From contig CBDAOI010000002.1 of assembly GCA_965198005.1 (NCBI GenBank), positions 448,001-512,000 on the forward strand: a DNA stretch of 64,000 nucleotides, written 5' to 3'. This DNA comes from Spirochaetia bacterium. GTDB lineage: Bacteria > Spirochaetota > Spirochaetia > SZUA-6 > Bin103. A program made the translations under genes and the position numbers. Positions 1 through 64,000 of this stretch are shown one piece after another (position 1 is the first letter of the stretch; each line of letters begins with the position of its first letter). Under the pieces are notes generated by a model, which was not told the DNA's origin, ran no database searches, and worked only from the letters and a program-made list of their open reading frames with translations.

Positions 1-310
1 CGCTCGATCCGGTCAGCACGAACCGCCAGCCACGGCCCTCTTCGATCAGCGCGTGCACGGCGCTCAGCAACGCCGGCACCCGTTGCACCTCGTCGATGAC
101 GATCACCTGGCCGTCGGGCTGGGCGCGAACGAGGTCGAACAGACGCTCGGGCCGCGCCCGGTAGCGCTGCAGCGTGGCTGGATGGAGCAGGTCGATGCGT
201 ACGCTGTCCGCGTAGCGGCGTTGCGTCCACGCCGACTTGCCGGTACCGCGGGGACCGAAGAGATAGTAACTCTGTCCCGGCGGCTCGAAAACTCGATCGA
301 CAAACGCCAT
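1..310 (-). CDS. AAA+ ATPase (AAA_14/DUF4143-type), 5' part, runs off window edge
   Basis: Not in ORF track. ATG at 310 reads MAFVDRVFEPPGQSYYLFGPRGTGKS (Walker A) ... VIVIDEVQRVP (Walker B) ... FVLTGSS. Confidence 0.8.
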   Translation of the reverse strand, partial: MAFVDRVFEPPGQSYYLFGPRGTGKSAWTQRRYADSVRIDLLHPATLQRYRARPERLFDLVRAQPDGQVIVIDEVQRVPALLSAVHALIEEGRGWRFVLTGSS

Positions 311-432
311 ATTGAGTCTCAATATGGCGTCATCGTTTCCACATTGCAATCACCGCCTCGACGGTTGGCCCCCCAGGGTCCCCCAGGTCGGGACTTGACT
401 GCGCATCCACCTCATGACACGTTTGCCGGAGG

Positions 433-753
433 ATGTCTGCGACCGCCCTGGAAGATCTTGAGCGCCGGCTGCAGGACGACGACCGTGCCCTGAGCATGGC
501 GAAGAAGTACGTCTGGTGGCAGTCGCCCGAGCGTGCGCTTGCCGATGGCCGGCTGTTGCTGGCGCAGATGATGACGCTCGCCACTGCCGACGACGTGCGT
601 TGGCTGCTCTCGGTCGCCTCCAGCGCAGACCTGCTGTGCGTGCTGGACGATCCCCCGGTCGGGGTGTTCAACCGTCGTTCGTGGACGTTCTGGCATCTGC
701 GGCTGGGACGCGAAACGATTCCTGCCCTTCCCGTGAGGCGCTTGCCTGCGTAA
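433..753 (+). CDS. hypothetical protein, putative antitoxin partner of AbiEii
   Basis: 106-aa ORF (KKYVWW...FWHLRLG) ending 1 nt before the AbiEii start. Confidence 0.6.
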   Translation: MSATALEDLERRLQDDDRALSMAKKYVWWQSPERALADGRLLLAQMMTLATADDVRWLLSVASSADLLCVLDDPPVGVFNRRSWTFWHLRLGRETIPALPVRRLPA

Positions 754-754
754 C

Positions 755-1411
755 GTGTTCGAGCCGCTACTCGACGTCCTCCCCGAGGCGCAACGCGAAC
801 TGTGGCCGACGCTGGTCGCTATTCCGCACAGCTACGTCCTGTACGGGGGGACCGCGCTGGCGTTGCGGCTGGGGCATCGGTCGTCCCTCGATTTCGACTT
901 CTTTTCGTCGGAGACGCTCGACTTCGAGGCGTTATACGAGATTCCGTTCATCTCGGACGCCGAGGTCCTGCAGCGCGAGCCGGCAGCCTTGACCATCTCG
1001 GTGCACCGCAACGAACCGGTGAAAGTTTCGTTCTTCGGAAATATCGGTTTTGGCCGAGTGGGGAGTCCGGATCAGACCGATGACGGCGTGCTCGCGGTCG
1101 CCTCACCGCTCGATCTGTTCGGCACCAAGCTGAAGGTGCTCCTGCAGCGCGTTGCGGCGCGGGACTATCTGGATCTGGCGGCGCTTTTGCGTGCCGGCGT
1201 CCCGCTGCAGGACGGGCTTGGCGCCGCGGTGGCTCTATACGGTAACGAGTTTCCGTCGATCGATGCCGTAAAAGCGCTCGCCTACTACGAGGAGGGCGTT
1301 GCCGCACAGCTCGATGCCGCGACGCGTCGATACCTGACGCATCAAGCATCTCGCTGGGACTGCTCGGTCACCCCGCTCCGGAAGACCGCAACTTCTCTCA
1401 GGGGCTCGTAA
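755..1411 (+). CDS. AbiEii/AbiGii-family nucleotidyltransferase toxin
   Basis: LYGGTALALRLGHRSSLDFDFF, K-L-K and RDYLD motifs. Confidence 0.85.
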   Translation: MFEPLLDVLPEAQRELWPTLVAIPHSYVLYGGTALALRLGHRSSLDFDFFSSETLDFEALYEIPFISDAEVLQREPAALTISVHRNEPVKVSFFGNIGFGRVGSPDQTDDGVLAVASPLDLFGTKLKVLLQRVAARDYLDLAALLRAGVPLQDGLGAAVALYGNEFPSIDAVKALAYYEEGVAAQLDAATRRYLTHQASRWDCSVTPLRKTATSLRGS

Positions 1412-1432
1412 GCGCCCCAAAACCGCCGCCGG
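1411..1432. repeat. 22-bp sequence AGCGCCCCAAAACCGCCGCCGG, exact second copy at 28261-28282
   Basis: direct sequence identity. Confidence 0.8.
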
Positions 1433-1524
1433 CGCCGCGCCGCCGATCTGATCACTATTGACGTAGGTGATCGTGCCGGTCGGTGCCGGTCGACGGACGC
1501 TGCTGCTCCGCCTGTTGCATTCTC

Positions 1525-2566
1525 ATGGTCCGCCGACCGATCATTACCTGATCGCGCCGTTGTCGAGGATCGATCGGGACGAAGTGCTCGGCTTGGTGCG
1601 CGACAAGAAGTACTTCGTGCTGCACGCGCCGCGGCAAACCGGGAAGACGTCGGCGCTGCTGGCGCTGGCCGAAGTGCTGAACGAGCGGGGCTACGGTTGC
1701 GTTTACGTTACGGTCGAAACCGCTCGCACGGCCCGCGACGACGTGCAACGGGCGATGCGCACGGTGCTCGCCATGCTGGCGCATGCGGCGGGTGCGGCGT
1801 TGGGCGACCGGTTCCTGCGAGACGCCTGGGCGGTGGTGAACGCACTGGCGCACGGCACGTGCTTCAAGAACAGGGCGTTGCGGCAAGACCGCGCGCGCAC
1901 GGTGACCGCCGGCGACGTCGCCGCGGTGCGCGAGGACCTGATCGTGAACCGGGTGACGCACCTGGACTATCTGGCGGACAAGCTGCGCGAGGATCGCGTG
2001 CGGCGGGTGATCGAGCCGATGCTGAGCGGCACGCGCCGGCACGCCTTCACGGACCGCGACATGACGTACGCGCGCGACCTGGGGCTGGTGGCCCGCGACG
2101 CGCCGTTGCGGGTGGCCAACCCGATCTACGCCGAAGTGCTGCCGCGCGAACTCGCATGGGTGGCGCAGGAGACGCTGGATGTGCCGTCGCTGCGGTACGT
2201 GAGACGGACGGCAGCCTGGACGCCGAGTTGCTGATGGCGTACTTGCAGCGGGTGGTGAACGGCGGCGGCCGCATTGAGCGGGAGTACGCGCTGGGGAGCG
2301 GGCGGGTGGACCTGCTGATCGTGTGGCCGCTGGCGGACCGGGTGCAGGAGTTCGTGGTGGAGTGCAAGGTGGTGCGCGACCACGACGGGCTGGAGAGCGT
2401 CGTGGACGAGGGCGTGGAGCAGACGGCGCGGTACGTGGACCGCTGCGCGGCGGAGGCAGGGCACCTGATCGTCATCGACCGACGGGAGCACCGGAGCTGG
2501 GAGGAGAAGGTATTTCATCTCCGGCGCGGTGGCGGCGCAGTGCCGGTCGACGTGTGGGGCATGTGA
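1525..2566 (+). pseudogene. AAA ATPase / PD-(D/E)XK-like protein, internally deleted and frameshifted
   Basis: HAPRQTGKT Walker A but no Walker B; ANPIYAEVLPREL; frame change near 2200 into YLQRVVNGGGRIEREYALGSGRVDLL...VVECK. Confidence 0.75.
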
Positions 2567-2648
2567 TCTCCACGTCAACGGCCATCCGCTGGCGCCACCG
2601 TGGGAGAAACGGATCCCGCATCCGTTCCTCGTGGCGAACCGGCTGGTG

Positions 2649-3494
2649 CTAGGTGGGCACCAGGAGCGCGGCGCCGTCGATCTTGAGGATCTGCCCCGAT
2701 ACGTAGGAGGAGGCGTCGGTGACCAGGTACGCCACCGCGCGGGCCACCTCATCCGGCCAGCCGTAACGGGACAGGCTGCCCTCGCGTACCTTGCGGGTGT
2801 CGTCGGTGGGACGGCTGTTGACGAATCGCGGACTCAGGATCTCCCCGGGGGCGACCGCGTTGACGCGCACGCCGTGCTCGCGCAGCTGGGCCGCCAGGCA
2901 GCGGGTGTAGTGGTGGACCGCGGCCTTGGCGCTGCCGTACACCACGCCCGCGGATGCGCCACGAAGGCCGGCCACGCTGCCCATGTTGACGATGCAGCCC
3001 TGCTGGCGCGCTATCATCTCGGGCGCCACTTCGCGGCAGGGGAGGATGCATGTGAGCCAGTTGCGATCGAACACCGCGCGCAGGTCGGCGAACGAAACGT
3101 TGATGGCGTCGTTGTCGACCGGCCGGCCACCCGCGGCGGCCATGGTGCCCTGGGCGCCGATGTCGCCGCCGGCGTTGTTGACCAGGATGTCGATCTGACC
3201 GAAGCGATCGCGAACCTGTGCGGCCAACTCGGCCACCCGCTCCTCGCTGGTGAGGTCGCCGTGGACCGCCAGTACCTCGGCCCCGGTCGCGGTGGCGATC
3301 TGGTTGCCGACCGACTCAAGGGAATCGCCCTCACCGAAGGCCTTGGTGGAGGTGGGCGTGGTGCCGTGAATGGCCACGCGCGCACCGAGGCCGGCCAGGT
3401 GTTCGGCGATGGCGCGCCCCAGACCCCGTCCCGATCCGGTTACCCATGCCACCCTGCCGGCCAAAGGGCTTGGTTTCTCGTCACTCATAGCCAT
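2649..3494 (-). CDS. SDR family NAD(P)-dependent oxidoreductase
   Basis: TGSGRGLG, NNAG, YGSAK, VNAVAPG motifs. Confidence 0.92.
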   Translation of the reverse strand: MAMSDEKPSPLAGRVAWVTGSGRGLGRAIAEHLAGLGARVAIHGTTPTSTKAFGEGDSLESVGNQIATATGAEVLAVHGDLTSEERVAELAAQVRDRFGQIDILVNNAGGDIGAQGTMAAAGGRPVDNDAINVSFADLRAVFDRNWLTCILPCREVAPEMIARQQGCIVNMGSVAGLRGASAGVVYGSAKAAVHHYTRCLAAQLREHGVRVNAVAPGEILSPRFVNSRPTDDTRKVREGSLSRYGWPDEVARAVAYLVTDASSYVSGQILKIDGAALLVPT

Positions 3495-3529
3495 CGCGCA
3501 TTATAGCCGAGGTCCCACCGGCGCGGCAG

Positions 3530-3632
3530 GGGCCGTATCCTGGCGAATCGCCGAGTAGATGCCGACCGGCAGCGCGATCACCAGCCCGATGAGGATTGCC
3601 ATCAAACCAAGCTCGATGGTTACGGGCAGTCT
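3530..3632 (-). pseudogene. ABC permease B (DppB-like) internal fragment
   Basis: RLPVTIELGLMAILIGLVIALPVGIYSAIRQDTA matches intact copies in the window. Confidence 0.8.
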
Positions 3633-3965
3633 AGTAAGCGTTGTTGGTTTCCTCGAGGTTTATTGCCATCTGCATTGCCTTGCGCACCCTGATGTCGTCA
3701 AACGGCTTCAATTGAACGTTCATACCAGTACCATTATCGAATCCCAGAATCGAATCCCAGAAAAACGGCCATATCACGAGTTCGGGGTTGGTCCGCTGGA
3801 GGTCGGCAGTCAGTTCCCGACCGTTCATCGGTGCCCTATCGTGCCAGTGAACGCCCTGACGGACGTTGACGATATACGTCAGTGGGTCGGGCTGCGACCA
3901 GCTTTCCGCCAGCTGCCCTATCGTGTAAGTTGGAGGGCTGTGAAACTGGAAGTCATATTTGTCCC
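3633..3965 (-). pseudogene. SBP (DppA/OppA-like) remnant with large internal deletion
   Basis: LAESWSQPDPLT...MNGRELTAD fused directly to LQRTNPE...PFDDIRVRKAMQMAI. Confidence 0.8.
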
Positions 3966-4019
3966 TGGGCGTTAATGGAAGAGACATACGTTGAAGGGCT
4001 ACGGACACGCCGGCCGGTA

Positions 4020-4205
4020 GCGCCCCAACCGCGGAGCGGGTGGAGGGAAGGGGCCTGGCCAAAGGGAATCCGCACCAGCAAAACACGCCCCGGACACCGC
4101 GCCGGCAATATGGCGCGCCCAGTGCGCTGGAGCGGATACGTCAAGCAGCGCGACGGGATAGACGGGATAGGACGCTGCGGTTCACCGCGTTCCTGCACCA
4201 CGTCG
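4020..4205 (+). mobile_element. group II intron reverse transcriptase N-terminal remnant
   Basis: EGRGLAKGN...SALERIRQAARRD...LRFTAFLHHV resembles the start of bacterial group II intron RTs; no YADD domain follows. Confidence 0.7.
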
Positions 4206-4233
4206 ACATAACTTCCGCTCCCGTGAGAGTCAA
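4205..4233 (-). promoter_or_regulatory. homolog of the 10162-10190 promoter, -10 box clipped by intron remnant
   Basis: TTGACT-17-TATG(TC); flanks align with 10163-10215. Confidence 0.55.
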
Positions 4234-4338
4234 CCACGAAAACGGCCCGACGGCCCAATTCTTGAGCTCCCTGTCGAACCGGTAGCCCGAATCCCCGGCT
4301 CCCCCGGTAGTAGAGGCCGCACGCACACACCACCGCCT

Positions 4339-4757
4339 TCAGGCGACGCCCTCGCCCGGTCTGTCGGGGGGCTCGTTCCGGTTGCTCCAAAACAGACCCT
4401 CGATTACACCCTCCACCTTCGACAGCCGCTGCTCGACGCCGCCAACCCGCGTATTGAGCTCTCCGAATCCGGCCTTCATCTCGGCGCGGAGGGCACCGAC
4501 CTCCTCGCTCAGTGCGGCATCGCCCGCATGCATCTCGCCACGCAGCGCTTGATGGTCGGCCTTCATCTCGGCGCGGAAGGCACCGATCTCCTCGCTCAGT
4601 GCGGCATCGCCCGCGCCCATCCCCTTGCGGCCGCGCCCATCCCCTTGCGGGCTCCTACTTCGGCCTTCAGGTCGCCGCGAATGGCGCGGCCCGCGGCGAA
4701 CAGCAGACCGCCGAGGGCGATCGTGGAGCCAAGTAGCCCGATCAACTCTGTACTCAC
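4339..4757 (-). pseudogene. N-terminal TM + coiled-coil repeat protein, frameshifted
   Basis: GTG start with GGAGAGG; 20-bp tandem duplication at 4611-4650 shifts frame; repeat AGDAALSEE(I/V)GA.RAEMKA. Confidence 0.6.
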
Positions 4758-4924
4758 GTACACCTCTCCGGCGCCTCCGCTCTCCTCGGACTCTACCGCT
4801 TCGTGGGCGTAGTGTCACGCCACCGCGGTGTCGCCGGGGCCAGCGATCCGGCACCCGCTCGGAGGGATAGCGCGACACCCGCCGACGTCGTGGAGCGGAG
4901 GAGCGCAGCGCTGCTGTGTGACCC

Positions 4925-5200
4925 CCGGCTACACCCACCCGGCGCTGGTCGATGCCGAAGCTGCGCGCCACCACCCCGGCGACGTTGCTGCTGATGCCCT
5001 GGCCCATCTCGATGCCGCCGGTGGTCACGCCCACGCTGCCGTCGGCGTAGAAGTGGACCAACGCCCAACCCTGGTTGAGGTGGCTCTTGGTGAAGGCGAT
5101 GCCGAAGCGCACCGGCATCATCGCCCAGCCCTTCTTGTGGGCGCAGTGGTCGCGGTTGAACTCCCCCACCCGCCGACGAATCCCGTCCACCGCGAATGCC
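4925..5200 (-). pseudogene. xanthine dehydrogenase molybdopterin subunit (XdhB-like) fragment
   Basis: PVRFGIAFT..LNQG.ALVH.Y.DGSV.V..GGIEMGQG. Confidence 0.75.
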
Positions 5201-5339
5201 ACCTGCAAATTCGTCCCAGGTTTTCCTGCACGGCACGTTTCCACCTGCTGCCCATAGTGAAAATAATCGCCGTCGCGCAGCAGGTTGGCGCGCTGCGGGT
5301 CAGCCGCCGCGACGCCCAGCTAGCGCCCGGTGCCGATTA

Positions 5340-5665
5340 TCTCCACCACGAAGCGGCGCTCGCGCCCGCCCTGCGGCCACACGATCAGCAGGTCGGTGCG
5401 CCCGCGCCCCAGCGCGTACTCCCGCTCGAGCCGCCCGCCGCCGTTCACGATTGGAACGCCGCGATCAGCCCCTCAACGTCCAGCCCGCCGTCCGCGCCCA
5501 CGTACCACGCCATCTGGTGCGGCAGCCCCGCCTGCACCGCGTAGTTCAGATGCCGCGGCACCACCTCCGCGTAGATCGGGTTGGCGATGTGCGGCGTGCC
5601 GGCGGCGTCCTGCGCCACCAGCCCCAGGTCACAGACGTAGGCGACGTCCTCGGCCGACCACGCCT
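5340..5665 (-). pseudogene. second AAA/PD-(D/E)XK-like fragment
   Basis: DLGLV...[14 protein letters not shown] then VNGGGRLEREYALGRGRTDLLIVWP in another frame. Confidence 0.7.
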
Positions 5666-5712
5666 GGAGATAGAGAATTTGATAGAGCGCGGGGCACGAG
5701 GATCTGCACAGC

Positions 5713-6675
5713 CTACGATGGAGCGCGCTTACCCGCTGAACGGGGAGAGGCTCCTGGCATCCCCGCCAGGAGGCCTCGGTTGCGTTTCGCCGAGGCGGCA
5801 TAACCTCCCTGTCCGCCTCGCAGCCGCGGGTCGAGCAGGTCTCTCACCGCGTCGCCGAACATGTTGAGCGCGTAGACCACGATGGTCAGGCAGAGCCCGG
5901 GCCACAGCGCCAGCCGCGGCGCCTGCTCCATGTACTGACGCCCTTCCCGGCTGAGCATCCCACCCCAGCTCGGAACCTGGACCGGCAGCCCGAATCCCAG
6001 GAAGCTCAAGCTGGCCTCGGCAATGATCACGCCGCCGATGTTGATCGAGAAGATGATGATGATCGGCGCCATGATGTTGGGCACCACGTGGCGCACCAGG
6101 ATCTGGCTGGTGCGCGTGCCCACGGCCTCGGCGGCCTGAAAGTAGTCGTTCTCCTTGACCCCGAGCACGGCGCTGCGGATGACGCGGGAGCCCCCGATGC
6201 CGCCGGCGATCCCCAGCACCACGATGATCTGGAGCAGCCCCTGTCCGACGATGGACATGATGGTCAACAACAGCAGCAGCCCCGGGAAGGCCATCCAGGC
6301 ATCGACGAAACGCTGCACCGCCAGGTCCACCTTCCCGCCGAGGAATCCGGAAGTCCCGCCAATCAGGACGGCGACGATCACGTTGAGTGCCGTTGCTGCC
6401 AGACCGACGGTCAAGGAGATGCGAGCTCCATGGAGAATGCGGCTCAACAGGTCTCGCCCCAGGTGGTCGGTGCCCAGCAGATAGCGGGCGGATGCGCCCT
6501 GCATGATGTCCGGCAGGTGTATTTCCTGGTAGGGATAGGGCGCCAGACGCTCGGCAAGAATCGCGACGAGAATCAAGATCACGACGAGAATCCCGCAGGC
6601 GGTGCCCAGGGGCTTCTCCTGCCACAGCCTGGTGAAGGAATCAGCCAGCCAGCCCCGCCGCCCGTTCCTACTCAT
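5713..6675 (-). CDS. peptide/nickel-family ABC permease C (DppC/OppC-like)
   Basis: LLGTDHLGRDLLSR, RHVVPN, EASLSFLGFG..PSWG, GDAVRDLLDPR. Confidence 0.93.
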   Translation of the reverse strand: MSRNGRRGWLADSFTRLWQEKPLGTACGILVVILILVAILAERLAPYPYQEIHLPDIMQGASARYLLGTDHLGRDLLSRILHGARISLTVGLAATALNVIVAVLIGGTSGFLGGKVDLAVQRFVDAWMAFPGLLLLLTIMSIVGQGLLQIIVVLGIAGGIGGSRVIRSAVLGVKENDYFQAAEAVGTRTSQILVRHVVPNIMAPIIIIFSINIGGVIIAEASLSFLGFGLPVQVPSWGGMLSREGRQYMEQAPRLALWPGLCLTIVVYALNMFGDAVRDLLDPRLRGGQGGYAASAKRNRGLLAGMPGASPRSAGKRAPS

Positions 6676-7624
6676 ACCGTACCCTCGGGTCCAAGTAGGG
6701 ATAGATCAGGTCGATGAGCAGATTGAGCAGCACCACCCCGGTGGCGAAAAACAGGTTGGTTCCCTGCACCACCGGATAGTCACGGCTTCGCAGGGCATCG
6801 AGCATGAGACGGCCGAGTCCCGGCAGGGCAAAGATGTTCTCCATGATCACCGCGCCCCCGACCAGGATCGGCAACTGCAGGCCGATCAGGGTCACCACCG
6901 GGATGAAGGCATTCTTGAGGGTATGCCGGACAATCACGACCCGCTCTTTGAGCCCCTTGGACCAGGCGGTGCGGATGTAGTCCTGCCGCAGTACCTCCAG
7001 CGTCATGGTGCGCATCATCCGCATGGTGGCAGCCGCGGAGGCCGTCCCCAGAATCAGGCTGGGGATCAAGAACCCGCCGAGGTTGCCCAGCGGGTCTTCG
7101 GTGAAAGGAATGTATTCCAGCGGTGGGGTCCAGCCCCACCAGATGGTCGGATAGATCAACACCATGATGGCGAGCCAGAAGTTCGGCGTGGCCAGGCCGA
7201 TGATGGCGACCGAGCGTCCCAGGTAGTCGGCGGCGGTATCCTGGCGCATCGCCGAGTAGATGCCCACCGGCAGCGCGATCACGAGCCCGATGAGGATGGC
7301 CAGCAGGCCAAGCTCGATGGTGACCGGCAATCTGGAGAGTATCTCCTCCTCTACCGTCCAATCGCGCCACAGGGACTCGCCCAGGGTGCCGTGTAGGAAG
7401 ATCTCGCCGATCCAGCGTCCGTACTGTACGTACACAGGCACGTCTAAACCCAGCATACGCTCAAGAGCTTCGCGGTCTATATCGCCACCCACCCATTGCA
7501 GCTCACCCAACATGACGTCTATGACGTCGCCGGGGATGAAGCGGACCGTGAGAAAGACCAGGATGCTCAGGAGAACCAGAGTGGGGACGACCAGCAATAA
7601 GCGCCTGATGATATAGGCTCTCAT
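6668..7624 (-). CDS. ABC permease B (DppB/OppB-like)
   Basis: MRAYIIRRLL, QDYIRTAWSKGL, RDYPVVQG, YLDPRVRY. Confidence 0.93.
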   Translation of the reverse strand: MRAYIIRRLLLVVPTLVLLSILVFLTVRFIPGDVIDVMLGELQWVGGDIDREALERMLGLDVPVYVQYGRWIGEIFLHGTLGESLWRDWTVEEEILSRLPVTIELGLLAILIGLVIALPVGIYSAMRQDTAADYLGRSVAIIGLATPNFWLAIMVLIYPTIWWGWTPPLEYIPFTEDPLGNLGGFLIPSLILGTASAAATMRMMRTMTLEVLRQDYIRTAWSKGLKERVVIVRHTLKNAFIPVVTLIGLQLPILVGGAVIMENIFALPGLGRLMLDALRSRDYPVVQGTNLFFATGVVLLNLLIDLIYPYLDPRVRYE

Positions 7625-7692
7625 GTGACACTCCCCATCATTCTTCGAAACAAAAGTGCTTCTCTTTCCGATGAGTTCCCACTTCAATAAGT

Positions 7693-7735
7693 AAAGGAGA
7701 GCTGGAAAGCCTGAGCCTCCCAGCTCGCTTTTTCC
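7693..7735 (-). terminator. hairpin between SBP and permease B (terminator/stabiliser)
   Basis: GAGCTGG...CCAGCTC stem flanked by A/T runs; similar hairpins follow every SBP. Confidence 0.55.
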
Positions 7736-7763
7736 CTGAGCTAAGCCACAATGGGTGAAACCC

Positions 7764-9569
7764 CTAACGACCCATTGCTTCCTTCATCTCACTATCAATC
7801 CAAATGCGGGCCAACATGGCCACCGAGCGAGAAAGTCCCAGTTCGACTTCACCGTTATAACCTTTGATCCATGGCTGGGATGCATTAAACGAGGGAGGTT
7901 TAGGACCCCATATGTACCACTGCTGCTCTATAAAGTACATATCTGCCTCTCTAACCAGCCTCTGCTGCTCCTCAGGGGTAGCAGCAGCTACGGCGGCTTC
8001 CGCCTTGGCGTCCATCACAGGGTCCTGGTGTCCAGGATTCCCGTTAGGTTTATAGTCCGACGACATCCAGTGCACCATGGGCATTGGCGCCTGGTCATTG
8101 CCGAGACCAGCAGTAGCCATCCCTTCATAAGCACCTTCCGTTATTAGCGCCATATGCGCAGTTTCCTCACGTACCTGAATCTCTACATCAACGCCAATCG
8201 CTTTCCAGTATTCAACGGCTATTTCCTGATAGCCTACATCCGCTCGCCAAAAGTGGTTAAGGACGGTCTTGAATCGAATGCCATCCGCGCCGCGCGGATA
8301 GCCAGCCTCGTCGAGGAGCTTCTCCGCCCCTTGCGGATCATACCGATAGCCTTGCTTGACCGCTTCGGGCCACTCTTCAAAGGGGACATAAAACCCCGTC
8401 AGACTATCTCCGATCATCCCCTGGGGTTGCCACTTGGCAAAACCCTTATAGTAGGTCTCGTTAATGGTCTCCAGGTCAATGGCCATCTGCATGGCCTGGC
8501 GTACCCGGATGTCGTTGAAGAGCGACTGCCTGCGCAGGTTAAAAGTAACAGAGGTGCCCGACCTTAGATACCACGGGTACAACGTGATCTCGGGGTTGGT
8601 CCGTTTGAGGGCCTCTACCTGGCCGATATCCCCCAACTGAGTGTCGCCGGGTATACCTATGATATCATGCTTACCCGAGCGCAGTGCCGCCAGAAATGTT
8701 GCTTGTTCGGGCATAAACACCCGCCGCAACTGGTCAATATAGGGCAAGCGGTTCTGTGGGTATTTTTCGTCGTAGCCCCAGTAGTCCGGATTCTTGGTAT
8801 AGGTCATCGAGCTGCCCTTGACCCAGTCCGTCAGCATATAGGGCCCGGTGCCTACCAGGTTCCTCCAGTCCTGAACGTCACCATGTTGCTCGATTACCTC
8901 GGGGGGCATTATCAAAAGAAACCAGCCGCTGATGATAGTCTCCAGCGCGTCGTTGCGTGGCGCCTTTAACTTAAAAACAACCGTGGAATCGTCGGTGGCC
9001 GTAATGGATTCCCATGTCGCGGCATTCATCGGGTCGAAGGGGCTAGGTTCGGTGAAGCCGCTGCCCAGACCCGTATAGCGATTAAAGTTGTATTCGACAT
9101 CCTGGGCAGTTAGCTCCCGACCGTTCATCGGTGCCTTATCGTGCCAGCGAACGCCCGGGCGGATTTTGAAGATAATAGTCAGCGGGTCGGGCTTTTCCCA
9201 GCTTTCCGCCAGATTCGGTCTCATGGCAAATAGCGGGACGTACCTGCTTTCGAAGCCAAATTCATCCCTATCTATTCCCCAGTTCGCGATGCCCAGTTTC
9301 TCTGCAACGCCATCGACGCCCCTTGGTCCGTGGCCCTGGTTCCAGGGGTCAGTACCCGGAGGCTCGATCCGCTCGGCGTAGGTCAATGTCCCGCCATACT
9401 CTGGCGCGGTCACCATCTCCCCCGTGGTCGGGTCGAGCACCATTTCCTTCTCGGCGGCCGCGGCCGGCTCCTCTTCTGCGCCCGCGGCCCACAGGCCGGT
9501 GGCGGTCAGAACCAGGACCAGCGCAACCGCGAAGGTCATTCTGATTCTTACGATGTGCATAATGTTCAT
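7764..9569 (-). CDS. ABC substrate-binding protein, family 5 (SBP1)
   Basis: signal peptide ...TGLWAAGAEEE; PEYGGTLT, GTGPYML, LDEAGY; start chosen by GGAG upstream of ATG 9569. Confidence 0.92.
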   Translation of the reverse strand: MNIMHIVRIRMTFAVALVLVLTATGLWAAGAEEEPAAAAEKEMVLDPTTGEMVTAPEYGGTLTYAERIEPPGTDPWNQGHGPRGVDGVAEKLGIANWGIDRDEFGFESRYVPLFAMRPNLAESWEKPDPLTIIFKIRPGVRWHDKAPMNGRELTAQDVEYNFNRYTGLGSGFTEPSPFDPMNAATWESITATDDSTVVFKLKAPRNDALETIISGWFLLIMPPEVIEQHGDVQDWRNLVGTGPYMLTDWVKGSSMTYTKNPDYWGYDEKYPQNRLPYIDQLRRVFMPEQATFLAALRSGKHDIIGIPGDTQLGDIGQVEALKRTNPEITLYPWYLRSGTSVTFNLRRQSLFNDIRVRQAMQMAIDLETINETYYKGFAKWQPQGMIGDSLTGFYVPFEEWPEAVKQGYRYDPQGAEKLLDEAGYPRGADGIRFKTVLNHFWRADVGYQEIAVEYWKAIGVDVEIQVREETAHMALITEGAYEGMATAGLGNDQAPMPMVHWMSSDYKPNGNPGHQDPVMDAKAEAAVAAATPEEQQRLVREADMYFIEQQWYIWGPKPPSFNASQPWIKGYNGEVELGLSRSVAMLARIWIDSEMKEAMGR

Positions 9570-9676
9570 ACGTAACTCCGCATGTTTGGTTTGAGAGTAT
9601 CGAGTAACGAATTGCCGGGCCCTGCCTACTCTCGCGCCCGCAACGCAGGCGGCCAGACAGAGACGGCAATCGGGGC

Positions 9677-9712
9677 TCACGCCCCGCGCGTGCGCGGTTC
9701 TTTGAGTATCAC
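9677..9712 (-). CDS. 11-aa uORF MILKEPRTRGA
   Basis: AGGAGGT four nt before GTG; same-length homolog at 38854-38889. Confidence 0.5.
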   Translation of the reverse strand: MILKEPRTRGA

Positions 9713-9968
9713 TTGCACCTCCTGTGCGCCGGGATACCGGCAGGGTTGTAGTGGATGCGATTCACCGGCAAACGCCGGCGGTCGATTCTGCGACGGTGAG
9801 TTGGGGGGCGAGGCTCCAGGACCGTTGCGGTGGTCGGTGATCGAAGGTGGACTGAGCCGGCGCCACGCGCAGCCGGGCGTGACCCCGGTGCTGAAGGCGA
9901 AGGCGCCCGCGGAGCGATCAGCCCGTGCGGTTAGTGACCTACAGGATGATGTATCAAAAGCTGTGTGT

Positions 9969-9979
9969 GGGGGGGGGGG
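9969..9979. repeat. G11 tract (C11 on sense strand) in SBP1 leader
   Basis: direct count. Confidence 0.85.
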
Positions 9980-10161
9980 CGACTCCTCACCATTAAGCAA
10001 GCCCGCCGCGAGCTGATTTTCAGCAAATCTCGGCGAGCGGCTGTCAGGGGAACAGAGTGTCATAAGCGTTGACGTGTTATAAGTCACTCAAGCCCTCCGC
10101 AGGTGAGGCACAGCCATACCCAGATGTAGTCGCGATGTCGCGATTGACTGGATCCCACCCT

Positions 10162-10190
10162 ATCATAACCTCCGCTCCCGAGGACGTCAA
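10162..10190 (-). promoter_or_regulatory. sigma70-like promoter upstream of SBP1
   Basis: TTGACG-17-TATGAT. Confidence 0.65.
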
Positions 10191-10294
10191 CCACGAATCG
10201 GCCCAGCAATTCTCGGTGAACGGCAGTCGATGGCCTGAAGAGACAGTCTGGAGGGGGCCCCACCATTTGCCAACCCCCGCCGCGAAAGGATTCC

Positions 10295-10312
10295 GGGGGG
10301 GGGGGGGGGGGG
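10295..10312. repeat. G18 tract (C18 on sense strand)
   Basis: direct count. Confidence 0.85.
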
Positions 10313-10331
10313 CAAGGGTAGGACGCGCCGG

Positions 10332-10388
10332 TTACGCTGCCGCTAACCGGTGGCAGCTCTGAGTAGTGTTTTCAGCCATCTTTTGCAT
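10332..10388 (-). CDS. SBP leader ORF MQKMAENTTQSCHRLAAA, premature stop
   Basis: homologous to leaders starting at 17620, 28734 and 39447; TAA where two homologs have CAA/CAG. Confidence 0.45.
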   Translation of the reverse strand: MQKMAENTTQSCHRLAAA

Positions 10389-10410
10389 CCGTTCAAACCT
10401 GAGACTTTTT

Positions 10411-10439
10411 ACTATACCACCCCTGCGGCAACCAATCAA
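10411..10439 (-). promoter_or_regulatory. leader promoter
   Basis: TTGATT-17-TATAGT with extended TG, about 23 nt before leader ATG. Confidence 0.6.
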
Positions 10440-10707
10440 CAGGAAAAACTGGCGAATTGAAGCTTTCTTGAGATTTCTTTCGGGCAGCCGCGGCAGCCGA
10501 GAGCCCCTCGCGGCGCCGACTCGGACGCATCGCCCCTCCGGAGCCGTCATTCGCCGGCGATGTGGCCGTCCGCAGGCCGTTCACCGTCCACGTCGGCCTC
10601 ACAGCGGCCCGCTGAGGGCCTTCCAGCCCCTCGGGGGTAAGCCTGGGGTACCCCCTGCAACACCCGTCAACGCCGATTCCCGGCACCGCTGAGGGTTGGC
10701 AATACCC

Positions 10708-11193
10708 CTAACGCGCCAGTCTCGGATCGTACCGGAAACTGGAGATGGGGCCGGTTGTGATGGCGCTAAAGTCGGCGTGCTCGGGATTGACGATGAAGTT
10801 GGTGTCGCCCCGGACTACGGCGCTCGGTACCTGCAGCACGGCAGACCATGCGTGATCGATCCACCGGTCGCCGATTTCCTGGGTGGCGGGATGCAGGCTC
10901 GGTTGCGCCCACTCCGGTGGCAACTGGTCTTCACCGATGTGCTTCACTAGGCGTTCCGGGATGAACACCGGCATCGTTCGATACGTTTCCAGGACTCTTT
11001 CAGCTCCCAGGTGAACCAGCAACTCCATGCCGGCAAGCGCCAAGCTGTCGCCGAGATAGACTACCGCGCGCCCAATACTGTTCCAGCGCCCACCGTAGCG
11101 CCGGGCCCCCTCGCCCGACATCATTTGCTCAGCGGTTTGAGCGAATTCCGGCGCGGCCAGACGCCACGCGGCCAGACGCCACGCGGTAATCAA
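10708..11193 (-). CDS. RES-domain toxin (NAD+ phosphorylase family)
   Basis: WRL, GGRWNS.G..VVY, ELLVH, VPSAVV, NFIVNPEH. Confidence 0.9.
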   Translation of the reverse strand: MITAWRLAAWRLAAPEFAQTAEQMMSGEGARRYGGRWNSIGRAVVYLGDSLALAGMELLVHLGAERVLETYRTMPVFIPERLVKHIGEDQLPPEWAQPSLHPATQEIGDRWIDHAWSAVLQVPSAVVRGDTNFIVNPEHADFSAITTGPISSFRYDPRLAR

Positions 11194-11729
11194 CTGAACA
11201 CGCCATGCCGTAGCCGGCCGATGAGGTGCTCCACATCGCGTGCGCCCGTTTCCGTCGACGCACGCTCAAGCGGCGTCTCCCGGTCCAGGAGTTCATGCCG
11301 TGTCCGCAGCCACCGCTCGGCGGCGCCCGCGTCGCCCCGCATCATGGCCACGGCCATTGCCTCCAGGCGAGCGATACGCACCAACCGGTCCGACTCCGAT
11401 GGCGTTAACGTGCCGCTCCGCTTTCTGCGGGCAAGGGTCGATGCCGGGATACCGATAACCTCCGCCAGTTCTTGTTGCGATCCGCCGACAGCAGCCACCA
11501 GTTCATTGAGCATGGAGAAGGGCAGGCCGTTGCGGACCATCTTGAGCACACCACGGCCATTCAAGAGAGCGAACAGGCCACCGTTCGCCGCGTGCTCCGC
11601 GACGTACTGCGTGGCCGGCTCCTCAACGCCCCGCGTGGTGGGCTCGGAAACCGGCTGTCGGGCGGGCATGACGCCGGGGCGCGGTTCCGGCACTCCATCA
11701 GGCATTGATTTCTCCATCTGGTTCTCCAT
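11190..11729 (-). CDS. Xre/MbcA/ParS-family antitoxin
   Basis: GIPASTLARRK, ESDRLVR, WL...LDRETPL, LIGRLRHGVFS; overlaps RES start. Confidence 0.9.
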   Translation of the reverse strand: MENQMEKSMPDGVPEPRPGVMPARQPVSEPTTRGVEEPATQYVAEHAANGGLFALLNGRGVLKMVRNGLPFSMLNELVAAVGGSQQELAEVIGIPASTLARRKRSGTLTPSESDRLVRIARLEAMAVAMMRGDAGAAERWLRTRHELLDRETPLERASTETGARDVEHLIGRLRHGVFS

Positions 11730-11899
11730 CTGGCACTTTCCCTATTACCGTATGCAACAAGGTACCCCGACGAGGCCGTTTCCCACAACCCCCGCGAGCG
11801 TGCCGGGGCGTTGATCGCGGAACGCACTCGTCGCGCCCTCGTCGACCGCACTCTGCGCGGTTTGCATGGTGTTCCGGGTCACGGAATGGCCTTGCCGCC

Positions 11900-12553
11900 T
11901 CATTCGTAGCGAATCCGCGGGTCCAGCGACGCGTACACCAGATCGGTCAGCAGGCTGACCACCACCACCGTGGCGAAGAACAGGTTTATCGCCGACACCA
12001 CCGGGTAGTCGCGGTCGTTGAGCGCATCCAGCATCAGCCGCCCCAGCCCCGGCAGGTTGAAGATGTTCTCGATGATCACCGAGCCGCCCACCAGAATCGG
12101 AAGCTGCATGCCCACCAGCGTCACCACCGGGATGATGGCGTTCTTGACCGCGTGGCGCAGAATCACCGAACGCTCCAGCAGCCCCTTGGCCCAGGCGGTC
12201 CTGACGTAGTCCTGCCTCAGCACCTCCAGCATCATGGTGCGCGTCATGCGCATGGTGCTGGCCGACAGGTAGGTGCCGAGGATCAGGCTGGGGATCAGGA
12301 ACATGCCGAGGTTGGTGCCGCGCAGGAGGATGCCGCCGATCCAGCCGCCGTACTGCACGTGGATCGGCAGGTCGAGGCCGAGCCTGCGCTCTACGAGCTC
12401 CCGGTCGACTTCGCCGCCAGTGTCCAACATACGGCTGGCCATGATGTCGATGACGTCGCCGGGGATGAAGCGGACCGACAGGAACACCAACACGCTCAGG
12501 ATGAACAGGGTGGGGACGACCAGCAGCAGCAGCCGGATGATGTAGGCTCTCAT
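11900..12553 (-). pseudogene. permease B with in-frame ~100-codon deletion
   Basis: LLRGT joined to NLGMF; 217 aa versus 318 aa for the close paralog at 24770-25726. Confidence 0.85.
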
Positions 12554-12568
12554 GTCTTCGTGGCAAAT

Positions 12569-12600
12569 GGGCGCCGGGAAGCTCGAGGCTCCCGGCGCCC
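12569..12600 (-). terminator. GC-rich hairpin, copy of 15325-15363
   Basis: GGGCGCCGGGA...TCCCGGCGCCC. Confidence 0.6.
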
Positions 12601-12703
12601 TTCTCTGCAGACAGAACTGGCTCGTGCAGCTCGGCGTCTGCGCCTCGTGGAGTCGCGCAGCGACTCCTTAACCCAACGGCGTAGTCGTTGGGTCAGAACC
12701 CCA

Positions 12704-12826
12704 GGCGACCGCGTTGACGCGGACGCCGTGCTCTCGCAGCTGCGGCGATCTGGTTGCCGACCGCCTCTAGGGACTCGCCCTCACCTGCCAGCCAACAGGC
12801 TTGGTTTCTCGTCGCGTATAGTCATC
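12704..12826 (-). pseudogene. three-piece remnant of a second SDR copy
   Basis: MTIRDEKPSLLAG | GEGESLEAVGNQIA | QLREHGVRVNAVA, each matching 2649-3494. Confidence 0.75.
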
Positions 12827-12830
12827 GCGC

Positions 12831-13223
12831 TTACAGCAGTTTGTCTACGGCAACCAGGATCGCCACAGCGGCAGCGATGGCGGCGCCCAAGCGGATCGTC
12901 AGCCGCTCCTGGAGCTTGCTGATCTCGCCGCGCAGGCTGGCCTCCAGGTGATTCATGTCGCCACGCAGGCTGGCCTCCATCTGATTCGTCTCGCCGCGCA
13001 GGGTTGCCAGCTCTTCCTTGGTGGCAAGGGTTGCGATCTCGCGGTGGACGCCCTGGAGCTCGCGGTGGACGCCTGCGATGTCGTCCTTGGTAGCGAGGTT
13101 CTCGAACATGCCCTCGGCAAAGGTCGACACCAGCACCCGCGCCTTGGTTTCATCGAAACCCGCTTCCTTTTGCAGCCGGGTGGCCGCCTTGAGGGTGTCG
13201 AACGCTACCGCCACGCCGGCCAT
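12831..13223 (-). CDS. DUF1640/CCDC90-like coiled-coil protein
   Basis: FDTLKAA..L...GF, LATKDDI / LATKEEL repeats, C-terminal TM helix. Confidence 0.8.
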   Translation of the reverse strand: MAGVAVAFDTLKAATRLQKEAGFDETKARVLVSTFAEGMFENLATKDDIAGVHRELQGVHREIATLATKEELATLRGETNQMEASLRGDMNHLEASLRGEISKLQERLTIRLGAAIAAAVAILVAVDKLL

Positions 13224-13406
13224 TCTATCCCCCTCGTGGCGATCGGTACACCATCATTTCTCACTTCGCTCATGTCGTAGTACAACGTAGCCACGTGCGC
13301 TGGCGCTTCAACGAGCGAGACCGGCGATGTGAGGGACCACCCGGAGGCGGTCTCCGAGCTGCGCAAACGCTGTAGAAGACCGAGTGAGGCCGGTAGCTGA
13401 TCGCTA

Positions 13407-13755
13407 CTACGCCGACGTCGCGCCGCTGGCAGCGAGACGACCGCTCCCACCCCTGAGCCGCGGATCGAGCAAGTCCCGCATGGCATCACCCAACATGTTG
13501 AAACTGTACACCACGATCGTCAGGCACAGCCCCGGCCACAGCGCCAGCCACGGCGCCTGCTCCATGAACCGCCGCCCCTCCCGGCTGAGCATCCCTCCCC
13601 AGCTCGGCACCTTGATGGGCAACCCGAAGCCGAGGAAGCTCAGCGACGCCTCGGCCAGGATCACGCCGCCGACGTTGATGCTGAAGACGATGATCAGCGG
13701 CGCCACGATATTGGGCAGGACATGGCGCACCAGAACCTGTCGCGTCGGCGCGCCG
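13407..13755 (-). pseudogene. permease C 3' fragment
   Basis: nearly identical to 3' third of 34939-35826. Confidence 0.85.
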
Positions 13756-13756
13756 G

Positions 13757-13838
13757 CTCCGGCAGTTTATCGGGGAACCGGTGGTTACGGTCCTGGACGT
13801 GGATGACGAAGCGGCATCGCTCTACGCCGAGGTGCCAG
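13757..13838 (+). pseudogene. possible PIN-domain toxin scrap
   Basis: LRQFIGEPVVTVLDVDDEAASLYAEV resembles a central PIN segment. Confidence 0.35.
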
Positions 13839-13840
13839 GG

Positions 13841-14036
13841 ATGAGGTTTCAGGAATTTGTCCAGGATCAGGTGTTCTCTCCGACGCTCATCGCCGACGGG
13901 CTGCGCACCACCAAGTCCAAGATCGCCGGGACGCTGGGCCTCGGCAAGGAGGCCTTCACGCGCGCATCGCGGGTCCGGGCCCGTAAGACCCAGGTCCGGT
14001 TGCGCCAGATGCTGGAGATTCTCAATCGCGTGGAAA
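13841..14036 (+). pseudogene. truncated Xre/DUF2384-like antitoxin
   Basis: FSP..IADGLRTTKSKIAGTLGLG.....R..R....KTQVRLRQMLEILNRVE; C-terminal domain missing. Confidence 0.6.
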
Positions 14037-14375
14037 CGGCATGTGCAGCAATTCCGCACCGGCGAGCCGAGCCGAGCTGGCGATGATCAAGTCGGTCGCT
14101 GGCACGGTGACCCCGAGAGTTCTCAACTCGCGCCCCATTGCGACGGCAAGTTCGAACACGGGGCCGGTGAGCTCAAGCCAGTGGCATCCCGACAGATCCG
14201 ACCTCACGTTCAGAGAGTCCACGTCCCGCGTGGCGTAGGCCACCATCTCTACCTCTATGATGCCGTTGGTCGCCGCCCGGTTGTCACGAATCGCGGAGAA
14301 AACAAGGGCTCTGACCTCCTCCGATCCACCCCGACGGTAGTACTCGATCCACGCGGAGCTATCGACCAGGATCAC
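14022..14375 (-). pseudogene. vapC: VapC PIN toxin, 3' end replaced
   Basis: MILVDSSAWIE, E.E, DLIIA; the final acidic motif after LLH is lost at the junction with the Xre fragment. Confidence 0.8.
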
Positions 14376-14578
14376 GGTTGGCGACGCAACTGCGCAAGTG
14401 CCTCCTGGTCCAGCTCGAGGTCCAACCGCCCCGCGCGGCTCAGCGCCGCGTTGCGCCTCCAGGCCTTGACCGCCTCCCGAAGAGCCAACTCGATCGTTTC
14501 TCGCTTCGTGGACGCACGCAGCGCTTGCCGGGCCTCTTCGATCAGGTGGTTGTCAATCGTAACAGTTATGCGACTCAT
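14372..14578 (-). CDS. vapB: VapB antitoxin
   Basis: MSRITVTIDNHLIEEA...TKRETIELALRE; AGGAG RBS; overlaps vapC start. Confidence 0.85.
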   Translation of the reverse strand: MSRITVTIDNHLIEEARQALRASTKRETIELALREAVKAWRRNAALSRAGRLDLELDQEALAQLRRQP

Positions 14579-14639
14579 CGGGCTCCTCATGAGTCATCAC
14601 GATGGCACACCATCAGGATACACCAATGATCTACACCGA

Positions 14640-15312
14640 GACCGGCCGCCCACCAGAATCGGCAACTGCATACCCACCAGCGTCACCACCGGGATGATCG
14701 CGTTCTTGAGCGCGTGGCGCAGGATCACCGACCGCTCCAGCAGCCCCTTGGACCAGGCGGTCCTGATGTAGTCCTGGCGCAGCACCTCCAGCATCATGGT
14801 GCGCGTCATGCGCATGGTGCTGGCCAGATGGCGGGGTAGATCATCACCATCGTTCCCAGCCAGAAGTTGGGCGTTGCCAGCCCCATGATGGCTACCGACC
14901 GTCCCACGTAGTCGGCGGCGGTGTACTGGCGCACGGCCGAGTAGATGCCCACCGGCAGCGCGATGACCAGGCCGATGCCGATGGCCAGCAGCCCGAGCTC
15001 GGCGGTGACCGGCAAACGACCGAGTATCCGCTCCTTTATCGGCCAGCCGCCCATCAGGGACTCGCCAAGGGTGCCGTGCCGGAAGATCCCTCCCATCCAG
15101 CGTCCATACTGGACCCAGACCGGCACGTCCAAGCCCAGCCTCCGCTCGAGAGCTTCACGGTCAATCACGCCTGCTGCTTGCCAGTCCATCCTACCCAGCA
15201 TGACGTCGATTACATCGCCCGGGATGAAGCGGACCGACAGGAACACCAGCACGCTCAGGATGAACAGGGTGGGGATGACCAGCAGTAGCCGCCTGATGAT
15301 GTACGCTCTCAT
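14640..15312 (-). pseudogene. permease B, internally deleted/frameshifted and 3'-truncated
   Basis: MRAYIIRR...YPAIW joined out of frame to STMRMTRT...LPILVGG. Confidence 0.85.
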
Positions 15313-15324
15313 GTCTTCGTGGTA

Positions 15325-15363
15325 GAAGGGCGCCGGGAAGCTCGAGGCTCCCGGCGCCCTTCT
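15325..15363 (-). terminator. hairpin between SBP2 and permease B
   Basis: GAAGGGCGCCGGGA...TCCCGGCGCCCTTC. Confidence 0.65.
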
Positions 15364-15447
15364 CTGCCCGACAGAACGAGCGCGAAAGCGCTCGTGGGAC
15401 CCGCCTTTAGGCGGGGTCCTTGCTGAGCCAATGGCGCAGCCGATTCA

Positions 15448-17268
15448 TCAGAATCCCATTTCTCTCTTCAGATCCTGATCGATCCAGAGGCGGGCGAATA
15501 TGGCATGATGGTTCAAGTCTCCCAAGTTGGATTCACCGCTAAAACCCTTGACCCACGCCTGGCTCGCCAGAAACCGCGGCGCCAGGGGACCCCATATCTG
15601 CACGTGCTCCTTCATCAGGGCCATTTCAAACTCTCTATTTGCTTTTTGCTGCGCCTCCGCAGTCGTAGCGGCTTGAAATGCATCATAAGCGGCGGTCAGC
15701 TCAGGGGTCTCGAGTCCGCCCACGAGTGCGTTGACGTGCTGGTTGGGCTTAAAAAAGCCGATTATTGTAGCGGGGTTCACAGCAAACGCCATATCGCCAG
15801 TGATCATCTCAAAGTCAAAGCTCGTTCTATTGGCGACCAGGGTCCCAGTGTCGACAATATTGACCGTTACGTCAACGCCAATATCAGCCATGTACTGGAG
15901 AGCCACTTCTATATATCCCAAGTCTATGACATCGCGGTGCTGCAAGGTAGTCTTGAATCTCACGCCGTCCGCGCCGCGCGGATATCCAGCCTCATCCAGG
16001 AGCTTCTCAGCACCTTCCTGATCATACGAGTAGTATCCCTTGAGCTCTGCGGGCCATTCCTGAAACGGGGTGTAATACGGCTTGACGGCGACCAAACCAA
16101 TGGGTTCCCACTTTGCATAACCGCCAAAGTAGGTGTCATTAATCGTCTGGAGGTCCAGTGCCATCTGCAATGCGTGGCGCACTCTGACGTCGTCAAAATG
16201 GGGCTTGCTAACGTTCATGGCGATACTCGCAGTGGAGCGACCGAAAGTTGGCGATGTCACGATTTCTGGGTTAGTCCGGTTGAGGCTCTGTGCCACGTCG
16301 AGCGTCGAAATAGAGACCGGTCCCGCGCTATGTATCATATCCACCGCACCAGTGCGTAGCGCCGATATACGGGTTGCTGCTTCGGCCATAAAGAGCGCTC
16401 TTAACCGGTCAATATAGGGCAGGCGGTTCTCCGGGTGTTTTTCGTCGAAGCCCCAGTAGTCAGGATTCCTGCTAAACGTCTTGGAGACGCCGTCCACATA
16501 GTCAGTCAGCATAAATGGCCCCGTGCCGACCACGTTCTTCCAGTCCTTGTAGTCGCCGTATTGCTCGATTACGTCCGGGGGTAACACCCAGTGCATGGGA
16601 CCGACGATGATTGTCCTTAGCGCACTGGGGGATGGCCTCGTCGTCTTGATGACAACCGTATGCTCGTCGGTAGCCTCTATCGATTCCCATGGCTCATTTG
16701 CAAACCCGTAGGCCACTGCCAGTTCGGAAGGTTCAGTGAAGCCGCTGCCCAGGCCCAAATAGCGGTGATACGTGTGTTCTACATCCTTGGCAGTCAGCTC
16801 CCGACCGTTTACCAGGCGGCTGGCCTCACTATCCGGATTAAGGGCGTAGTGTACGCCCTGACGGATGTGGAAGACGTACGTCAGTGGGTCGGGCGCTTCC
16901 CAGCTTTCCGCCAGGTTCCCCGTGAAGGCAGACAAGGGTGGGTAATCCGCTGTAAAGTCGAATTCTTCCCGATCTAGTGCCCAGTCCCCGTAGGCGAGCT
17001 TTTCATTTACACCGTCTATGAGCCAGCTCGCTTCGAGGCCAGCATAAAAAGGATCTTGATTGTCTCCTGCTCTGACATAGGGATAGGTCAATGTCCCACC
17101 ATACTCCGGCGCCGTCACCATCTTGCCGGTGGCGGGGTCCATCACCATTTCCTTTTCCATCGCCGCGGCCGGTTGCTCTTCCCCGGCCGGGCTTGCCCAC
17201 AGGCCGGTCGCGGCCAGACCGAAACCGATCAGTACCGCCAGGATCTTTCGCAAGATTGCGTATTGCAT
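15448..17268 (-). CDS. ABC substrate-binding protein, family 5 (SBP2)
   Basis: AGGAG then MQYAILRK signal peptide; PEYGGTLT, GTGPFML, LDEAGYPRGADG. Confidence 0.92.
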   Translation of the reverse strand: MQYAILRKILAVLIGFGLAATGLWASPAGEEQPAAAMEKEMVMDPATGKMVTAPEYGGTLTYPYVRAGDNQDPFYAGLEASWLIDGVNEKLAYGDWALDREEFDFTADYPPLSAFTGNLAESWEAPDPLTYVFHIRQGVHYALNPDSEASRLVNGRELTAKDVEHTYHRYLGLGSGFTEPSELAVAYGFANEPWESIEATDEHTVVIKTTRPSPSALRTIIVGPMHWVLPPDVIEQYGDYKDWKNVVGTGPFMLTDYVDGVSKTFSRNPDYWGFDEKHPENRLPYIDRLRALFMAEAATRISALRTGAVDMIHSAGPVSISTLDVAQSLNRTNPEIVTSPTFGRSTASIAMNVSKPHFDDVRVRHALQMALDLQTINDTYFGGYAKWEPIGLVAVKPYYTPFQEWPAELKGYYSYDQEGAEKLLDEAGYPRGADGVRFKTTLQHRDVIDLGYIEVALQYMADIGVDVTVNIVDTGTLVANRTSFDFEMITGDMAFAVNPATIIGFFKPNQHVNALVGGLETPELTAAYDAFQAATTAEAQQKANREFEMALMKEHVQIWGPLAPRFLASQAWVKGFSGESNLGDLNHHAIFARLWIDQDLKREMGF

Positions 17269-17398
17269 GTTTGACTCCTGATACTCGTGATATTCGAGAG
17301 TGCTGATTCCACTGCCCATCCCTCGCCCACTCTCGACGTACACCTGCAATCGCAGGTGCCCGGAAAGCGAGGGCGCCAGCCCGCGTTCCGAATCAGTT

Positions 17399-17620
17399 CT
17401 ACATCCGGCACCTCCTTGAACGCGTGCGCGCACCTGATCCGGGAGCGCCGCGCGGGGCGCACTCAGCCCGAGCGCTTAGTGCTTCTCGTATAGTTGGGGG
17501 GGGGGGGGGGGGGGCGAACGGACGGGATGCGCCGGAGCGGCACCCCGGGCGGCGGCTGAGGGGCGCCAGTAGCGTCAACCCGTGGCAGGGCTGGATTGCG
17601 TAGTCAGGCATCATCGGCAT
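17399..17620 (-). CDS. SBP leader ORF with Pro7 run (73 aa)
   Basis: MPMMPDYAIQPCHGL...APPPPPPPTIREALSARAEC...M*. Confidence 0.45.
   Translation of the reverse strand: MPMMPDYAIQPCHGLTLLAPLSRRPGCRSGASRPFAPPPPPPTIREALSARAECAPRGAPGSGARTRSRRCRM
17496..17514. repeat. G19 tract (C19 on sense strand)
   Basis: direct count; homologous site at 28021-28026 is G6. Confidence 0.85.
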
Positions 17621-17643
17621 CCGTTCAAGATCCCAACCGCGGT

Positions 17644-17673
17644 AGTTTGGCACACGCGCGGCACGGCAGTCAA
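17644..17673 (-). promoter_or_regulatory. leader promoter
   Basis: TTGACT-18-CAAACT; aligns with 28743-28771. Confidence 0.5.
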
Positions 17674-18126
17674 GCGCCTGGCCTCGTCCACCTCGTCCAC
17701 CCCTACGGCCGACTCGCCGGGCGCTGACGTCCGTCGGAGCGCTCCGCTGGGCGGCTGGGTGCCGGGCTCCGGTGACCGAACGCGCGCGGCGTGAACCCCT
17801 CCCGGTTGGTGATGCTGGCGCTGCTGCCGGCGCGCAACCGGGGCGCATTGCCGCGGAAACTGCGCTGTAGCAGTTTTGCCGCTCGGCGCGGCGGTCGTGA
17901 TTCCCTGATTCCGCATGGGCCGTTGCAGCCCCCTTTCATACGCCTCGACAGGCACGCGCGAGTCAGGTCGAGGTCAACCCCGTTGCTGCGAGCGTTCACC
18001 ATCCTGGCCCCTGCCGGCGCCGTAGCGCCCGAGCCCAGGTGCGGCGCGATCTCCAGTTGCCGATGCCGTGGTTCGGCACTCCTCGAGCATCTGCCCCTGT
18101 TCGACGGGGCATGCTACACTACCGTC

Positions 18127-18360
18127 ATGATCAGCCGTGGCATTCGCGCTTATGTGGCTCGCGAGTGGTGAACGGCGCGGGCTGCCAAGGACGCGTATTG
18201 GGCCGAGCGCATCACCCGCTACGGACACCCGCTACGGACCGCTGGAAGGTCTGCGCATCGCCGACGAGCTGCGCAGACAAGCACTGCTGCACAATCCGGA
18301 TTGGCCCGATGGCGCCGCCCGGAAGCAGGACCTTCTCGCTCACGTGCGCTTGGCCGAGCC
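18127..18360 (+). pseudogene. inactivated copy of the 40794-41048 antitoxin-like gene
   Basis: near-identical DNA; CGA>TGA stop and 13-bp duplication at 18213-18238. Confidence 0.8.
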
Positions 18361-18614
18361 GGATTTGGGCTATGTAGAAATAGCTGCCGGCTACTGGGCT
18401 GAAAGGCATCATAGGCAGCCGTCAGCTTGAGGATGCCTTCCTGGTGCGCACGGTCTCCCTGCACGCCGCCTCCGAACGGCGGCGCATGGTCAATCCCCGC
18501 AAGGCGTGTAGCGCGTAGTTCAGATGCCGCGGCACCACCTCCGCGTCTCCGCGTAGATCGGGTTGCCGGTTTGGGACAAGTATGGCATACACACGGTTTA
18601 CGCCGGGAGCACAC

Positions 18615-20861
18615 ATGGAACACATACTGATGGGCAGCCCTCGTTTCGACGGGATCACCCGCCTGTATTCGGCTGACCAGGTGGTCGAGCAGGGCGGGAC
18701 GATCGCGCGCGACTACACGGTCGCGCGCGTGATGGCCGAGGCATTCTATGCGCGCCTGCGCGAGCTGTTCGCCGCCGGGCAGAGCATTACGACCTTCGGG
18801 CCGTACTCTCCGGGACAGGCGGTGGCCATGAAGCGCGTCGGGATCGAGGGGATCTACCTCGGTGGCTGGGCAACCTCGGCCAAGGGCTCGGACACCGAAG
18901 ATCCCGGACCCGACCTTGCGAGCTACCCTCTCAGTCAAGTCCCCACCGAGGCCGCGGCGATCGTGCGTGCGCTGCTCGTCGCCGACCGGAATCAGCACTA
19001 TCTCCGCCGGCGGATGACCGATGCCGAGCGCCAAGCCTCGCCCGCGTACGACTTCCGGCCGTTCATCATTGCCGACGCCGATACCGGGCACGGGGGAGAC
19101 GCGCACGTCCGCAACCTCATACGGCGTTTTGTCGAAGCGGGCGTTCCCGGCTACCACATCGAGGATCAGCGGCCCGGGACGAAGAAATGCGGTCACCAGG
19201 GCGGCAAGGTTCTGGTTACCCAGGACGAGCAGATCACCCGGCTCAACGCGGCACGATTTCAACTCGACATCATGGGTGTGCCGGGGATCATCGTGGCGCG
19301 CACGGACGCCGAGGCGGCCAGTCTCATCGACGGCCGCGGCGACGAGCGGGATCAGCCATTTCTGCTGGGGACCACGGCGGTCGGCCTGCCCTCCTACAAG
19401 GTGGGGTACGTCGCCCTGTTGAAGCACCTGCACGACGCGGGGGTCTACGAGGTGAGAGGTCATCTGTTGTTTGCCATTACCGATGACGACTACGCCGCGG
19501 CCCGAGCCTGGTCCGAACGGGTGGGACTGCTGGCGTGGCTCAGCGAGACGCTCGAACAGCACGAGCGTACGCCGGGCGCCGACGTGGACCGCCTGGTCGA
19601 TACGGTTACGAACCGGTTCGTCGACCTCTGGGTCAACGAGGCGAACCTCGGCACCTACGCCGACGCCGTGGCGCAGGCCATCGAGCTGCGCGCCAGCGAG
19701 GGCGACGAGGTCGAGATGAGCGCCGCCGACTGGCTCGCGCTCGCCGGCCAACTGCCGCTGGCCCAGGCGCGCAAGAAGGCCGAGGAGGTCGGGGTCGACG
19801 TCGACTGGGATTGCGAGCTCGCCATGACGCCGGAAGGCTACTATCAAGTGCAGGGCGGCTTGCAGTACGGGATCGCGAGGTCGCTGGCGGTTGCTCCGTT
19901 CGCGGATATTCTCTGGATGGAAACGAAGACCGCGAATCTGGAGGAAGCGCGCGCGTTCGCGGAGGCGATCCACGCCAGGTTCCCCGACAAGATGCTGGCG
20001 TACAACCTGTCGCCATCGTTCAACTGGGACACCACCGGCATGTCGGATGAGGAGATGCGCGCGTTCCCCGAAGAACTGGGCAAGCTCGGCTACGTGTTCA
20101 ACTTCATCACCTACGGCGGCCACCAGATCGATGGAGTGGCAGGTGAAGAGTTCGCCACCGCCATCAAGCAGGACGGCATGCTCGCGCTGGCGCGGTTGCA
20201 GCGCAAGATCCGGCTGGTCGAGTCACCCTACCGCACGCCGCAGACGCTGGTGGGCGGCCCCCGCCTGGATGCTGCTCTGTCAGCCTCGTCGGGGCGCACT
20301 GCGACCACCAACGCGATGGGCACGGCCTCCACCCAGCACCAACATCTGGTGCAGACGGAGATTCCCACCAAGCTGCTCGAAGAGTGGCTGGCGATGTGGT
20401 CGGAGCACTACCGCCTGCGCGGAGCGCTGCGGGTGCATCTGCGGCCGCAGCGCGCCGGGTCGGAGCTGCTCGATCTGCGCATCCTCGGCGCGGCCGGCGA
20501 CACGGTGGCCAACGTCATCTTCTCTCCCATCCGCGACCGGGTGGGGCATCGGATTCTGGTCGTGCGCGATCAGAACACGTTCGACGAGTCGCTGCGAAAG
20601 AAACGGCTGATGACCTTGATCCATCTGTACCTCGTGCACCGCTACAAGGTGGACTTGGTCCACTACGTCAGTCCCACGGACGACAACAGCTATCAGGCCA
20701 ACAAGATGAAGGAGCACGGGCTGTTCAAGACCGTCAATCAGGAGGTTGGCCAGATCATCGTGACGGAGATCGACGCGAAGCGGGTAACCGAGCTGCTGGA
20801 GCCGGAGCGCGCGGCACTGGGGCGATTGATCGCAAAGCAACCGCAGCTCGCGCCGGTGTGA
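18615..20861 (+). CDS. aceA: isocitrate lyase, long Icl2 type
   Basis: [20 protein letters not shown], catalytic [19 protein letters not shown]; ~750 aa with C-terminal extension; start uncertain. Confidence 0.92.
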
Positions 20862-20897
20862 CCTGAAATCGCCGCGGAGCCGTGGCGCGCAGCCTCT

Positions 20898-21803
20898 CTA
20901 CCCGAACGCCGCGAGCACCTCTTCGTCGAGGCGTTGCAGGGCAGCCACGTCGGGTTGTGGCTGGAATATGATCTCCGCGATCCCGACCTGCTCCAGCGCC
21001 CCGACGCGATCTACAACGAGGCTCGCGGGTGCCTTCGTCAACCCAGGACCGAGTGTGGCAGGGCTTTCCGAGGACCCTGCGTCGGTCAGGGTCAGAGGCA
21101 TGTGAAGCGTGCTTCTGATCTCTGCCGGATCGCGACCGATGTCGTCGCAGTGGCGCGCGAGGACGTTCAGCTTGTGCCGGACCGTCTCCGGCGACATCTC
21201 CGCCTCCCAACCGTTGAAGTTGAAGACGTCGCCATACATCGCCAGAGTCCGCAGCGTGCGGCGCTCGCCGTTGCCGCCGATCATGATCGGAAGGTGCGGC
21301 TGCCGATAGCTGGTCGGCGCAAGCGGTGCCTGATCGAGCCGATAGTATTCACCCCGGTGGTCGACCGGCCGGTCGGCGGTGAACAGCGTGCGGATGAGGC
21401 CGGCCGCTTCCTCGAGCCGGTCCGACCGTTCCTTCACCGGCGGGAACTCCCATCCGTAGGCCTCGTGCTCGCGTTTGAACCAGGCGGCACCGAGCCCCAG
21501 GATGAAGCGGCCCTTGGACGCCTGATCCAGGCTGGTTGCGATCTTCGCCACCAGCCCCGGGTTGCGGTAGGTGTTGCCCATCACCAGCGTTCCGAGCTCG
21601 AGCCGCTCGGTCATCCCGGCCGCAACCGAAAGCACGGTGAAGCTTTCGAAAGCATTCATGTGCTCCTGCGTCCGCCCGAACGGCGAGAGGAAATGGTCAG
21701 CGGCCCACAGGCTGTTCCAGCGGCCAGCTTCGATCGACCGGATGGATGCGCGGATGTCGTCCCACGGTGGGCCAAAGGTGTTTAGCTGAACTCCGAACTT
21801 CAT
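20898..21803 (-). CDS. LLM-class (probable F420-dependent) oxidoreductase
   Basis: DHF, GNTYRNP, LD..S.GR..LGLGAAW...EH.AYG, IMIGGNGERRTL. Confidence 0.88.
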   Translation of the reverse strand: MKFGVQLNTFGPPWDDIRASIRSIEAGRWNSLWAADHFLSPFGRTQEHMNAFESFTVLSVAAGMTERLELGTLVMGNTYRNPGLVAKIATSLDQASKGRFILGLGAAWFKREHEAYGWEFPPVKERSDRLEEAAGLIRTLFTADRPVDHRGEYYRLDQAPLAPTSYRQPHLPIMIGGNGERRTLRTLAMYGDVFNFNGWEAEMSPETVRHKLNVLARHCDDIGRDPAEIRSTLHMPLTLTDAGSSESPATLGPGLTKAPASLVVDRVGALEQVGIAEIIFQPQPDVAALQRLDEEVLAAFG

Positions 21804-21849
21804 GCTACGGTAGCCCACCGCACGTGCGCCGCGCTGTCAAGCCATCCCG

Positions 21850-22135
21850 GGAACGAAGGCTCGCCGAGTTGGGATCGCGGCGCATCGAGTTGGCCGACGG
21901 ATCGTGGTACTGGGACCTCAAGCCCAACCTGCGCCCTGGAGAGATGATCGAGCTTTGATCGTGCGGGCTTGGCGGTGAGCAACGGCGAGCGCGGGCGCAA
22001 ACTGCTGGCGGCGGCACGTGAGCACCTCGCGGAGATGGAGGGCGCGCTGAGCCGCAGCTCGTGGAACATCGCCGTGCGCCGCGCGCAGGAAGTCGTGGAG
22101 CTGGCACTGAAGGCGGTGCTCACCTACCTGTGCAG
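21850..22135 (+). pseudogene. MNT-HEPN toxin-antitoxin remnant
   Basis: nucleotidyltransferase tail LGSRRI...WYWDLKP..RPGEMIEL followed by HEPN start ...VRRAQEVVELALKA. Confidence 0.7.
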
Positions 22136-22287
22136 CGGCTCACCTGCCGCGACAGCTCGGTCTCGGCGGGAAGGTCGCCCATCTCCCGGCAGCGTACCCC
22201 ACTCGGTATCGTGATACGCCTGCATCAATGCATCACCCGCGCACGTGGCGCAACGGCTGCGCTCCTTCACCGGCCCGTTCCTCGGCG

Positions 22288-23601
22288 TCAGGCGGCGCGG
22301 CGGCGACCACTCCGGCGGCGATAACGGCGCGGGGGGCGATCTCCCGCAGATGCGGCTCCCGGTGCGCGCTGCGCTTCCCGCATCCCCTGCAGCCCACGCC
22401 GCTTGACGGTGCCGGCACTCGCCACGCCGGATGGGCCGGCACTCGCCACGCCGGATGTGCCGGCGTGAAATGGCTGGTCCGGAACGACTTCGAGTGGGAG
22501 CCCGATCAGCCGCTCGATGTTGCGCAGGTCGGTCAGCTCGGCGCGGTCACAGAGCGACAGCGCCACCCCCGCCGCACCGGCGCGCGCCGTCCGTCCAATG
22601 CGGTGGACGTAACTCTCCGGCTCATTGGGTATCTCGTAATTCACCACGTGCGTGACGCCATCGACGTCGATCCCGCGTGCGGCGATATCCGTCGCTACGA
22701 GCACGCGCGAGCTGCCCGATTTGAAGCGATCCAACGCCCGCTGCCGTGCGCCCTGCGACTTGTTGCCGTGAATGGCATCGGCGTCGATGTTGGCTCGCTC
22801 GAGATACTCGGCGACACGATTGGCACGATGCTTGGTGCGGGTGAACACCAGCACCCGTGACAGCGCCGGTTGCTCGAGCAGGGTAACCAGTAGATCCCGC
22901 TTGTGCTCGGTCTGCACCAGGTAAACCTGTTGCCGCACCTGGTCTACCGTCGTAGCGGAAGGCGTAACTTCCACGCGCACGGGTTGGGTCAGAATCTGTT
23001 CGGCCAGCCGGACTACTTCGGGCGGCATCGTGGCGGAAAAAAACAGCGAGTGGCGGCGCCTCGGCAGGCTGCGAAGGACCTTCTTGACGTCGTGGATAAA
23101 GCCCATGTCGAGCATGCGGTCAGCCTCGTCCAAGACGAAGTGGGCGACGCGCTCGAGGCTGACGTAGCCTTGGTCGATCAAATCGAGCAGGCGCCCGGGA
23201 GTCGCCACCAGGATATCCAGACGACCAGACACCGCCGTTACCTGGCGTCCTTGGGTAACGCCACCGATGATCACCGCCTGTCGGAGCCGCAGTCGGCTGC
23301 CGTAGTCGCGAAAGTCGTCGTGGATCTGGATTGCCAACTCCCGCGTCGGCGCCAACACCAGTGCGTGCGGCTCATGGGCTCGGGCACGATCGGGGCGACT
23401 CGAGAGCTGCTGCAGGATCGGCAATGCGAACGCGGCAGTCTTTCCGGTGCCCGTCTGGGCGACACCGAGCAGGTCCTTCCCTGCCAGCACGTGTGGAATG
23501 GCTTGCCTTTGAATGGGGGTCGGATGAGCGTACCCCCGGGTCTCGAGGGAGCGTAGAATGGGGTCGATGAGACCCAGGGATGCGAACGAAGTAGTGGACA
23601 A
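22288..23601 (-). CDS. rhlE: DEAD-box RNA helicase, RhlE-like
   Basis: Q motif, AQTGTGKT, PTRELA, DEAD, SAT, ARGID, HRIGRTARAG. Confidence 0.93.
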   Translation of the reverse strand: MSTTSFASLGLIDPILRSLETRGYAHPTPIQRQAIPHVLAGKDLLGVAQTGTGKTAAFALPILQQLSSRPDRARAHEPHALVLAPTRELAIQIHDDFRDYGSRLRLRQAVIIGGVTQGRQVTAVSGRLDILVATPGRLLDLIDQGYVSLERVAHFVLDEADRMLDMGFIHDVKKVLRSLPRRRHSLFFSATMPPEVVRLAEQILTQPVRVEVTPSATTVDQVRQQVYLVQTEHKRDLLVTLLEQPALSRVLVFTRTKHRANRVAEYLERANIDADAIHGNKSQGARQRALDRFKSGSSRVLVATDIAARGIDVDGVTHVVNYEIPNEPESYVHRIGRTARAGAAGVALSLCDRAELTDLRNIERLIGLPLEVVPDQPFHAGTSGVASAGPSGVASAGTVKRRGLQGMREAQRAPGAASAGDRPPRRYRRRSGRRRAA

Positions 23602-23786
23602 TTGATTTCCTTATGCGGAGCGCAAAGAGGTCAGAATCGAAAAGAAGCGCTCGGAGTATCGCGCGTTCCGGAATGCGCTGCTGCAGTTAGTGCGCGCGAC
23701 GGGAGGCGTGACTCACCTAAACATCGTACATTCCGCACGGGTTGTCAAGCCATGCGCGGGGCCGTGGTCGCTCAACGTTGATCCCG

Positions 23787-24728
23787 CTACTCCCGGCCGG
23801 CGCCGTAGCGCCCGAGCCGGCCGCGCAGGCGGGGGTCCAAGAGATCGCGTACCGCGTCGCCGAACATGTTGAGGCTGTACACCACCACCGTCAGGCACAC
23901 CCCCGGCCACAACGCCAGATGAGGCGCGATCTCCATGTACTGCCGCCCCTCCCGGCTCAGCATGCCGCCCCAGCTCGGGATGTCCGGCGGCAGGCCGAAC
24001 CCCAGAAAACTCAGCGCCGCCTCCGACATGATCACCCCGCCGACGTTGATGCTGAAGATGATGATGATCGGCGCTGCGATGTTGGGCAGCACGTGACGCA
24101 GCAGCGAGCGCCGGCGCGAGCTGCCGATCGCCTGCGCCGCCTGGAAGTAGACGTTCTCCTTCACCCCGAGCACCGCGCCCCGCACCACCCGCGACGCCGG
24201 GATGCCGCCCGATACCCCCAGCACGACGATGATCTGCGCCATGCCGCGGCCGGCTATCGACATGATGGTGAGCAGCAGCAGCAGCCCCGGGAACGCCATC
24301 CAGGCGTCGACGAAGCGCTGCGTCACCAAGTCCAGCCGGCCGCCGATGAAGCCGGTGGTGCCGCCGATCAGCACCGCAACGGCGACGGTGAGCGCGGTGG
24401 CGGCCAGCCCCACCGTCAGCGACAGCCGCGCCCCGTGGATGAGGCGGCTCAAGAGGTCCCGCCCCACGTGGTCGGTGCCCAGCAGGTACGCGGCGGAGGA
24501 TGCCTGCAGGCGGTCGCGCAGGTGGATCTCCTCGTAGCGGTAGGGCGCCAGCGAATCGGCGAAGATGCTCACCAGCACCAGAATCAGGATGACGATGCCG
24601 CCAGCCGTCCCCAGCGGCTGCTCGCGCACCAGCCGCCCGAAGAACTTCCTCAGCCCGGCCTGCGTAGCCGCAACCGCGTCCGCGGCCGGCTCGGCTCCCG
24701 CCGGCGTCAACTGCGATACGTCACCCAT
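23787..24728 (-). CDS. ABC permease C
   Basis: full DppC motifs; near-identical to 33583-34530. Confidence 0.93.
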   Translation of the reverse strand: MGDVSQLTPAGAEPAADAVAATQAGLRKFFGRLVREQPLGTAGGIVILILVLVSIFADSLAPYRYEEIHLRDRLQASSAAYLLGTDHVGRDLLSRLIHGARLSLTVGLAATALTVAVAVLIGGTTGFIGGRLDLVTQRFVDAWMAFPGLLLLLTIMSIAGRGMAQIIVVLGVSGGIPASRVVRGAVLGVKENVYFQAAQAIGSSRRRSLLRHVLPNIAAPIIIIFSINVGGVIMSEAALSFLGFGLPPDIPSWGGMLSREGRQYMEIAPHLALWPGVCLTVVVYSLNMFGDAVRDLLDPRLRGRLGRYGAGRE

Positions 24729-24737
24729 GGGCTTCCC

Positions 24738-24774
24738 TCATTGCCTCATTGCCTCATTGCCTCATTGCCTCATT
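24738..24774. repeat. (TCATTGCC)4 tandem repeat between permease B stop and permease C start
   Basis: direct count; 3 copies at 40586-40609, degenerate ~2 copies at 34540-34560. Confidence 0.85.
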
Positions 24775-25726
24775 CGTAGCGAATCCGCGGGTCCAGCGAC
24801 GCGTACAGCAGATCGGTCAGCAGGTTGACCACCACCACCACCGTGGCGAAGAACAGGTTTATCGCCGACACCACCGGGTAGTCGCGCTCGTTGAGCGCGT
24901 CCAGCATCAGCCGCCCCAGCCCCGGCAGGTTGAAGATGTTCTCGATGATCACCGAGCCGCCCACCAGGATCGGGAGCTGCATGCCCACCAGCGTCACCAC
25001 CGGGATGATCGCGTTCTTGAGCGCGTGGCGCAGGATCACCGACCGCTCCAGCAGACCCTTGGCCCAGGCGGTCCTGATGTAGTCCTGCCGCAGCACCTCC
25101 AGCATCATGGTGCGCGTCATGCGCATGGTGCTGGCCGCCAGGTAGGTTCCCAGGATCAGGCTGGGGATCAGGAACATGCCGAGGTTCCCCAGTGGGTCTT
25201 CGGAGAACGGTGAAAACTCCATCGGCGGCGACCAGGCCCACCAGATGGCCGGATAGATCATCACCATCGTTCCCAGCCAGAAGTTGGGCGTGGCCAGCCC
25301 CATGATGGCCACCGACCGTCCCAGGTAGTCGGCGGCAGTGTACTGGCGGATCGCCGAGTAGATGCCCACCGGCAGGGCGATGACCAGGCCGATGAGGATG
25401 GCCAGCAGCCCGAGCTCGGCGGTGACCGGCAGTCGTCCCAGCATGCGCTCCTCGATCCGCCAGCCGCCCAGCAGCGACTCGCCGAGGGTGCCGCGCAGGA
25501 GAATGCCACCGATCCAGCGGCCGTACTGCACGTGGATCGGCAGGTCCAGGCCAAGCCGCTGTTCGATGGTCGCGCGGTCGATCTGGCCGCCCACGAATGC
25601 CGTGCGACCGGCCATGATGTCGATGACGTCGCCGGGGATGAAGCGGACGGACAGGAACACCAGCACGCTCAGGATGAACAGGGTGGGGACGACCAGCAGC
25701 AGCCGGCGGATGATGTACGCTCTCAT
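24770..25726 (-). CDS. ABC permease B
   Basis: full DppB motifs. Confidence 0.93.
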   Translation of the reverse strand: MRAYIIRRLLLVVPTLFILSVLVFLSVRFIPGDVIDIMAGRTAFVGGQIDRATIEQRLGLDLPIHVQYGRWIGGILLRGTLGESLLGGWRIEERMLGRLPVTAELGLLAILIGLVIALPVGIYSAIRQYTAADYLGRSVAIMGLATPNFWLGTMVMIYPAIWWAWSPPMEFSPFSEDPLGNLGMFLIPSLILGTYLAASTMRMTRTMMLEVLRQDYIRTAWAKGLLERSVILRHALKNAIIPVVTLVGMQLPILVGGSVIIENIFNLPGLGRLMLDALNERDYPVVSAINLFFATVVVVVNLLTDLLYASLDPRIRYE

Positions 25727-25861
25727 ATCTTCGTGGAAACTGGCGCCGGAAGCCAGAGGCTCCCGGCGCTAAAAACGCTCGCGGGACCCCGCCGCTAGGC
25801 GTGGCCCCGGCTCGTGGAGTCGCGCAGCGACTCCCGTTTCAATCGCCCAAGGGTGATTGAT

Positions 25862-27691
25862 TCAGAACCCCATTTCTCGCTTCAGATCCTGGTCGATCCA
25901 GAGGCGGGCGAGGATGGGATGATAGGTCAGGTCTCCTAGCGAGTATTCGCCATTATAGCCCTTGACCCACGGATTGTTCGCCTGAAACTGTGGCGCCAGA
26001 GGACCCCAAATCTGCATGTGTTGCTCGAGCACGAACATATTATACGCTTTCGCTGCCTCGAACTGCTCCTCCACGGTCGTAGCACCATAAAAAGCATCGG
26101 AGGCGGCGTCCAACACGGAGGTGTCGATTGCACATGGGTCGCTGCAGGCCAAGTATTCGCGGGGAAACGCATTGCTATCGCGATGAGTCTGCATGGCCCA
26201 GACAGCGTTCGGGTGGCCCATGTCGCCAGTGGCCATTTCATACGCGGTATCTGCCTTGGCAGCCACCCAAGTCCCCGTGTCGGCAATACGGGTCGTTACA
26301 TCAACGCCAATATCAGCCCAGTACCCGGCGGCGACTTCCGTATAGCCCAAGTCGATGACGTCTCGGTGCAAGTACTCTGCCGTAAATCGAATTCCGTCCG
26401 CGCCGCGCGGATAGCCTGCCTCATCCAGGAGCTTCTCGGCACCCTCCGGGTCATACCTGTAGTATTGCTTGAGCTCTTCTGGCCACTCTTCAAATGGGAT
26501 GTAATACCCCTTGGCGCTAATCCACGCAGGGTTTTCCCAGTCTGAAAAACCGGCAAAGTAGGTATCGTCAATCGTCTCCAGGTCCAGTGCCATTTGCAGT
26601 GCGTGGCGCACCCTGACGTCGTCAAATGGCGCGTTGCGAATGTTCAGAGTAAAGACCTGAAATGCCCGCTGGTAGTAACTGTACACCTCGATTTCCGGGT
26701 TGGTCCTCTGCAGGCTCCTTATCACGTCCATGTTTCCTATGTCGGCGACGCCGGCGTGTTGTATTATATCAATCTTACCCGTACGCAGTGCCGAGATACG
26801 GGTTGCTTCCTCTGCCATAAGGGGGGCCCTTATCTCGTCAACATAAGGCAAGCGGTTCTCCGGGTATTTCTCGTCGTAGTCCCAGAAGTCAGGATTCTTG
26901 GTAAAGGTCTTAGAGACGCCTTCGACATAGTCAGTCAGCATGAGGGGCCCAGTGCCGACCACGTTCCTCCAATCCTCATAGTTGCCGAAATGCTCGATTA
27001 CGTCGCGGGGCAATATCCAACTCTGACTTTCACCGAGGATCGGCTGTAGCGCATCGAGGTATGGCTCAGTGAGCTTCATAACAACCGTATACTTGTCGGT
27101 GGCCTCTATCGATTCCCATGGCAGGTTGAACGTGGGGCCGGCCTGAACGGGAGGTTCGGTGAAGTCCCCCTGAGCAGTTTGGCGCTGATAGCTATAGACG
27201 ACATCATCCGCGGTTAGCTCCCTACCGTTTACCAGGCGACTGGCCTCACTGTCCGGATCCAGAGCGTAGTGAACGCCCTGACGGATGTGAAAAACGTAGG
27301 TCACCGGATCGGGCGTCTCCCAACTTTCCGCCAAATTCCCGGTCAGGACGTGTGTAGGAACGAAATTGTCTGTCCAGTCAAATACTTCCCTGTCTATTGC
27401 CCAGTCACCGATGGCGAGCTTCTCATTGACACCGTCTATGAGCCACCCCGCTTCGAAGCCAACCGCAAGGGGGTCTACATTGTCGCTTACTCTTCCACCC
27501 CAGCCGTAGGTCAATGTCCCGCCATACTCCGGCGCGGTCACCACCTTGCCGGTGGTGGGGTCCATCACCATTTCCTTCTCCATGGCGGCGGCGGGCTCCT
27601 CTTCCCCGGCCGGGCTTGCCCACAGGCCGGTCGCGGCCAGACCGAAACCGATCAGTACCGCCAGGATCTTTCGCAAGATTGCGTATTGCAT
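25862..27691 (-). CDS. ABC substrate-binding protein, family 5 (SBP3)
   Basis: AGGAGG then MQYAILRK; same motifs as SBP2. Confidence 0.92.
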   Translation of the reverse strand: MQYAILRKILAVLIGFGLAATGLWASPAGEEEPAAAMEKEMVMDPTTGKVVTAPEYGGTLTYGWGGRVSDNVDPLAVGFEAGWLIDGVNEKLAIGDWAIDREVFDWTDNFVPTHVLTGNLAESWETPDPVTYVFHIRQGVHYALDPDSEASRLVNGRELTADDVVYSYQRQTAQGDFTEPPVQAGPTFNLPWESIEATDKYTVVMKLTEPYLDALQPILGESQSWILPRDVIEHFGNYEDWRNVVGTGPLMLTDYVEGVSKTFTKNPDFWDYDEKYPENRLPYVDEIRAPLMAEEATRISALRTGKIDIIQHAGVADIGNMDVIRSLQRTNPEIEVYSYYQRAFQVFTLNIRNAPFDDVRVRHALQMALDLETIDDTYFAGFSDWENPAWISAKGYYIPFEEWPEELKQYYRYDPEGAEKLLDEAGYPRGADGIRFTAEYLHRDVIDLGYTEVAAGYWADIGVDVTTRIADTGTWVAAKADTAYEMATGDMGHPNAVWAMQTHRDSNAFPREYLACSDPCAIDTSVLDAASDAFYGATTVEEQFEAAKAYNMFVLEQHMQIWGPLAPQFQANNPWVKGYNGEYSLGDLTYHPILARLWIDQDLKREMGF

Positions 27692-28064
27692 CTTTGCCTC
27701 CTGATACTCGTGATATTCGAGAGTGCTGATGCCACTGCCCATCCCTCGCCCACTCTCGCGGTACACCTGCAATCGCAGGTGCCCGGAAAGCGAGGGGGAC
27801 AGCCCACGTTCCGAATCAGTTCTCCATCCGGCACCTCCTTGAACGCGTGCGCGCACCTGATCCGGGAGCGCCGCGCTGGGCGGTGGTCGGCGACGCGGCG
27901 CAGGTGAGTGACCGGCAACGCCAGCGGCCCGCCAGGCAGGCGAACGGGGTAGCGGTAGTGCAGGCGCGCGCGGGGCGCGCGGAGCACTCAGCCCGAGCGC
28001 TTAGTGCTTCTCGTATAGTTGGGGGGACATAAGCGCTAACTTGTTGTGGGGGCCTACAGGGGCC

Positions 28065-28262
28065 ATGCATGACTTTACTGTGCGACCGTACCACGGACGT
28101 GCGACTCGGATCAACCAGCCGCGTCGAAGAAATCTGCCAACTCATGGCCCTACGGTGCGACCGTACCACGGACCCGCGACTCGCGTCAACCAGCCAGATC
28201 GAAGTAACCTGACAACTGGGACAGCCGGCGCCGTGGCGGCTCAGCCAGCGCCCGCGAGATAG
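28065..28262 (+). CDS. small ORF with two 25-aa repeats (75-bp direct repeat)
   Basis: TVRPYHGRATRINQP.. / TVRPYHGPATRVNQP..; several repeat differences are synonymous in this frame. Confidence 0.35.
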   Translation: MHDFTVRPYHGRATRINQPRRRNLPTHGPTVRPYHGPATRVNQPDRSNLTTGTAGAVAAQPAPAR

Positions 28263-28313
28263 CGCCCCAAAACCGCCGCCGGGGCGCCGCTTTTGGCCCA
28301 TCCCGTCCAACCG

Positions 28314-28346
28314 CTAGGAGTCTGTCGCAATCCGACAGACTCCTAG
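28314..28346. mobile_element. IS-end scar / mini-element
   Basis: CTAG-GAGTCTGTCG-caatc-CGACAGACTC-CTAG: perfect 14-bp inverted repeat at the break of an SBP gene. Confidence 0.55.
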
Positions 28347-28388
28347 GACCAACGCAATCGCGAAGGTCCTTGCAAAAAATATCCTCAT
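28347..28388 (-). pseudogene. 5' stub of a sixth SBP
   Basis: MRIFFARTFAIALVL; upstream 28389-28500 nearly identical to the SBP4 UTR (38722-38820). Confidence 0.75.
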
Positions 28389-28506
28389 CGTTTCTTCCTT
28401 GAATGTTATTTCGAGAGTATTGCGTAGCGGATTGCCGCTCCCTGGCTACTCTGACGCCCGCAACGCGGGCGCGCCCGCCAACGCGGGCGACCAGTCTGAG
28501 TCAAAT

Positions 28507-28734
28507 TCACTGAAAGCGCGCGGCGACCATCCTGTCAACGACTCGGACGTCATCGAACGTTATCGCCAACCGACCACTGCGCTGACTGTCATGATGGCGC
28601 TCCATCCGCATCTGATCAACCCGAATCACAGCAGTTCTCGGTGAACGGGTAGTGGTGGTGGTAGGATGCACCGGCTGCGTTACCGCTAACCGGTGGGAGC
28701 GCTGGGACGTGTCGTCACGCATCACGGTGCCCAT
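28507..28734 (-). CDS. SBP leader ORF with Thr5 run
   Basis: MGTVMRDDTSQRSHRLAVTQPVHPTTTTTR... Confidence 0.45.
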   Translation of the reverse strand: MGTVMRDDTSQRSHRLAVTQPVHPTTTTTRSPRTAVIRVDQMRMERHHDSQRSGRLAITFDDVRVVDRMVAARFQ

Positions 28735-28742
28735 GAGAACGC

Positions 28743-28771
28743 AGTCTGCCGCACGCGCGGCAAACAGTCAA
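28743..28771 (-). promoter_or_regulatory. leader promoter
   Basis: TTGACT-17-CAGACT. Confidence 0.5.
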
Positions 28772-29140
28772 GCGGGCATTCAGGTGCCCCCGCCAGCCGG
28801 TGGGAACTCTCCCACACGATCGCCTCATGCCCCGCTCCGCTCCGCGGCCAGCCACTCACCGAGACTAACAGCACAATGAGTATTGGAAGGCTTATTCCGG
28901 CGGTTGTCAAACCTAAATTCGGTGACGTGGATGGGACCCGTTCGGCATCTGCTTCCCTCGCGCCCCCTTCCGTAGAGCTATCTGCTTACTCTGTCATAAA
29001 ATACCGAACACTGCCCGCGTCCCTTCATCCCCAAGAATAGTTCAGTCGATTGCCCTGCGAGGTGTCGGAGGTTGCCCGGACGCGGTATGCGCGGTACCCG
29101 GTCCGACGCAGGCACTAATCAGGGATGATAACGTTCAGCG

Positions 29141-30125
29141 CTACCCGGACAGCGGCTGCGGCGGCGAGTTCATCCGCACCAGCACCTGGTCCCACGACGG
29201 GAACAGGAATAGCCGAAACGTGGCGCGGACCGCGCCCCAGAACTCCCGGCGCGACCCGAACCCAGCCCGCACCTGCTGATACAGACCGTCCACCAGCTCG
29301 AATATCCGGTGCATGAAATAGGCCAGCAGATTGAGCACGAAGAACGCCTCCGACAAGTACTTGTCACCGTGGCCGAAGTTGTGCTCCAGGTGGTAGCCCT
29401 GGTTCTTCAGCGCTTCAGCGCTTCAGCGTATTGAACCCCTCGTTCTCGATCTTCCAGCGTGCTCGTCCCGCACGCACGATCCGGGCTACGCTGCCAGCGG
29501 TCGGCACCAAGTCGGTCACCCAGGCGTTTTGATAGGTGGGCGTGCCGGCACGGACGATGCGGTAGTGCACGAAGTTGATCTTGGGACTGCGGGGGTTGCC
29601 GTTCAGCGGCACCCCAGTAACCCACGTCGATGGTGGAGCGGTGGTCCAGCAGCCGACCGCGGCGCAGCCCGTCGATATCCTGGTACAGGCTTGGTGTGAT
29701 CCTCCGGCTTGGCCACCAGCAGAAACGAGCAGCGGGCGGCGCGCACCTGTTCGATGAACGGTTGCTTGGAGTACGGACTATCGGCGACGATCACCGCAGC
29801 CAGCCGGGGATGGTCGTTACGGATGCGCTGCAAGGCACGGTAGCCGGCTTTTATTTCACAGTCCTGCTTGCGGCGTTTGGCGCTCTTGGCGCCAGAGTCA
29901 TCGGCGTTGTGAATGAACCCGGGAGCCAACGGCAGCACCTGCCGCTTGTCGGGGTGGACGATGGCGGTCTGCAGGATGTCGTGGTGGTAGCGTACGGTGC
30001 CGTTCTTGGTGGCGGTCAGACAGCACTCACGGTTCACCTGGTACGAGCTGAAGTACTGGGAGCCGTCCATGGTGATGAGGTAGCGACCGTCGAGGAACTG
30101 ATAGTGCTGCAGCCATTTGGCGTCC
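29141..30125 (-). mobile_element. ISNCY-like DDE transposase pseudogene
   Basis: DGSQYFSS, KQDCE, AD..YSKQP, GRARWKIENEGFNTLK..NQGYHLEHNFGHG; frameshifts include (CTTCAGCG)3 at 29405-29428. Confidence 0.8.
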
Positions 30126-30164
30126 TGCATGCGCCCTATCCAGTCGCCGAAGCAGGCTCTCCTA

Positions 30165-30477
30165 CCGCCGGCTCGCCGATGCGGTCGGCATCTCCCACAA
30201 CAACCTCGCCTCCTATGAGGCCGACCGCGTCATGCCCTCGTTCCAGAACGCGGTGAAGCTGTGCCAGTTCTTCAACGTGCCCCTCGAGTATCTGCTGGTC
30301 GGTCAGAAGGCCGCCTTCCGCTATCACGACCTCAGGCTCGCCGAGCTGTTCCTCCAGGCCGATGCGCTGCCGGCCGAGTACCGCACCATCATCAAGGCGT
30401 ACCTGCGCAGCGTGATGACGCACGCGGCCCAGAAGGAGCGCCTGATCGCTCGCGCCGCCGAGCCGGAGCTGCCGTAG
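30165..30477 (+). pseudogene. XRE-family HTH regulator, 5'-damaged
   Basis: VGISHNNLASYEADRVMPSFQNAVKLCQFFNVPLEYLL. Confidence 0.65.
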
Positions 30478-30577
30478 GGAGAGGGAACCGAGAGCGCAGA
30501 TCGCGCGAAGAAAGTGCTTGACGGCTGGGAACCGAGTGCGAAAGCGCCTGGCAACCAAGTACCAGGAGGTGCGATCG

Positions 30578-31173
30578 ATGGTGAGCTTTCAGGTTTCCGG
30601 TCAGCCGGCGCTGCGGTTCAAGGTGGCGGCGCGCTCGGTGCTGTTTGCCGGCAGCCGCCGCGGGCAGGTGGAGCAGCCGGTCTGCCGCGCGCTGGTCGAG
30701 CGGTTCCGCCGCCATGGGTTCGGGTTCTTCGTGGGCTGCGCGGCCGGCGTCGATGCGGCGTTCCGCGCGGCGCTGGCCCACTCAGCGTGCGGCCCCGACG
30801 AGGTGTTCGTCGGCTGCGCGTTCGGCCGGCGCGCACGGCGCTGCCGGGCCGAGGGGCTGTTCGCCTCGGCGGTGGTGCCCGAGGGCATCCCGCCCAACGC
30901 AGCGCTGGCGCGGCGCACCCTGTGGCTGGTCAAGCGCAGCTCGCTGGTGGTGCTGTTCCCCGAGCGCCCTGCCGACCGGCAGTGGGGGCCGGCTCGCGGC
31001 ACGTGTTTCGATCGAGTCTCTACCATCTTAAGCCGCTGCTCGTAGTGGCCTCGCGGCCGCCTGCGGCGCCGGCCTACTGCCGGGTGGTTGCTTCCGATCT
31101 GTTCGCCACGGTCGACGGCTACTGGGTGGTGCCGCATACCTTCCGCGACGGGTTCTGCGACGACGAGTACTGA
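30578..31173 (+). pseudogene. SLOG/DprA-like protein with 1-nt frameshift
   Basis: AGGAGG RBS; FAGSR...VGCAAGVD...LARR...WG(A)GS; G5 run at 30984-30988 needs G6. Confidence 0.6.
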
Positions 31174-31601
31174 GGGTCCAGATCGGAGCATCGGCTTCCC
31201 GCTGACCGGCAAGGCCACGCCCATGCACAGCCCGGCGCACGCCGACCTGCTCGGTCGCCTTCCGGCCCCCCCTCCGGGCCAGCCCACAGCCCCCGACCTC
31301 GTGTCGTGGTCTGTGGCCGTATGCCAGCCGTGGCGCCAGGGAGGGCGCCACGGGTGGAGGTCACTGATTACGGACTCTGCCGCGGCCGATGAAGCGGCGA
31401 CGCCACCGTGATCCGCGCCGGCACCACCGGCCAACCGTCACTAGCGGTGCGCCCGCGACATCAGCACAATGGCGACACCCGTGATCCGGCAAAAGGGCCC
31501 ATTGGCCGATTCAGAACGTGTCCGAAGGCCCCTTGTTCGCGGAGGAGGTGGGTTAGCCAATCTCCGAAACGAGTTGGCTTGCTCCTTGGTGTTGCGGCGG
31601 C

Positions 31602-31925
31602 TCATCCGTCGTGGGCGACGGGCTGGATTGCCTCGAGCTCCTGACTCAACTCGTCTCGGCGATTACGCACGTCGATCTCGTTCTGCAGGTTCAGCCAGAA
31701 TCTCTCACTCGTACCGAAGAGGCGCGCCAGCCTCAACGCCATGTCGACCGAGAGGCGGCGGCGCCCGTGGACTAGGTCAAGTATCGAACTTGTGGCCACC
31801 CGCAGCTCTTTCGCAAGGCGGTAGGGCGTCATCCCCAGTGGCTGAAGAAACTCTTCCTGGAGGATTTCGCCCACCGTCGGCGTCGGGATTTTCCCCGCCA
31901 ACGCGGGCCTATAAGTCGTAGCCAT
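31602..31925 (-). CDS. higA: HigA antitoxin
   Basis: GEILQEEFLQPLGMT, DMALRLARLFGTSERFWLNLQ. Confidence 0.92.
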   Translation of the reverse strand: MATTYRPALAGKIPTPTVGEILQEEFLQPLGMTPYRLAKELRVATSSILDLVHGRRRLSVDMALRLARLFGTSERFWLNLQNEIDVRNRRDELSQELEAIQPVAHDG

Positions 31926-31939
31926 GGCGCGACACCTCG

Positions 31940-32221
31940 CTAATGGTAATCTTCGATTCCGACGTCAGAGGCGTGACCCGCTCGGAACCGAAAGCAGATT
32001 CGCCACTGCCGATTGATGCGGATCGACATCTCTCCGGCCCTATCACCTTTGAGACGTTCCAGGCGGTTGCCCGGCGGATTGCGCAGGTCCATCTCAGACT
32101 CAGCGGCGTTCAGCAGCAGCAACTTCTTGAGGGCACGCGCCTGGATATCTCTCGGAAACTTGGTCGACCACTGTTGGTGAAAGATCCGCTCTGTCTCCTT
32201 GTCCTTGAAGGACCGGATCAT
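31940..32221 (-). CDS. higB: HigB (RelE/ParE family) toxin
   Basis: MIRSFKDKETE, PPGNRLERLKGDRAG..SIRINRQWRICF, IEDYH. Confidence 0.92.
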   Translation of the reverse strand: MIRSFKDKETERIFHQQWSTKFPRDIQARALKKLLLLNAAESEMDLRNPPGNRLERLKGDRAGEMSIRINRQWRICFRFRAGHASDVGIEDYH

Positions 32222-32554
32222 GGCCAAGCATCTGTGCCGCCGATATGTCTGTCAAGAAGATAGCTAAGCCGGGTCCGGGGGTCAAAGTCCATGGTCGCGC
32301 CGCTTATGCGACAGTTTCGTGCGTGGCGGCCGATGAGAGGAATGTGCACGGTTGCAGGAGCGGTGGCGATTCCCCGATGGCCCGGCGCCGCTGGGCTGAA
32401 TCGTCGCGGACTCCGGACGCCGCGCCCCAAGCTGTGCACAGGGCAGCCGCACGCTCGCCATCCTTGGCGCGGTGCGCCTGTCGTGTACGCGCGGGGGCCC
32501 GTCAGATGCGCGGCGGATTGGCGAGTTACCTGGTGCCCGGCTTCCCCGCCGGAT

Positions 32555-32635
32555 TCACCCCGAGGTCAGTGGTGTTGTTCCCCGAGCAGCCTGCCGACGG
32601 TCGGTGGGGAGCGGGTTCACGGCTCGTGTGGTGTG
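32555..32635 (+). pseudogene. fragment of a second SLOG-like copy
   Basis: SVVLFPEQPADGRWGAGSRLV matches 30940-31005. Confidence 0.6.
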
Positions 32636-33012
32636 GCCTCCGACCTTCGCCACGATGATGCACAGACCCTGCGGTGAACTCACGCCCATCCACAGCCTGG
32701 CGCTCGTCGACCTGATCGTGCGCGTTCCGGGCGCGCCTCCGGAATAGGACGCGGATGTTACTCCCGAACTGCGAAGGTACTGTGAACAGCCGGTGCAGCT
32801 CTGACTCGCGCAGTGGATCGAGAATAGCCAACGGGCTCCCAGCGCCCACGACGTCCCTGTCGCGGGCCGGGAGCTACATGCCACCCGTGGCGGCAGGGAG
32901 GGCGCCATCGGGTGCAGGCGCGTGTCCACCTGCACAGCCGCAGGCGCGCATCCCCTACTGGGAACCGCATGCGGCACGCTGCGTTGGCTTCTTGTTCCAT
33001 GATTGCGCTTTT

Positions 33013-33385
33013 CTAAACCGACCTGGCGCCAGCGGCACCCAGACGACCCACACCGCCCTTCAGCCGGGGATCGAGCAGGTCTCTGAGCGCATCCCCTAGC
33101 ATATTCAGACTATACACCACGATGGTCAGGGCAAGACCCGGCCAGATAGCCAGCCAGGGCGCCAACTCCATGAACCGGCGCCCGTCGTTGCTCAGCATCC
33201 CGCCCCAGCTTGCGACATTCGGGGGAAGGCCGAAACCGAGGAAGCTCAGGGAAGCCTCGGCCATGATGACCCCGCCAATGGTCACGGTGAAGGTGATGAT
33301 CATGGGCGCCATGATGTTGGGCAGTACGTGGCGGAAGATGGTTCGGGCCGTACCGAACGTGCCCAGCGGCTTCTCCCGGACCAGC
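33013..33385 (-). pseudogene. permease C, collapsed
   Basis: LVREKPLGT joined to RTIFRHVLPN...DLLDPRL. Confidence 0.8.
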
Positions 33386-33389
33386 GTGT

Positions 33390-33543
33390 CGAGGATCTCG
33401 CAGATGTGCAGAGCCTGTGGCGCATCCACGGGCACAACCTCGATAAGCGCTCGATTCGCCGGACACTGCGGTTGCTCGAGGAGGCGCTGGATCAAAGCGA
33501 CCTCCTGCCCGGCTTCGAGTCGATCGCGCAGGATGGCCCGTGA
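33390..33543 (+). pseudogene. 3' end of nucleotidyltransferase, copy of ~41440-41592
   Basis: DLAD.Q.LWR.HGHNLD.RSIRRTLRLLEEALDQSDLLPGFESIAQDGP. Confidence 0.8.
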
Positions 33544-33582
33544 TCAGTAAGTAGTACGTGTCTGCGCATTCTGCAGTCGCTG

Positions 33583-34530
33583 TCAGGTTCTGTCCCTGCC
33601 CGCGCCATAGCGGCCGAGGCGGCCGCGCAGGCGGGGGTCCAGCAGGTCGCGCACCGCGTCACCGAACATGTTGAGGCTGTACACCACCACCGTCAGGCAC
33701 ACCCCCGGCCACAGCGCCAAGTGCGGCGCGATCTCCATGTACTGCCGCCCCTCGCGGCTCAGCATGCCGCCCCAGCTCGGAATGTCCGGCGGCAGGCCGA
33801 ACCCCAGAAAACTCAGCGCCGCCTCCGACATGATCACCCCGCCGACGTTGATGCTGAAGATGATGATGATCGGCGCCGCGACGTTGGGCAGCACGTGGCG
33901 CAGCAGCGAGCGCCGGCGCGAGCTGCCGATCGCCTGCGCCGCCTGGAAGTAGACGTTCTCCTTCACGCCCAGCACCGCGCCCCGCACCACCCGCGACGCC
34001 GGGATGCCGCCCGACACCCCCAGCACGATGATGATCTGCGCCATGCCGCGGCCGGCAATCGACATGATGGTGAGCAGCAGCAGCAGCCCCGGGAACGCCA
34101 TCCAGGCGTCGACGAAGCGCTGCGTCACCAGGTCCAGCCGGCCGCCGATGAAGCCGGTGGTGCCGCCGATCAGCACCGCAACGGCGACGGTGAGCGCGGT
34201 GGCGGCCAGCCCCACCGTCAGCGACAGCCGCGCCCCGTGGATGAGGCGGCTCAGGAGGTCCCGCCCCACGTGGTCGGTGCCCAGCAGGTACGCGGCGGAG
34301 GACGCCTGCAGGCGGTCGCGCAGGTGGATCTCCTCGTAGCGGTAGGGCGCCAGCGAATCGGCGAAGATGCTCACCAGCACCAGAATCAGGATGACGATGC
34401 CGCCGGCGGTCCCCAGCGGCTGCTCGCGCACCAGCCGCCCGAAGAACTTCCTCAGCCCGGCCTGCGTAGCCGCAACCGCGTCCGCGGCCGGCTCGGCTCC
34501 CGCCGGCGTCAACTGCGATACGTCACCCAT
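33583..34530 (-). CDS. ABC permease C
   Basis: near-identical to 23787-24728. Confidence 0.93.
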   Translation of the reverse strand: MGDVSQLTPAGAEPAADAVAATQAGLRKFFGRLVREQPLGTAGGIVILILVLVSIFADSLAPYRYEEIHLRDRLQASSAAYLLGTDHVGRDLLSRLIHGARLSLTVGLAATALTVAVAVLIGGTTGFIGGRLDLVTQRFVDAWMAFPGLLLLLTIMSIAGRGMAQIIIVLGVSGGIPASRVVRGAVLGVKENVYFQAAQAIGSSRRRSLLRHVLPNVAAPIIIIFSINVGGVIMSEAALSFLGFGLPPDIPSWGGMLSREGRQYMEIAPHLALWPGVCLTVVVYSLNMFGDAVRDLLDPRLRGRLGRYGAGRDRT

Positions 34531-34555
34531 GGGCTTCCCTCATTGCCTCATTCCC

Positions 34556-34902
34556 TCATTCGTAGCGAATCCGCGGGTCCAGCGAAGCATACAGCAAATC
34601 GGTCAGCAGGTTGACCACCACCACCACCGTGGCGAAGAACAGGTTCACCGCCGACACCACCGGGTAGTCGCGCTCGTTGAGCGCGTCCAGCATCAGCCGC
34701 CCCAGCCCCGGCAGGTTGAGGATGTTCTCGATGATCACCGAGCCGCCCACCAGAATCGGCAACTGCATACCCACCAGCGTCACCACCGGGATGATGGCGT
34801 TCTTGAGCGCGTGGCGCAGAATCACCGACCGCTCCAGCAGCCCCTTGGCCCAGGCGGTCCTGACGTAGTCCTGGCGCAGCACCTCCAGCATCATGGTGCG
34901 CG
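34556..34902 (-). pseudogene. permease B 3' fragment
   Basis: begins abruptly at RTMMLEVLRQD. Confidence 0.85.
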
Positions 34903-34938
34903 GGCGGGTCCGGGCACCGTACGTGACCTTGCTCAGGA

Positions 34939-35826
34939 TCAGCCGGCGTCCCCGGCGCCGAGACGGCCGCCGCCGCGCAGCCGCGGATCGAGCAAGTCCC
35001 GCATGGCATCACCCAGCATGTTGAAGCTGTACACCACGATTGTCAGGCACAGCCCGGGCCACAGCGCCAGCCATGGCGCCTGCTCCATGAACCGCCGCCC
35101 CTCCCGGCTCAGCATGCCGCCCCAGCTCGGGACCTTGATCGGCAGCCCGAAGCCGAGAAAGCTCAAGCTGGCCTCGGCCAGGATCACGCCGCCGACGTTG
35201 ATGCTGAAGACGATGATCAGCGGCGCCACGATATTGGGCAGGACGTGGCGCACCAGGACCTCGCGCGTCGGCGCGCCGACCGCCCGGGCGGCCAGAAAAA
35301 AATCGTTGCCCTTGGTGGCCACCACGGCGCCTCTGACCACGCGCGAGCCGCCCACACCGCCGGCGATCCCGAGCACCACGATGATCTGTAGCAGGCCCTG
35401 CCCCGCGACCGACATGATCGTGAGCAGCAGCAGCAGTCCCGGGAACGCCATCCAGGCATCGACGAAGCGCTGCACCGCCAGGTCCAGCTTGCCCCCAATG
35501 AATCCGGACGTGCCGCCGATCAGGGTGGCGACCACCACGTTCAGCGTGGTCGCCGCCAGACCGACGACCAGCGAGATGCGCGCCCCGAACAGCAGCCGGC
35601 TCAACAGGTCGCGGCCCAACTGGTCGGTCCCCAGCAGATGGCGGGCCGACGGGCCCTGCAGCCGGTCTGCCAAGTTGAGTTGATCGAAGGGATAGGGGGC
35701 CAGAGCATCGGCAAAGATCGCCAGCAGAATCAGGATCAAGATGACGATCCCGCTGGCGATCCCCAGGGGCTTCTGCCGCCACAACCTGCCGAAGAAATCG
35801 GCAAACGGCCCGCGCGCGTCAGTCAT
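34939..35826 (-). CDS. ABC permease C
   Basis: full DppC motifs. Confidence 0.93.
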   Translation of the reverse strand: MTDARGPFADFFGRLWRQKPLGIASGIVILILILLAIFADALAPYPFDQLNLADRLQGPSARHLLGTDQLGRDLLSRLLFGARISLVVGLAATTLNVVVATLIGGTSGFIGGKLDLAVQRFVDAWMAFPGLLLLLTIMSVAGQGLLQIIVVLGIAGGVGGSRVVRGAVVATKGNDFFLAARAVGAPTREVLVRHVLPNIVAPLIIVFSINVGGVILAEASLSFLGFGLPIKVPSWGGMLSREGRRFMEQAPWLALWPGLCLTIVVYSFNMLGDAMRDLLDPRLRGGGRLGAGDAG

Positions 35827-36823
35827 ACCGCACCCTCGGGTCCAGATAGGAATAGAGCAGGTCGATCAGGAGATTGAACAGCACTACGGCGGTGGCGAAG
35901 AACAGGTTGATCCCGGAGACCACCGGGTAATCTCTGTTATCGAGTGCAGTCAGCAGGAGACGACCCAGCCCGGGCAGGTTGAAGATGTTCTCCATGATGA
36001 CCGAGCCACCGATCAGGATCGGCAACTGCAGGCCGATCAGGGTCACGACCGGGATCAGTGCATTCTTGACCGCGTGCCGCATGACAACCACCCGCTCCCT
36101 GAGACCCTTCGACCAAGCGGTCCTGATATAATCTTGCCTGAGCACCTCCAGCATCATGGTGCGCGTCATCCGCATGGTGGCGGCAGCCGAGGCCGTCCCC
36201 AGAATCAGGCTGGGAACAATGAACACGCCGAGATTTCCGAGCGGATCTTCCGTGAAAGAAATCAGCTCCATTGGTGGCGTCCAGCCCCACCAGAGTGTCG
36301 GGTATATCATGACCATAATTCCCAGCCAGAAATTAGGCGTCGCCAGGCCGATGATGGCGATGGAGCGCCCCGCGTAGTCGGCGGCGGTATCCTGCCGAAT
36401 CGCCGAGTAGATACCGACCGGCAGGGCTATCACGAGCCCGATTACAATTGCCATGACACCAAGCTGAATGGTTACCGGCAATCTGCCCACTATCTTCTCC
36501 TCTATCGTAAAAGGGCTCATCAGTGATTCACCAAGCGTGCCCTGGAGGAGACCGTTGAAGTGAGACTCATTGGTAACAAAGTCGGGTGTGGGCAACACTC
36601 CTATCCAGCGTCCATACTGCACGTGGACGGGCACGTCCAATCCCAGAATACGCTCCACAGCGGCACGGTCAATCTCGGCGTAGCCACCCGCCACTTCCAA
36701 CCTGCTTTGCATTGCGCCTATCACATCGCCGGGGAGGAAGCGCACCGAGAGAAAGACCAGGATGGTCAACACAAACAGGGTGGGCACTATCAGCAATAAC
36801 CGCCTGATGGTATAGGCTCTCAT
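35819..36823 (-). CDS. ABC permease B
   Basis: full DppB motifs. Confidence 0.93.
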   Translation of the reverse strand: MRAYTIRRLLLIVPTLFVLTILVFLSVRFLPGDVIGAMQSRLEVAGGYAEIDRAAVERILGLDVPVHVQYGRWIGVLPTPDFVTNESHFNGLLQGTLGESLMSPFTIEEKIVGRLPVTIQLGVMAIVIGLVIALPVGIYSAIRQDTAADYAGRSIAIIGLATPNFWLGIMVMIYPTLWWGWTPPMELISFTEDPLGNLGVFIVPSLILGTASAAATMRMTRTMMLEVLRQDYIRTAWSKGLRERVVVMRHAVKNALIPVVTLIGLQLPILIGGSVIMENIFNLPGLGRLLLTALDNRDYPVVSGINLFFATAVVLFNLLIDLLYSYLDPRVRYD

Positions 36824-36899
36824 GTGCTACACCTTGTCGTTCTACAAGCTGTCATTGAAGGTATGAAGGTTTGGATTCCGCGCTCCGCTCGGAATGAGC

Positions 36900-36938
36900 A
36901 AGGGAGCCGGGAGGTTTGAATCCCCCAGCTCCCTCTTT
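36900..36938 (-). terminator. hairpin after SBP4
   Basis: AGGGAGC.GGG...CCC.GCTCCCT. Confidence 0.55.
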
Positions 36939-36939
36939 C

Positions 36940-38721
36940 CTAACGACCCATTGCCTCCTTCAGCTCACTATCAATCCAGAGGCGGGAATGGGTGGTCCAC
37001 TGGTCGCCTACCGCCCAGTGGCCAATTTCACCGCTATATCCTGTGAGCCACGGCTGGGCCACCATGAAAGTTGGACTTCTGGGACCCCATATCTGCCAGT
37101 GCTGGTCTATTACGTACATATCTGCCTCTACAATCAGCCGCTGCTGCTCCTCAATGGTATTAGCGGCCAGGGCGGCGTCAACCGTGGCGTCCAACTCAGG
37201 CCACTGATGTAACCAGCGATTAGATGTTGAATCCGATCGAAGGAGGCCTACGTAAGCGACAGGGTCATACAGGCTGCCCCCAATGGAACTTATCATGCCT
37301 TTATTAGTACGCCCGGACATTTCCTGATATTCGGCGCTGGTAATTACCTCAATCTCAACATCGACGCCAATCTCAGCCCAGTAGGCGACCGCTATTTCTG
37401 AAAAGTCCAAGACATGATATTGGCTCTGACTCAAGACGGTCTTGAATCTCGTGCCGTCCGCGCCGCGCGGATACCCAGCCTCATCGAGGAGCTTCTCGGC
37501 AGCTTCCGGGTCATACCTGTAGTATTGCTTGACCTCTTCGTCCCACTCCTCGAAGGGGATGTGATACCCTTTCACCCCTTGCCACCCGAAAGGTGTCGCA
37601 TCTGCCTCACCCTTCCATAACGTAGCCACCGCAGTTTCGTTGTCCAGCGCCATCTGCATCGCCCTGCGCACGTTGATGTCGTCAAAGGGCGGCACGCGCA
37701 GGTTAGGAGCAAAAGAATTCTGCGACCGAAACAGAATCGTGTGCACCGCGATTTCGGGGTTGGTCCGCTTGAGGCTCAGTACCCCGTCCAAATTAATGAG
37801 ATAGTGTATGTAATCAAGCGTGCCTGAGCGTAGTGCCGCCATAATTGTTGCTTCCTCTCCCATTGCAAGTACCCTTACCTCGTCAACGTAGGGCAGGCGG
37901 TGATCCGGGTACTTTTCGTCGAAGCCCCAGTAGTCAGGATTCTTGACATAGGTGAAACTGCTCCCATCGACTACGTCAGTCAGCTCAAAGGGTCCGGTGC
38001 CGACCACGTTCCGCCAATCCTGCACGTCGCCGTATTGCTCGATGACCTCGCGGGGCATTATGAAAGTAGAGTTGTGGCCGAGCAAGATCACCAGCGCATC
38101 GAGGAATGGCTCCTTCAGCTTCATAACAACCGTCCATTTGTCTGTGGCCGTTACCGATTCGAATGGGATGCCGGTGACTTGGGCGGCAAAGGCGGTCGGT
38201 CCGGCGTCGGTGAACTCGCCCAGACCCAACATACGGTGATAGTTCCATTCAACGTCATAGGCATCGAACTCCCGACCGTTCATCGGTGCCTTGTCGTGCC
38301 AGTTAACGCCCTGGCGGATGTTGAAGATAATCGTCGTATCGTCGGGCGTTTCCCAGCTTTCCGCCAGCCTCCCAATCATGACCGACAGGGGGTAGTAAGC
38401 CGCCGTAAGGTCCCATACGTCTCGATCTATTGCCCAGTTCGGGATGCCTAGCTTCTCATTCACGCCCGAGAGTATCACGTGCGGCCAACTGCCGAAATAG
38501 GGGTCACTTGGTGCCTGAGTCCAACCGGCGCCCGCCCACGCGGTTATTGTCCCGCCGTACTCCGGCGCGCTCACCACCTTGCCGGTGGAGGGGTCGGTCA
38601 CATACTTCTTGTCGGCGGCGGCTGCCGGCTCGTCTTCTGCTCCAGCGGCCCACAGGCCGGTTGCGGTCAGGGCCAGGACCAACGCAACCGCGAAGGTCAT
38701 TCTAAACAGGATTTTCATCAT
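36940..38721 (-). CDS. ABC substrate-binding protein, family 5 (SBP4)
   Basis: AAGGA then MMKILFRMTFAVALVL; PEYGGTIT, GTGPFEL, LDEAGYPRGADG. Confidence 0.92.
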   Translation of the reverse strand: MMKILFRMTFAVALVLALTATGLWAAGAEDEPAAAADKKYVTDPSTGKVVSAPEYGGTITAWAGAGWTQAPSDPYFGSWPHVILSGVNEKLGIPNWAIDRDVWDLTAAYYPLSVMIGRLAESWETPDDTTIIFNIRQGVNWHDKAPMNGREFDAYDVEWNYHRMLGLGEFTDAGPTAFAAQVTGIPFESVTATDKWTVVMKLKEPFLDALVILLGHNSTFIMPREVIEQYGDVQDWRNVVGTGPFELTDVVDGSSFTYVKNPDYWGFDEKYPDHRLPYVDEVRVLAMGEEATIMAALRSGTLDYIHYLINLDGVLSLKRTNPEIAVHTILFRSQNSFAPNLRVPPFDDINVRRAMQMALDNETAVATLWKGEADATPFGWQGVKGYHIPFEEWDEEVKQYYRYDPEAAEKLLDEAGYPRGADGTRFKTVLSQSQYHVLDFSEIAVAYWAEIGVDVEIEVITSAEYQEMSGRTNKGMISSIGGSLYDPVAYVGLLRSDSTSNRWLHQWPELDATVDAALAANTIEEQQRLIVEADMYVIDQHWQIWGPRSPTFMVAQPWLTGYSGEIGHWAVGDQWTTHSRLWIDSELKEAMGR

Positions 38722-38853
38722 CGTTTCTTCCTTGAAAGTTATTTCGAGAGTATTGCGTAGCGGATTGCCGCTCCCTGGCTCCTCTCGGGCCCGCAACGCA
38801 GGCGGCCAGTCAGAGTCGAATGTGTGACGCGCGCGGCGGGTGACTCATCGGGC

Positions 38854-38889
38854 TCACGCCGCGCGCGCGTAGGGTTCTTTGAGTATCAT
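38854..38889 (-). CDS. 11-aa uORF MILKEPYARAA
   Basis: AGGAGGT four nt before ATG; homolog of 9677-9712. Confidence 0.5.
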   Translation of the reverse strand: MILKEPYARAA

Positions 38890-39447
38890 TTGCACCTCCT
38901 GGAGCGCCGGTAAAACCGGCAAGGTTGTTGTAGCGACCCACGGCGGCCCCGAGTCATGCGCCGCCGCCCGCGAGGGCGGGGCTGAAGCGTTGACAGGGGT
39001 ACGTGCGGGCCGGGTATCGAGCCGCGAGGAGGCAGGCGGAAGGCCACACCCGGGACGCCGATATCGGGAGGCGTCACGGGACCCGGTTGGGATCCGCGTG
39101 TGCCCCATCACGCAAACACCGACCGCTCGGTCGACGTCGGGACCTGCGTCACAACGCCACGCGGGGCAGTGGGCGGTCCGCATGCCGGTTCGGCGATGGA
39201 CCGAGCCGACGCCACCGATAGCTACGGCGGTGGTGAAGGCAACGGCGTGCGCGGGGTCGCGTACGGGGCGATCAGCCGGAGCGCTTAGTTGCTTCTCGGC
39301 TTCTCGGTTCTGAAAATTGGTACAGGGGGGTGGCAGGGTACAGAGGGGGGGGGGAGACAGGGGGGGCAGAATAGCGGCAGAGCGCATCGGTTGCGCTATC
39401 TTCAACCGGCGGCAGCGCTGGGTACTGTCGTTACGCCTCATTCGCAT
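38854..39447 (-). CDS. SBP leader ORF, Pro-rich, in frame with the uORF
   Basis: MRMRRNDSTQRCRRL..QP...LPPLSPPPLCTLPPP...QLSAPADR. Confidence 0.4.
   Translation of the reverse strand: MRMRRNDSTQRCRRLKIAQPMRSAAILPPLSPPPLCTLPPPCTNFQNREAEKQLSAPADRPVRDPAHAVAFTTAVAIGGVGSVHRRTGMRTAHCPAWRCDAGPDVDRAVGVCVMGHTRIPTGSRDASRYRRPGCGLPPASSRLDTRPARTPVNASAPPSRAAAHDSGPPWVATTTLPVLPALQEVQMILKEPYARAA
39325..39366. repeat. cluster of G runs (G6, G3, G10, G7)
   Basis: direct count; G-quadruplex-compatible on the + strand. Confidence 0.8.
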
Positions 39448-39472
39448 CCATTCCCACCCGAAGCCCGCAGCC

Positions 39473-39501
39473 ATCGTCGCACACGCACAGCCTGCTGTCA
39501 A
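39473..39501 (-). promoter_or_regulatory. leader promoter
   Basis: TTGACA-17-GACGAT, about 26 nt before leader ATG. Confidence 0.5.
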
Positions 39502-39624
39502 ATGGCCGCGCAGCCCCTGTTCAGAGCTACCGTACCACGCTGACGAGGGCACTGTCAAACGGCCCGACGCCTCGGACGCCTCGGTCGGCCGGAGCGGCTG
39601 CTTGGCACGGCGCACCCGGCAGAC

Positions 39625-39749
39625 TCATTCGTAGTGCGTCCACATTCGGAGCACCTGAAGGAGGCGCTCCACGTTTGTACGGAGCCCGGACGCAGCCACC
39701 TTCTGTGCGTCCTTTCGGGCTTGTCTGGTGAACACCAGTCGATAGTCAC
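39625..39749 (-). pseudogene. yoeB: YoeB/Txe toxin with central deletion
   Basis: YRLVFTRQARKDAQKV...LLQVLR joined directly to MWTHYE*; start codon out of frame. Confidence 0.8.
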
Positions 39750-39988
39750 CACCCAGGCTCTGCGTCGCACTCCTCCACGGGGGTTTCGAGTCCCTTCCGT
39801 ATCGAATCGGTCATGCCGGGGATGGCGGACAGGTACAACGTCTCCTGTATTGCATTCCAGTCCTCTTCGCTCACCAGGACCGCCGACCGTTCTTTTCCCG
39901 TAATCGTGACCGGAGCATGCGATTCATTCACTTCATCAATGAGCCGGTACAGGTTCTTCCGTGCGTTGGTGACATTCAAGGTCCCCAT
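39746..39988 (-). CDS. yefM: Phd/YefM antitoxin
   Basis: ARKNLYRLIDEV...AVLVSEEDWNAIQETLYL. Confidence 0.9.
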   Translation of the reverse strand: MGTLNVTNARKNLYRLIDEVNESHAPVTITGKERSAVLVSEEDWNAIQETLYLSAIPGMTDSIRKGLETPVEECDAEPGW

Positions 39989-40049
39989 GGGCTGCCTCCC
40001 GTACGTCCTACCGTACGCTACGGACTGCTCAGGGTCAAGTCGAGCCGGG

Positions 40050-40589
40050 GAACGGATGCCGCCCGACACGCCCAGCACGATGATGATCTGCAGCATGCCG
40101 CGGCCGGCAATCGACATGATGGTCAGCAGCAGGAGCAGCCCGGGAACGCCATCCAGGCGTCGACGAAGCGCTGCGTCACCAGATCCAGCCGACCGCCGAT
40201 GAAGCCGGTGATGCCGCCGATCACACTGCCACCACGACGGTGAGGACCGTGGCGGCCAGCCCCACCGTCAGCGACACCCGCGCCCCGTGGATGAGGCGGC
40301 TCAAGAGGTCGCGCCCCACGTGGTCGGTGCCCAGCAGGTACTGGGCCGAGGGGGCCTGCAGGTGGTCGCGCAGGTGGATCTCCTCGTAGCGATGGGGCGC
40401 CAGCCCGTCGGCGAAGATGCTCACCAGCACCAGGATCAGGATGGCGATGCCGCCGGCGGTCCCCAACGGCTGCTCGCGGACCAGGCGCGCGAAGAACCGC
40501 CGCGGTCCAGCCTGCCCAGCCGCAGCCGCCCCAGTGGTCGGCTCGGCGACAGCCGGCGTCAGCTGGGAGACGTCACCCACGGGCTTCAT
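40050..40589 (-). pseudogene. permease C 5' half, frameshifted
   Basis: paralog of 23787/33583 ending at GVSGGI. Confidence 0.85.
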
Positions 40590-40793
40590 TGCCTCATTGC
40601 CTCATTGCCTCCGCATACGCCACACTGCCCATCCTCAGCCACCACCGCCGCAGCGTCTCCACCGCAAACGCCGCCGTGTCGTGATCCTCCCCGACGCTTC
40701 AGTTGGCTGGTGGGAGACTGGTGATCCTCATCTTCCACTGCCGATCGAGGCATCGACGAAGCGCTGTTCGACGGGGCATGCTACACTACCGTC

Positions 40794-41048
40794 ATGATCA
40801 GCCGTGGCATTCGCGCTTATATGGCTCGCGAGTGGCGAACGGCGCGGGCTGCCAAGGACGCGTATTGGGCCGAGCGCATCACCCGCTACGGACCGCTGGA
40901 AGGGCTGCGCATCGCCGACGAGTTGCGGAGACAAGCACTGCTGCACAATCCGGAGTGGCCGGATGCCGCATCCCGGAAGCAGGACCTGCTCGCTCACGTG
41001 CGCTTGGCCGAGTTGTTCACGCGTGCCGCTTCCGCCCGCCGCAGTTGA
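40794..41048 (+). CDS. small hypothetical protein, putative antitoxin
   Basis: 84 aa; overlaps the downstream nucleotidyltransferase. Confidence 0.65.
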   Translation: MISRGIRAYMAREWRTARAAKDAYWAERITRYGPLEGLRIADELRRQALLHNPEWPDAASRKQDLLAHVRLAELFTRAASARRS

Positions 41049-41592
41049 ACTCCTGACCGCACTGTCAAAGGTGCTCGCAGGCCGAGGGCGCTGGTACGTG
41101 TTCGGCGCCCAGGCAGTCATCGCGTACGGTGTGCCCCGTTTGAGCGCCGACGTCGACGTTACCGTCAAGCTGGAACCCGACGATCCGCAGCGGTTCGCAG
41201 CCGCCATGAAGGCGGCGGGGTTCGCCTTGCGCGTCGAGGATCCGGAGTTCATACGGCGGACTCGGGTGATGCCGTTCGTTCACGCTGCTACCGCGATGCC
41301 GCTGGACATCGTATTGGCAGGGTCGGGACTGGAGGACGAGTTCCTTGAGCGTGCCCGGACGGTGGACATCGGCGGCACGGCCGTCCCGTTGATCGCTGTC
41401 CAGGACCTCATCATCGCCAAGCTCCTCGCGGGCCGCCCGCAGGATCTCGCAGATGCGCAGAACCTGTGGCGCGTCCACGGGCACAACCTCGACGAGCGTT
41501 CAATTCGCCGGACACTGCGGTTGCTCGAGGAGGCGCTGGATCAAAGCGACCTGCTGCCCGGCTTCGAATCGATCGCGCAGGATGGCCCGTGA
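41023..41592 (+). CDS. nucleotidyltransferase-fold protein, putative toxin
   Basis: FGAQAV..YG.PR.SADVD, DLIIAKL.AGRPQDLAD. Confidence 0.75.
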   Translation: MPLPPAAVELLTALSKVLAGRGRWYVFGAQAVIAYGVPRLSADVDVTVKLEPDDPQRFAAAMKAAGFALRVEDPEFIRRTRVMPFVHAATAMPLDIVLAGSGLEDEFLERARTVDIGGTAVPLIAVQDLIIAKLLAGRPQDLADAQNLWRVHGHNLDERSIRRTLRLLEEALDQSDLLPGFESIAQDGP

Positions 41593-41610
41593 TCAGTAAA
41601 GTGGGTGCGG

Positions 41611-41648
41611 ACGACCAGCAGCAGCAGCCGGATGATGTAGGCTCTCAT
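41611..41648 (-). pseudogene. first 12 codons of a permease B
   Basis: MRAYIIRLLLLV, identical to the start of 11900-12553. Confidence 0.7.
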
Positions 41649-41660
41649 ATCGTCTGCGAG

Positions 41661-42095
41661 CTATTCAGGCGGGTAAGGGGATACCGTTGGCCAAGCGCCG
41701 CGAACCCGTCCTCGGTGGCGAGTCAGCGTGCGAAACTCGGCGGTCGTTACCTCCGGCGTCCGTGGCCGCTGATCGGGTCCCAGGTACAGACATCCCATCC
41801 GGCGACGTAATTCTCGGGGCTGCGATTTGCGGCGATTGTGCTGAGCAGCTCCGCCTGCGTGGAGGTTAACGGCATAGCCGTGCGGCGATCCGAAACCCGG
41901 CCAGCCGCCGTTCTTTTTCAGACCAGCCACGATCATGGGCACCTCCGCGAGCGTAATCTCCAGATCCGCGCGCACGTACCAGAAACACTGAACGTGAAAC
42001 CGACGGAATGCCCGCTGCGCCATGCGCACGCGTCCGGCATGTCGGCGGACGGTGTGGAGCGGTCTGCGGATAGATGCCCGCCTACGAGCGTCCAC
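41661..42095 (-). pseudogene. collapsed antitoxin + nucleotidyltransferase pair
   Basis: AFRRFHVQCFW...GLKKNGG, then MPLTSTQAELLSTIAANRSPENYVAG fused to a ...HRGRVRGAWPTV tail. Confidence 0.55.
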
Positions 42096-42128
42096 CCTGC
42101 ATCAGTACCTTGGCCACTTGGAGGATGC

Positions 42129-42207
42129 CTGGCGCAGTACCTCCAGCATCATGGTGCGCGTCATGCGCATGGTGCTGGCCGCCAGGTAGGTCCCGAGGAT
42201 CAGGCTG
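42129..42207 (-). pseudogene. permease B internal scrap
   Basis: SLILGTYLAASTMRMTRTMMLEVLRQ. Confidence 0.75.
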
Positions 42208-42637
42208 AGGTTCGCCGCCGTTGCCGACCGCCTTCGGTGACGACCTGCGGCTGCTGCGCCGCGCTGAACGTGTTGCCGGCGCTGCGCAGGACCGCCGGAT
42301 GGCGTGCGCGCACCGATCATCCGAGCCGGCGACAGGCTCGGGTGCCATGGCTCACCTTGGTGACGCGCACTCTGAGCTGATCGCCGGCGCGCGGCGTCGG
42401 GGAGCTGGAGCACTGGAGCAACGACCTGCAGTGCCGCGCTGGCCGCCATGCTCGATCCCGCTGCCACCGGTAGTGTCGTACCGTGCGCTACGACACAGAA
42501 AGAATGCACCGGACGTTGAGTCCCGCGACAAGCACGGCCGCGTGCGTTGCGGATCGGGTAGACATGCCTGAACAATACGTCGCCACGTCCCGCGGCGGGC
42601 GCAGCCCGATCCGCCGGAGTTTCCGGGTTGTCATGCG

Positions 42638-43507
42638 GTGCGGGTAGCGCGCGAGGCGATTGCCGATTACGAAGGGCGCATCGAGTACTGGGACGCCGCT
42701 ACGGAGACTGCGATGGTGTGCGAGCCGGCCAGCGTCTACCACGAGCATCCGCCGCAGCGCCTGGCCGGACTGCTCAAGACGATCGCCCACGTGCGGGGCT
42801 CACCGATAGAGACGTTCGGTGCTGCGGACCTGCTGATGCGCGATGCGTGCGGCGCCTATCTGCGCATTCTGGAGGCGGACCAGACGGTATACCTGCGGCC
42901 GCGGGCGACGCGGCCCTGGGGTCCTGCGATCGAGGTGGGCAGCGACGTGCTGCCGGACGTGGTGCTGGAGGTGGACAACACCACCGACGTGCGGCGCGGC
43001 AAGCTCGGTCTCTACGAGTCGTGGGGATTTCCGGAAGTCTGGGTGGAAGTGCCGGACACCGCGTCGCCGAGCCGGCCGGCGGGGCTGCGACCGGGCTTGA
43101 CGATCCACGTGTTGGGGCTGAGCTTGGTCACGGCGTCGCGCAGCCGGACGTTTCCGGGCTGGACGGCGGCGGAGATTCACCGCGCGTTGAACGAGCCGGA
43201 GTTGTCGGATGCGACCACGGCGGCGCTACGCCGGGTCGGGCGGGCGCTGGGTGCGGCGGAGGGTACCGGGCCGGATGACGATCCGTTGCTGCGCGCAGAG
43301 CGCCTGGAGGGCCGGGAGGAAGGCCGGGTGGAGACGCGGAGCGCGGTGGTGGTGGAGGTGTTGAAGACGCGCGGCCTGCCAGTATCAGCGGGGCTGCGGC
43401 GGCGCTTGGCGGCACTGGAGGGCGTCTCGACCGCGGCGCTGGTGCAGGCCGCGCTGGAGTGCCGGGACGAGGAGGACCTGCTGCGGCTGGTGTCGGATCG
43501 CCGGTAG
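42638..43507 (+). CDS. Uma2-family endonuclease-like protein
   Basis: HE, EADQ, PDVVLEVDNT, KLGLY...GFPEVW. Confidence 0.8.
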   Translation: MRVAREAIADYEGRIEYWDAATETAMVCEPASVYHEHPPQRLAGLLKTIAHVRGSPIETFGAADLLMRDACGAYLRILEADQTVYLRPRATRPWGPAIEVGSDVLPDVVLEVDNTTDVRRGKLGLYESWGFPEVWVEVPDTASPSRPAGLRPGLTIHVLGLSLVTASRSRTFPGWTAAEIHRALNEPELSDATTAALRRVGRALGAAEGTGPDDDPLLRAERLEGREEGRVETRSAVVVEVLKTRGLPVSAGLRRRLAALEGVSTAALVQAALECRDEEDLLRLVSDRR

Positions 43508-43547
43508 CCCTACCCATCGCCACTTCCTCCGCGAGCCGCGCTGGCTG

Positions 43548-44471
43548 CTATCTCCCGTGATGGCCCTTCAACGACGTGGCGCCATGAGCACCCACACGAC
43601 CGGCACTACCGCGCAGCCGCGGGTCCAGCAGGTCGCGCACGGCGTCGCCGAACATGTTGAGACAGTAGACGGTTACGGTAAGGCACAGACCGGGCCACAG
43701 CGCCAGATGCGGCGCCGACTCCATGTGGAGCCGCCCTTCCCGGCTGAGCATGCCTCCCCAGCTCGGGACCTCGATTGGCACACCGAATCCGAGAAAGCTC
43801 AGAGCGGCCTCGGAAACGATCACCCCGCCGATGTTGATGCTGAATATCACGATCATGACCGGTGCAATATTGGGCAGGACGTGGCGGGTGAGCGTTCTCC
43901 ACCGCACGGAGCCGATCGCCGCCGCCGCCTCGAAGTACACGTTCTCTTTCACGCCGATGACGGCGCCTCTCACTACGCGCGAGCCGACAACGCCTCCCGT
44001 CAGCCCCAGGACCAGTATGATCTGCAGCAGGCCCTGTCCGACCATGGACATGATCGTCAACAGCAGGAGCAGCCCCGGGAAAGCCATCCAGGCATCGACG
44101 AATCTCTGCACCGCGATGTCCAGTTTCCCACCGATGAATCCGGAAGTGCCGCCGATGAGGACACCCACGACAACGTTGAGGGCGGTCGCCGTCAGACCGA
44201 CCAGCAACGAGATCCGAGCCGCGTAGATGAGGCGCGTGAAGAGGTCTCGCCCCAGGTGGTCGGTGCCCAGGAGATAGGTGGTCGATGATCCCTGCAACCG
44301 GTCCATGAGATGCATTTGATAACGGTCAAACGGCGCGATGACGTCGGCCAAGCCAGCGACCACGATCAGCATCAAGACGATAATCCCGCTGGCGGTACCG
44401 AGTCGCTTCTCTCGCCACATCCTGGCAAGGAAACTCCTTGCTCCGGTCGCTATTCCCGTGGCATCACTCAT
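43548..44471 (-). CDS. ABC permease C
   Basis: full DppC motifs. Confidence 0.93.
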   Translation of the reverse strand: MSDATGIATGARSFLARMWREKRLGTASGIIVLMLIVVAGLADVIAPFDRYQMHLMDRLQGSSTTYLLGTDHLGRDLFTRLIYAARISLLVGLTATALNVVVGVLIGGTSGFIGGKLDIAVQRFVDAWMAFPGLLLLLTIMSMVGQGLLQIILVLGLTGGVVGSRVVRGAVIGVKENVYFEAAAAIGSVRWRTLTRHVLPNIAPVMIVIFSINIGGVIVSEAALSFLGFGVPIEVPSWGGMLSREGRLHMESAPHLALWPGLCLTVTVYCLNMFGDAVRDLLDPRLRGSAGRVGAHGATSLKGHHGR

Positions 44472-44486
44472 GGTCGTCGTTGGTCT

Positions 44487-45446
44487 CTACTGGTAGCGTA
44501 CCCGGGGATCGAGCACCACGTAGAGCAGGTCGGTGATAAGATTGAACAGCACGACCGCGGTGGCAAACACCAGGTTTATGCCTGAGACCAGCGGGTAGTC
44601 TCTCTGGTCGAGAGCATCGACCATGAGACGCCCCAGCCCCGGCAGGTTGAATATGGTCTCCACGATCACTGAGCCACCCACCAGGATCGGGAGCTGAAGC
44701 CCGATCAGGGTAACAATCGGGATGAAGCCATTCCTGAGGGCATGGCGCACGACGATTACCCGCTCCACAAGACCCTTGGACCAGGCCGTCCTGATGTAAT
44801 CCTGCCTGAGCACTTCCAGCATCATGGTGCGCGTCAGCCGCATGGTGGCGGCGGCCGCGCCGGTCCCCAGAATCAGGCTCGGAATGATGACCCCCCCGAG
44901 GTTGCGCAGCGGGTCCTGTCCAAACGGAATCAGCCGCAGCGGCGGTGTCCAACCCCACCAGATCGCCGGATAGACGATAATCATGATGCCCAGCCAGAAG
45001 TTCGGCATTGCCAGGCCGATGATGGCGGCGCTGCGCCCCAGGTAGTCGAGGGCGGTATCGTGACGCACCGCCGAGTAGATGCCCACCGGAATGGAGATCA
45101 GCAGCCCGATGACGATTGCCAGGGCGCCAAGCTCGAGGGTTATCGGCAGTCGCTCGAGTATGTTCTGCTCCACCGCACCACGGCCCGTCAGTGATTCGCC
45201 GAAGGAGCCGCGCAGGATGATGCCTCCCAACCAGCGGGGATACTGTACGTGGACCGGCAGGTCCAAACCGAGCTGGCGCTCCAGCCCTGCCCGGTCGACC
45301 GGCCCCACCGTACCGGCCATTTGCGTGCTCGCCATGTAGTCGATGACGTCGCCCGGGAGGAAGCGCACCGAGAGAAAGACCAGGATGGTCAAGAGCAAGA
45401 CGGTGGGGATTACGAGCAGCAACCGCCTGATTACGTAGGCTCGCAC
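44487..45446 (-). CDS. ABC permease B
   Basis: full DppB motifs. Confidence 0.93.
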   Translation of the reverse strand: MRAYVIRRLLLVIPTVLLLTILVFLSVRFLPGDVIDYMASTQMAGTVGPVDRAGLERQLGLDLPVHVQYPRWLGGIILRGSFGESLTGRGAVEQNILERLPITLELGALAIVIGLLISIPVGIYSAVRHDTALDYLGRSAAIIGLAMPNFWLGIMIIVYPAIWWGWTPPLRLIPFGQDPLRNLGGVIIPSLILGTGAAAATMRLTRTMMLEVLRQDYIRTAWSKGLVERVIVVRHALRNGFIPIVTLIGLQLPILVGGSVIVETIFNLPGLGRLMVDALDQRDYPLVSGINLVFATAVVLFNLITDLLYVVLDPRVRYQ

Positions 45447-45520
45447 GTCACCTGTCTCGTTCTGTCATGAGCAGCAAACAAGGGAGCTGGGGTCGGGACC
45501 CTCCCCAGCCCCCGTTTTTC

Positions 45521-47287
45521 CTAGAATCCCATTTCCTTCTTCAGCGCGGAGTCGATCCACATGCGGCTCTGGGCGGCCCAGTACCCATGGCTGTGCAGTG
45601 CCAGCTCGCCGTTCCAACCGGCCACCCACGGCTGTACCGGGACGAAGCGTGGCGCCATACCACCCCACACGTGCCAGAACTGCTCGATCGCACGCATGTC
45701 CAGCTCGCGCACGATAGCCTCCCACTCGGCTTGGGTGGTTGCCTTTTGGAGGTCTTGCCACCGCTGTTCATAAAACGGGTCTTTCGGGTGGGCGGTGTTG
45801 TGGTAGTGGTCGATCTGGAAGCGGTCGGTGATCGGAACGAGCATCGCGTTTTCCGACGCCGCCAGGTCGAAGTTCCCGATTGGTCGATTGGCGACGACCT
45901 CGGCCCCCGGCATTACCAGAAGCTCCACTATGACGCCAATCTCCCGCCACATCCCGGCCTGCAATTCAGCATTCGGCACGCGCGAGGAGACGGTTTGGTG
46001 GGTGGTCGTGAATCTCACGCCATCCGCGCCGCGGGGATATCCGGCTTCGTCGAGCAGCGCCTCTGCACGTGCCTTGTCATACGTGAAGTAACTCTTGAGG
46101 TCCTCGGGCCATTCTTCAAAGGGAACGTAGAGTCCCACCAACCGATTCTGCCCGTACGGGGTAGTTACTCCCATACCGCCCCAGACGGTGGCGTTCATGG
46201 TCTCGAGGTCCAGCGCGAGCTGCATCGCCTGGCGCACCCTGAGGTCGTCAAACGGCTTCCTCTGGACGTTCATGCCGACCGATGAATCCGATCGCACGTA
46301 CATCGTCACCAGATCGATCTCGGGGTTGGTTCGCTGGAGACTCTGTGCCTGGTCGACACCGGGGATATAAGACACCGCATCCGTCTTGTCGATCTGGCGG
46401 GTGCGCATCGCCGCCAGCATGGTCGCAGGCTCAGGCATGTGCAAGGCGATCCGCTGGTCGATATAGGGTAGCCGGTTCTCCGGGAACTTCTCGTCGAAAC
46501 CCCAGTAGTCCGGGTTCTTGACCCACGTCGCCGAGCTCTCCGCGACCCAGTCGGTCAGCATGTAGGCTCCGGTGCCGACCACGTTCCTCCAGTCCGTCAT
46601 GTCGCCGTGCTCTCTGATCACCTCGGGGGGATAGATGAAGGTCACTCCGTCATCGAGCAGAGACAGCACGGCCTGGAGATGCGGCTCCTGCAGCGTGATG
46701 ACCACCGTGTACCGGTCAGTGGCCGTGACCGATGCAACCTGGATGGGCGTCATCTGGTAGGTGTGCGTGGTGCGCTCCGTGAATCCGCTGCCAAGACCCA
46801 GTATGCGGTGATAGTTGAACTCGACGTCTTCGGCAGTGAGCTCCCGGCCGTTCATCGGCTCCTTGTCATGCCAGTGAACGCCCTGGCGGATATTGAGGAT
46901 GATGGTGAGGTCGTCGGTCTGCTCCCAGGTCTCCACCAGCATCCCGTTCATGTAGCGGAGGGGTGGAAAGGGCGTATCCAGGGCGAACTCGTCGCGATCT
47001 ACCGCCCAGTTTGCGATAAGCGGCGTCTCGACCACGGTGTCCAACCATCCCGTCGCCCGCGTTCCACCGACCACAGCGTCAAACACGGGTGCCCAACTTC
47101 TCCTGGCGTAGGTCAGGGTTCCGCCGTACTCCGGCGCAGGCACCATCTCGCCGGTGCTGGGGTCCATCACCATCGGCTTGTCGGCCGCGGCGGCCGGCTC
47201 CTCTTCGGCGGCGGCAGCCCAGGCGCCGGATGCGGCCAGGACGATCCCCAACAGGGCGACCGTCCACGTTCGGTAATTCCAGAGCAT
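45521..47287 (-). CDS. ABC substrate-binding protein, family 5 (SBP5)
   Basis: GAGGAGAGG then MLWNYRTW signal peptide; PEYGGTLT, LDEAGYPRGADG. Confidence 0.92.
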   Translation of the reverse strand: MLWNYRTWTVALLGIVLAASGAWAAAAEEEPAAAADKPMVMDPSTGEMVPAPEYGGTLTYARRSWAPVFDAVVGGTRATGWLDTVVETPLIANWAVDRDEFALDTPFPPLRYMNGMLVETWEQTDDLTIILNIRQGVHWHDKEPMNGRELTAEDVEFNYHRILGLGSGFTERTTHTYQMTPIQVASVTATDRYTVVITLQEPHLQAVLSLLDDGVTFIYPPEVIREHGDMTDWRNVVGTGAYMLTDWVAESSATWVKNPDYWGFDEKFPENRLPYIDQRIALHMPEPATMLAAMRTRQIDKTDAVSYIPGVDQAQSLQRTNPEIDLVTMYVRSDSSVGMNVQRKPFDDLRVRQAMQLALDLETMNATVWGGMGVTTPYGQNRLVGLYVPFEEWPEDLKSYFTYDKARAEALLDEAGYPRGADGVRFTTTHQTVSSRVPNAELQAGMWREIGVIVELLVMPGAEVVANRPIGNFDLAASENAMLVPITDRFQIDHYHNTAHPKDPFYEQRWQDLQKATTQAEWEAIVRELDMRAIEQFWHVWGGMAPRFVPVQPWVAGWNGELALHSHGYWAAQSRMWIDSALKKEMGF

Positions 47288-47330
47288 GATATCCTCTCCT
47301 CCTCTCCTTACCAGTTCTATGGTTTCCGGC

Positions 47331-47359
47331 AGCATAGGTCGTGTGCGTGGAGGTGTCAA
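47331..47359 (-). promoter_or_regulatory. sigma70-like promoter of SBP5
   Basis: TTGACA-17-TATGCT. Confidence 0.7.
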
Positions 47360-47407
47360 CGCTCGCTGCATGGCGGGGCGTGGCGGTCGCGCTCAGGATC
47401 GGGTAAG

Positions 47408-49123
47408 ATGCGCATGATGACAGGTGGAGAGGTAGTCCATCAGACGCTGGTGCGCGCCGGCGTGGAGCATGTGTTCGGGATCGTCAGCGTGCACAACATC
47501 CCGATCTACGACGCCATCGACCGGGGCGGCCGGATCACGCCGGTCACCGTGCGCCACGAACAGGCCGCGGTGCACGCCGCCGACGGCTACGCCCGGACCA
47601 CCGGCCGGCTGGGAGTGGCGATTACCAGCACCGGTCCGGGGGCGGCCAACGGCGTCGCCGGCCTGTACGAAGCGGCGTTCGCGTCGTCGCCGGTGCTGAT
47701 GATCACCGGCCAGGCCAACACGCGCTACCTGGGCAAGGGGCGCGGGTTCGTGCACGAGGCCGAGAATCAGGCCGCCATGCTGGCGACGGTGACGCGGCGG
47801 GTGGAGAGCGTGCGCGTGCGCCACGGCATCGCCGCGGCCTTGACCGCCGTGATGGAAGACATCCTGACCGGCCGGCCGCAGCCGGGGTGTGTCGAGATCC
47901 CGATCGACCTGCAGTACGCGCCGGCCGCGGACGGGCCCCCGCCGCCCGGCCCGGCGGTGGTGACCCTCGAACCGGAGGCGGCGGCGATCGCTGAGGCGGC
48001 CGCACTGCTCGCCGGCGCCGAGCGGCCCCTGATTCTCAGCGGCGGCGGCGTGTTGCGCAGCGGCGGCGCCGGCCGCGCGGGCGGCGCCGCCCCGGAGCTG
48101 CAGGCCCTGGCGGAGCGGCTGCAGGCTCCGGTGCTGGTGAGCGTCAACGGCCGCGGCGGCCTGCCGGCCGAGCATCCGCTGTACGCGGGGGTGGCGGGAT
48201 ACCAGCCCGAGCTGCGGGCCCTGTGCACCGAGGCGGACGTGGTGCTGGCGGTCGGAACGCGCATGTCGGTAGGTCACGAAGCGCGCAACCTGACCCCGCT
48301 GCGCGGCAAGCTGATCCACGTCGACGCCGATCCCGGCTCGATCGCCCGCGTCCATCCCACGACGCTGGGAATCGTGGCGGACGCGGCGCCGGCGCTGGCC
48401 GCGCTGGCGGCGGCCTGTGCCGCCAGCGGGCCGCGCGCGCAGTGGATCGCCCAGGCCGCCGCGGCCCGGGAAGCGGTGCGCCAGCGGCTGTATGACATGA
48501 TCGGGCCCGACCACACGGCGATCATGCACGCGCTGCGCAACCAGGCGCCGCCGGACGCGGTGTTCGTGCGCGACAGCACGGTGCCCGCCTACCTCTGGGG
48601 CCATCAGCTGCTGCCGATTCTGCAGCCGCGCACCACCATGCACCCGACCGCCGGCGCCATCGGGCCCGGCCTGCCGCTGGCCCTCGGCGCGGCCACGGCC
48701 GGCCGCCGCACGGTGCTGATCTCGGGCGACGGCGGCTTCATGCTGCACCCGGGCGAGCTGGCCACCGCCGCGGAATTCCGGCTGCCGATCGTGATCTGCC
48801 TGTTCAACGACGGCGGCTACGGCGTGCTGCGCCGCATCCAGGCGCAGCAGTACGGCGGCCGGACCTTCGCGGTGGACCTCAAGACCCCCGACTTTGCCGC
48901 GCTCGCGCGCAGCATGGGGGTCGCCGGCCAGGCCGTGCGCAGCGCGGCGGAGTTCGCGGCCGCCTTCGCCGCCGCGCTGGAAACCGACGGCCCGGTGCTG
49001 TTGGAAATCGACATGAACGCGCTGCACCCGCTGGGGGACTATCCGCCGCGAGCCCGTCCGCTGAGCGGGCTGAGCGGGCTGAGCGGGCGGCCGCCAACGC
49101 GACCTGTGGAGGAGATGTCGTGA
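47408..49123 (+). CDS. thiamine-diphosphate-binding enzyme (acetolactate synthase-like)
   Basis: RHEQAA.HAADGYAR, GPGAAN, GDGG...NDGGYG. Confidence 0.9.
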   Translation: MRMMTGGEVVHQTLVRAGVEHVFGIVSVHNIPIYDAIDRGGRITPVTVRHEQAAVHAADGYARTTGRLGVAITSTGPGAANGVAGLYEAAFASSPVLMITGQANTRYLGKGRGFVHEAENQAAMLATVTRRVESVRVRHGIAAALTAVMEDILTGRPQPGCVEIPIDLQYAPAADGPPPPGPAVVTLEPEAAAIAEAAALLAGAERPLILSGGGVLRSGGAGRAGGAAPELQALAERLQAPVLVSVNGRGGLPAEHPLYAGVAGYQPELRALCTEADVVLAVGTRMSVGHEARNLTPLRGKLIHVDADPGSIARVHPTTLGIVADAAPALAALAAACAASGPRAQWIAQAAAAREAVRQRLYDMIGPDHTAIMHALRNQAPPDAVFVRDSTVPAYLWGHQLLPILQPRTTMHPTAGAIGPGLPLALGAATAGRRTVLISGDGGFMLHPGELATAAEFRLPIVICLFNDGGYGVLRRIQAQQYGGRTFAVDLKTPDFAALARSMGVAGQAVRSAAEFAAAFAAALETDGPVLLEIDMNALHPLGDYPPRARPLSGLSGLSGRPPTRPVEEMS

Positions 49124-49521
49124 GCGACGTGAAACGGGACCCGAAGACCCCGGCGCACGGCAGCGCCGGGGCGGCCGCCGGCACCGGGGCCGGCTCCGAG
49201 GCGGAGCGCCTGCCTGAGTTTCTCGACGGCGTGATCGAGAGCTACCCCGAGGTGTGGCGGGCGTACCAGCAGCTCGGCCGCGCCACCGCCGCCGCGGGCC
49301 CGTTGGATGCCCGCGCCCAGCGTCTGGTGAAGCTGGCGCTCGCGGTCGGCGCGCGCGCGCAAGGCGCGGTACACTCGCACACGCGGCGCGCGTTGCGCGC
49401 GGGCATCCCGGCGGCCGAGCTGCAGCAGGTGGCGCTGCTGGCAGTCTCGTCGATCGGCTGGTCGGCGGCGATGGCCGCGCTGTCCTGGATCCGCGACGTT
49501 ACCGAGGCCGCCGGGCCCTGA
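49120..49521 (+). CDS. carboxymuconolactone decarboxylase family protein
   Basis: GPLD..QRLVKLALAVG....GAVHSHTRRAL. Confidence 0.85.
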   Translation: MSDVKRDPKTPAHGSAGAAAGTGAGSEAERLPEFLDGVIESYPEVWRAYQQLGRATAAAGPLDARAQRLVKLALAVGARAQGAVHSHTRRALRAGIPAAELQQVALLAVSSIGWSAAMAALSWIRDVTEAAGP

Positions 49522-49618
49522 CCGTATCGTCCGCGGCGCCCGCGGCAGACCGGCGTGGGCCGCGGGCACCGCCGGCACGATCCGCGTATACTGCCGGCCC
49601 AAGGAGAGACGGACCAGC

Positions 49619-50722
49619 GTGAAAATCACCAACGTCAAGGTAGACCTGTGCAATTGGGCAACGGAGCCGTGGAAAACCGGGGTCGGCGCGCAGTTCGGCG
49701 GTACCGTGCAGCTCGGCGTGGTTACCGTGGAGACCGACGCCGGCATCAGCGGCAACGCCTTCCTGGGCAACTCCCACGTCGGCGCCGACCATTCGGTGGA
49801 GGGGCTGCGCCGGTTCATCAAGCCGCTGATCATGGGCCGCAACCCGCTCGATATCGGCAAGCTCTGGTGGCAGATGTGGAAGCTCAACCGCTCGGTGTCG
49901 ATCGGCGTGATCGGGGCGATCGACATCTGTCTGTGGGACATCAACGGCAAGGCGGCCGGCCAGCCGATCCACCGCCTGCTCGGTACCTGCAAGGACGCGG
50001 TCCCGGTGTACTCCAGCACCGCCTGGCACGAGACCCCGGAGCAGTACGTCGAGGAGGCGCTGCAGTTCCAGGAGATGGGGTGGAAGGCGCACAAGCTGCA
50101 CCCGCACGGCGAGCCGGAACCCGACGTCGAGATCTGCACCGCGGTGCGCGAGGCGGTCGGCGACGACCTGGTGCTGATGCTCGACTCGATGTGGGCCTAC
50201 CAGTACGCGGACGCGCTGCGCGTGGGACGCGCGATCGAGGAGCTGGGCTACTACTGGTATGAGGACCCGCTGGTGGAAGAGGACGTCTACAGCTACGTCA
50301 AGCTCAGCCGCAAGCTCGACATCCCGATCATGTCGACCGAGTACTCGCCGGGCCGATACTACAGCATGGCCAACTGGATCACCCAGTACGCCACCGACAT
50401 CCTGCGCGGCGACGTGGCGGTGACCGGCGGCATCACCCCGCTGGTGCGGCAGTGCCATCTGGCCGACGCCTTCAACATGCCGTGCGAGATCCACCACGGC
50501 GGCAACAGCCTGAACAACGTCGCCAACCTGCACGTGACGATGGCGGTTCCCAACTGCGAGTACTACGAGTTCTTCCCCTGCACCGGCGCCAACAAGTACG
50601 GCCTGGTCGAGGACCTCGAGGCGGACGCCAACGGCATGGTCTACGCCCCCACCGAACCGGGGCTCGGCTACCGGATAGATTGGGATCTGGTACAGCGGGA
50701 GCACACGGCCACGGTCGAATAA
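49619..50722 (+). CDS. mandelate racemase / muconate lactonizing enzyme family
   Basis: GAIDICLWDINGK, LMLD, WYEDP, STE, PGLG. Confidence 0.9.
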   Translation: MKITNVKVDLCNWATEPWKTGVGAQFGGTVQLGVVTVETDAGISGNAFLGNSHVGADHSVEGLRRFIKPLIMGRNPLDIGKLWWQMWKLNRSVSIGVIGAIDICLWDINGKAAGQPIHRLLGTCKDAVPVYSSTAWHETPEQYVEEALQFQEMGWKAHKLHPHGEPEPDVEICTAVREAVGDDLVLMLDSMWAYQYADALRVGRAIEELGYYWYEDPLVEEDVYSYVKLSRKLDIPIMSTEYSPGRYYSMANWITQYATDILRGDVAVTGGITPLVRQCHLADAFNMPCEIHHGGNSLNNVANLHVTMAVPNCEYYEFFPCTGANKYGLVEDLEADANGMVYAPTEPGLGYRIDWDLVQREHTATVE

Positions 50723-50754
50723 GTGCGCTGCGACGCGGCCGGGGAGCGTTGCCC

Positions 50755-51696
50755 CTACCCCACCCCCGGCTCGCTTCCCGGCCCCGCGGTGCGCAGCGCG
50801 GTGCGCAGCGACGCGATTACCGAGTTGATGTCGGTGAGGTCCATCGGCAGCACCACCTCGGTGCTGCTGCTCGACAGCTTGCGGAGTTGGTCGAGGTACG
50901 CCTCCGCGATCCGCAGGAGCGTCGCCTCTTCGCCGCCGGCGGCAGCGATCGCGCCGGCCACCCGGGTCAGCCCCGCGGCCGTGGCGCGGGCCAGCGCGAT
51001 GATCTCTTCCGCCCGCCCCTCGGCCTCGTTGATCTGCCGCTGCTTCTCGCCTTCGCTCCGATTGAACGCCTCTTCCATCTCGCCGATCGAGCGGTTGATG
51101 CGCGATTTCATCTCGCCTACGCTGCGCGCTACGACCGCGCGCTGGTCGCGCTCGGCCCGAATCTGGTACTGCATCGACTCCAGCACGCTGGCCGGCACGC
51201 TGATGTTCTGCACCTCGTACCGGGTCACCTTCACCCCCCAGGGCTCCGACGCTTGGTCCAGACTCTTCACGATCTGACCGTTGATCCGTTCCCGTTCCTC
51301 GAACGTACGGTCCAGATCCATCTGCCCGATCACCGAGCGCATCGTGGTCTGCGCCAGTTGAATGGTGGCGAACTCGTAGTCGCGGATTCCGTAACTGGCC
51401 GCCTTGGGCTCCACCACGCGGTAGTAGAGCACACCGTCCACCTCGATCTTGACGTTGTCGCGGGTAATGCAGGGCTGTGACGGGACCGCGATCGCCTGCT
51501 CCTTCAGACTGTGGCGGTAGCGCACCTTGTCGATGAACGGCACGAGCAGGTGAAACCCGGCGCCGAGGGTCTTCGAGTAGCGGCCGAGCCGCTCCACCAC
51601 CAGCGCCGAGCGCGTCGGCACGATGCGCACACTGCGCACCACCGCCCATAGCACCACCAGCGCGAACAGGCCGAAAATGATCCACAAGCCGATCAT
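50755..51696 (-). CDS. SPFH/stomatin-like protein (paraslipin)
   Basis: VVERLG, ITRDNV, LAQTTMRS.IG, WGVKVTRYE. Confidence 0.9.
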   Translation of the reverse strand: MIGLWIIFGLFALVVLWAVVRSVRIVPTRSALVVERLGRYSKTLGAGFHLLVPFIDKVRYRHSLKEQAIAVPSQPCITRDNVKIEVDGVLYYRVVEPKAASYGIRDYEFATIQLAQTTMRSVIGQMDLDRTFEERERINGQIVKSLDQASEPWGVKVTRYEVQNISVPASVLESMQYQIRAERDQRAVVARSVGEMKSRINRSIGEMEEAFNRSEGEKQRQINEAEGRAEEIIALARATAAGLTRVAGAIAAAGGEEATLLRIAEAYLDQLRKLSSSSTEVVLPMDLTDINSVIASLRTALRTAGPGSEPGVG

Positions 51697-52646
51697 TCGT
51701 TCTCCCCCTTCACCGACGAGGCACGGTCCGGCGTTGCCCCGGACGGAAGCACACTCTGCACCAGCGCCCTGATGCGAGCCACGTCGACCGGCATCACCGA
51801 GGTCCGAGCGTTATCGAGAATCTTCCCGAACTGGACCACGAACTGCTCCGCGATACGCATCGCCATCGCCTCGCGCCCCTTGGGAAGCTGGATGGCGGCA
51901 GCGATCTCGCGGATGCCGTCCGCGGTTGCCGCGGCGGTGGACTCGATTGCGCGGGCGCGTCCTTGCGCCTCGTTGATCCGGCGCTGCCGTTCGCCCTTGC
52001 TGAGGTTGATCGCCTCTTCCCGCTCGCCCTTGGAGCTGTTGATGCGCGCCGACTTCTCCCCTTCGCTCTCCAGAATCCGGGCGCGCTTCTCGCGCTCCGC
52101 GCGCATCTGCTGCTCCATCGCCTCGAGCACTGTCGCCGGCGGCGAGATGTCGCGAATCTCGTACCGGGTCACCTTGATCCCCCACGGGTCGGAGGCCTCG
52201 TCAACGCTGCGCACGATCGCATCGTTGAGCGCGTCGCGCTCCGAAAAGCTGCGGTCGAGATTGATCTTGCCGATCTCGGAACGCATCGTGGTCTGCGCCA
52301 ACTGGATCGTCGCGAAGCGATAGTCGTCAATGCCGTAGCTGGCCTTTTGCGGGTCCACCACCTTCAGGTACAGCACGCCGTCCACCTCGACCTGGACGTT
52401 GTCCTGCGTGATGCACACCTGCGGCGGGACGTCGATTACCTCTTCCTTGAGGTTCTGGCGATACGCCACCCGCTCGACGAACGGCACCACCAGGTGAAAG
52501 CCGGCGCCCAGCGCACGCGAAAACTTCCCCAGCCGCTCCACGATCCGGCTCTCCTGCTCCGGAACGATGTTGACCAGGCGGGAAAACACCCACACCGCCA
52601 GCGCGGCAGCCGCCAGCAGCAGCACCACATTCAGATCAAGTTCCAC
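51693..52646 (-). CDS. SPFH/stomatin-like protein (paraslipin)
   Basis: same motifs; start GTG after GGAGGG. Confidence 0.9.
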   Translation of the reverse strand: MELDLNVVLLLAAAALAVWVFSRLVNIVPEQESRIVERLGKFSRALGAGFHLVVPFVERVAYRQNLKEEVIDVPPQVCITQDNVQVEVDGVLYLKVVDPQKASYGIDDYRFATIQLAQTTMRSEIGKINLDRSFSERDALNDAIVRSVDEASDPWGIKVTRYEIRDISPPATVLEAMEQQMRAEREKRARILESEGEKSARINSSKGEREEAINLSKGERQRRINEAQGRARAIESTAAATADGIREIAAAIQLPKGREAMAMRIAEQFVVQFGKILDNARTSVMPVDVARIRALVQSVLPSGATPDRASSVKGENE

Positions 52647-52659
52647 GACACCCTCCGTA

Positions 52660-53151
52660 TCAGCGCAGCTCCGCGCGCGTGTCATCCAGCATGTCCTCGC
52701 TGAATGCCGCGGTTACGACCAAAGTGAGATTGTCCTGCGTGACGATCTGGACCTCGGCGCCGGCCGGAAAGGTGCCGGCGTAGCTCACCGCGGCCCAGGT
52801 CGTCCCCTGGAAACGGACGCGGCCGGGACGCCCGGGCCTGATTTCCTCCAGTACCGCCGCCGGCCGGCCGGCAATGTCGTCGTCGGGCGCCGGCCGGCGC
52901 ACGCTGCCGCGGAACACACCGCGCAGCCAATGGCGCAGCGAGAACAGCGTGCCGGTCGAAGCGGCGAGCCAGATCAGTATCTGCCACGGGAGGCTCTCGC
53001 GCAGGCCGGGAACGAGTGCGGTCAGCGCGGCCGTGAGCAACCCCCCGGCGCCGAAAAAGATGATGACGAAGCCGGGAGTGAGCAGCTCTGCGGCGAACAG
53101 CACCAGCCCCAGCGCCGCCCACAGATACGGGAGCAGCTCAGGCATGGTCAC
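52660..53151 (-). CDS. nfeD: NfeD-family protein
   Basis: TM helices then OB-fold tail GRVRFQGTTWAA; adjacent to SPFH genes. Confidence 0.85.
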   Translation of the reverse strand: MTMPELLPYLWAALGLVLFAAELLTPGFVIIFFGAGGLLTAALTALVPGLRESLPWQILIWLAASTGTLFSLRHWLRGVFRGSVRRPAPDDDIAGRPAAVLEEIRPGRPGRVRFQGTTWAAVSYAGTFPAGAEVQIVTQDNLTLVVTAAFSEDMLDDTRAELR

Positions 53152-53561
53152 TCGGTCCAGACCCGCACGCGGTGGCCGGCGCCGTCGTCGTCGATCTCCA
53201 GTACCGTGCCGGCCTCCCCGCGTTCGAGCGCCTCCTGAATCCGGTCGAGATCGAGGTCCAGGTCAAGATCAAGGTCGAGGTCGAGCTGACCGAACCTGGC
53301 CAACTCGGCCGGCGGGAGGATCCGGGCCAGCGCGCGCGCCACGCTCAGCGGCAGCGACAGGTCGACGCGGGTCGCTCCGGTGGCGCGGTCGGTGACCCGC
53401 ACGCACAGCCTGTCGGCGCGGGCGCGGGCCGCGGCGCGCGCTGCCGGCGCGTCCCGGCCGCGGGCCACCGCCTCCAGCAACCGAACCGCTTCGCCGGCGT
53501 TGATCTTCCCCTCGGCCAGCAGCGAGAGGATCTGCTGGCGCTCTTCGGCGCTCACGGGCAT
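53148..53561 (-). CDS. SHOCT-like domain protein
   Basis: EERQQILSLLAEGKINAGEA.RLL; internal DL repeat. Confidence 0.7.
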   Translation of the reverse strand: MPVSAEERQQILSLLAEGKINAGEAVRLLEAVARGRDAPAARAAARARADRLCVRVTDRATGATRVDLSLPLSVARALARILPPAELARFGQLDLDLDLDLDLDLDRIQEALERGEAGTVLEIDDDGAGHRVRVWTE

Positions 53562-54727
53562 TCCAGCTCGGCGAGCGTCGTGGCGGTGGTGGTGAGCACG
53601 CGGCTGCCTCCTTCCTCGACTACCACCGTATCCTCGATCCGCACACCGCCGAAACCGGGAATGTAGACGCCGGGCTCGACCGTCGCCACGTCCCCCGGGG
53701 CCAACGTCTCCTCGCTGCCCACGCGCAGGCTCGGCGCTTCGTGAATCGCCAGCCCCAGCCCGTGGCCGAGGCTGTGCGTCGGGTACTCGCCGTAGCCGGC
53801 GGCGGCCACCGCCTCCTGCGCCGCCTCCGCCACCGCGGCGCAGCCCGCACCCGGCCGCAGCGCCTCCACCGCCCCGCTCTGGGTTTCCAGCACCGCGTGG
53901 TACAGCGCGCGCTGGGCGGTGGAGGCCGGTCCCAGAACCAGCGTGCGGGTGGCGTCCGCGCAGTAGCCGGCAACGCGCGCGCCGAAGTCGAAGATTACCA
54001 GATCGCCGCGCTCCAGGACGCGGTCGGACGGCAGCGCGTGCGGCAGGGCGGAATTGGGCCCGGAGGCGACGATCGGCGGAAACGCCATGCCGTCGGCGCC
54101 GGCCCGATACAGCAGCTCCTCCAGCACGCGCGCCAGCTCCCGCTCGCGCCGGCCCGGACGCACCTGCGGCAGGAGCCGCGCGAACGCGGCGTCACCGACG
54201 GCGCAGGCACGCGCCATCGCGGCCACCTCGACGGCGTCCTTGCGGCGGCGCAGGGCGGCCACGGCGCCGGCCAGCGGCCGCAACTCCACCTCGGGCAGGC
54301 CGCTCCGCAGCCCCTCCAGCAGCGCCACGGTGAGCCCCGCCGGCTCGAACGCCAGCGTGCGCACGCCGGCCTCCTGCAGCGCCGGCGCCAGCTCGGCGGT
54401 GACCGGCCGCTCATGCCGCCGGATGCACCAGTCCGGGCACTCGCGCGCCGCCTGTTCGAGGTAGCGGGCATCGGTCAGCAGCAGGCACCGGTCGGCGGTC
54501 AGGACCGCGAATGCCGAGGTACCGGTAAACCCGGTGAGGTAGCGCAGGTCGTAGTCCTCCACCACCTCCTGGCGCACCAGCAACAGCCCGTCCGCCGCCG
54601 GACCGGTGGCCGGCGGCGCGGGCCGCGCGGCACGGAGCGCGGCGCGGGCCGCGGCCACCCGGCGCGCGCGGTCCGCGCACGCCGGTGCGGCGGTGGCGCC
54701 GGCGCCGGGAGCCAGGGGTGAATGCAT
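53552..54727 (-). CDS. Xaa-Pro aminopeptidase (M24)
   Basis: YLTGFTG, PH, DFGA..GYCAD, HSLGHGLGL.IHE, EPGVY, GVRIED. Confidence 0.9.
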   Translation of the reverse strand: MHSPLAPGAGATAAPACADRARRVAAARAALRAARPAPPATGPAADGLLLVRQEVVEDYDLRYLTGFTGTSAFAVLTADRCLLLTDARYLEQAARECPDWCIRRHERPVTAELAPALQEAGVRTLAFEPAGLTVALLEGLRSGLPEVELRPLAGAVAALRRRKDAVEVAAMARACAVGDAAFARLLPQVRPGRRERELARVLEELLYRAGADGMAFPPIVASGPNSALPHALPSDRVLERGDLVIFDFGARVAGYCADATRTLVLGPASTAQRALYHAVLETQSGAVEALRPGAGCAAVAEAAQEAVAAAGYGEYPTHSLGHGLGLAIHEAPSLRVGSEETLAPGDVATVEPGVYIPGFGGVRIEDTVVVEEGGSRVLTTTATTLAELECP

Positions 54728-54900
54728 GCCCCATCATGCCACAGTCGGGTCTGCCGTGTGTTCGCAAAAATGGTGCCGCAGCCGGTCGACGGCGTGGGTC
54801 AGCGGGATGCGTTGGAAATCGCTCTCCGCCACGCATGGGCGCGTATGGCGCGTGTGGTCACCGGCTTCCCGTACGGTCGCCGCCGTCCGATAATGGCGGC

Positions 54901-56070
54901 GTGGCGCCGCGCCGAGGCCCCCTGCTGCTGTCCCTGTACGTACCCGAGCTGCTGCACTCCATCGGCTGGGGCCTGACCCTGCCGGTGCTGCCGCGGCTGG
55001 CCACCGAGCTGACCGGCGACGCCGCCACCGCGGCGGTGGTGGTGGCGCTGACCGCCGCCGGCACGCTGCTGTTCGACATCCCCGCCGGCCGGATCGACGC
55101 CCGCTGGTCGCGCCGCACGCTGCTGGGCGCGGCGCTGGGCGTCTACGTCGCGGCGGCGCTGCTCGCCGGCGTCAGCGGCGGCGTGCAGCTGCTGGGGGCC
55201 GCTGCGCTCCTGCTGGGCGCCTGCCGCGGCGCCTGGGTGGTGTCGCGCATGACCTACGCCCGCGAGGTGGTGGCCCCGCGCCAGCGCGGCCGCGCCTTGG
55301 CCGCCCTGGGAGGCGTGTACCGGATCGGCACGTTCGCCGTCGGCCCGGCGCTCGGCGGATGGCTGGCGTTTACCTTCGGGCTGCGCACACCGTTCATCGC
55401 CTTTGCCGGTCTGCTGCTCCTGGCGCTGGTGACGGTGCTGGCGTGGACCCCGGATCGGCCCGGCTCCCGGCGGAGCTGGTATCATCCGCTGGCGATTCTG
55501 CGCGACCACGGCGCGGTGCTGCTGCGTGCGTCGTCCGCGGTCATCGCCCTGAACATGATTCGCGCCGGGCGCCAGTTGCTGATCCCGCTCTGGGGCGAGG
55601 CGATCGGGCTGTCGGTGTGGGAAGTGGGAGTGGTGATGAGCGTGTCCGGGATCGTGGACATGACCCTGTTCTACCCCTCCGGGGTGATCATGGACCGCCT
55701 CGGACGGCGCTGGGCCGCGGCGGCGTCGATCCTGGTGATGTCGGCCAGCCTGGCCCTGATGCCGCTCACTGGCGGCCTGGTCACGCTGTTGCTGGTGAGC
55801 GTCCTGGCGGGCGCCGGCAACGGCCTGGGCAGCGGCCTGCTGATGACCATGGGCACCGATCTCGCCCCGCAACGCGGGCCGGGCGAGTTCATCGGCCTGT
55901 GGCGGCTGATCGGCGACCTGGGCAGCATGGCGGGCCCGGCGGCGATCGGCACCGTAACCGGCATGCTCACCCTGGCCATGGCGGGCCCGGCGGTAGCGCT
56001 GTTCGGCCTGGCCGGCACCGCCCTGTTCATCTTCACGGTCAAGGAGACCCGCGCCCCGCCACCGCCCTGA
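54901..56070 (+). CDS. MFS transporter
   Basis: multiple TM segments, G..MDRLGRR, RGRA motifs. Confidence 0.88.
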   Translation: MAPRRGPLLLSLYVPELLHSIGWGLTLPVLPRLATELTGDAATAAVVVALTAAGTLLFDIPAGRIDARWSRRTLLGAALGVYVAAALLAGVSGGVQLLGAAALLLGACRGAWVVSRMTYAREVVAPRQRGRALAALGGVYRIGTFAVGPALGGWLAFTFGLRTPFIAFAGLLLLALVTVLAWTPDRPGSRRSWYHPLAILRDHGAVLLRASSAVIALNMIRAGRQLLIPLWGEAIGLSVWEVGVVMSVSGIVDMTLFYPSGVIMDRLGRRWAAAASILVMSASLALMPLTGGLVTLLLVSVLAGAGNGLGSGLLMTMGTDLAPQRGPGEFIGLWRLIGDLGSMAGPAAIGTVTGMLTLAMAGPAVALFGLAGTALFIFTVKETRAPPPP

Positions 56071-56195
56071 CCACTCCCCTACTCAGCGGCACCATCTCAG
56101 ACCACGATGGGCGTATATACTATGACTGTCAGTCAACTTTGCCGATACGGCTCACAACGCGCCCATCGGCCAGGAGGATTGGCGGAGGAGACGAT

Positions 56196-56408
56196 ATGGC
56201 ACAGGCAGAAACAGACCGGCGCTCGCCCTTGGACCGCGAGCGGGCACACGCCGACATGCTTACCGCAGCCGTAGCCCGTCCGGGCGTTCGTGAGGCTATG
56301 GAGGTCTTTCAGGACTGGCAGAAAAAAGATCAGGCACTTGACGCTTATCGTGCGGCAACAAAACAGGCTGACCAGATCACCACGTCAAACCATGCAAACA
56401 TTCTGTAA
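56196..56408 (+). CDS. hypothetical protein (70 aa)
   Basis: GGAGGAG RBS, lower-GC island. Confidence 0.5.
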   Translation: MAQAETDRRSPLDRERAHADMLTAAVARPGVREAMEVFQDWQKKDQALDAYRAATKQADQITTSNHANIL

Positions 56409-56409
56409 T

Positions 56410-56896
56410 TCGGCAGACCCAGGCGGCCACGATGATTGCATGCGCCGCCGACGAAATCGTGCTCGGCAAGCATTCCTTTCTCAGCCCTACCGACCCGCAA
56501 ATACCTGATCTATTGGTACAAAGCGAAACCGCACTTGATATGTCGAGAGAACTGGTAAAGATGTGGCTGGAAACCTACATGTTCAAGGGAATGAATGACC
56601 GAGATAAAAGAGCAAGATCTGTTTCAAAATGGCTTTCCAATCACAAGAACTTCAAGAGCCATAGCAGACATGTATCACGTACTGACCTGGAAGCTCACCA
56701 AATGTCTATATTCAGGCTCGAAAATGATGTTAACTTACAGGACTTCAGCCTCTCGGTCTTTCACGCGACAACCCATACGTTTACGGGTACTCCGGCAGTG
56801 AAGATTGTAGAGAACCATACCGGTCGCGCTTTTATCAAGCAGCACATCCAGGTCGGGATCGGGTCAGAGAAACCCCAAAGATCCGGTCGACCTTAG
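56410..56896 (+). pseudogene. SDH-family Clp-fold serine protease remnant
   Basis: TMIACAADEIVLG.HS.L.P.DPQ and HSRH; N-terminus and centre missing; AT-rich. Confidence 0.6.
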
Positions 56897-57001
56897 AGGA
56901 TCCGCCTAATGTACCAGGGCTCATAATGGGCGAGAACGGTGTGGCGCCGGGTGAGCTTCGGCAAACAGAGATACGTGGCTGACCGGGAACGACACAAAAA
57001 C

Positions 57002-57042
57002 AGACAAATGTCTTGACGGTGCCGGGCGGGTGGTGGTAGACT
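57002..57042 (+). promoter_or_regulatory. lexA promoter with candidate operator
   Basis: palindrome AGACAaaTGTCT (57002-57013) abutting TTGACG-18-TAGACT; ATG 7 nt after the -10. Confidence 0.6.
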
Positions 57043-57049
57043 GGGTGGC

Positions 57050-57700
57050 ATGGCCGGCACGCCACGCTCCCACGACCGCAAGCGGCACATCTTCCTGTTC
57101 GTGCGCGACCGGATCCTGTCCGGGGCGCCGCCCACCACCCGCGAGGTGCAGCAGCAGTTCGGCTTCCGTGCCGTGCAGTCGGCGCGCGCCTACCTGGAGG
57201 CGCTGGTGCGCGACGGGTTGCTGGACAAGGAGCCGGGCAAGGCGCGCGGCTATCGGCTGCCGGCGCGGAGCGGCCGCCCGACCCTCCTGATTCCCCTGCT
57301 CGGCCGCGTGCAGGCGGGCGACCTCACCACCGCCGCCGAAGATCCGGAAGGGTTCGTGGCGGTGCAGTCCACCCGCGCGCGGGCGGAGCTGTTCGCCCTG
57401 CGGGTGCGCGGCGAGAGCATGCGCGAGGCCGCCATTCTGCCGGGCGACATCGTGATCGTGCACCGCCAACCCAGCGCGCTGTCGGGAGAAATCGTCGTCG
57501 CCCTGGTGGACGACGAGGCCACGGTCAAGCGGCTCAAGCTGCGCGGCGAGCGGATCGAGCTGCATCCCGCCAATCCCGCCTTCGCCCCCATCGTGCCCGA
57601 TCCCGCGCAGGTCCGGATCCTGGGCAAGGTGATCGAGGTGCGCCGCTACCTGGAAGGCGCCGCCGGCGCCGACGCGGCGCCCGTCCCACTGTACCCATGA
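57050..57700 (+). CDS. lexA: LexA repressor
   Basis: PPT.RE wHTH, Ala-Gly cleavage site (VQAG), GESM Ser, TVKR Lys. Confidence 0.93.
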   Translation: MAGTPRSHDRKRHIFLFVRDRILSGAPPTTREVQQQFGFRAVQSARAYLEALVRDGLLDKEPGKARGYRLPARSGRPTLLIPLLGRVQAGDLTTAAEDPEGFVAVQSTRARAELFALRVRGESMREAAILPGDIVIVHRQPSALSGEIVVALVDDEATVKRLKLRGERIELHPANPAFAPIVPDPAQVRILGKVIEVRRYLEGAAGADAAPVPLYP

Positions 57701-58356
57701 ACGACGTACCCATGAACGACCACCGGCTGGTGCGCGCCGCCGCCCTGGCGGCCGACCGCGACCCGGCGCCGCCGCCGGTCCCGACCGGTGACGAGTGCCC
57801 GCTCTGGCGCCCGGCGGAGCTCGCCGGCCGCCTGTGCGAGCTCGCCGCCGCTCCCCACGGCGTGCACCTGACCTTGGCCTGCACCATCATTCGCAGTTTT
57901 CAACTCGCCGCCGAGCCGGTGGCGTGGGTCACCAACGCCCGCGCCATGTTCTTCCCGCCGGACGTCGCCGGGAGCGGGGTCGATCTGGCGGCGCTGCCGG
58001 TGGTTCAGGTGCCCGACCTGGCCGCCGTGGTTGCCGCCGCCGACCGCCTGACCCGGAGCGGCGCCTTCGGCCTGGTGCTGCTGGAGCTCGACGCCGGAAC
58101 CGGCGGCGGCGGCGTGCCGGCGGCGGTGCTCGGCCGTCTGGTGCGGCTGGCGCGGCGGCACGACACCGCCCTGCTGTGCCTCACCACTCCCGGGATCGCC
58201 CTGGGGTCGCCGGTGTCGCTGCGCGGGCGCGGGTTTCGCAGCGCGGCGCCGTGGCCCGGCTACGCCTGCTGCGGCATCCACGTGCTCAAGGATCGACGGC
58301 GCGCCCCCGGCGGATCGCTGACCGCCCTCTATCGTGCCCCCTACGGCCTGTGTTGA
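57697..58356 (+). CDS. imuA: ImuA (RecA/SulA-like)
   Basis: L.GRL.EL, FFPPD...SGVDL, RSGAFGLVLL; lies between lexA and imuB. Confidence 0.8.
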   Translation: MNDVPMNDHRLVRAAALAADRDPAPPPVPTGDECPLWRPAELAGRLCELAAAPHGVHLTLACTIIRSFQLAAEPVAWVTNARAMFFPPDVAGSGVDLAALPVVQVPDLAAVVAAADRLTRSGAFGLVLLELDAGTGGGGVPAAVLGRLVRLARRHDTALLCLTTPGIALGSPVSLRGRGFRSAAPWPGYACCGIHVLKDRRRAPGGSLTALYRAPYGLC

Positions 58357-59914
58357 CGTCGGTGCGCTGCCGCTGCAACTGCTGCTCCGGCGCCGCCCCG
58401 AATGGCGCCGCCGGCCGGCCGCGGTAGTCACCGAAGACAAACCGCTCGGCACCATCGTGGCGGTCAACCGGCCGGCGCAGGCCGTCGGGGTACGGGTGGG
58501 GATGCGCTACGCCACCGCGCTCTCCCTGGCCGCTCACCTGCAGGCGGCAACCGTCGCCCCCGAGGAGATCGCGGCCGGGGTCGCCACCATCCGCGCGCTG
58601 CTGCTGACGCTCAGTCCGCGCGTCGAATGGGCCGGCGACGGCGCCACCGAAGCCGCCGCCGGAGCCGGCCTCGGGGCGGGGGTGTTCTGGCTCGAGACGG
58701 CCGGGCTGCACCGCCTCTATCGCTCACCGGCGGCCCTGGCGGCCGCGCTGCAACGGCGCCTGCGCGCGGCGCGGTTCCGGGCCACGGTGGCGCTCGGCTA
58801 CACCCGCATGGGGACCTGCATCCTGGCGCAGCAGCTCCACCGGGCACGATCAGCCGGCGGCGCCCGGCGCGGCTGGCTGATCGCGCCCGATGCCGCGGCC
58901 GAGCAGGCCGCCGCGTGCCGGGCGCCGCTGGAGCGGCTGCCCCTGGAGCCCCCGGTGCGCGACCTGCTGGAACAGCTCGGCGTCGTTACGGTAGGTCACT
59001 TTCTGCGGCTTCCCTACGGCCAGCTCCTGGGCCGCTTCGGCCCGCGGGTGGCGGCGGTTCACCGCGCCGGCGCCGGCGGCGCCCCGGAGGTCCCGGTGCA
59101 GACGCCGGCGCCGGCGCCCCGGTTTCTCGGCCGCCGGCGGCTGGAGCCGCCCGCGGCCGACGCCGGGCGGCTGCTCGGTCACTGCACCGAGCTGCTCGAC
59201 GGGCTGCTGGCCCAACTGCGGGCGCAGGAGCAGGCCGTGGTGGAGCTGGAGTTGAGGTTGCTGGCGGAAGACGGCACCCGCCGGTGCGAGCTGGTCCGCC
59301 CCGCCGCTCCCACCCACCGGCGGCAGCGCCTGCTCGAGCTGCTGGCGCTCCGCCTGCGCGGGCTGGAGCTGACCGCCGGGGTGGAGGAACTGACCATGGA
59401 GCTGCGGTACGCACCGCTGCCGACCGGCCAGGGAGCGTTGTTCGCCACCCGGCAGCGGCGCGATCCGGCGGCCGCGGCGGAGGCGCTGGCCCGCATCCGC
59501 GCGGAGTTCGGCAACCGGGCCGTGCGCCATGCGGTGCTGGTGGACGCGCACCTGCCGGAGGCACAGTTCCGGTGGCAGATCGGGCAGATCGCCGGCGGGC
59601 TGCAGCCGCTGCGGCCGGCGCCGGCGGCGGCGGGGGACCGGCAGCCGCTCCGGCTGGTGCGCCGCCTGGGCCAACCGCGGCGGATACCGGCTCCGGGGGC
59701 CGGCGCGGCGCCGGCCCGGCCCCACCGCGGCCCCTTCCTGATCTCCAGCGGCTGGTGGCTGCCCCCTACGGCAGGCACGGAGGCGGGCACGGAGGGCGCC
59801 GGCGGTCCGGCCGATCGCGCCTACTACGTCATCCGTGCGCCGCGCGGAGCCCTGGAATGGATCTACTACGACCGTCTCACGGGACTCTGGTACCGCCAGG
59901 GATGGGTGGAATGA
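58334..59914 (+). CDS. imuB: ImuB, inactive Y-family polymerase
   Basis: ACVD, GVR.GM..A.A.SL, clamp-like QGALF, C-terminal GWW...R.YY. Confidence 0.85.
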   Translation: MPPTACVDVGALPLQLLLRRRPEWRRRPAAVVTEDKPLGTIVAVNRPAQAVGVRVGMRYATALSLAAHLQAATVAPEEIAAGVATIRALLLTLSPRVEWAGDGATEAAAGAGLGAGVFWLETAGLHRLYRSPAALAAALQRRLRAARFRATVALGYTRMGTCILAQQLHRARSAGGARRGWLIAPDAAAEQAAACRAPLERLPLEPPVRDLLEQLGVVTVGHFLRLPYGQLLGRFGPRVAAVHRAGAGGAPEVPVQTPAPAPRFLGRRRLEPPAADAGRLLGHCTELLDGLLAQLRAQEQAVVELELRLLAEDGTRRCELVRPAAPTHRRQRLLELLALRLRGLELTAGVEELTMELRYAPLPTGQGALFATRQRRDPAAAAEALARIRAEFGNRAVRHAVLVDAHLPEAQFRWQIGQIAGGLQPLRPAPAAAGDRQPLRLVRRLGQPRRIPAPGAGAAPARPHRGPFLISSGWWLPPTAGTEAGTEGAGGPADRAYYVIRAPRGALEWIYYDRLTGLWYRQGWVE

Positions 59915-59937
59915 GGCGGCCCGCCTATTTACCATTT
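59911..59937 (+). pseudogene. probable start stub of deleted dnaE2 (imuC)
   Basis: ATG overlaps imuB TGA and reads MRRPAYLP, like the Y-x-P/E-L PHP-domain start; nothing more follows. Confidence 0.4.
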
Positions 59938-59987
59938 CCGTCCGGGCGCATATTCTGCGGCAACGGCATGGGTGAGTGTGACGCAAG

Positions 59988-60983
59988 ATGAGTGAGCAAG
60001 AGACGGGCAAGTCCTCCGCGGGACAGTGGGTGTCCTACCGGCCCCAGATCAAGGTGCTGGACTGTACGATCCGGGATGGCGGTCTGATGAACGACCACCA
60101 GTTCACCTACGAGATGGTGCACGGGGTGTACCAGGCGTGCGTCCGGAGCGGCGTCGACTACATGGAGATCGGCTACATGAACTCCCGCACGCAGTTTCCG
60201 CCGGGGCAGTTCGGGCCGTGGAAGCACAGCCTCGAGGAGGACGTGCGCCGGATCGTGGGCGAGAACGACACGCCGCTCAAACTGACGGCGATGGCCGACG
60301 CGGAGAAGAGCGACTACCAGGAGGACGTTCTGCCCAAGTCGGAGAGCGTGCTGGACATGATCCGGGTGGCCACCTACATCCACCAGATCCCGCTGGCGCT
60401 GGACATGATCAAGGACGCCCACGACAAGGGCTACGAGACCAGCCTCAACCTGATGGCGCTGTCCACGGTGCGCGAGAGCGAGCTGAACGAAGCGCTGGCG
60501 CTGGTGGCCCGTTCCGAGGCCGAGGTGATCTGCATCGTCGACAGTTTCGGCGCGCTCTACGGCGAGCAGATCGACCGCTACATGGAGACCTTCCTCGGCT
60601 ATGCCGCGCCGGCCGGCAAGGAGGTGGGCATGCACGCCCACAACAACCGCCAGCTAGCCTTCGCCAACACCATTCAGGCCACCATCCGGGGCGCCAACCG
60701 GCTGGACGCCAGCATGGCGGGACTGGGACGCGGGGCCGGGAACTGCCCGATGGAGCTGCTGCTCAGCTTCCTGCACAACCCCAAGTTCCGGCTGCGGCCG
60801 GTGCTGCACTGCATCCAGCACCAAGTCGAGCCGTTGCGCGCGGAGCTGAAGTGGGGCTTCGACTACCCCTACATGATCACCGGCGTGCTCAACCAGCACC
60901 CGCGCGCCGGGATGGCGTTCAACGAGTCCGAGCACCGGGGCGACATCGTCAAGTTCTACGACTCGCTCGAATACGAAGACTGA
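59988..60983 (+). CDS. HMGL-like / 4-hydroxy-2-oxovalerate aldolase-like protein
   Basis: DCTIRDGG, VDSFG, HAHNN, GLGRGAGN. Confidence 0.85.
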   Translation: MSEQETGKSSAGQWVSYRPQIKVLDCTIRDGGLMNDHQFTYEMVHGVYQACVRSGVDYMEIGYMNSRTQFPPGQFGPWKHSLEEDVRRIVGENDTPLKLTAMADAEKSDYQEDVLPKSESVLDMIRVATYIHQIPLALDMIKDAHDKGYETSLNLMALSTVRESELNEALALVARSEAEVICIVDSFGALYGEQIDRYMETFLGYAAPAGKEVGMHAHNNRQLAFANTIQATIRGANRLDASMAGLGRGAGNCPMELLLSFLHNPKFRLRPVLHCIQHQVEPLRAELKWGFDYPYMITGVLNQHPRAGMAFNESEHRGDIVKFYDSLEYED

Positions 60984-61000
60984 AACCGGTTGAAGAACGC

Positions 61001-62407
61001 ATGACGGACGCCGGCGCGGCGGCAGGAATCATGGACACCGAATCCACCATCACGTGCCCCGATTGCGGCCGGGAGAATTTCGCCGACCTGTACTACTGCG
61101 TCGTCTGCCAGACCGCGCTGGTGGAGGGGACGAAGTTCGCGGACAACGCGGCGCGCGGCTACTTCGTGCGGCGCACCATCCGGTTGACGGTGCTGGCGGT
61201 GGCCGCGGCTGCCGCGGGCCTGTTCTGGTATCTGGACTATTCGGAGCCGATCCGCATCGGTCCGCCAGCGTCCACCATCGCCGCCGACCCCACGCCCGGC
61301 AACTGGCCGATGTACCAGCGCGAGCCCACGCACTCGGCATTCGCCGGCGCGGCGCCGGGCAGCCTCGACGGCACGGTGCGCTGGCGGTTCGCCACCGGCC
61401 GCGCGTTTCTCTCGTCGCCCGCCGTGGTCGACGGCACCGTGTACGCCAGCACCGGCGACGGGCGCGTCATCGCGCTGGACGGCGCCACCGGCACGCTGCG
61501 CTGGGAGTATCCGGTCACCGGCCCGGTGGACTCGTCGCCGGCGGTGGCGGGTGACCTGGTGTTCGTCGGGCTGCGCGACGGCCGGATGCTGGCGCTCGCC
61601 CGGACCGACGGCAGCTTGGCATGGGTGTTCGACACGGGAGAGCCGGTGTACGCCTCCCCCACCGTGCACGACGGCGTCCTGTACATCGGGTCGGGCAGCC
61701 GCAAGCTGTTCGCGCTGGACGCGGTCACCGGCAAGGTGCGCTGGGTCTACCCCATGACCGGCCGCGTTGCCACCGGGGCCGTGATCGGTGACGGCGTGAT
61801 CGCCGTGATCGCCACCGACAACCGGCTGTACGTCGTCGACCTGGTCACCGGGCGCCACCGGATGGAGTTCCTGCAGTTCGACACCAAGGGCGCGCCCGCG
61901 ATCGACGAGCACTCGATCTACGTGGCGAACCGGCGCGGTCTGCTGCGCGCCCTGGACTGGTCGCGGCGCCAACTGCCGCTGGAACAGACCGCCCGGCGCA
62001 TGCACGTGCAGTTGTTCATCTGGGGATTCGTCAATCGGCTGCCCCTACCCAAGGATCTGCAATGGGCCTTCGTCAGGCGGGGCGAGCGGTTCGTGGGCTC
62101 GCCGGCGCTGGCGTTCGATCTGGTCTACGTCGGTTCGCGCACCGGCAACCTGTTCGCCGTCGACCGCGCCACCGGCGAAGGACGGTGGACCTTCGCCGCC
62201 GACCGCGAGATTACGACCTCCCCGTCGGTCTCGGGCGACACCGTACACGTGGGCGACAAGAGCGGCGTCGTCTACGGGGTAGACGCCCACACCGGCGAGC
62301 TGACCTGGCGGGTCCGGACCGACGGCGCGGTCACCTCCACCCCGGTCCCGGCCAGCGGCATGCTGTTCGTGACCACCACCGCCGGCACACTGTACGCCAT
62401 CCAGTAG
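61001..62407 (+). CDS. PQQ-like beta-propeller protein with N-terminal zinc ribbon and TM anchor
   Basis: CPDC..CVVC, hydrophobic helix, repeated SSPAV..G.VY...ALDA.TG..RW. Confidence 0.85.
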   Translation: MTDAGAAAGIMDTESTITCPDCGRENFADLYYCVVCQTALVEGTKFADNAARGYFVRRTIRLTVLAVAAAAAGLFWYLDYSEPIRIGPPASTIAADPTPGNWPMYQREPTHSAFAGAAPGSLDGTVRWRFATGRAFLSSPAVVDGTVYASTGDGRVIALDGATGTLRWEYPVTGPVDSSPAVAGDLVFVGLRDGRMLALARTDGSLAWVFDTGEPVYASPTVHDGVLYIGSGSRKLFALDAVTGKVRWVYPMTGRVATGAVIGDGVIAVIATDNRLYVVDLVTGRHRMEFLQFDTKGAPAIDEHSIYVANRRGLLRALDWSRRQLPLEQTARRMHVQLFIWGFVNRLPLPKDLQWAFVRRGERFVGSPALAFDLVYVGSRTGNLFAVDRATGEGRWTFAADREITTSPSVSGDTVHVGDKSGVVYGVDAHTGELTWRVRTDGAVTSTPVPASGMLFVTTTAGTLYAIQ

Positions 62408-62411
62408 GCAT

Positions 62412-62729
62412 TCAGTTCAGCGCAAGAGCGAACCGTACCGCAGTTGCCACTTTGCCCATCCTGGAAGACGGCAGCGTAGCCACGAGCGGGCCGAGCTTGC
62501 CGCGCTGCACGGTCTGCAGATGGTCGCAGTTGACCGCGCATTCGCTCGGCAGGCCGTCGTCGACCGAGAGCCGCACCTCGCTCGGGATATCCCGGATGGT
62601 GGTCGTTACGGGGGCCACCGTCACCTGCCCGAGATAGGGGATGATCGAGTCGCGGGTGAGCACGAGCACCGGCCTGCGCTCGTCGGGAGCAGCGCAACGG
62701 TACCAGCGAATCTCGGCGCGCCGGATCAC
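62412..62729 (-). CDS. mazF: PemK/MazF toxin
   Basis: RRAEIRW, RRPVLVLTR, VAPVTT, NCDHLQTV. Confidence 0.85.
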   Translation of the reverse strand: MIRRAEIRWYRCAAPDERRPVLVLTRDSIIPYLGQVTVAPVTTTIRDIPSEVRLSVDDGLPSECAVNCDHLQTVQRGKLGPLVATLPSSRMGKVATAVRFALALN

Positions 62730-62790
62730 GCGTCGCCCCATGCCCGATCCTGCTCCCGGACCCTGAATTCGTTGGCCACCGTCAACCACA
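62726..62790 (-). pseudogene. C-terminal stub of the cognate antitoxin
   Basis: ...VANEFRVREQDRAWGDA* overlaps the toxin GTG; no room for an N-terminus. Confidence 0.45.
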
Positions 62791-62806
62791 CGGACGGTGT
62801 GGTGTG

Positions 62807-63181
62807 TTACGCGTCGCCGTACAGGATCTCGACGCGCACGTTGTCCGGGCCGCTGATGAACGCCATGCGCATGTTGCCGGCCGTGCTCGGCTCGACCACG
62901 AAGTTGGCGCCGCGCCGCCGCAGCTCGGCGATGGTGGCGTCGAACTCGTCGGTACGGAAGCAGAAGTGGTGGATGGCCGCGTCGTCGGGGTCGGGGTCGG
63001 CCACCTTGGGCGCGCGCGTGAACAGGTTGACGTGGGTGTTCCGCACCTTGAGCCGGGTCAGCTCGGTGCCGTTGAACACGTGCCGCCAGGCGACCGTGGC
63101 ATCGAACATCTGCTGAAAGAACGCGATCGTGGCCTCGGGGTCGCTGCTCTGCAAGTGCACGTGGTCGAACGCTAGATTCAT
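62807..63181 (-). CDS. VOC/glyoxalase family protein
   Basis: FDHVHL, HHFCF, FISGPDNVRVEI. Confidence 0.85.
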   Translation of the reverse strand: MNLAFDHVHLQSSDPEATIAFFQQMFDATVAWRHVFNGTELTRLKVRNTHVNLFTRAPKVADPDPDDAAIHHFCFRTDEFDATIAELRRRGANFVVEPSTAGNMRMAFISGPDNVRVEILYGDA

Positions 63182-63192
63182 CTGTCTCTCTC

Positions 63193-64000
63193 CTATAGGA
63201 AGTGGTAGTCGGCCGGGTCGGCGCGACGGGTCTGCTGCCAGAATTCGTGCACGCTGAACGGCCAGTTCTGGGTAACGCGGCCGCTCTGGTTCTTGTACCA
63301 GCTCGTTACGCCGGGGGCGCCCCACGCCGTGCGCAGGTTGCCCTGGTCGATCCAGCGGTTGTACGCGTCGTGCACCGCGCGCTTGCAGTCCAGCGCACGC
63401 CGCTCCGACTCCAACAGCAGCCGGATGCAACTCAGTATATAGCGCATCTCCGACTCGGAAAACACGATGATGCTGGAGTTCACCACCACGTTGGTGTTGG
63501 GGCCGTACAGGCAGAACAGGTTGGGGAAGCCCGGCAGCGTGATGCCCTTGTAGGCGCGCGGATCGCCGTTCCAGGTTGCGTGCAGGTCGGCCCCGCCGCG
63601 CCCGCTCACCCGCATCGGCCACAGAAACCTGGTGGTGTGGAACCCGGTGGCATAGATCAGCACGTCGAGCTCGTGCCGCTGCCCGCCCGCGGTCACCACC
63701 CCGGTTGCGGTTACTTCGGCCACCGAATCATCGATGAGGTGCACGTTGTCCCGCGTGAGGGTGCGAAACCAGGTGCCGTTGTCGTACACCATTCGCTTGC
63801 CGCCCGGCGGGTAGCGGGGGATGCACTTCCCCAGCAGCTCGGGACGGCCGCGCAGCGCCTTGGCGGCGTGCTCGACCAGGAATTCCCGCAGCTTCCGGTT
63901 CTCGGCCCCGACCGTGCACGGGTCGTCCCAGCCGTCGTCCCGCTCCACGTAAGCGAGCGCCCCTTCGCAGGTAAGCCAGAACTGCCAGATCCGGTACCAC
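63193..64000 (-). CDS. flavin-containing (Baeyer-Villiger-type) monooxygenase, 3' part
   Basis: GKR, DVLIYATGF, AYKGI..PGFPNLF.LYGPNT, SWYKN..GR..QNWP. Confidence 0.88.
   Translation of the reverse strand, partial: WYRIWQFWLTCEGALAYVERDDGWDDPCTVGAENRKLREFLVEHAAKALRGRPELLGKCIPRYPPGGKRMVYDNGTWFRTLTRDNVHLIDDSVAEVTATGVVTAGGQRHELDVLIYATGFHTTRFLWPMRVSGRGGADLHATWNGDPRAYKGITLPGFPNLFCLYGPNTNVVVNSSIIVFSESEMRYILSCIRLLLESERRALDCKRAVHDAYNRWIDQGNLRTAWGAPGVTSWYKNQSGRVTQNWPFSVHEFWQQTRRADPADYHFL

Follow-up and report, generated by a model that had tools for sequence, protein, structure and literature searches.

Modular 5′ leaders with poly-C tracts precede family-5 SBP operons across the genome of a sponge-associated spirochaete

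Results

The window analyzed here, a 64,000-nt stretch of contig CBDAOI010000002.1 from a Spirochaetia bacterium (assembly GCA_965198005.1, positions 448,001 to 512,000), carries four genes with PF00496 profile matches, SBP1 (7764 to 9569), SBP2 (15448 to 17268), SBP3 (25862 to 27691) and SBP4 (36940 to 38721), each preceded by a leader (L1 to L4). The genes and all features described below are on the minus strand unless another strand is named. The initial annotation had proposed that these leaders act as a switch, which raises the question of what they are and whether translation through them, the peptide or the RNA itself would matter. The four ORF starts (10388, 17620, 28734 and 39447), the tracts and the shared segments that it listed were all located where it had placed them, on the minus strand.

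L1 contains two heads. The first consists of the P1 promoter (10411 to 10439; TTGATT, 17 nt, TATAGT, with TG), identified by promoter scan, and an 18-codon ORF, MQKMAENTTQSCHRLAAA, which extends from the ATG at 10388 to a stop at 10334-10332 (10332 to 10388). Head P1 is joined to module X1 by a C18 tract (10295 to 10312). Because the stop precedes the tract, this ORF does not enter C18, so the claim that every head ORF leads into its tract was borne out for L2 (C19), L3 (ACC x3) and L4 (C7/C10/C6) and failed for L1. The TAA that ends the ORF is without counterpart in the other listed copies of its head subfamily, and a paralogue of the tract has C9 instead of C18 between flanks that are 97-99% identical. 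The second head has the P2 promoter (10162 to 10190; TTGACG, 17 nt, TATGAT; promoter scan), and copies of the P2 head number 66 in the genome. From its GTG a long open frame (9677 to 10087) passes through C11 and a B-like body to the mini-ORF stop (VILKEPRTRGA*); 375 nt of this frame lie ahead of the mini-ORF start. C11 together with (CA)3 (9969 to 9979) connects head P2 to the B-like body, and module A of SBP1 (9572 to 9723) follows with an SD, the mini-ORF, a shortened hairpin, H2, H3 and the SBP ribosome-binding site. The functional head of SBP1 is probably the second one, with its P2 promoter and a frame open from 10087 to 9677. About 14 copies of the 512-nt L1 unit were found at 93-95% identity; divergence is greater in the adjoining body, proximal module and SBP.

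The L2 head promoter (17644 to 17673) reads TTGACT ... TG-C-CAAACT. The L2 leader ORF of 73 codons (17399 to 17620) starts at the ATG at 17620, crosses C19 (17496 to 17514) and reaches an ATG-TAG start-stop mini-ORF. Module A2 of SBP2 (17261 to 17458) carries the SD and the start-stop within a hairpin, then H2, H3 and the SBP ribosome-binding site.

The distal head of L3 (28507 to 28771) comprises a promoter (28743-28771) and a 75-codon ORF (ATG 28734) that continues into a D unit and includes ACC x3 (28654-28662) and no C run. It is followed by an orphan module A fragment and a 24-codon SBP signal-peptide remnant (ATG 28387) fused to the two-hairpin module T (28256 to 28525). Two leaders are merged in L3, whose head at 28734 belongs to a decapitated upstream leader. 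The head of SBP3 itself, as read from the sequence, is made up of two P3 promoter units and an ATG-C6 head (28021 to 28203; ATG-C6 at 28030). The frame of this head runs into a TAA trap, which under the model proposed below would be an OFF configuration. Downstream lie a B-like body with a 102-nt in-frame insert and module A2, whose mini-ORF is MEN* (27684 to 28020). The 102-bp difference noted earlier between L2 and L3 is exact (157 vs 55 nt between shared anchors).

In L4, the head promoter (39473 to 39501; TTGACA, 17 nt, GACGAT with TG-C) precedes a leader ORF of 197 codons (38854 to 39447) that extends from the head ATG at 39447 to the mini-ORF stop (38856-38854). L2 and L4 had both been described as open from ATG to mini-ORF stop, and both are. 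The L4 ORF passes the C7/C10/C6 tract cluster (39325 to 39366) and modules B and C (39088 to 39302); B is C-rich, and at its start the two alternative frames are closed by TAA and TGA. Module A of SBP4 (38715 to 38900) contains the SD AGGAGGT, the mini-ORF (38889-38854), hairpins H1 (~38827-38870), H2 (~38789-38804) and H3 (~38746-38786), and the SBP start at 38721. The ORF also crosses a 185-nt group II intron remnant (RF02005, 65 bits; 38911 to 39095, plus strand) that is antisense to the leader. The genome contains 37 RF02005 matches; full intron copies with reverse transcriptase occupy the same site in paralogues, and RVT_1 ORFs in full copies are 525 and 483 aa long. Of five leaders that hold a complete or almost complete antisense intron, four keep one frame open through it, over 1149-2046 nt, and these frames end at or near the mini-ORF, two of them as an ATGA overlap. 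RF02005, on the opposite strand, was the sole Rfam covariance-model match to the leaders, with none on the sense strand. Introns and toxin-antitoxin cassettes are scattered throughout the region.

Comparison of the four leaders with their own genome by blastn gave 721 HSPs, far above chance, and 133 proximal leader modules (85 A, 48 A2) were found in this sponge-associated spirochaete. At least 133 PF00496 matches were counted in the genome, with 133 of 226 candidates scored. Upstream of family-5 SBP genes, about 12 co-oriented modules, arranged in a constant order, make up the leaders. From 5′ to 3′ these are one or more heads (promoter, start codon and short ORF), a poly-C/(CA)n joint, the C-rich body (B, C), the SD-led mini-ORF, H1, H2, H3 and the SBP start; the last codons and stop of the mini-ORF form the 5′ arm of H1. 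Only one antisense module was seen among the architectures of the 133 loci, and 125 of 659 module matches lie away from any anchor. Modules occur in 7 of 10 genomes of the same genus, with module B 91-95% identical across species, and none was detected in front of the nearest relatives of SBP4 in other MAGs. On this sequence evidence, the leaders are a lineage-specific, genome-wide modular 5′ leader family of family-5 SBP (ABC importer) operons. The switch had been framed as a device of a four-gene array, a scope that does not fit a genus-wide system with 133 proximal modules in this genome. Mobile repeats of the MITE/BOX/REP kind were considered and rejected on the fixed order, the single antisense module in 133 loci and the lack of a random insertion pattern.

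The initial annotation had also assigned sigma70-like promoters to all four heads. A strict scan passed only the two L1 promoters, while a head pattern of TTGAC/T, 13-16 nt, TGn and NANNNT plus a start codon was present in 62 of 82 head copies genome-wide. The start codon is mostly 21-22 nt past the pattern, and shuffled sequence gave 0.15 matches.

C/G runs of at least 10 nt are concentrated at these loci: 61 of 95 lie within 1.5 kb upstream of an anchor, a territory of about 4% of the genome, and all 61 are C on the sense strand. Runs of at least 15 nt number 44 in the genome; an estimate of our own from base composition puts the expectation at about 0.4. Individual copies have tracts of 4 to 28 nt, with different lengths also between copies whose flanks are 97-100% identical (18 vs 9, 10 vs 8); these lengths come from a long-read MAG and may be miscalled, which would shift every frame assignment. 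An exact-flank scan of metagenome contigs returned 0 matches, and the fragmented contigs of the public RNA and DNA runs break at the tracts and give no tract lengths. Module boundaries fall at the tracts, which sit downstream of the -10 element and head start codon, inside the ORF, and encode 2-9 prolines where they are in frame. Homopolymer phase variation of the promoter-spacer type (tpr, porA) was ruled out, as the tracts are neither between -35 and -10 nor at the TSS.

Frame preservation was assessed across homologous loci. In this genome the distance from B to the mini-ORF is 0 mod 3 and the frame fully open at 26 of 38 loci, and stops per frame at the 38 loci average 0.55 in the open frame vs 2.3 and 3.05 in the others. 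Pooling four species gives 52 unique segments, of which 38 are in frame, and 37 distinct lengths, of which 23 are; in three other species the figure is 10 of 14. Ahead of the mini-ORF, the open stretch has a median of 352 nt vs 82 and 18 nt (n=76), and in relatives of 351 nt vs 114 and 168 nt (n=27); the L055-134 set gave no clear frame excess (174/75/180 nt, n=15). Of the derived stops, 2 events fall in the open frame and 18 in the remaining two. At 28 of 48 loci the head ORF is in frame with B (binomial p = 3e-4, on copies that are not independent), and at 20 it is out of frame; in relatives only 5 of 12 loci have the head in phase with B. Since copies share descent, binomial p-values overstate significance. 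The proposed check of frame preservation thus had a divided outcome: net lengths are biased to multiples of 3, whereas individual alignment gap blocks show no 3-periodicity (35/35/30). D-unit arrays do not preserve frame either (94 spacings; 38/12/44 at 0/1/2 mod 3).

No constraint was found at the amino-acid level, with codon-position entropy in B of 0.465/0.447/0.383. Leader G+C at codon positions 1/2/3 is 68/62/69%, vs 59/42/66% in the SBPs, and base composition across leader codon positions is flat, unlike that of the SBP and permease genes. A small-protein gene was ruled out for want of codon-position asymmetry or excess third-position variability, and the leader ORF may be no gene at all. 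A frame open above chance in the absence of amino-acid constraint favours ribosome transit, rather than the peptide, as the selected feature, in agreement with an earlier caveat that transit may matter more than the peptide.

Of 67 unique A copies, 62 have H1, with a mean folding energy of -32.8 kcal/mol, a stop codon in its 5′ arm and a T-enriched tail (mostly 3-5 T in 9 nt). H2 is 83% and H3 92% paired, and in each 4 of 7 pairs have changed on both sides; 0 of 500 shuffles reached the observed covariation score. The A and A2 classes share these covarying hairpins and the unpaired conserved GGCNAGGGA and GGCA motifs. A strict scan of the sense strand found no canonical intrinsic terminator in any of the four leaders, and the consensus fold revealed no alternative pairing. 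Classical ribosome-mediated attenuation of the trp/his type was therefore ruled out. Module B is 42% C with a C/G ratio of 1.48 and directly follows the TAA/TGA traps, and the genome encodes both efp and rho (Rho_RNA_bind match, 117.6 bits). The leaders thus combine a C-rich, G-poor stretch behind a uORF stop with a rho gene in the genome, the sequence features of Rho-dependent leader control. The mini-ORF comes with its own strong SD; the head ORFs, as read from the sequence, lack one.

Discussion

At sequence level, the proposed leader-controlled switch is partly supported by homologous multi-part units, a tract in the head ORF and frame bias. The best explanation, which we give slightly less than an even chance, couples an attenuator to translation and adds a slippage-prone frame switch, much like pil1 of Streptococcus gallolyticus; its mechanism is one that we infer. 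A ribosome starting at the head would read a long, sequence-unconstrained uORF to its end, travelling with RNA polymerase, shielding the C-rich stretch, where Rho may load, and melting H1, so that transcription would reach the SBP gene. Right behind the tract the body presents TAA/TGA in two frames, and its third frame is kept open. With a tract of out-of-frame length, the ribosome would drop off at a trap about 300 nt earlier, and transcription would stop or the RNA go unused. As C tracts are highly mutable, the proposal would make the ~130 operons independent, heritable and reversible ON/OFF loci, and as in-frame tracts encode poly-proline, expression could be sensitive to EF-P or the supply of proline as well.

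Three other explanations draw on the same data. The leaders could be a non-adaptive mosaic of duplication and recombination leftovers among ~130 paralogous operons, in which the poly-C tracts would be junk enlarged by slippage or joints left by recombination, microhomology at the tracts would reshuffle modules, promoters among them, and the open frame would descend from an ancestor that had it by accident. We consider this unlikely. It accounts for module boundaries at the tracts, an L1 unit 93-95% identical to ~14 copies beside more diverged neighbours, the absence of peptide-level selection and of 3-periodicity in gap blocks, composite and decapitated leaders such as L3, and a region littered with introns and toxin-antitoxin cassettes. 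It is at odds with strict module orientation and order, the interspecies identity of module B (91-95%), net lengths that favour multiples of 3 (23 distinct in-frame lengths), the depletion of derived stops in the open frame (2 vs 18 events), poly-C confined to the sense strand, and covariation in H2 and H3. That covariation, together with the GGCNAGGGA and GGCA motifs common to A and A2, would accord with control by RNA alone, with poly-C and B recruiting Rho or a C-binding protein, H1-H3 binding a global regulator or setting mRNA processing or stability, and the mini-ORF alone translated. The C/G ratio of module B, the presence of rho, and a strong SD on the mini-ORF and none on head ORFs would also fit such control, which nevertheless seems improbable to us as it leaves the in-frame bias of net lengths, the head-to-body phase and the frames open through antisense introns unexplained.

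Translation of the tract could, on the other hand, serve physiology, with poly-proline sensing EF-P activity or proline/prolyl-tRNA in an mgtP-like manner to tune peptide uptake, and tract variation being evolutionary noise. Heads in frame at 28 of 48 loci, the 2-9 prolines per in-frame tract, the efp gene and a PF00496 cargo family, which we take to be typically peptide-binding, agree with this. Heads out of frame at 20 of 48 loci, tracts of 4 to 28 nt that differ even between near-identical copies, and heads that lack a C run, as in the ACC repeat of L3, make it a very unlikely account.

The translation-coupled attenuator could be extended to a contingency regulon, in which ~130 nutrient-uptake operons of this uncultured spirochaete would be toggled independently by poly-C slippage in a long translated leader whose peptide is irrelevant, with interchangeable heads plugging into a common body at the tract. 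This we regard as possible though doubtful. More speculatively, the tracts could be scars of template switching by the reverse transcriptase of the genome's abundant group II introns, so that the leader mosaics would have been retro-assembled.

Stochastic switches are already known for pathogen surface antigens. If the model is true, a symbiont would vary its nutrient-uptake repertoire cell by cell, and the switches would be unusual in lying inside translated leaders and in governing more than 100 transporter operons. Phase variation would then extend from immune evasion to metabolic bet-hedging, and the leaders would offer a natural collection of attenuators that depend on a uORF and have exchangeable promoters, as well as a case of selection keeping an open reading frame without keeping a protein. 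Annotation pipelines and long-read assemblies are affected in practice, since homopolymer calls decide which frame, and with it which predicted state, a locus is given.

The closest parallel considered is pil1 of S. gallolyticus, in which a GCAGA repeat in a leader ORF sets how far the ribosome reaches, and the long form arrives at and destabilizes a stem-loop in front of the structural genes (PMC3894217). Both have a simple-sequence repeat that lies downstream of the promoter and within an upstream leader ORF. They differ in that the repeat here is a C homopolymer (plus CA repeats) rather than GCAGA, the uORF spans 70-200 codons, H1 is not a canonical terminator, and the cargo is transporters rather than pili; the present system, known from sequence alone, also has ~130 loci per genome with interchangeable heads. 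Rho-dependent control by leader uORFs is known from E. coli tnaC and from Salmonella mgtA/mgtL, mgtCBR/mgtP and corA, and in mgtL and mgtP proline codons are the sensing element. The leaders described here resemble the tnaC/mgtA/mgtCBR type in placing an ORF beside a C-rich, G-poor stretch in a genome that encodes rho and efp, and differ from it in a very long, unconstrained uORF and a mutable homopolymer that adds a candidate genetic switch.

In the poly-G tracts of Treponema pallidum tpr/tp0126 and in Neisseria porA/opc, a tract within, or a short way upstream of, the promoter or TSS alters initiation (PMC7864442). T. pallidum tpr is similar in having variable G/C homopolymers upstream of paralogous surface/transport gene families in a spirochaete, while tpr and porA are dissimilar in that the tract here lies past the -10 and start codon, inside an ORF. 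Modular dispersed repeats are known as BOX of S. pneumoniae, REP/ERIC and Correia elements, and like these the leaders are built of composite, reshuffled non-coding modules in many copies. Unlike them, the modules described here have no terminal inverted repeats, are co-oriented with one gene family in a fixed order, and carry promoters, start codons and ribosome-binding sites.

Leaders of the four SBP genes

Four genes for family-5 substrate-binding proteins lie on the minus strand of the window: SBP1 (7764-9569), SBP2 (15448-17268), SBP3 (25862-27691) and SBP4 (36940-38721). All four matched PF00496, with E-values of 1e-58 to 1e-69, and each leads an operon that includes Opp-type permeases. 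The initial annotation had described a composite leader upstream of these genes, with a promoter, a leader ORF, a low-complexity tract, a mini-ORF and an RNA stem. A check of the sequence found all of the listed parts in the four upstream stretches, designated L1 to L4, and led to three corrections. The leader ORF of L1 does begin with the ATG at 10388, but it has only 18 codons, its TAA stop preceding the C18 tract at 10295-10312 that it had been said to enter; the L1 TAA is absent from the listed paralogues of the same head subfamily, so that their frame enters the tract. The ATG at 28734 is present in L3 but belongs to an upstream, decapitated leader and not to the leader of SBP3 itself. 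The decapitated leader ends in a 24-codon SBP signal-peptide remnant, with its ATG at 28387, to which a two-hairpin module is joined, and SBP3's own head lies downstream, with two promoter units and an ATG-C6 at 28030 whose frame meets a TAA. The ORF of L4 is open as described, over 197 codons, and it crosses a 185-nt antisense remnant of a group II intron (RF02005, 65 bits).

Several neighboring features were also recorded. The signal-peptide remnant of L3 (28313-28387, minus strand) terminates at a TAG inside an 11-bp hairpin of the two-hairpin module (module T, 35 copies genome-wide), and from its sequence it looks like a decapitated SBP gene that was made into a terminator-like spacer before a new promoter array. 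A RES toxin and Xre-MbcA-ParS antitoxin pair (10708-11729, minus strand) lies directly upstream of L1. The repeat-unit homology of L1 to its paralogues stops at 10651, which is the point of intron insertion elsewhere, so the cassette may have replaced the distal part of this repeat unit. Genes for AbiEii-type and DUF2204 nucleotidyltransferases (755-1411 and 40804-41592, both plus strand), toxin-antitoxin-like or defence-like in character, lie between transporter operons.

A genome-wide set of leader modules

The window (C2:448001-512000 of genome G000) is part of a 4.89-Mb assembly of four contigs. A blastn comparison of the four leaders with their own genome gave 721 HSPs with sharp, recurring boundaries. 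Thirteen modules were cut by hand, and profile searches of G000 yielded 730 matches, or 659 once overlaps were removed. The most numerous were D (144), A (85), P2 (66), B (60), P1 (50), A2 (48) and C (41), followed by T (35), the intron module G2 (34), P1b (32), P3 (32), X1 (18) and U0 (14). The SBP-proximal module is of class A in 85 copies and of class A2 in 48, which together served as 133 anchors. Upstream of these anchors the order on the SBP strand is constant: (D)n, P1/P1b, (X1-P2), (P3)n, B, C, (G2), A/A2. Every upstream module is optional, and the 133 architectures taken together contain just one antisense module. This consistency of orientation and order across architectures ruled out a MITE-like nature of the modules. 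Another 125 module matches are remote from all anchors.

Of the 85 A copies, 70 precede an open frame of 450 codons or more, which nearly always starts with a near-identical signal peptide. PF00496 had at least 133 matches in G000 (133 of 226 candidates scored), and the SBP_bac_5 set of this 4.9-Mb genome is an extreme paralogue expansion. The G+C content of the SBP genes is below that of the genome (bins of 0.55-0.57 vs 0.66).

The D units form tandem arrays of up to 8 units with a period of mostly 122-135 nt (for example C4:2001000-2001950 and C4:2048620-2049900), each unit having a -35-like TTGACA and a head-like start, so that promoter-like units are stacked upstream of the main head. The spacings within these arrays are not multiples of 3, and a reading of the arrays as one long ORF was rejected for this reason. 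Another non-coding repeat, longer than 1 kb and with copies that are 94-99% identical, occurs at C4:1382786-1384088 and more than 10 other places. Its ORFs had no Pfam match; it extends distally from the U0-P1 head and provides a second target site for introns.

Heads, poly-C joints and body

The P1 and P1b heads combine a promoter with a start codon. The pattern TTGAC/T, 13-16 nt, TGn, NANNNT and start codon was present in 62 of 82 P1/P1b copies, compared with 0.15 matches in shuffled sequence, and the start codon most often lies 21-22 nt past NANNNT. Among the four leaders, a strict E. coli-type scan was passed by the two L1 promoters alone. The P2 head includes a promoter of its own, GGAGGG and a GTG start codon, and in P3 the promoter is followed by an ATG that abuts the tract directly. 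Heads are, as a rule, closed by a run of 4-28 C, often with (CA)n behind it. Module B, which begins the body, has a TAA in one frame and a TGA in another within 30 nt of its start and leaves the third frame open; C makes up 42% of the module, and the C/G ratio is 1.48.

Runs of at least 8 nt in G000 number 160 for C/G vs 25 for A/T. The C/G runs of at least 10 nt number 95, and 61 of them are found in the 1.5 kb before an anchor, all 61 as C on the sense strand; the others comprise 17 sense runs and 1 antisense run beside modules, and 16 elsewhere. Leader territory makes up approximately 4% of the genome. For runs of at least 15 nt, 44 were observed vs about 0.4 expected, as estimated from base composition. 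Poly-C is a hallmark of these leaders and is strictly polar. Only three pairs of tracts had both 80-nt flanks at least 95% identical, and tract length was unequal in two of them (18 vs 9 and 10 vs 8). An exact-flank pattern around the C19 tract at 17496-17514 had no match in metagenome contigs.

Proximal modules and RNA structure

Module A opens with AGGAGGT and continues with an 11-codon mini-ORF (MILKEPHARAA), whose last four codons and TGA form the 5' arm of a hairpin, H1. This hairpin is present in 62 of 67 unique A copies (mean folding energy -32.8 kcal/mol), with an inner tetraloop hairpin and a tail that mostly has 3-5 T in 9 nt. H1 is followed by H2, which is sometimes duplicated, and then by H3, a GAGAGU...ACUCUC stem around conserved unpaired G-rich motifs. 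Many copies have, after H3, a small hairpin whose loop contains the SBP Shine-Dalgarno sequence and whose stem contains the AUG. Module A2 has H2 and H3 as in A, with compensatory differences, and its mini-ORF is a start-stop (ATG-TAG) or has 3-8 codons.

RNAalifold gave a poor consensus for the full 67-copy module A alignment because of gaps, and the cross-species alignments A1 and A2 were used in its place. In a 43-sequence multi-species alignment, H2 was 83% paired and H3 92% paired, and in each stem 4 of 7 pairs had changed on both sides. The scores for pairing and for covariation exceeded those of all 500 shuffles; a control slid by -2 equalled the covariation score, but with 58% pairing. 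No sense-strand match to the leaders was obtained from Rfam, and a strict terminator scan of the four leaders found none on the sense strand.

An open frame through the body

In favor of translation of the long frame, the distance from the start of module B to the start of the mini-ORF is a multiple of 3, with a stop-free frame, at 26 of 38 loci, and these 26 loci have 15 distinct lengths of 168 to 438 nt. Across this interval the open frame had a mean of 0.55 stops vs 2.3 and 3.05 in the other frames. When four species were pooled, 38 of 52 unique segments and 23 of 37 distinct lengths were in frame; the three other species by themselves gave 10 of 14. Before the mini-ORF, this frame was open for a median of 352 nt vs 82 and 18 nt in the other frames (76 loci), and 351 vs 114 and 168 nt in relatives (27 loci). 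A second set of relatives gave 174, 75 and 180 nt (n = 15), where an excess is not clear. Newly arisen stops in modules B, C and D amounted to 2 events in the open frame vs 18 in the other two.

Head ORFs were in phase with module B at 28 of 48 loci (binomial p = 3e-4, a value made optimistic by the shared descent of all copies). Counted as distinct combinations of head and distance, 21 of 40 were in phase; in relatives, 5 of 12 loci were in frame, which counts against translation. Homopolymer miscalls would scramble such frame assignments. Where a full or nearly full antisense intron lies inside a leader, one frame is open throughout, for 1149-2046 nt, at 4 of 5 loci. These four frames end at or beside the mini-ORF; the head ATG is the start of two of them, and in two the end forms an ATGA overlap. 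A reverse transcriptase was confirmed in one of the intron-crossing loci, and the five copies are probably not independent.

Against translation, the long frame had no excess of third-position variability (0.465/0.447/0.383), and its base composition is flat over codon positions, unlike that of the SBP and permease genes. A real protein-coding gene in the leader was ruled out on these two grounds. The initial annotation had seen frame preservation in an indel between leaders. Net lengths are biased to multiples of 3, single gap blocks of the alignment (35/35/30) have no 3-periodicity, and the D-array spacings are likewise not multiples of 3. We read these patterns as a frame that is kept open while its peptide is not, such that ribosome passage would be what selection sees.

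Group II introns and public sequencing runs

RF02005 had 37 matches in the genome, and the intron family looks active (38911-39095 of the window, plus strand; C4:1380852-1382792; approximately 15 other places). At least 15 near-identical 1.93-kb group II introns (98-99.8% identity) carry a reverse transcriptase in a 525-aa RVT_1 ORF. At least 6 leaders carry the main subfamily in antisense orientation, approximately 232 nt before the U0-P1 head. A second subfamily, also antisense, lies exactly upstream of the mini-ORF Shine-Dalgarno sequence in 5 leaders. Intron-free sites are present in paralogues.

Among the listed public runs that contain the region, nine are recorded as RNA; those with a name are metatranscriptomes from sponges, the remainder carry coded organism names, and runs that are likely DNA also contain the region. 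These runs were searched as Logan contigs of a few hundred bases, broken at repeats and C tracts. Depth was high for SBP bins, near zero in RNA for isocitrate lyase bins and intermediate to low for leader bins, values that are untrustworthy because paralogues cross-map.

Distribution of the leader modules

Within the genus, 7 of 10 genomes contain the modules, and module B was 91-95% identical across species. Among 30 genomes searched outside the genus, the intron part alone matched, in 3 of 13 sister-genus genomes. Modules accompany 42 of 80 loci that encode SBP4 relatives, and of these 42, all but one are in Spirochaetia-titled records, the exception being in a bin whose title is just 'bacterium'. 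Among the 80 loci, none of those in Dehalococcoidia-titled or Deltaproteobacteria-titled records had modules, nor did those in two other 'bacterium' MAGs, which include the closest relatives of SBP4 (L065 and L072, 88-89% amino-acid identity). This distribution argues that the leaders are a lineage-specific addition and not baggage inherited with the SBP gene. A 77% relative of SBP4 in a Dehalococcoidia-titled MAG (L055) likewise lacks them. The presence of close SBP4 relatives without leader modules in 'bacterium' and Dehalococcoidia-titled MAGs suggests that SBP genes were exchanged between co-resident sponge symbionts.

A model for leader function and its alternatives

The initial annotation had proposed a leader-controlled switch that sets which SBP is expressed. 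The observation behind this proposal was confirmed, and sequence evidence gives the interpretation partial support. In the model that we favor, a ribosome that has initiated at the head would trail RNA polymerase across the tract and modules B and C until it reaches the stop codon within H1, and so shield the C-rich candidate Rho site and keep H1 from forming. From an out-of-frame head, the ribosome would be dropped at the TAA or TGA trap approximately 300 nt earlier. The mini-ORF may act as a relay, by termination and reinitiation at ATGA overlaps. Rho and EF-P are both encoded in the genome. The model predicts an ON state for SBP1 (through the P2 head and C11), for SBP2 (through C19) and for SBP4, and an OFF state for SBP3 because its ATG-C6 head meets a TAA.

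Three other explanations were weighed against this switch. The leaders could be a neutral recombination mosaic in which the tracts are simply joints; set beside the bias of net lengths toward multiples of 3 and the scarcity of new stops in the open frame, this seems unlikely. We give a similarly low probability to a device made of RNA only, in which Rho, or a protein bound to poly-C and H2/H3, would act; the covariation of H2 and H3 and the C-rich module B speak for it, and the in-frame bias of net lengths speaks against it. A purely physiological sensor of proline and EF-P, for which the encoded EF-P speaks, is quite improbable in view of the 20 of 48 heads that are out of frame and of tract lengths that range from 4 to 28 nt. 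Speculatively, as the genome carries many introns with reverse transcriptase and the tracts coincide with the joints between modules, the mosaics could have arisen when a reverse transcriptase switched templates and added untemplated nucleotides.

Searches of main texts on leader-peptide or poly-C phase variation, on ABC transporters of sponge spirochaetes and on homopolymers in Rho-dependent or polyproline uORF control yielded no account of this system. The closest documented mechanism to the proposed switch is the pil1 leader of S. gallolyticus, where the number of repeats in a leader-peptide gene decides if the ribosome destabilises a premature terminator (PMC3894217). The poly-G tracts of the spirochaete T. 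pallidum act in or at promoters (PMC7864442), a position unlike that of the tracts in these leaders. The system would best be classed as a form of uORF-dependent attenuation with a repeat switch, made unusual by the number of loci, by its modular build and by a frame that stays open although the peptide is unconstrained.
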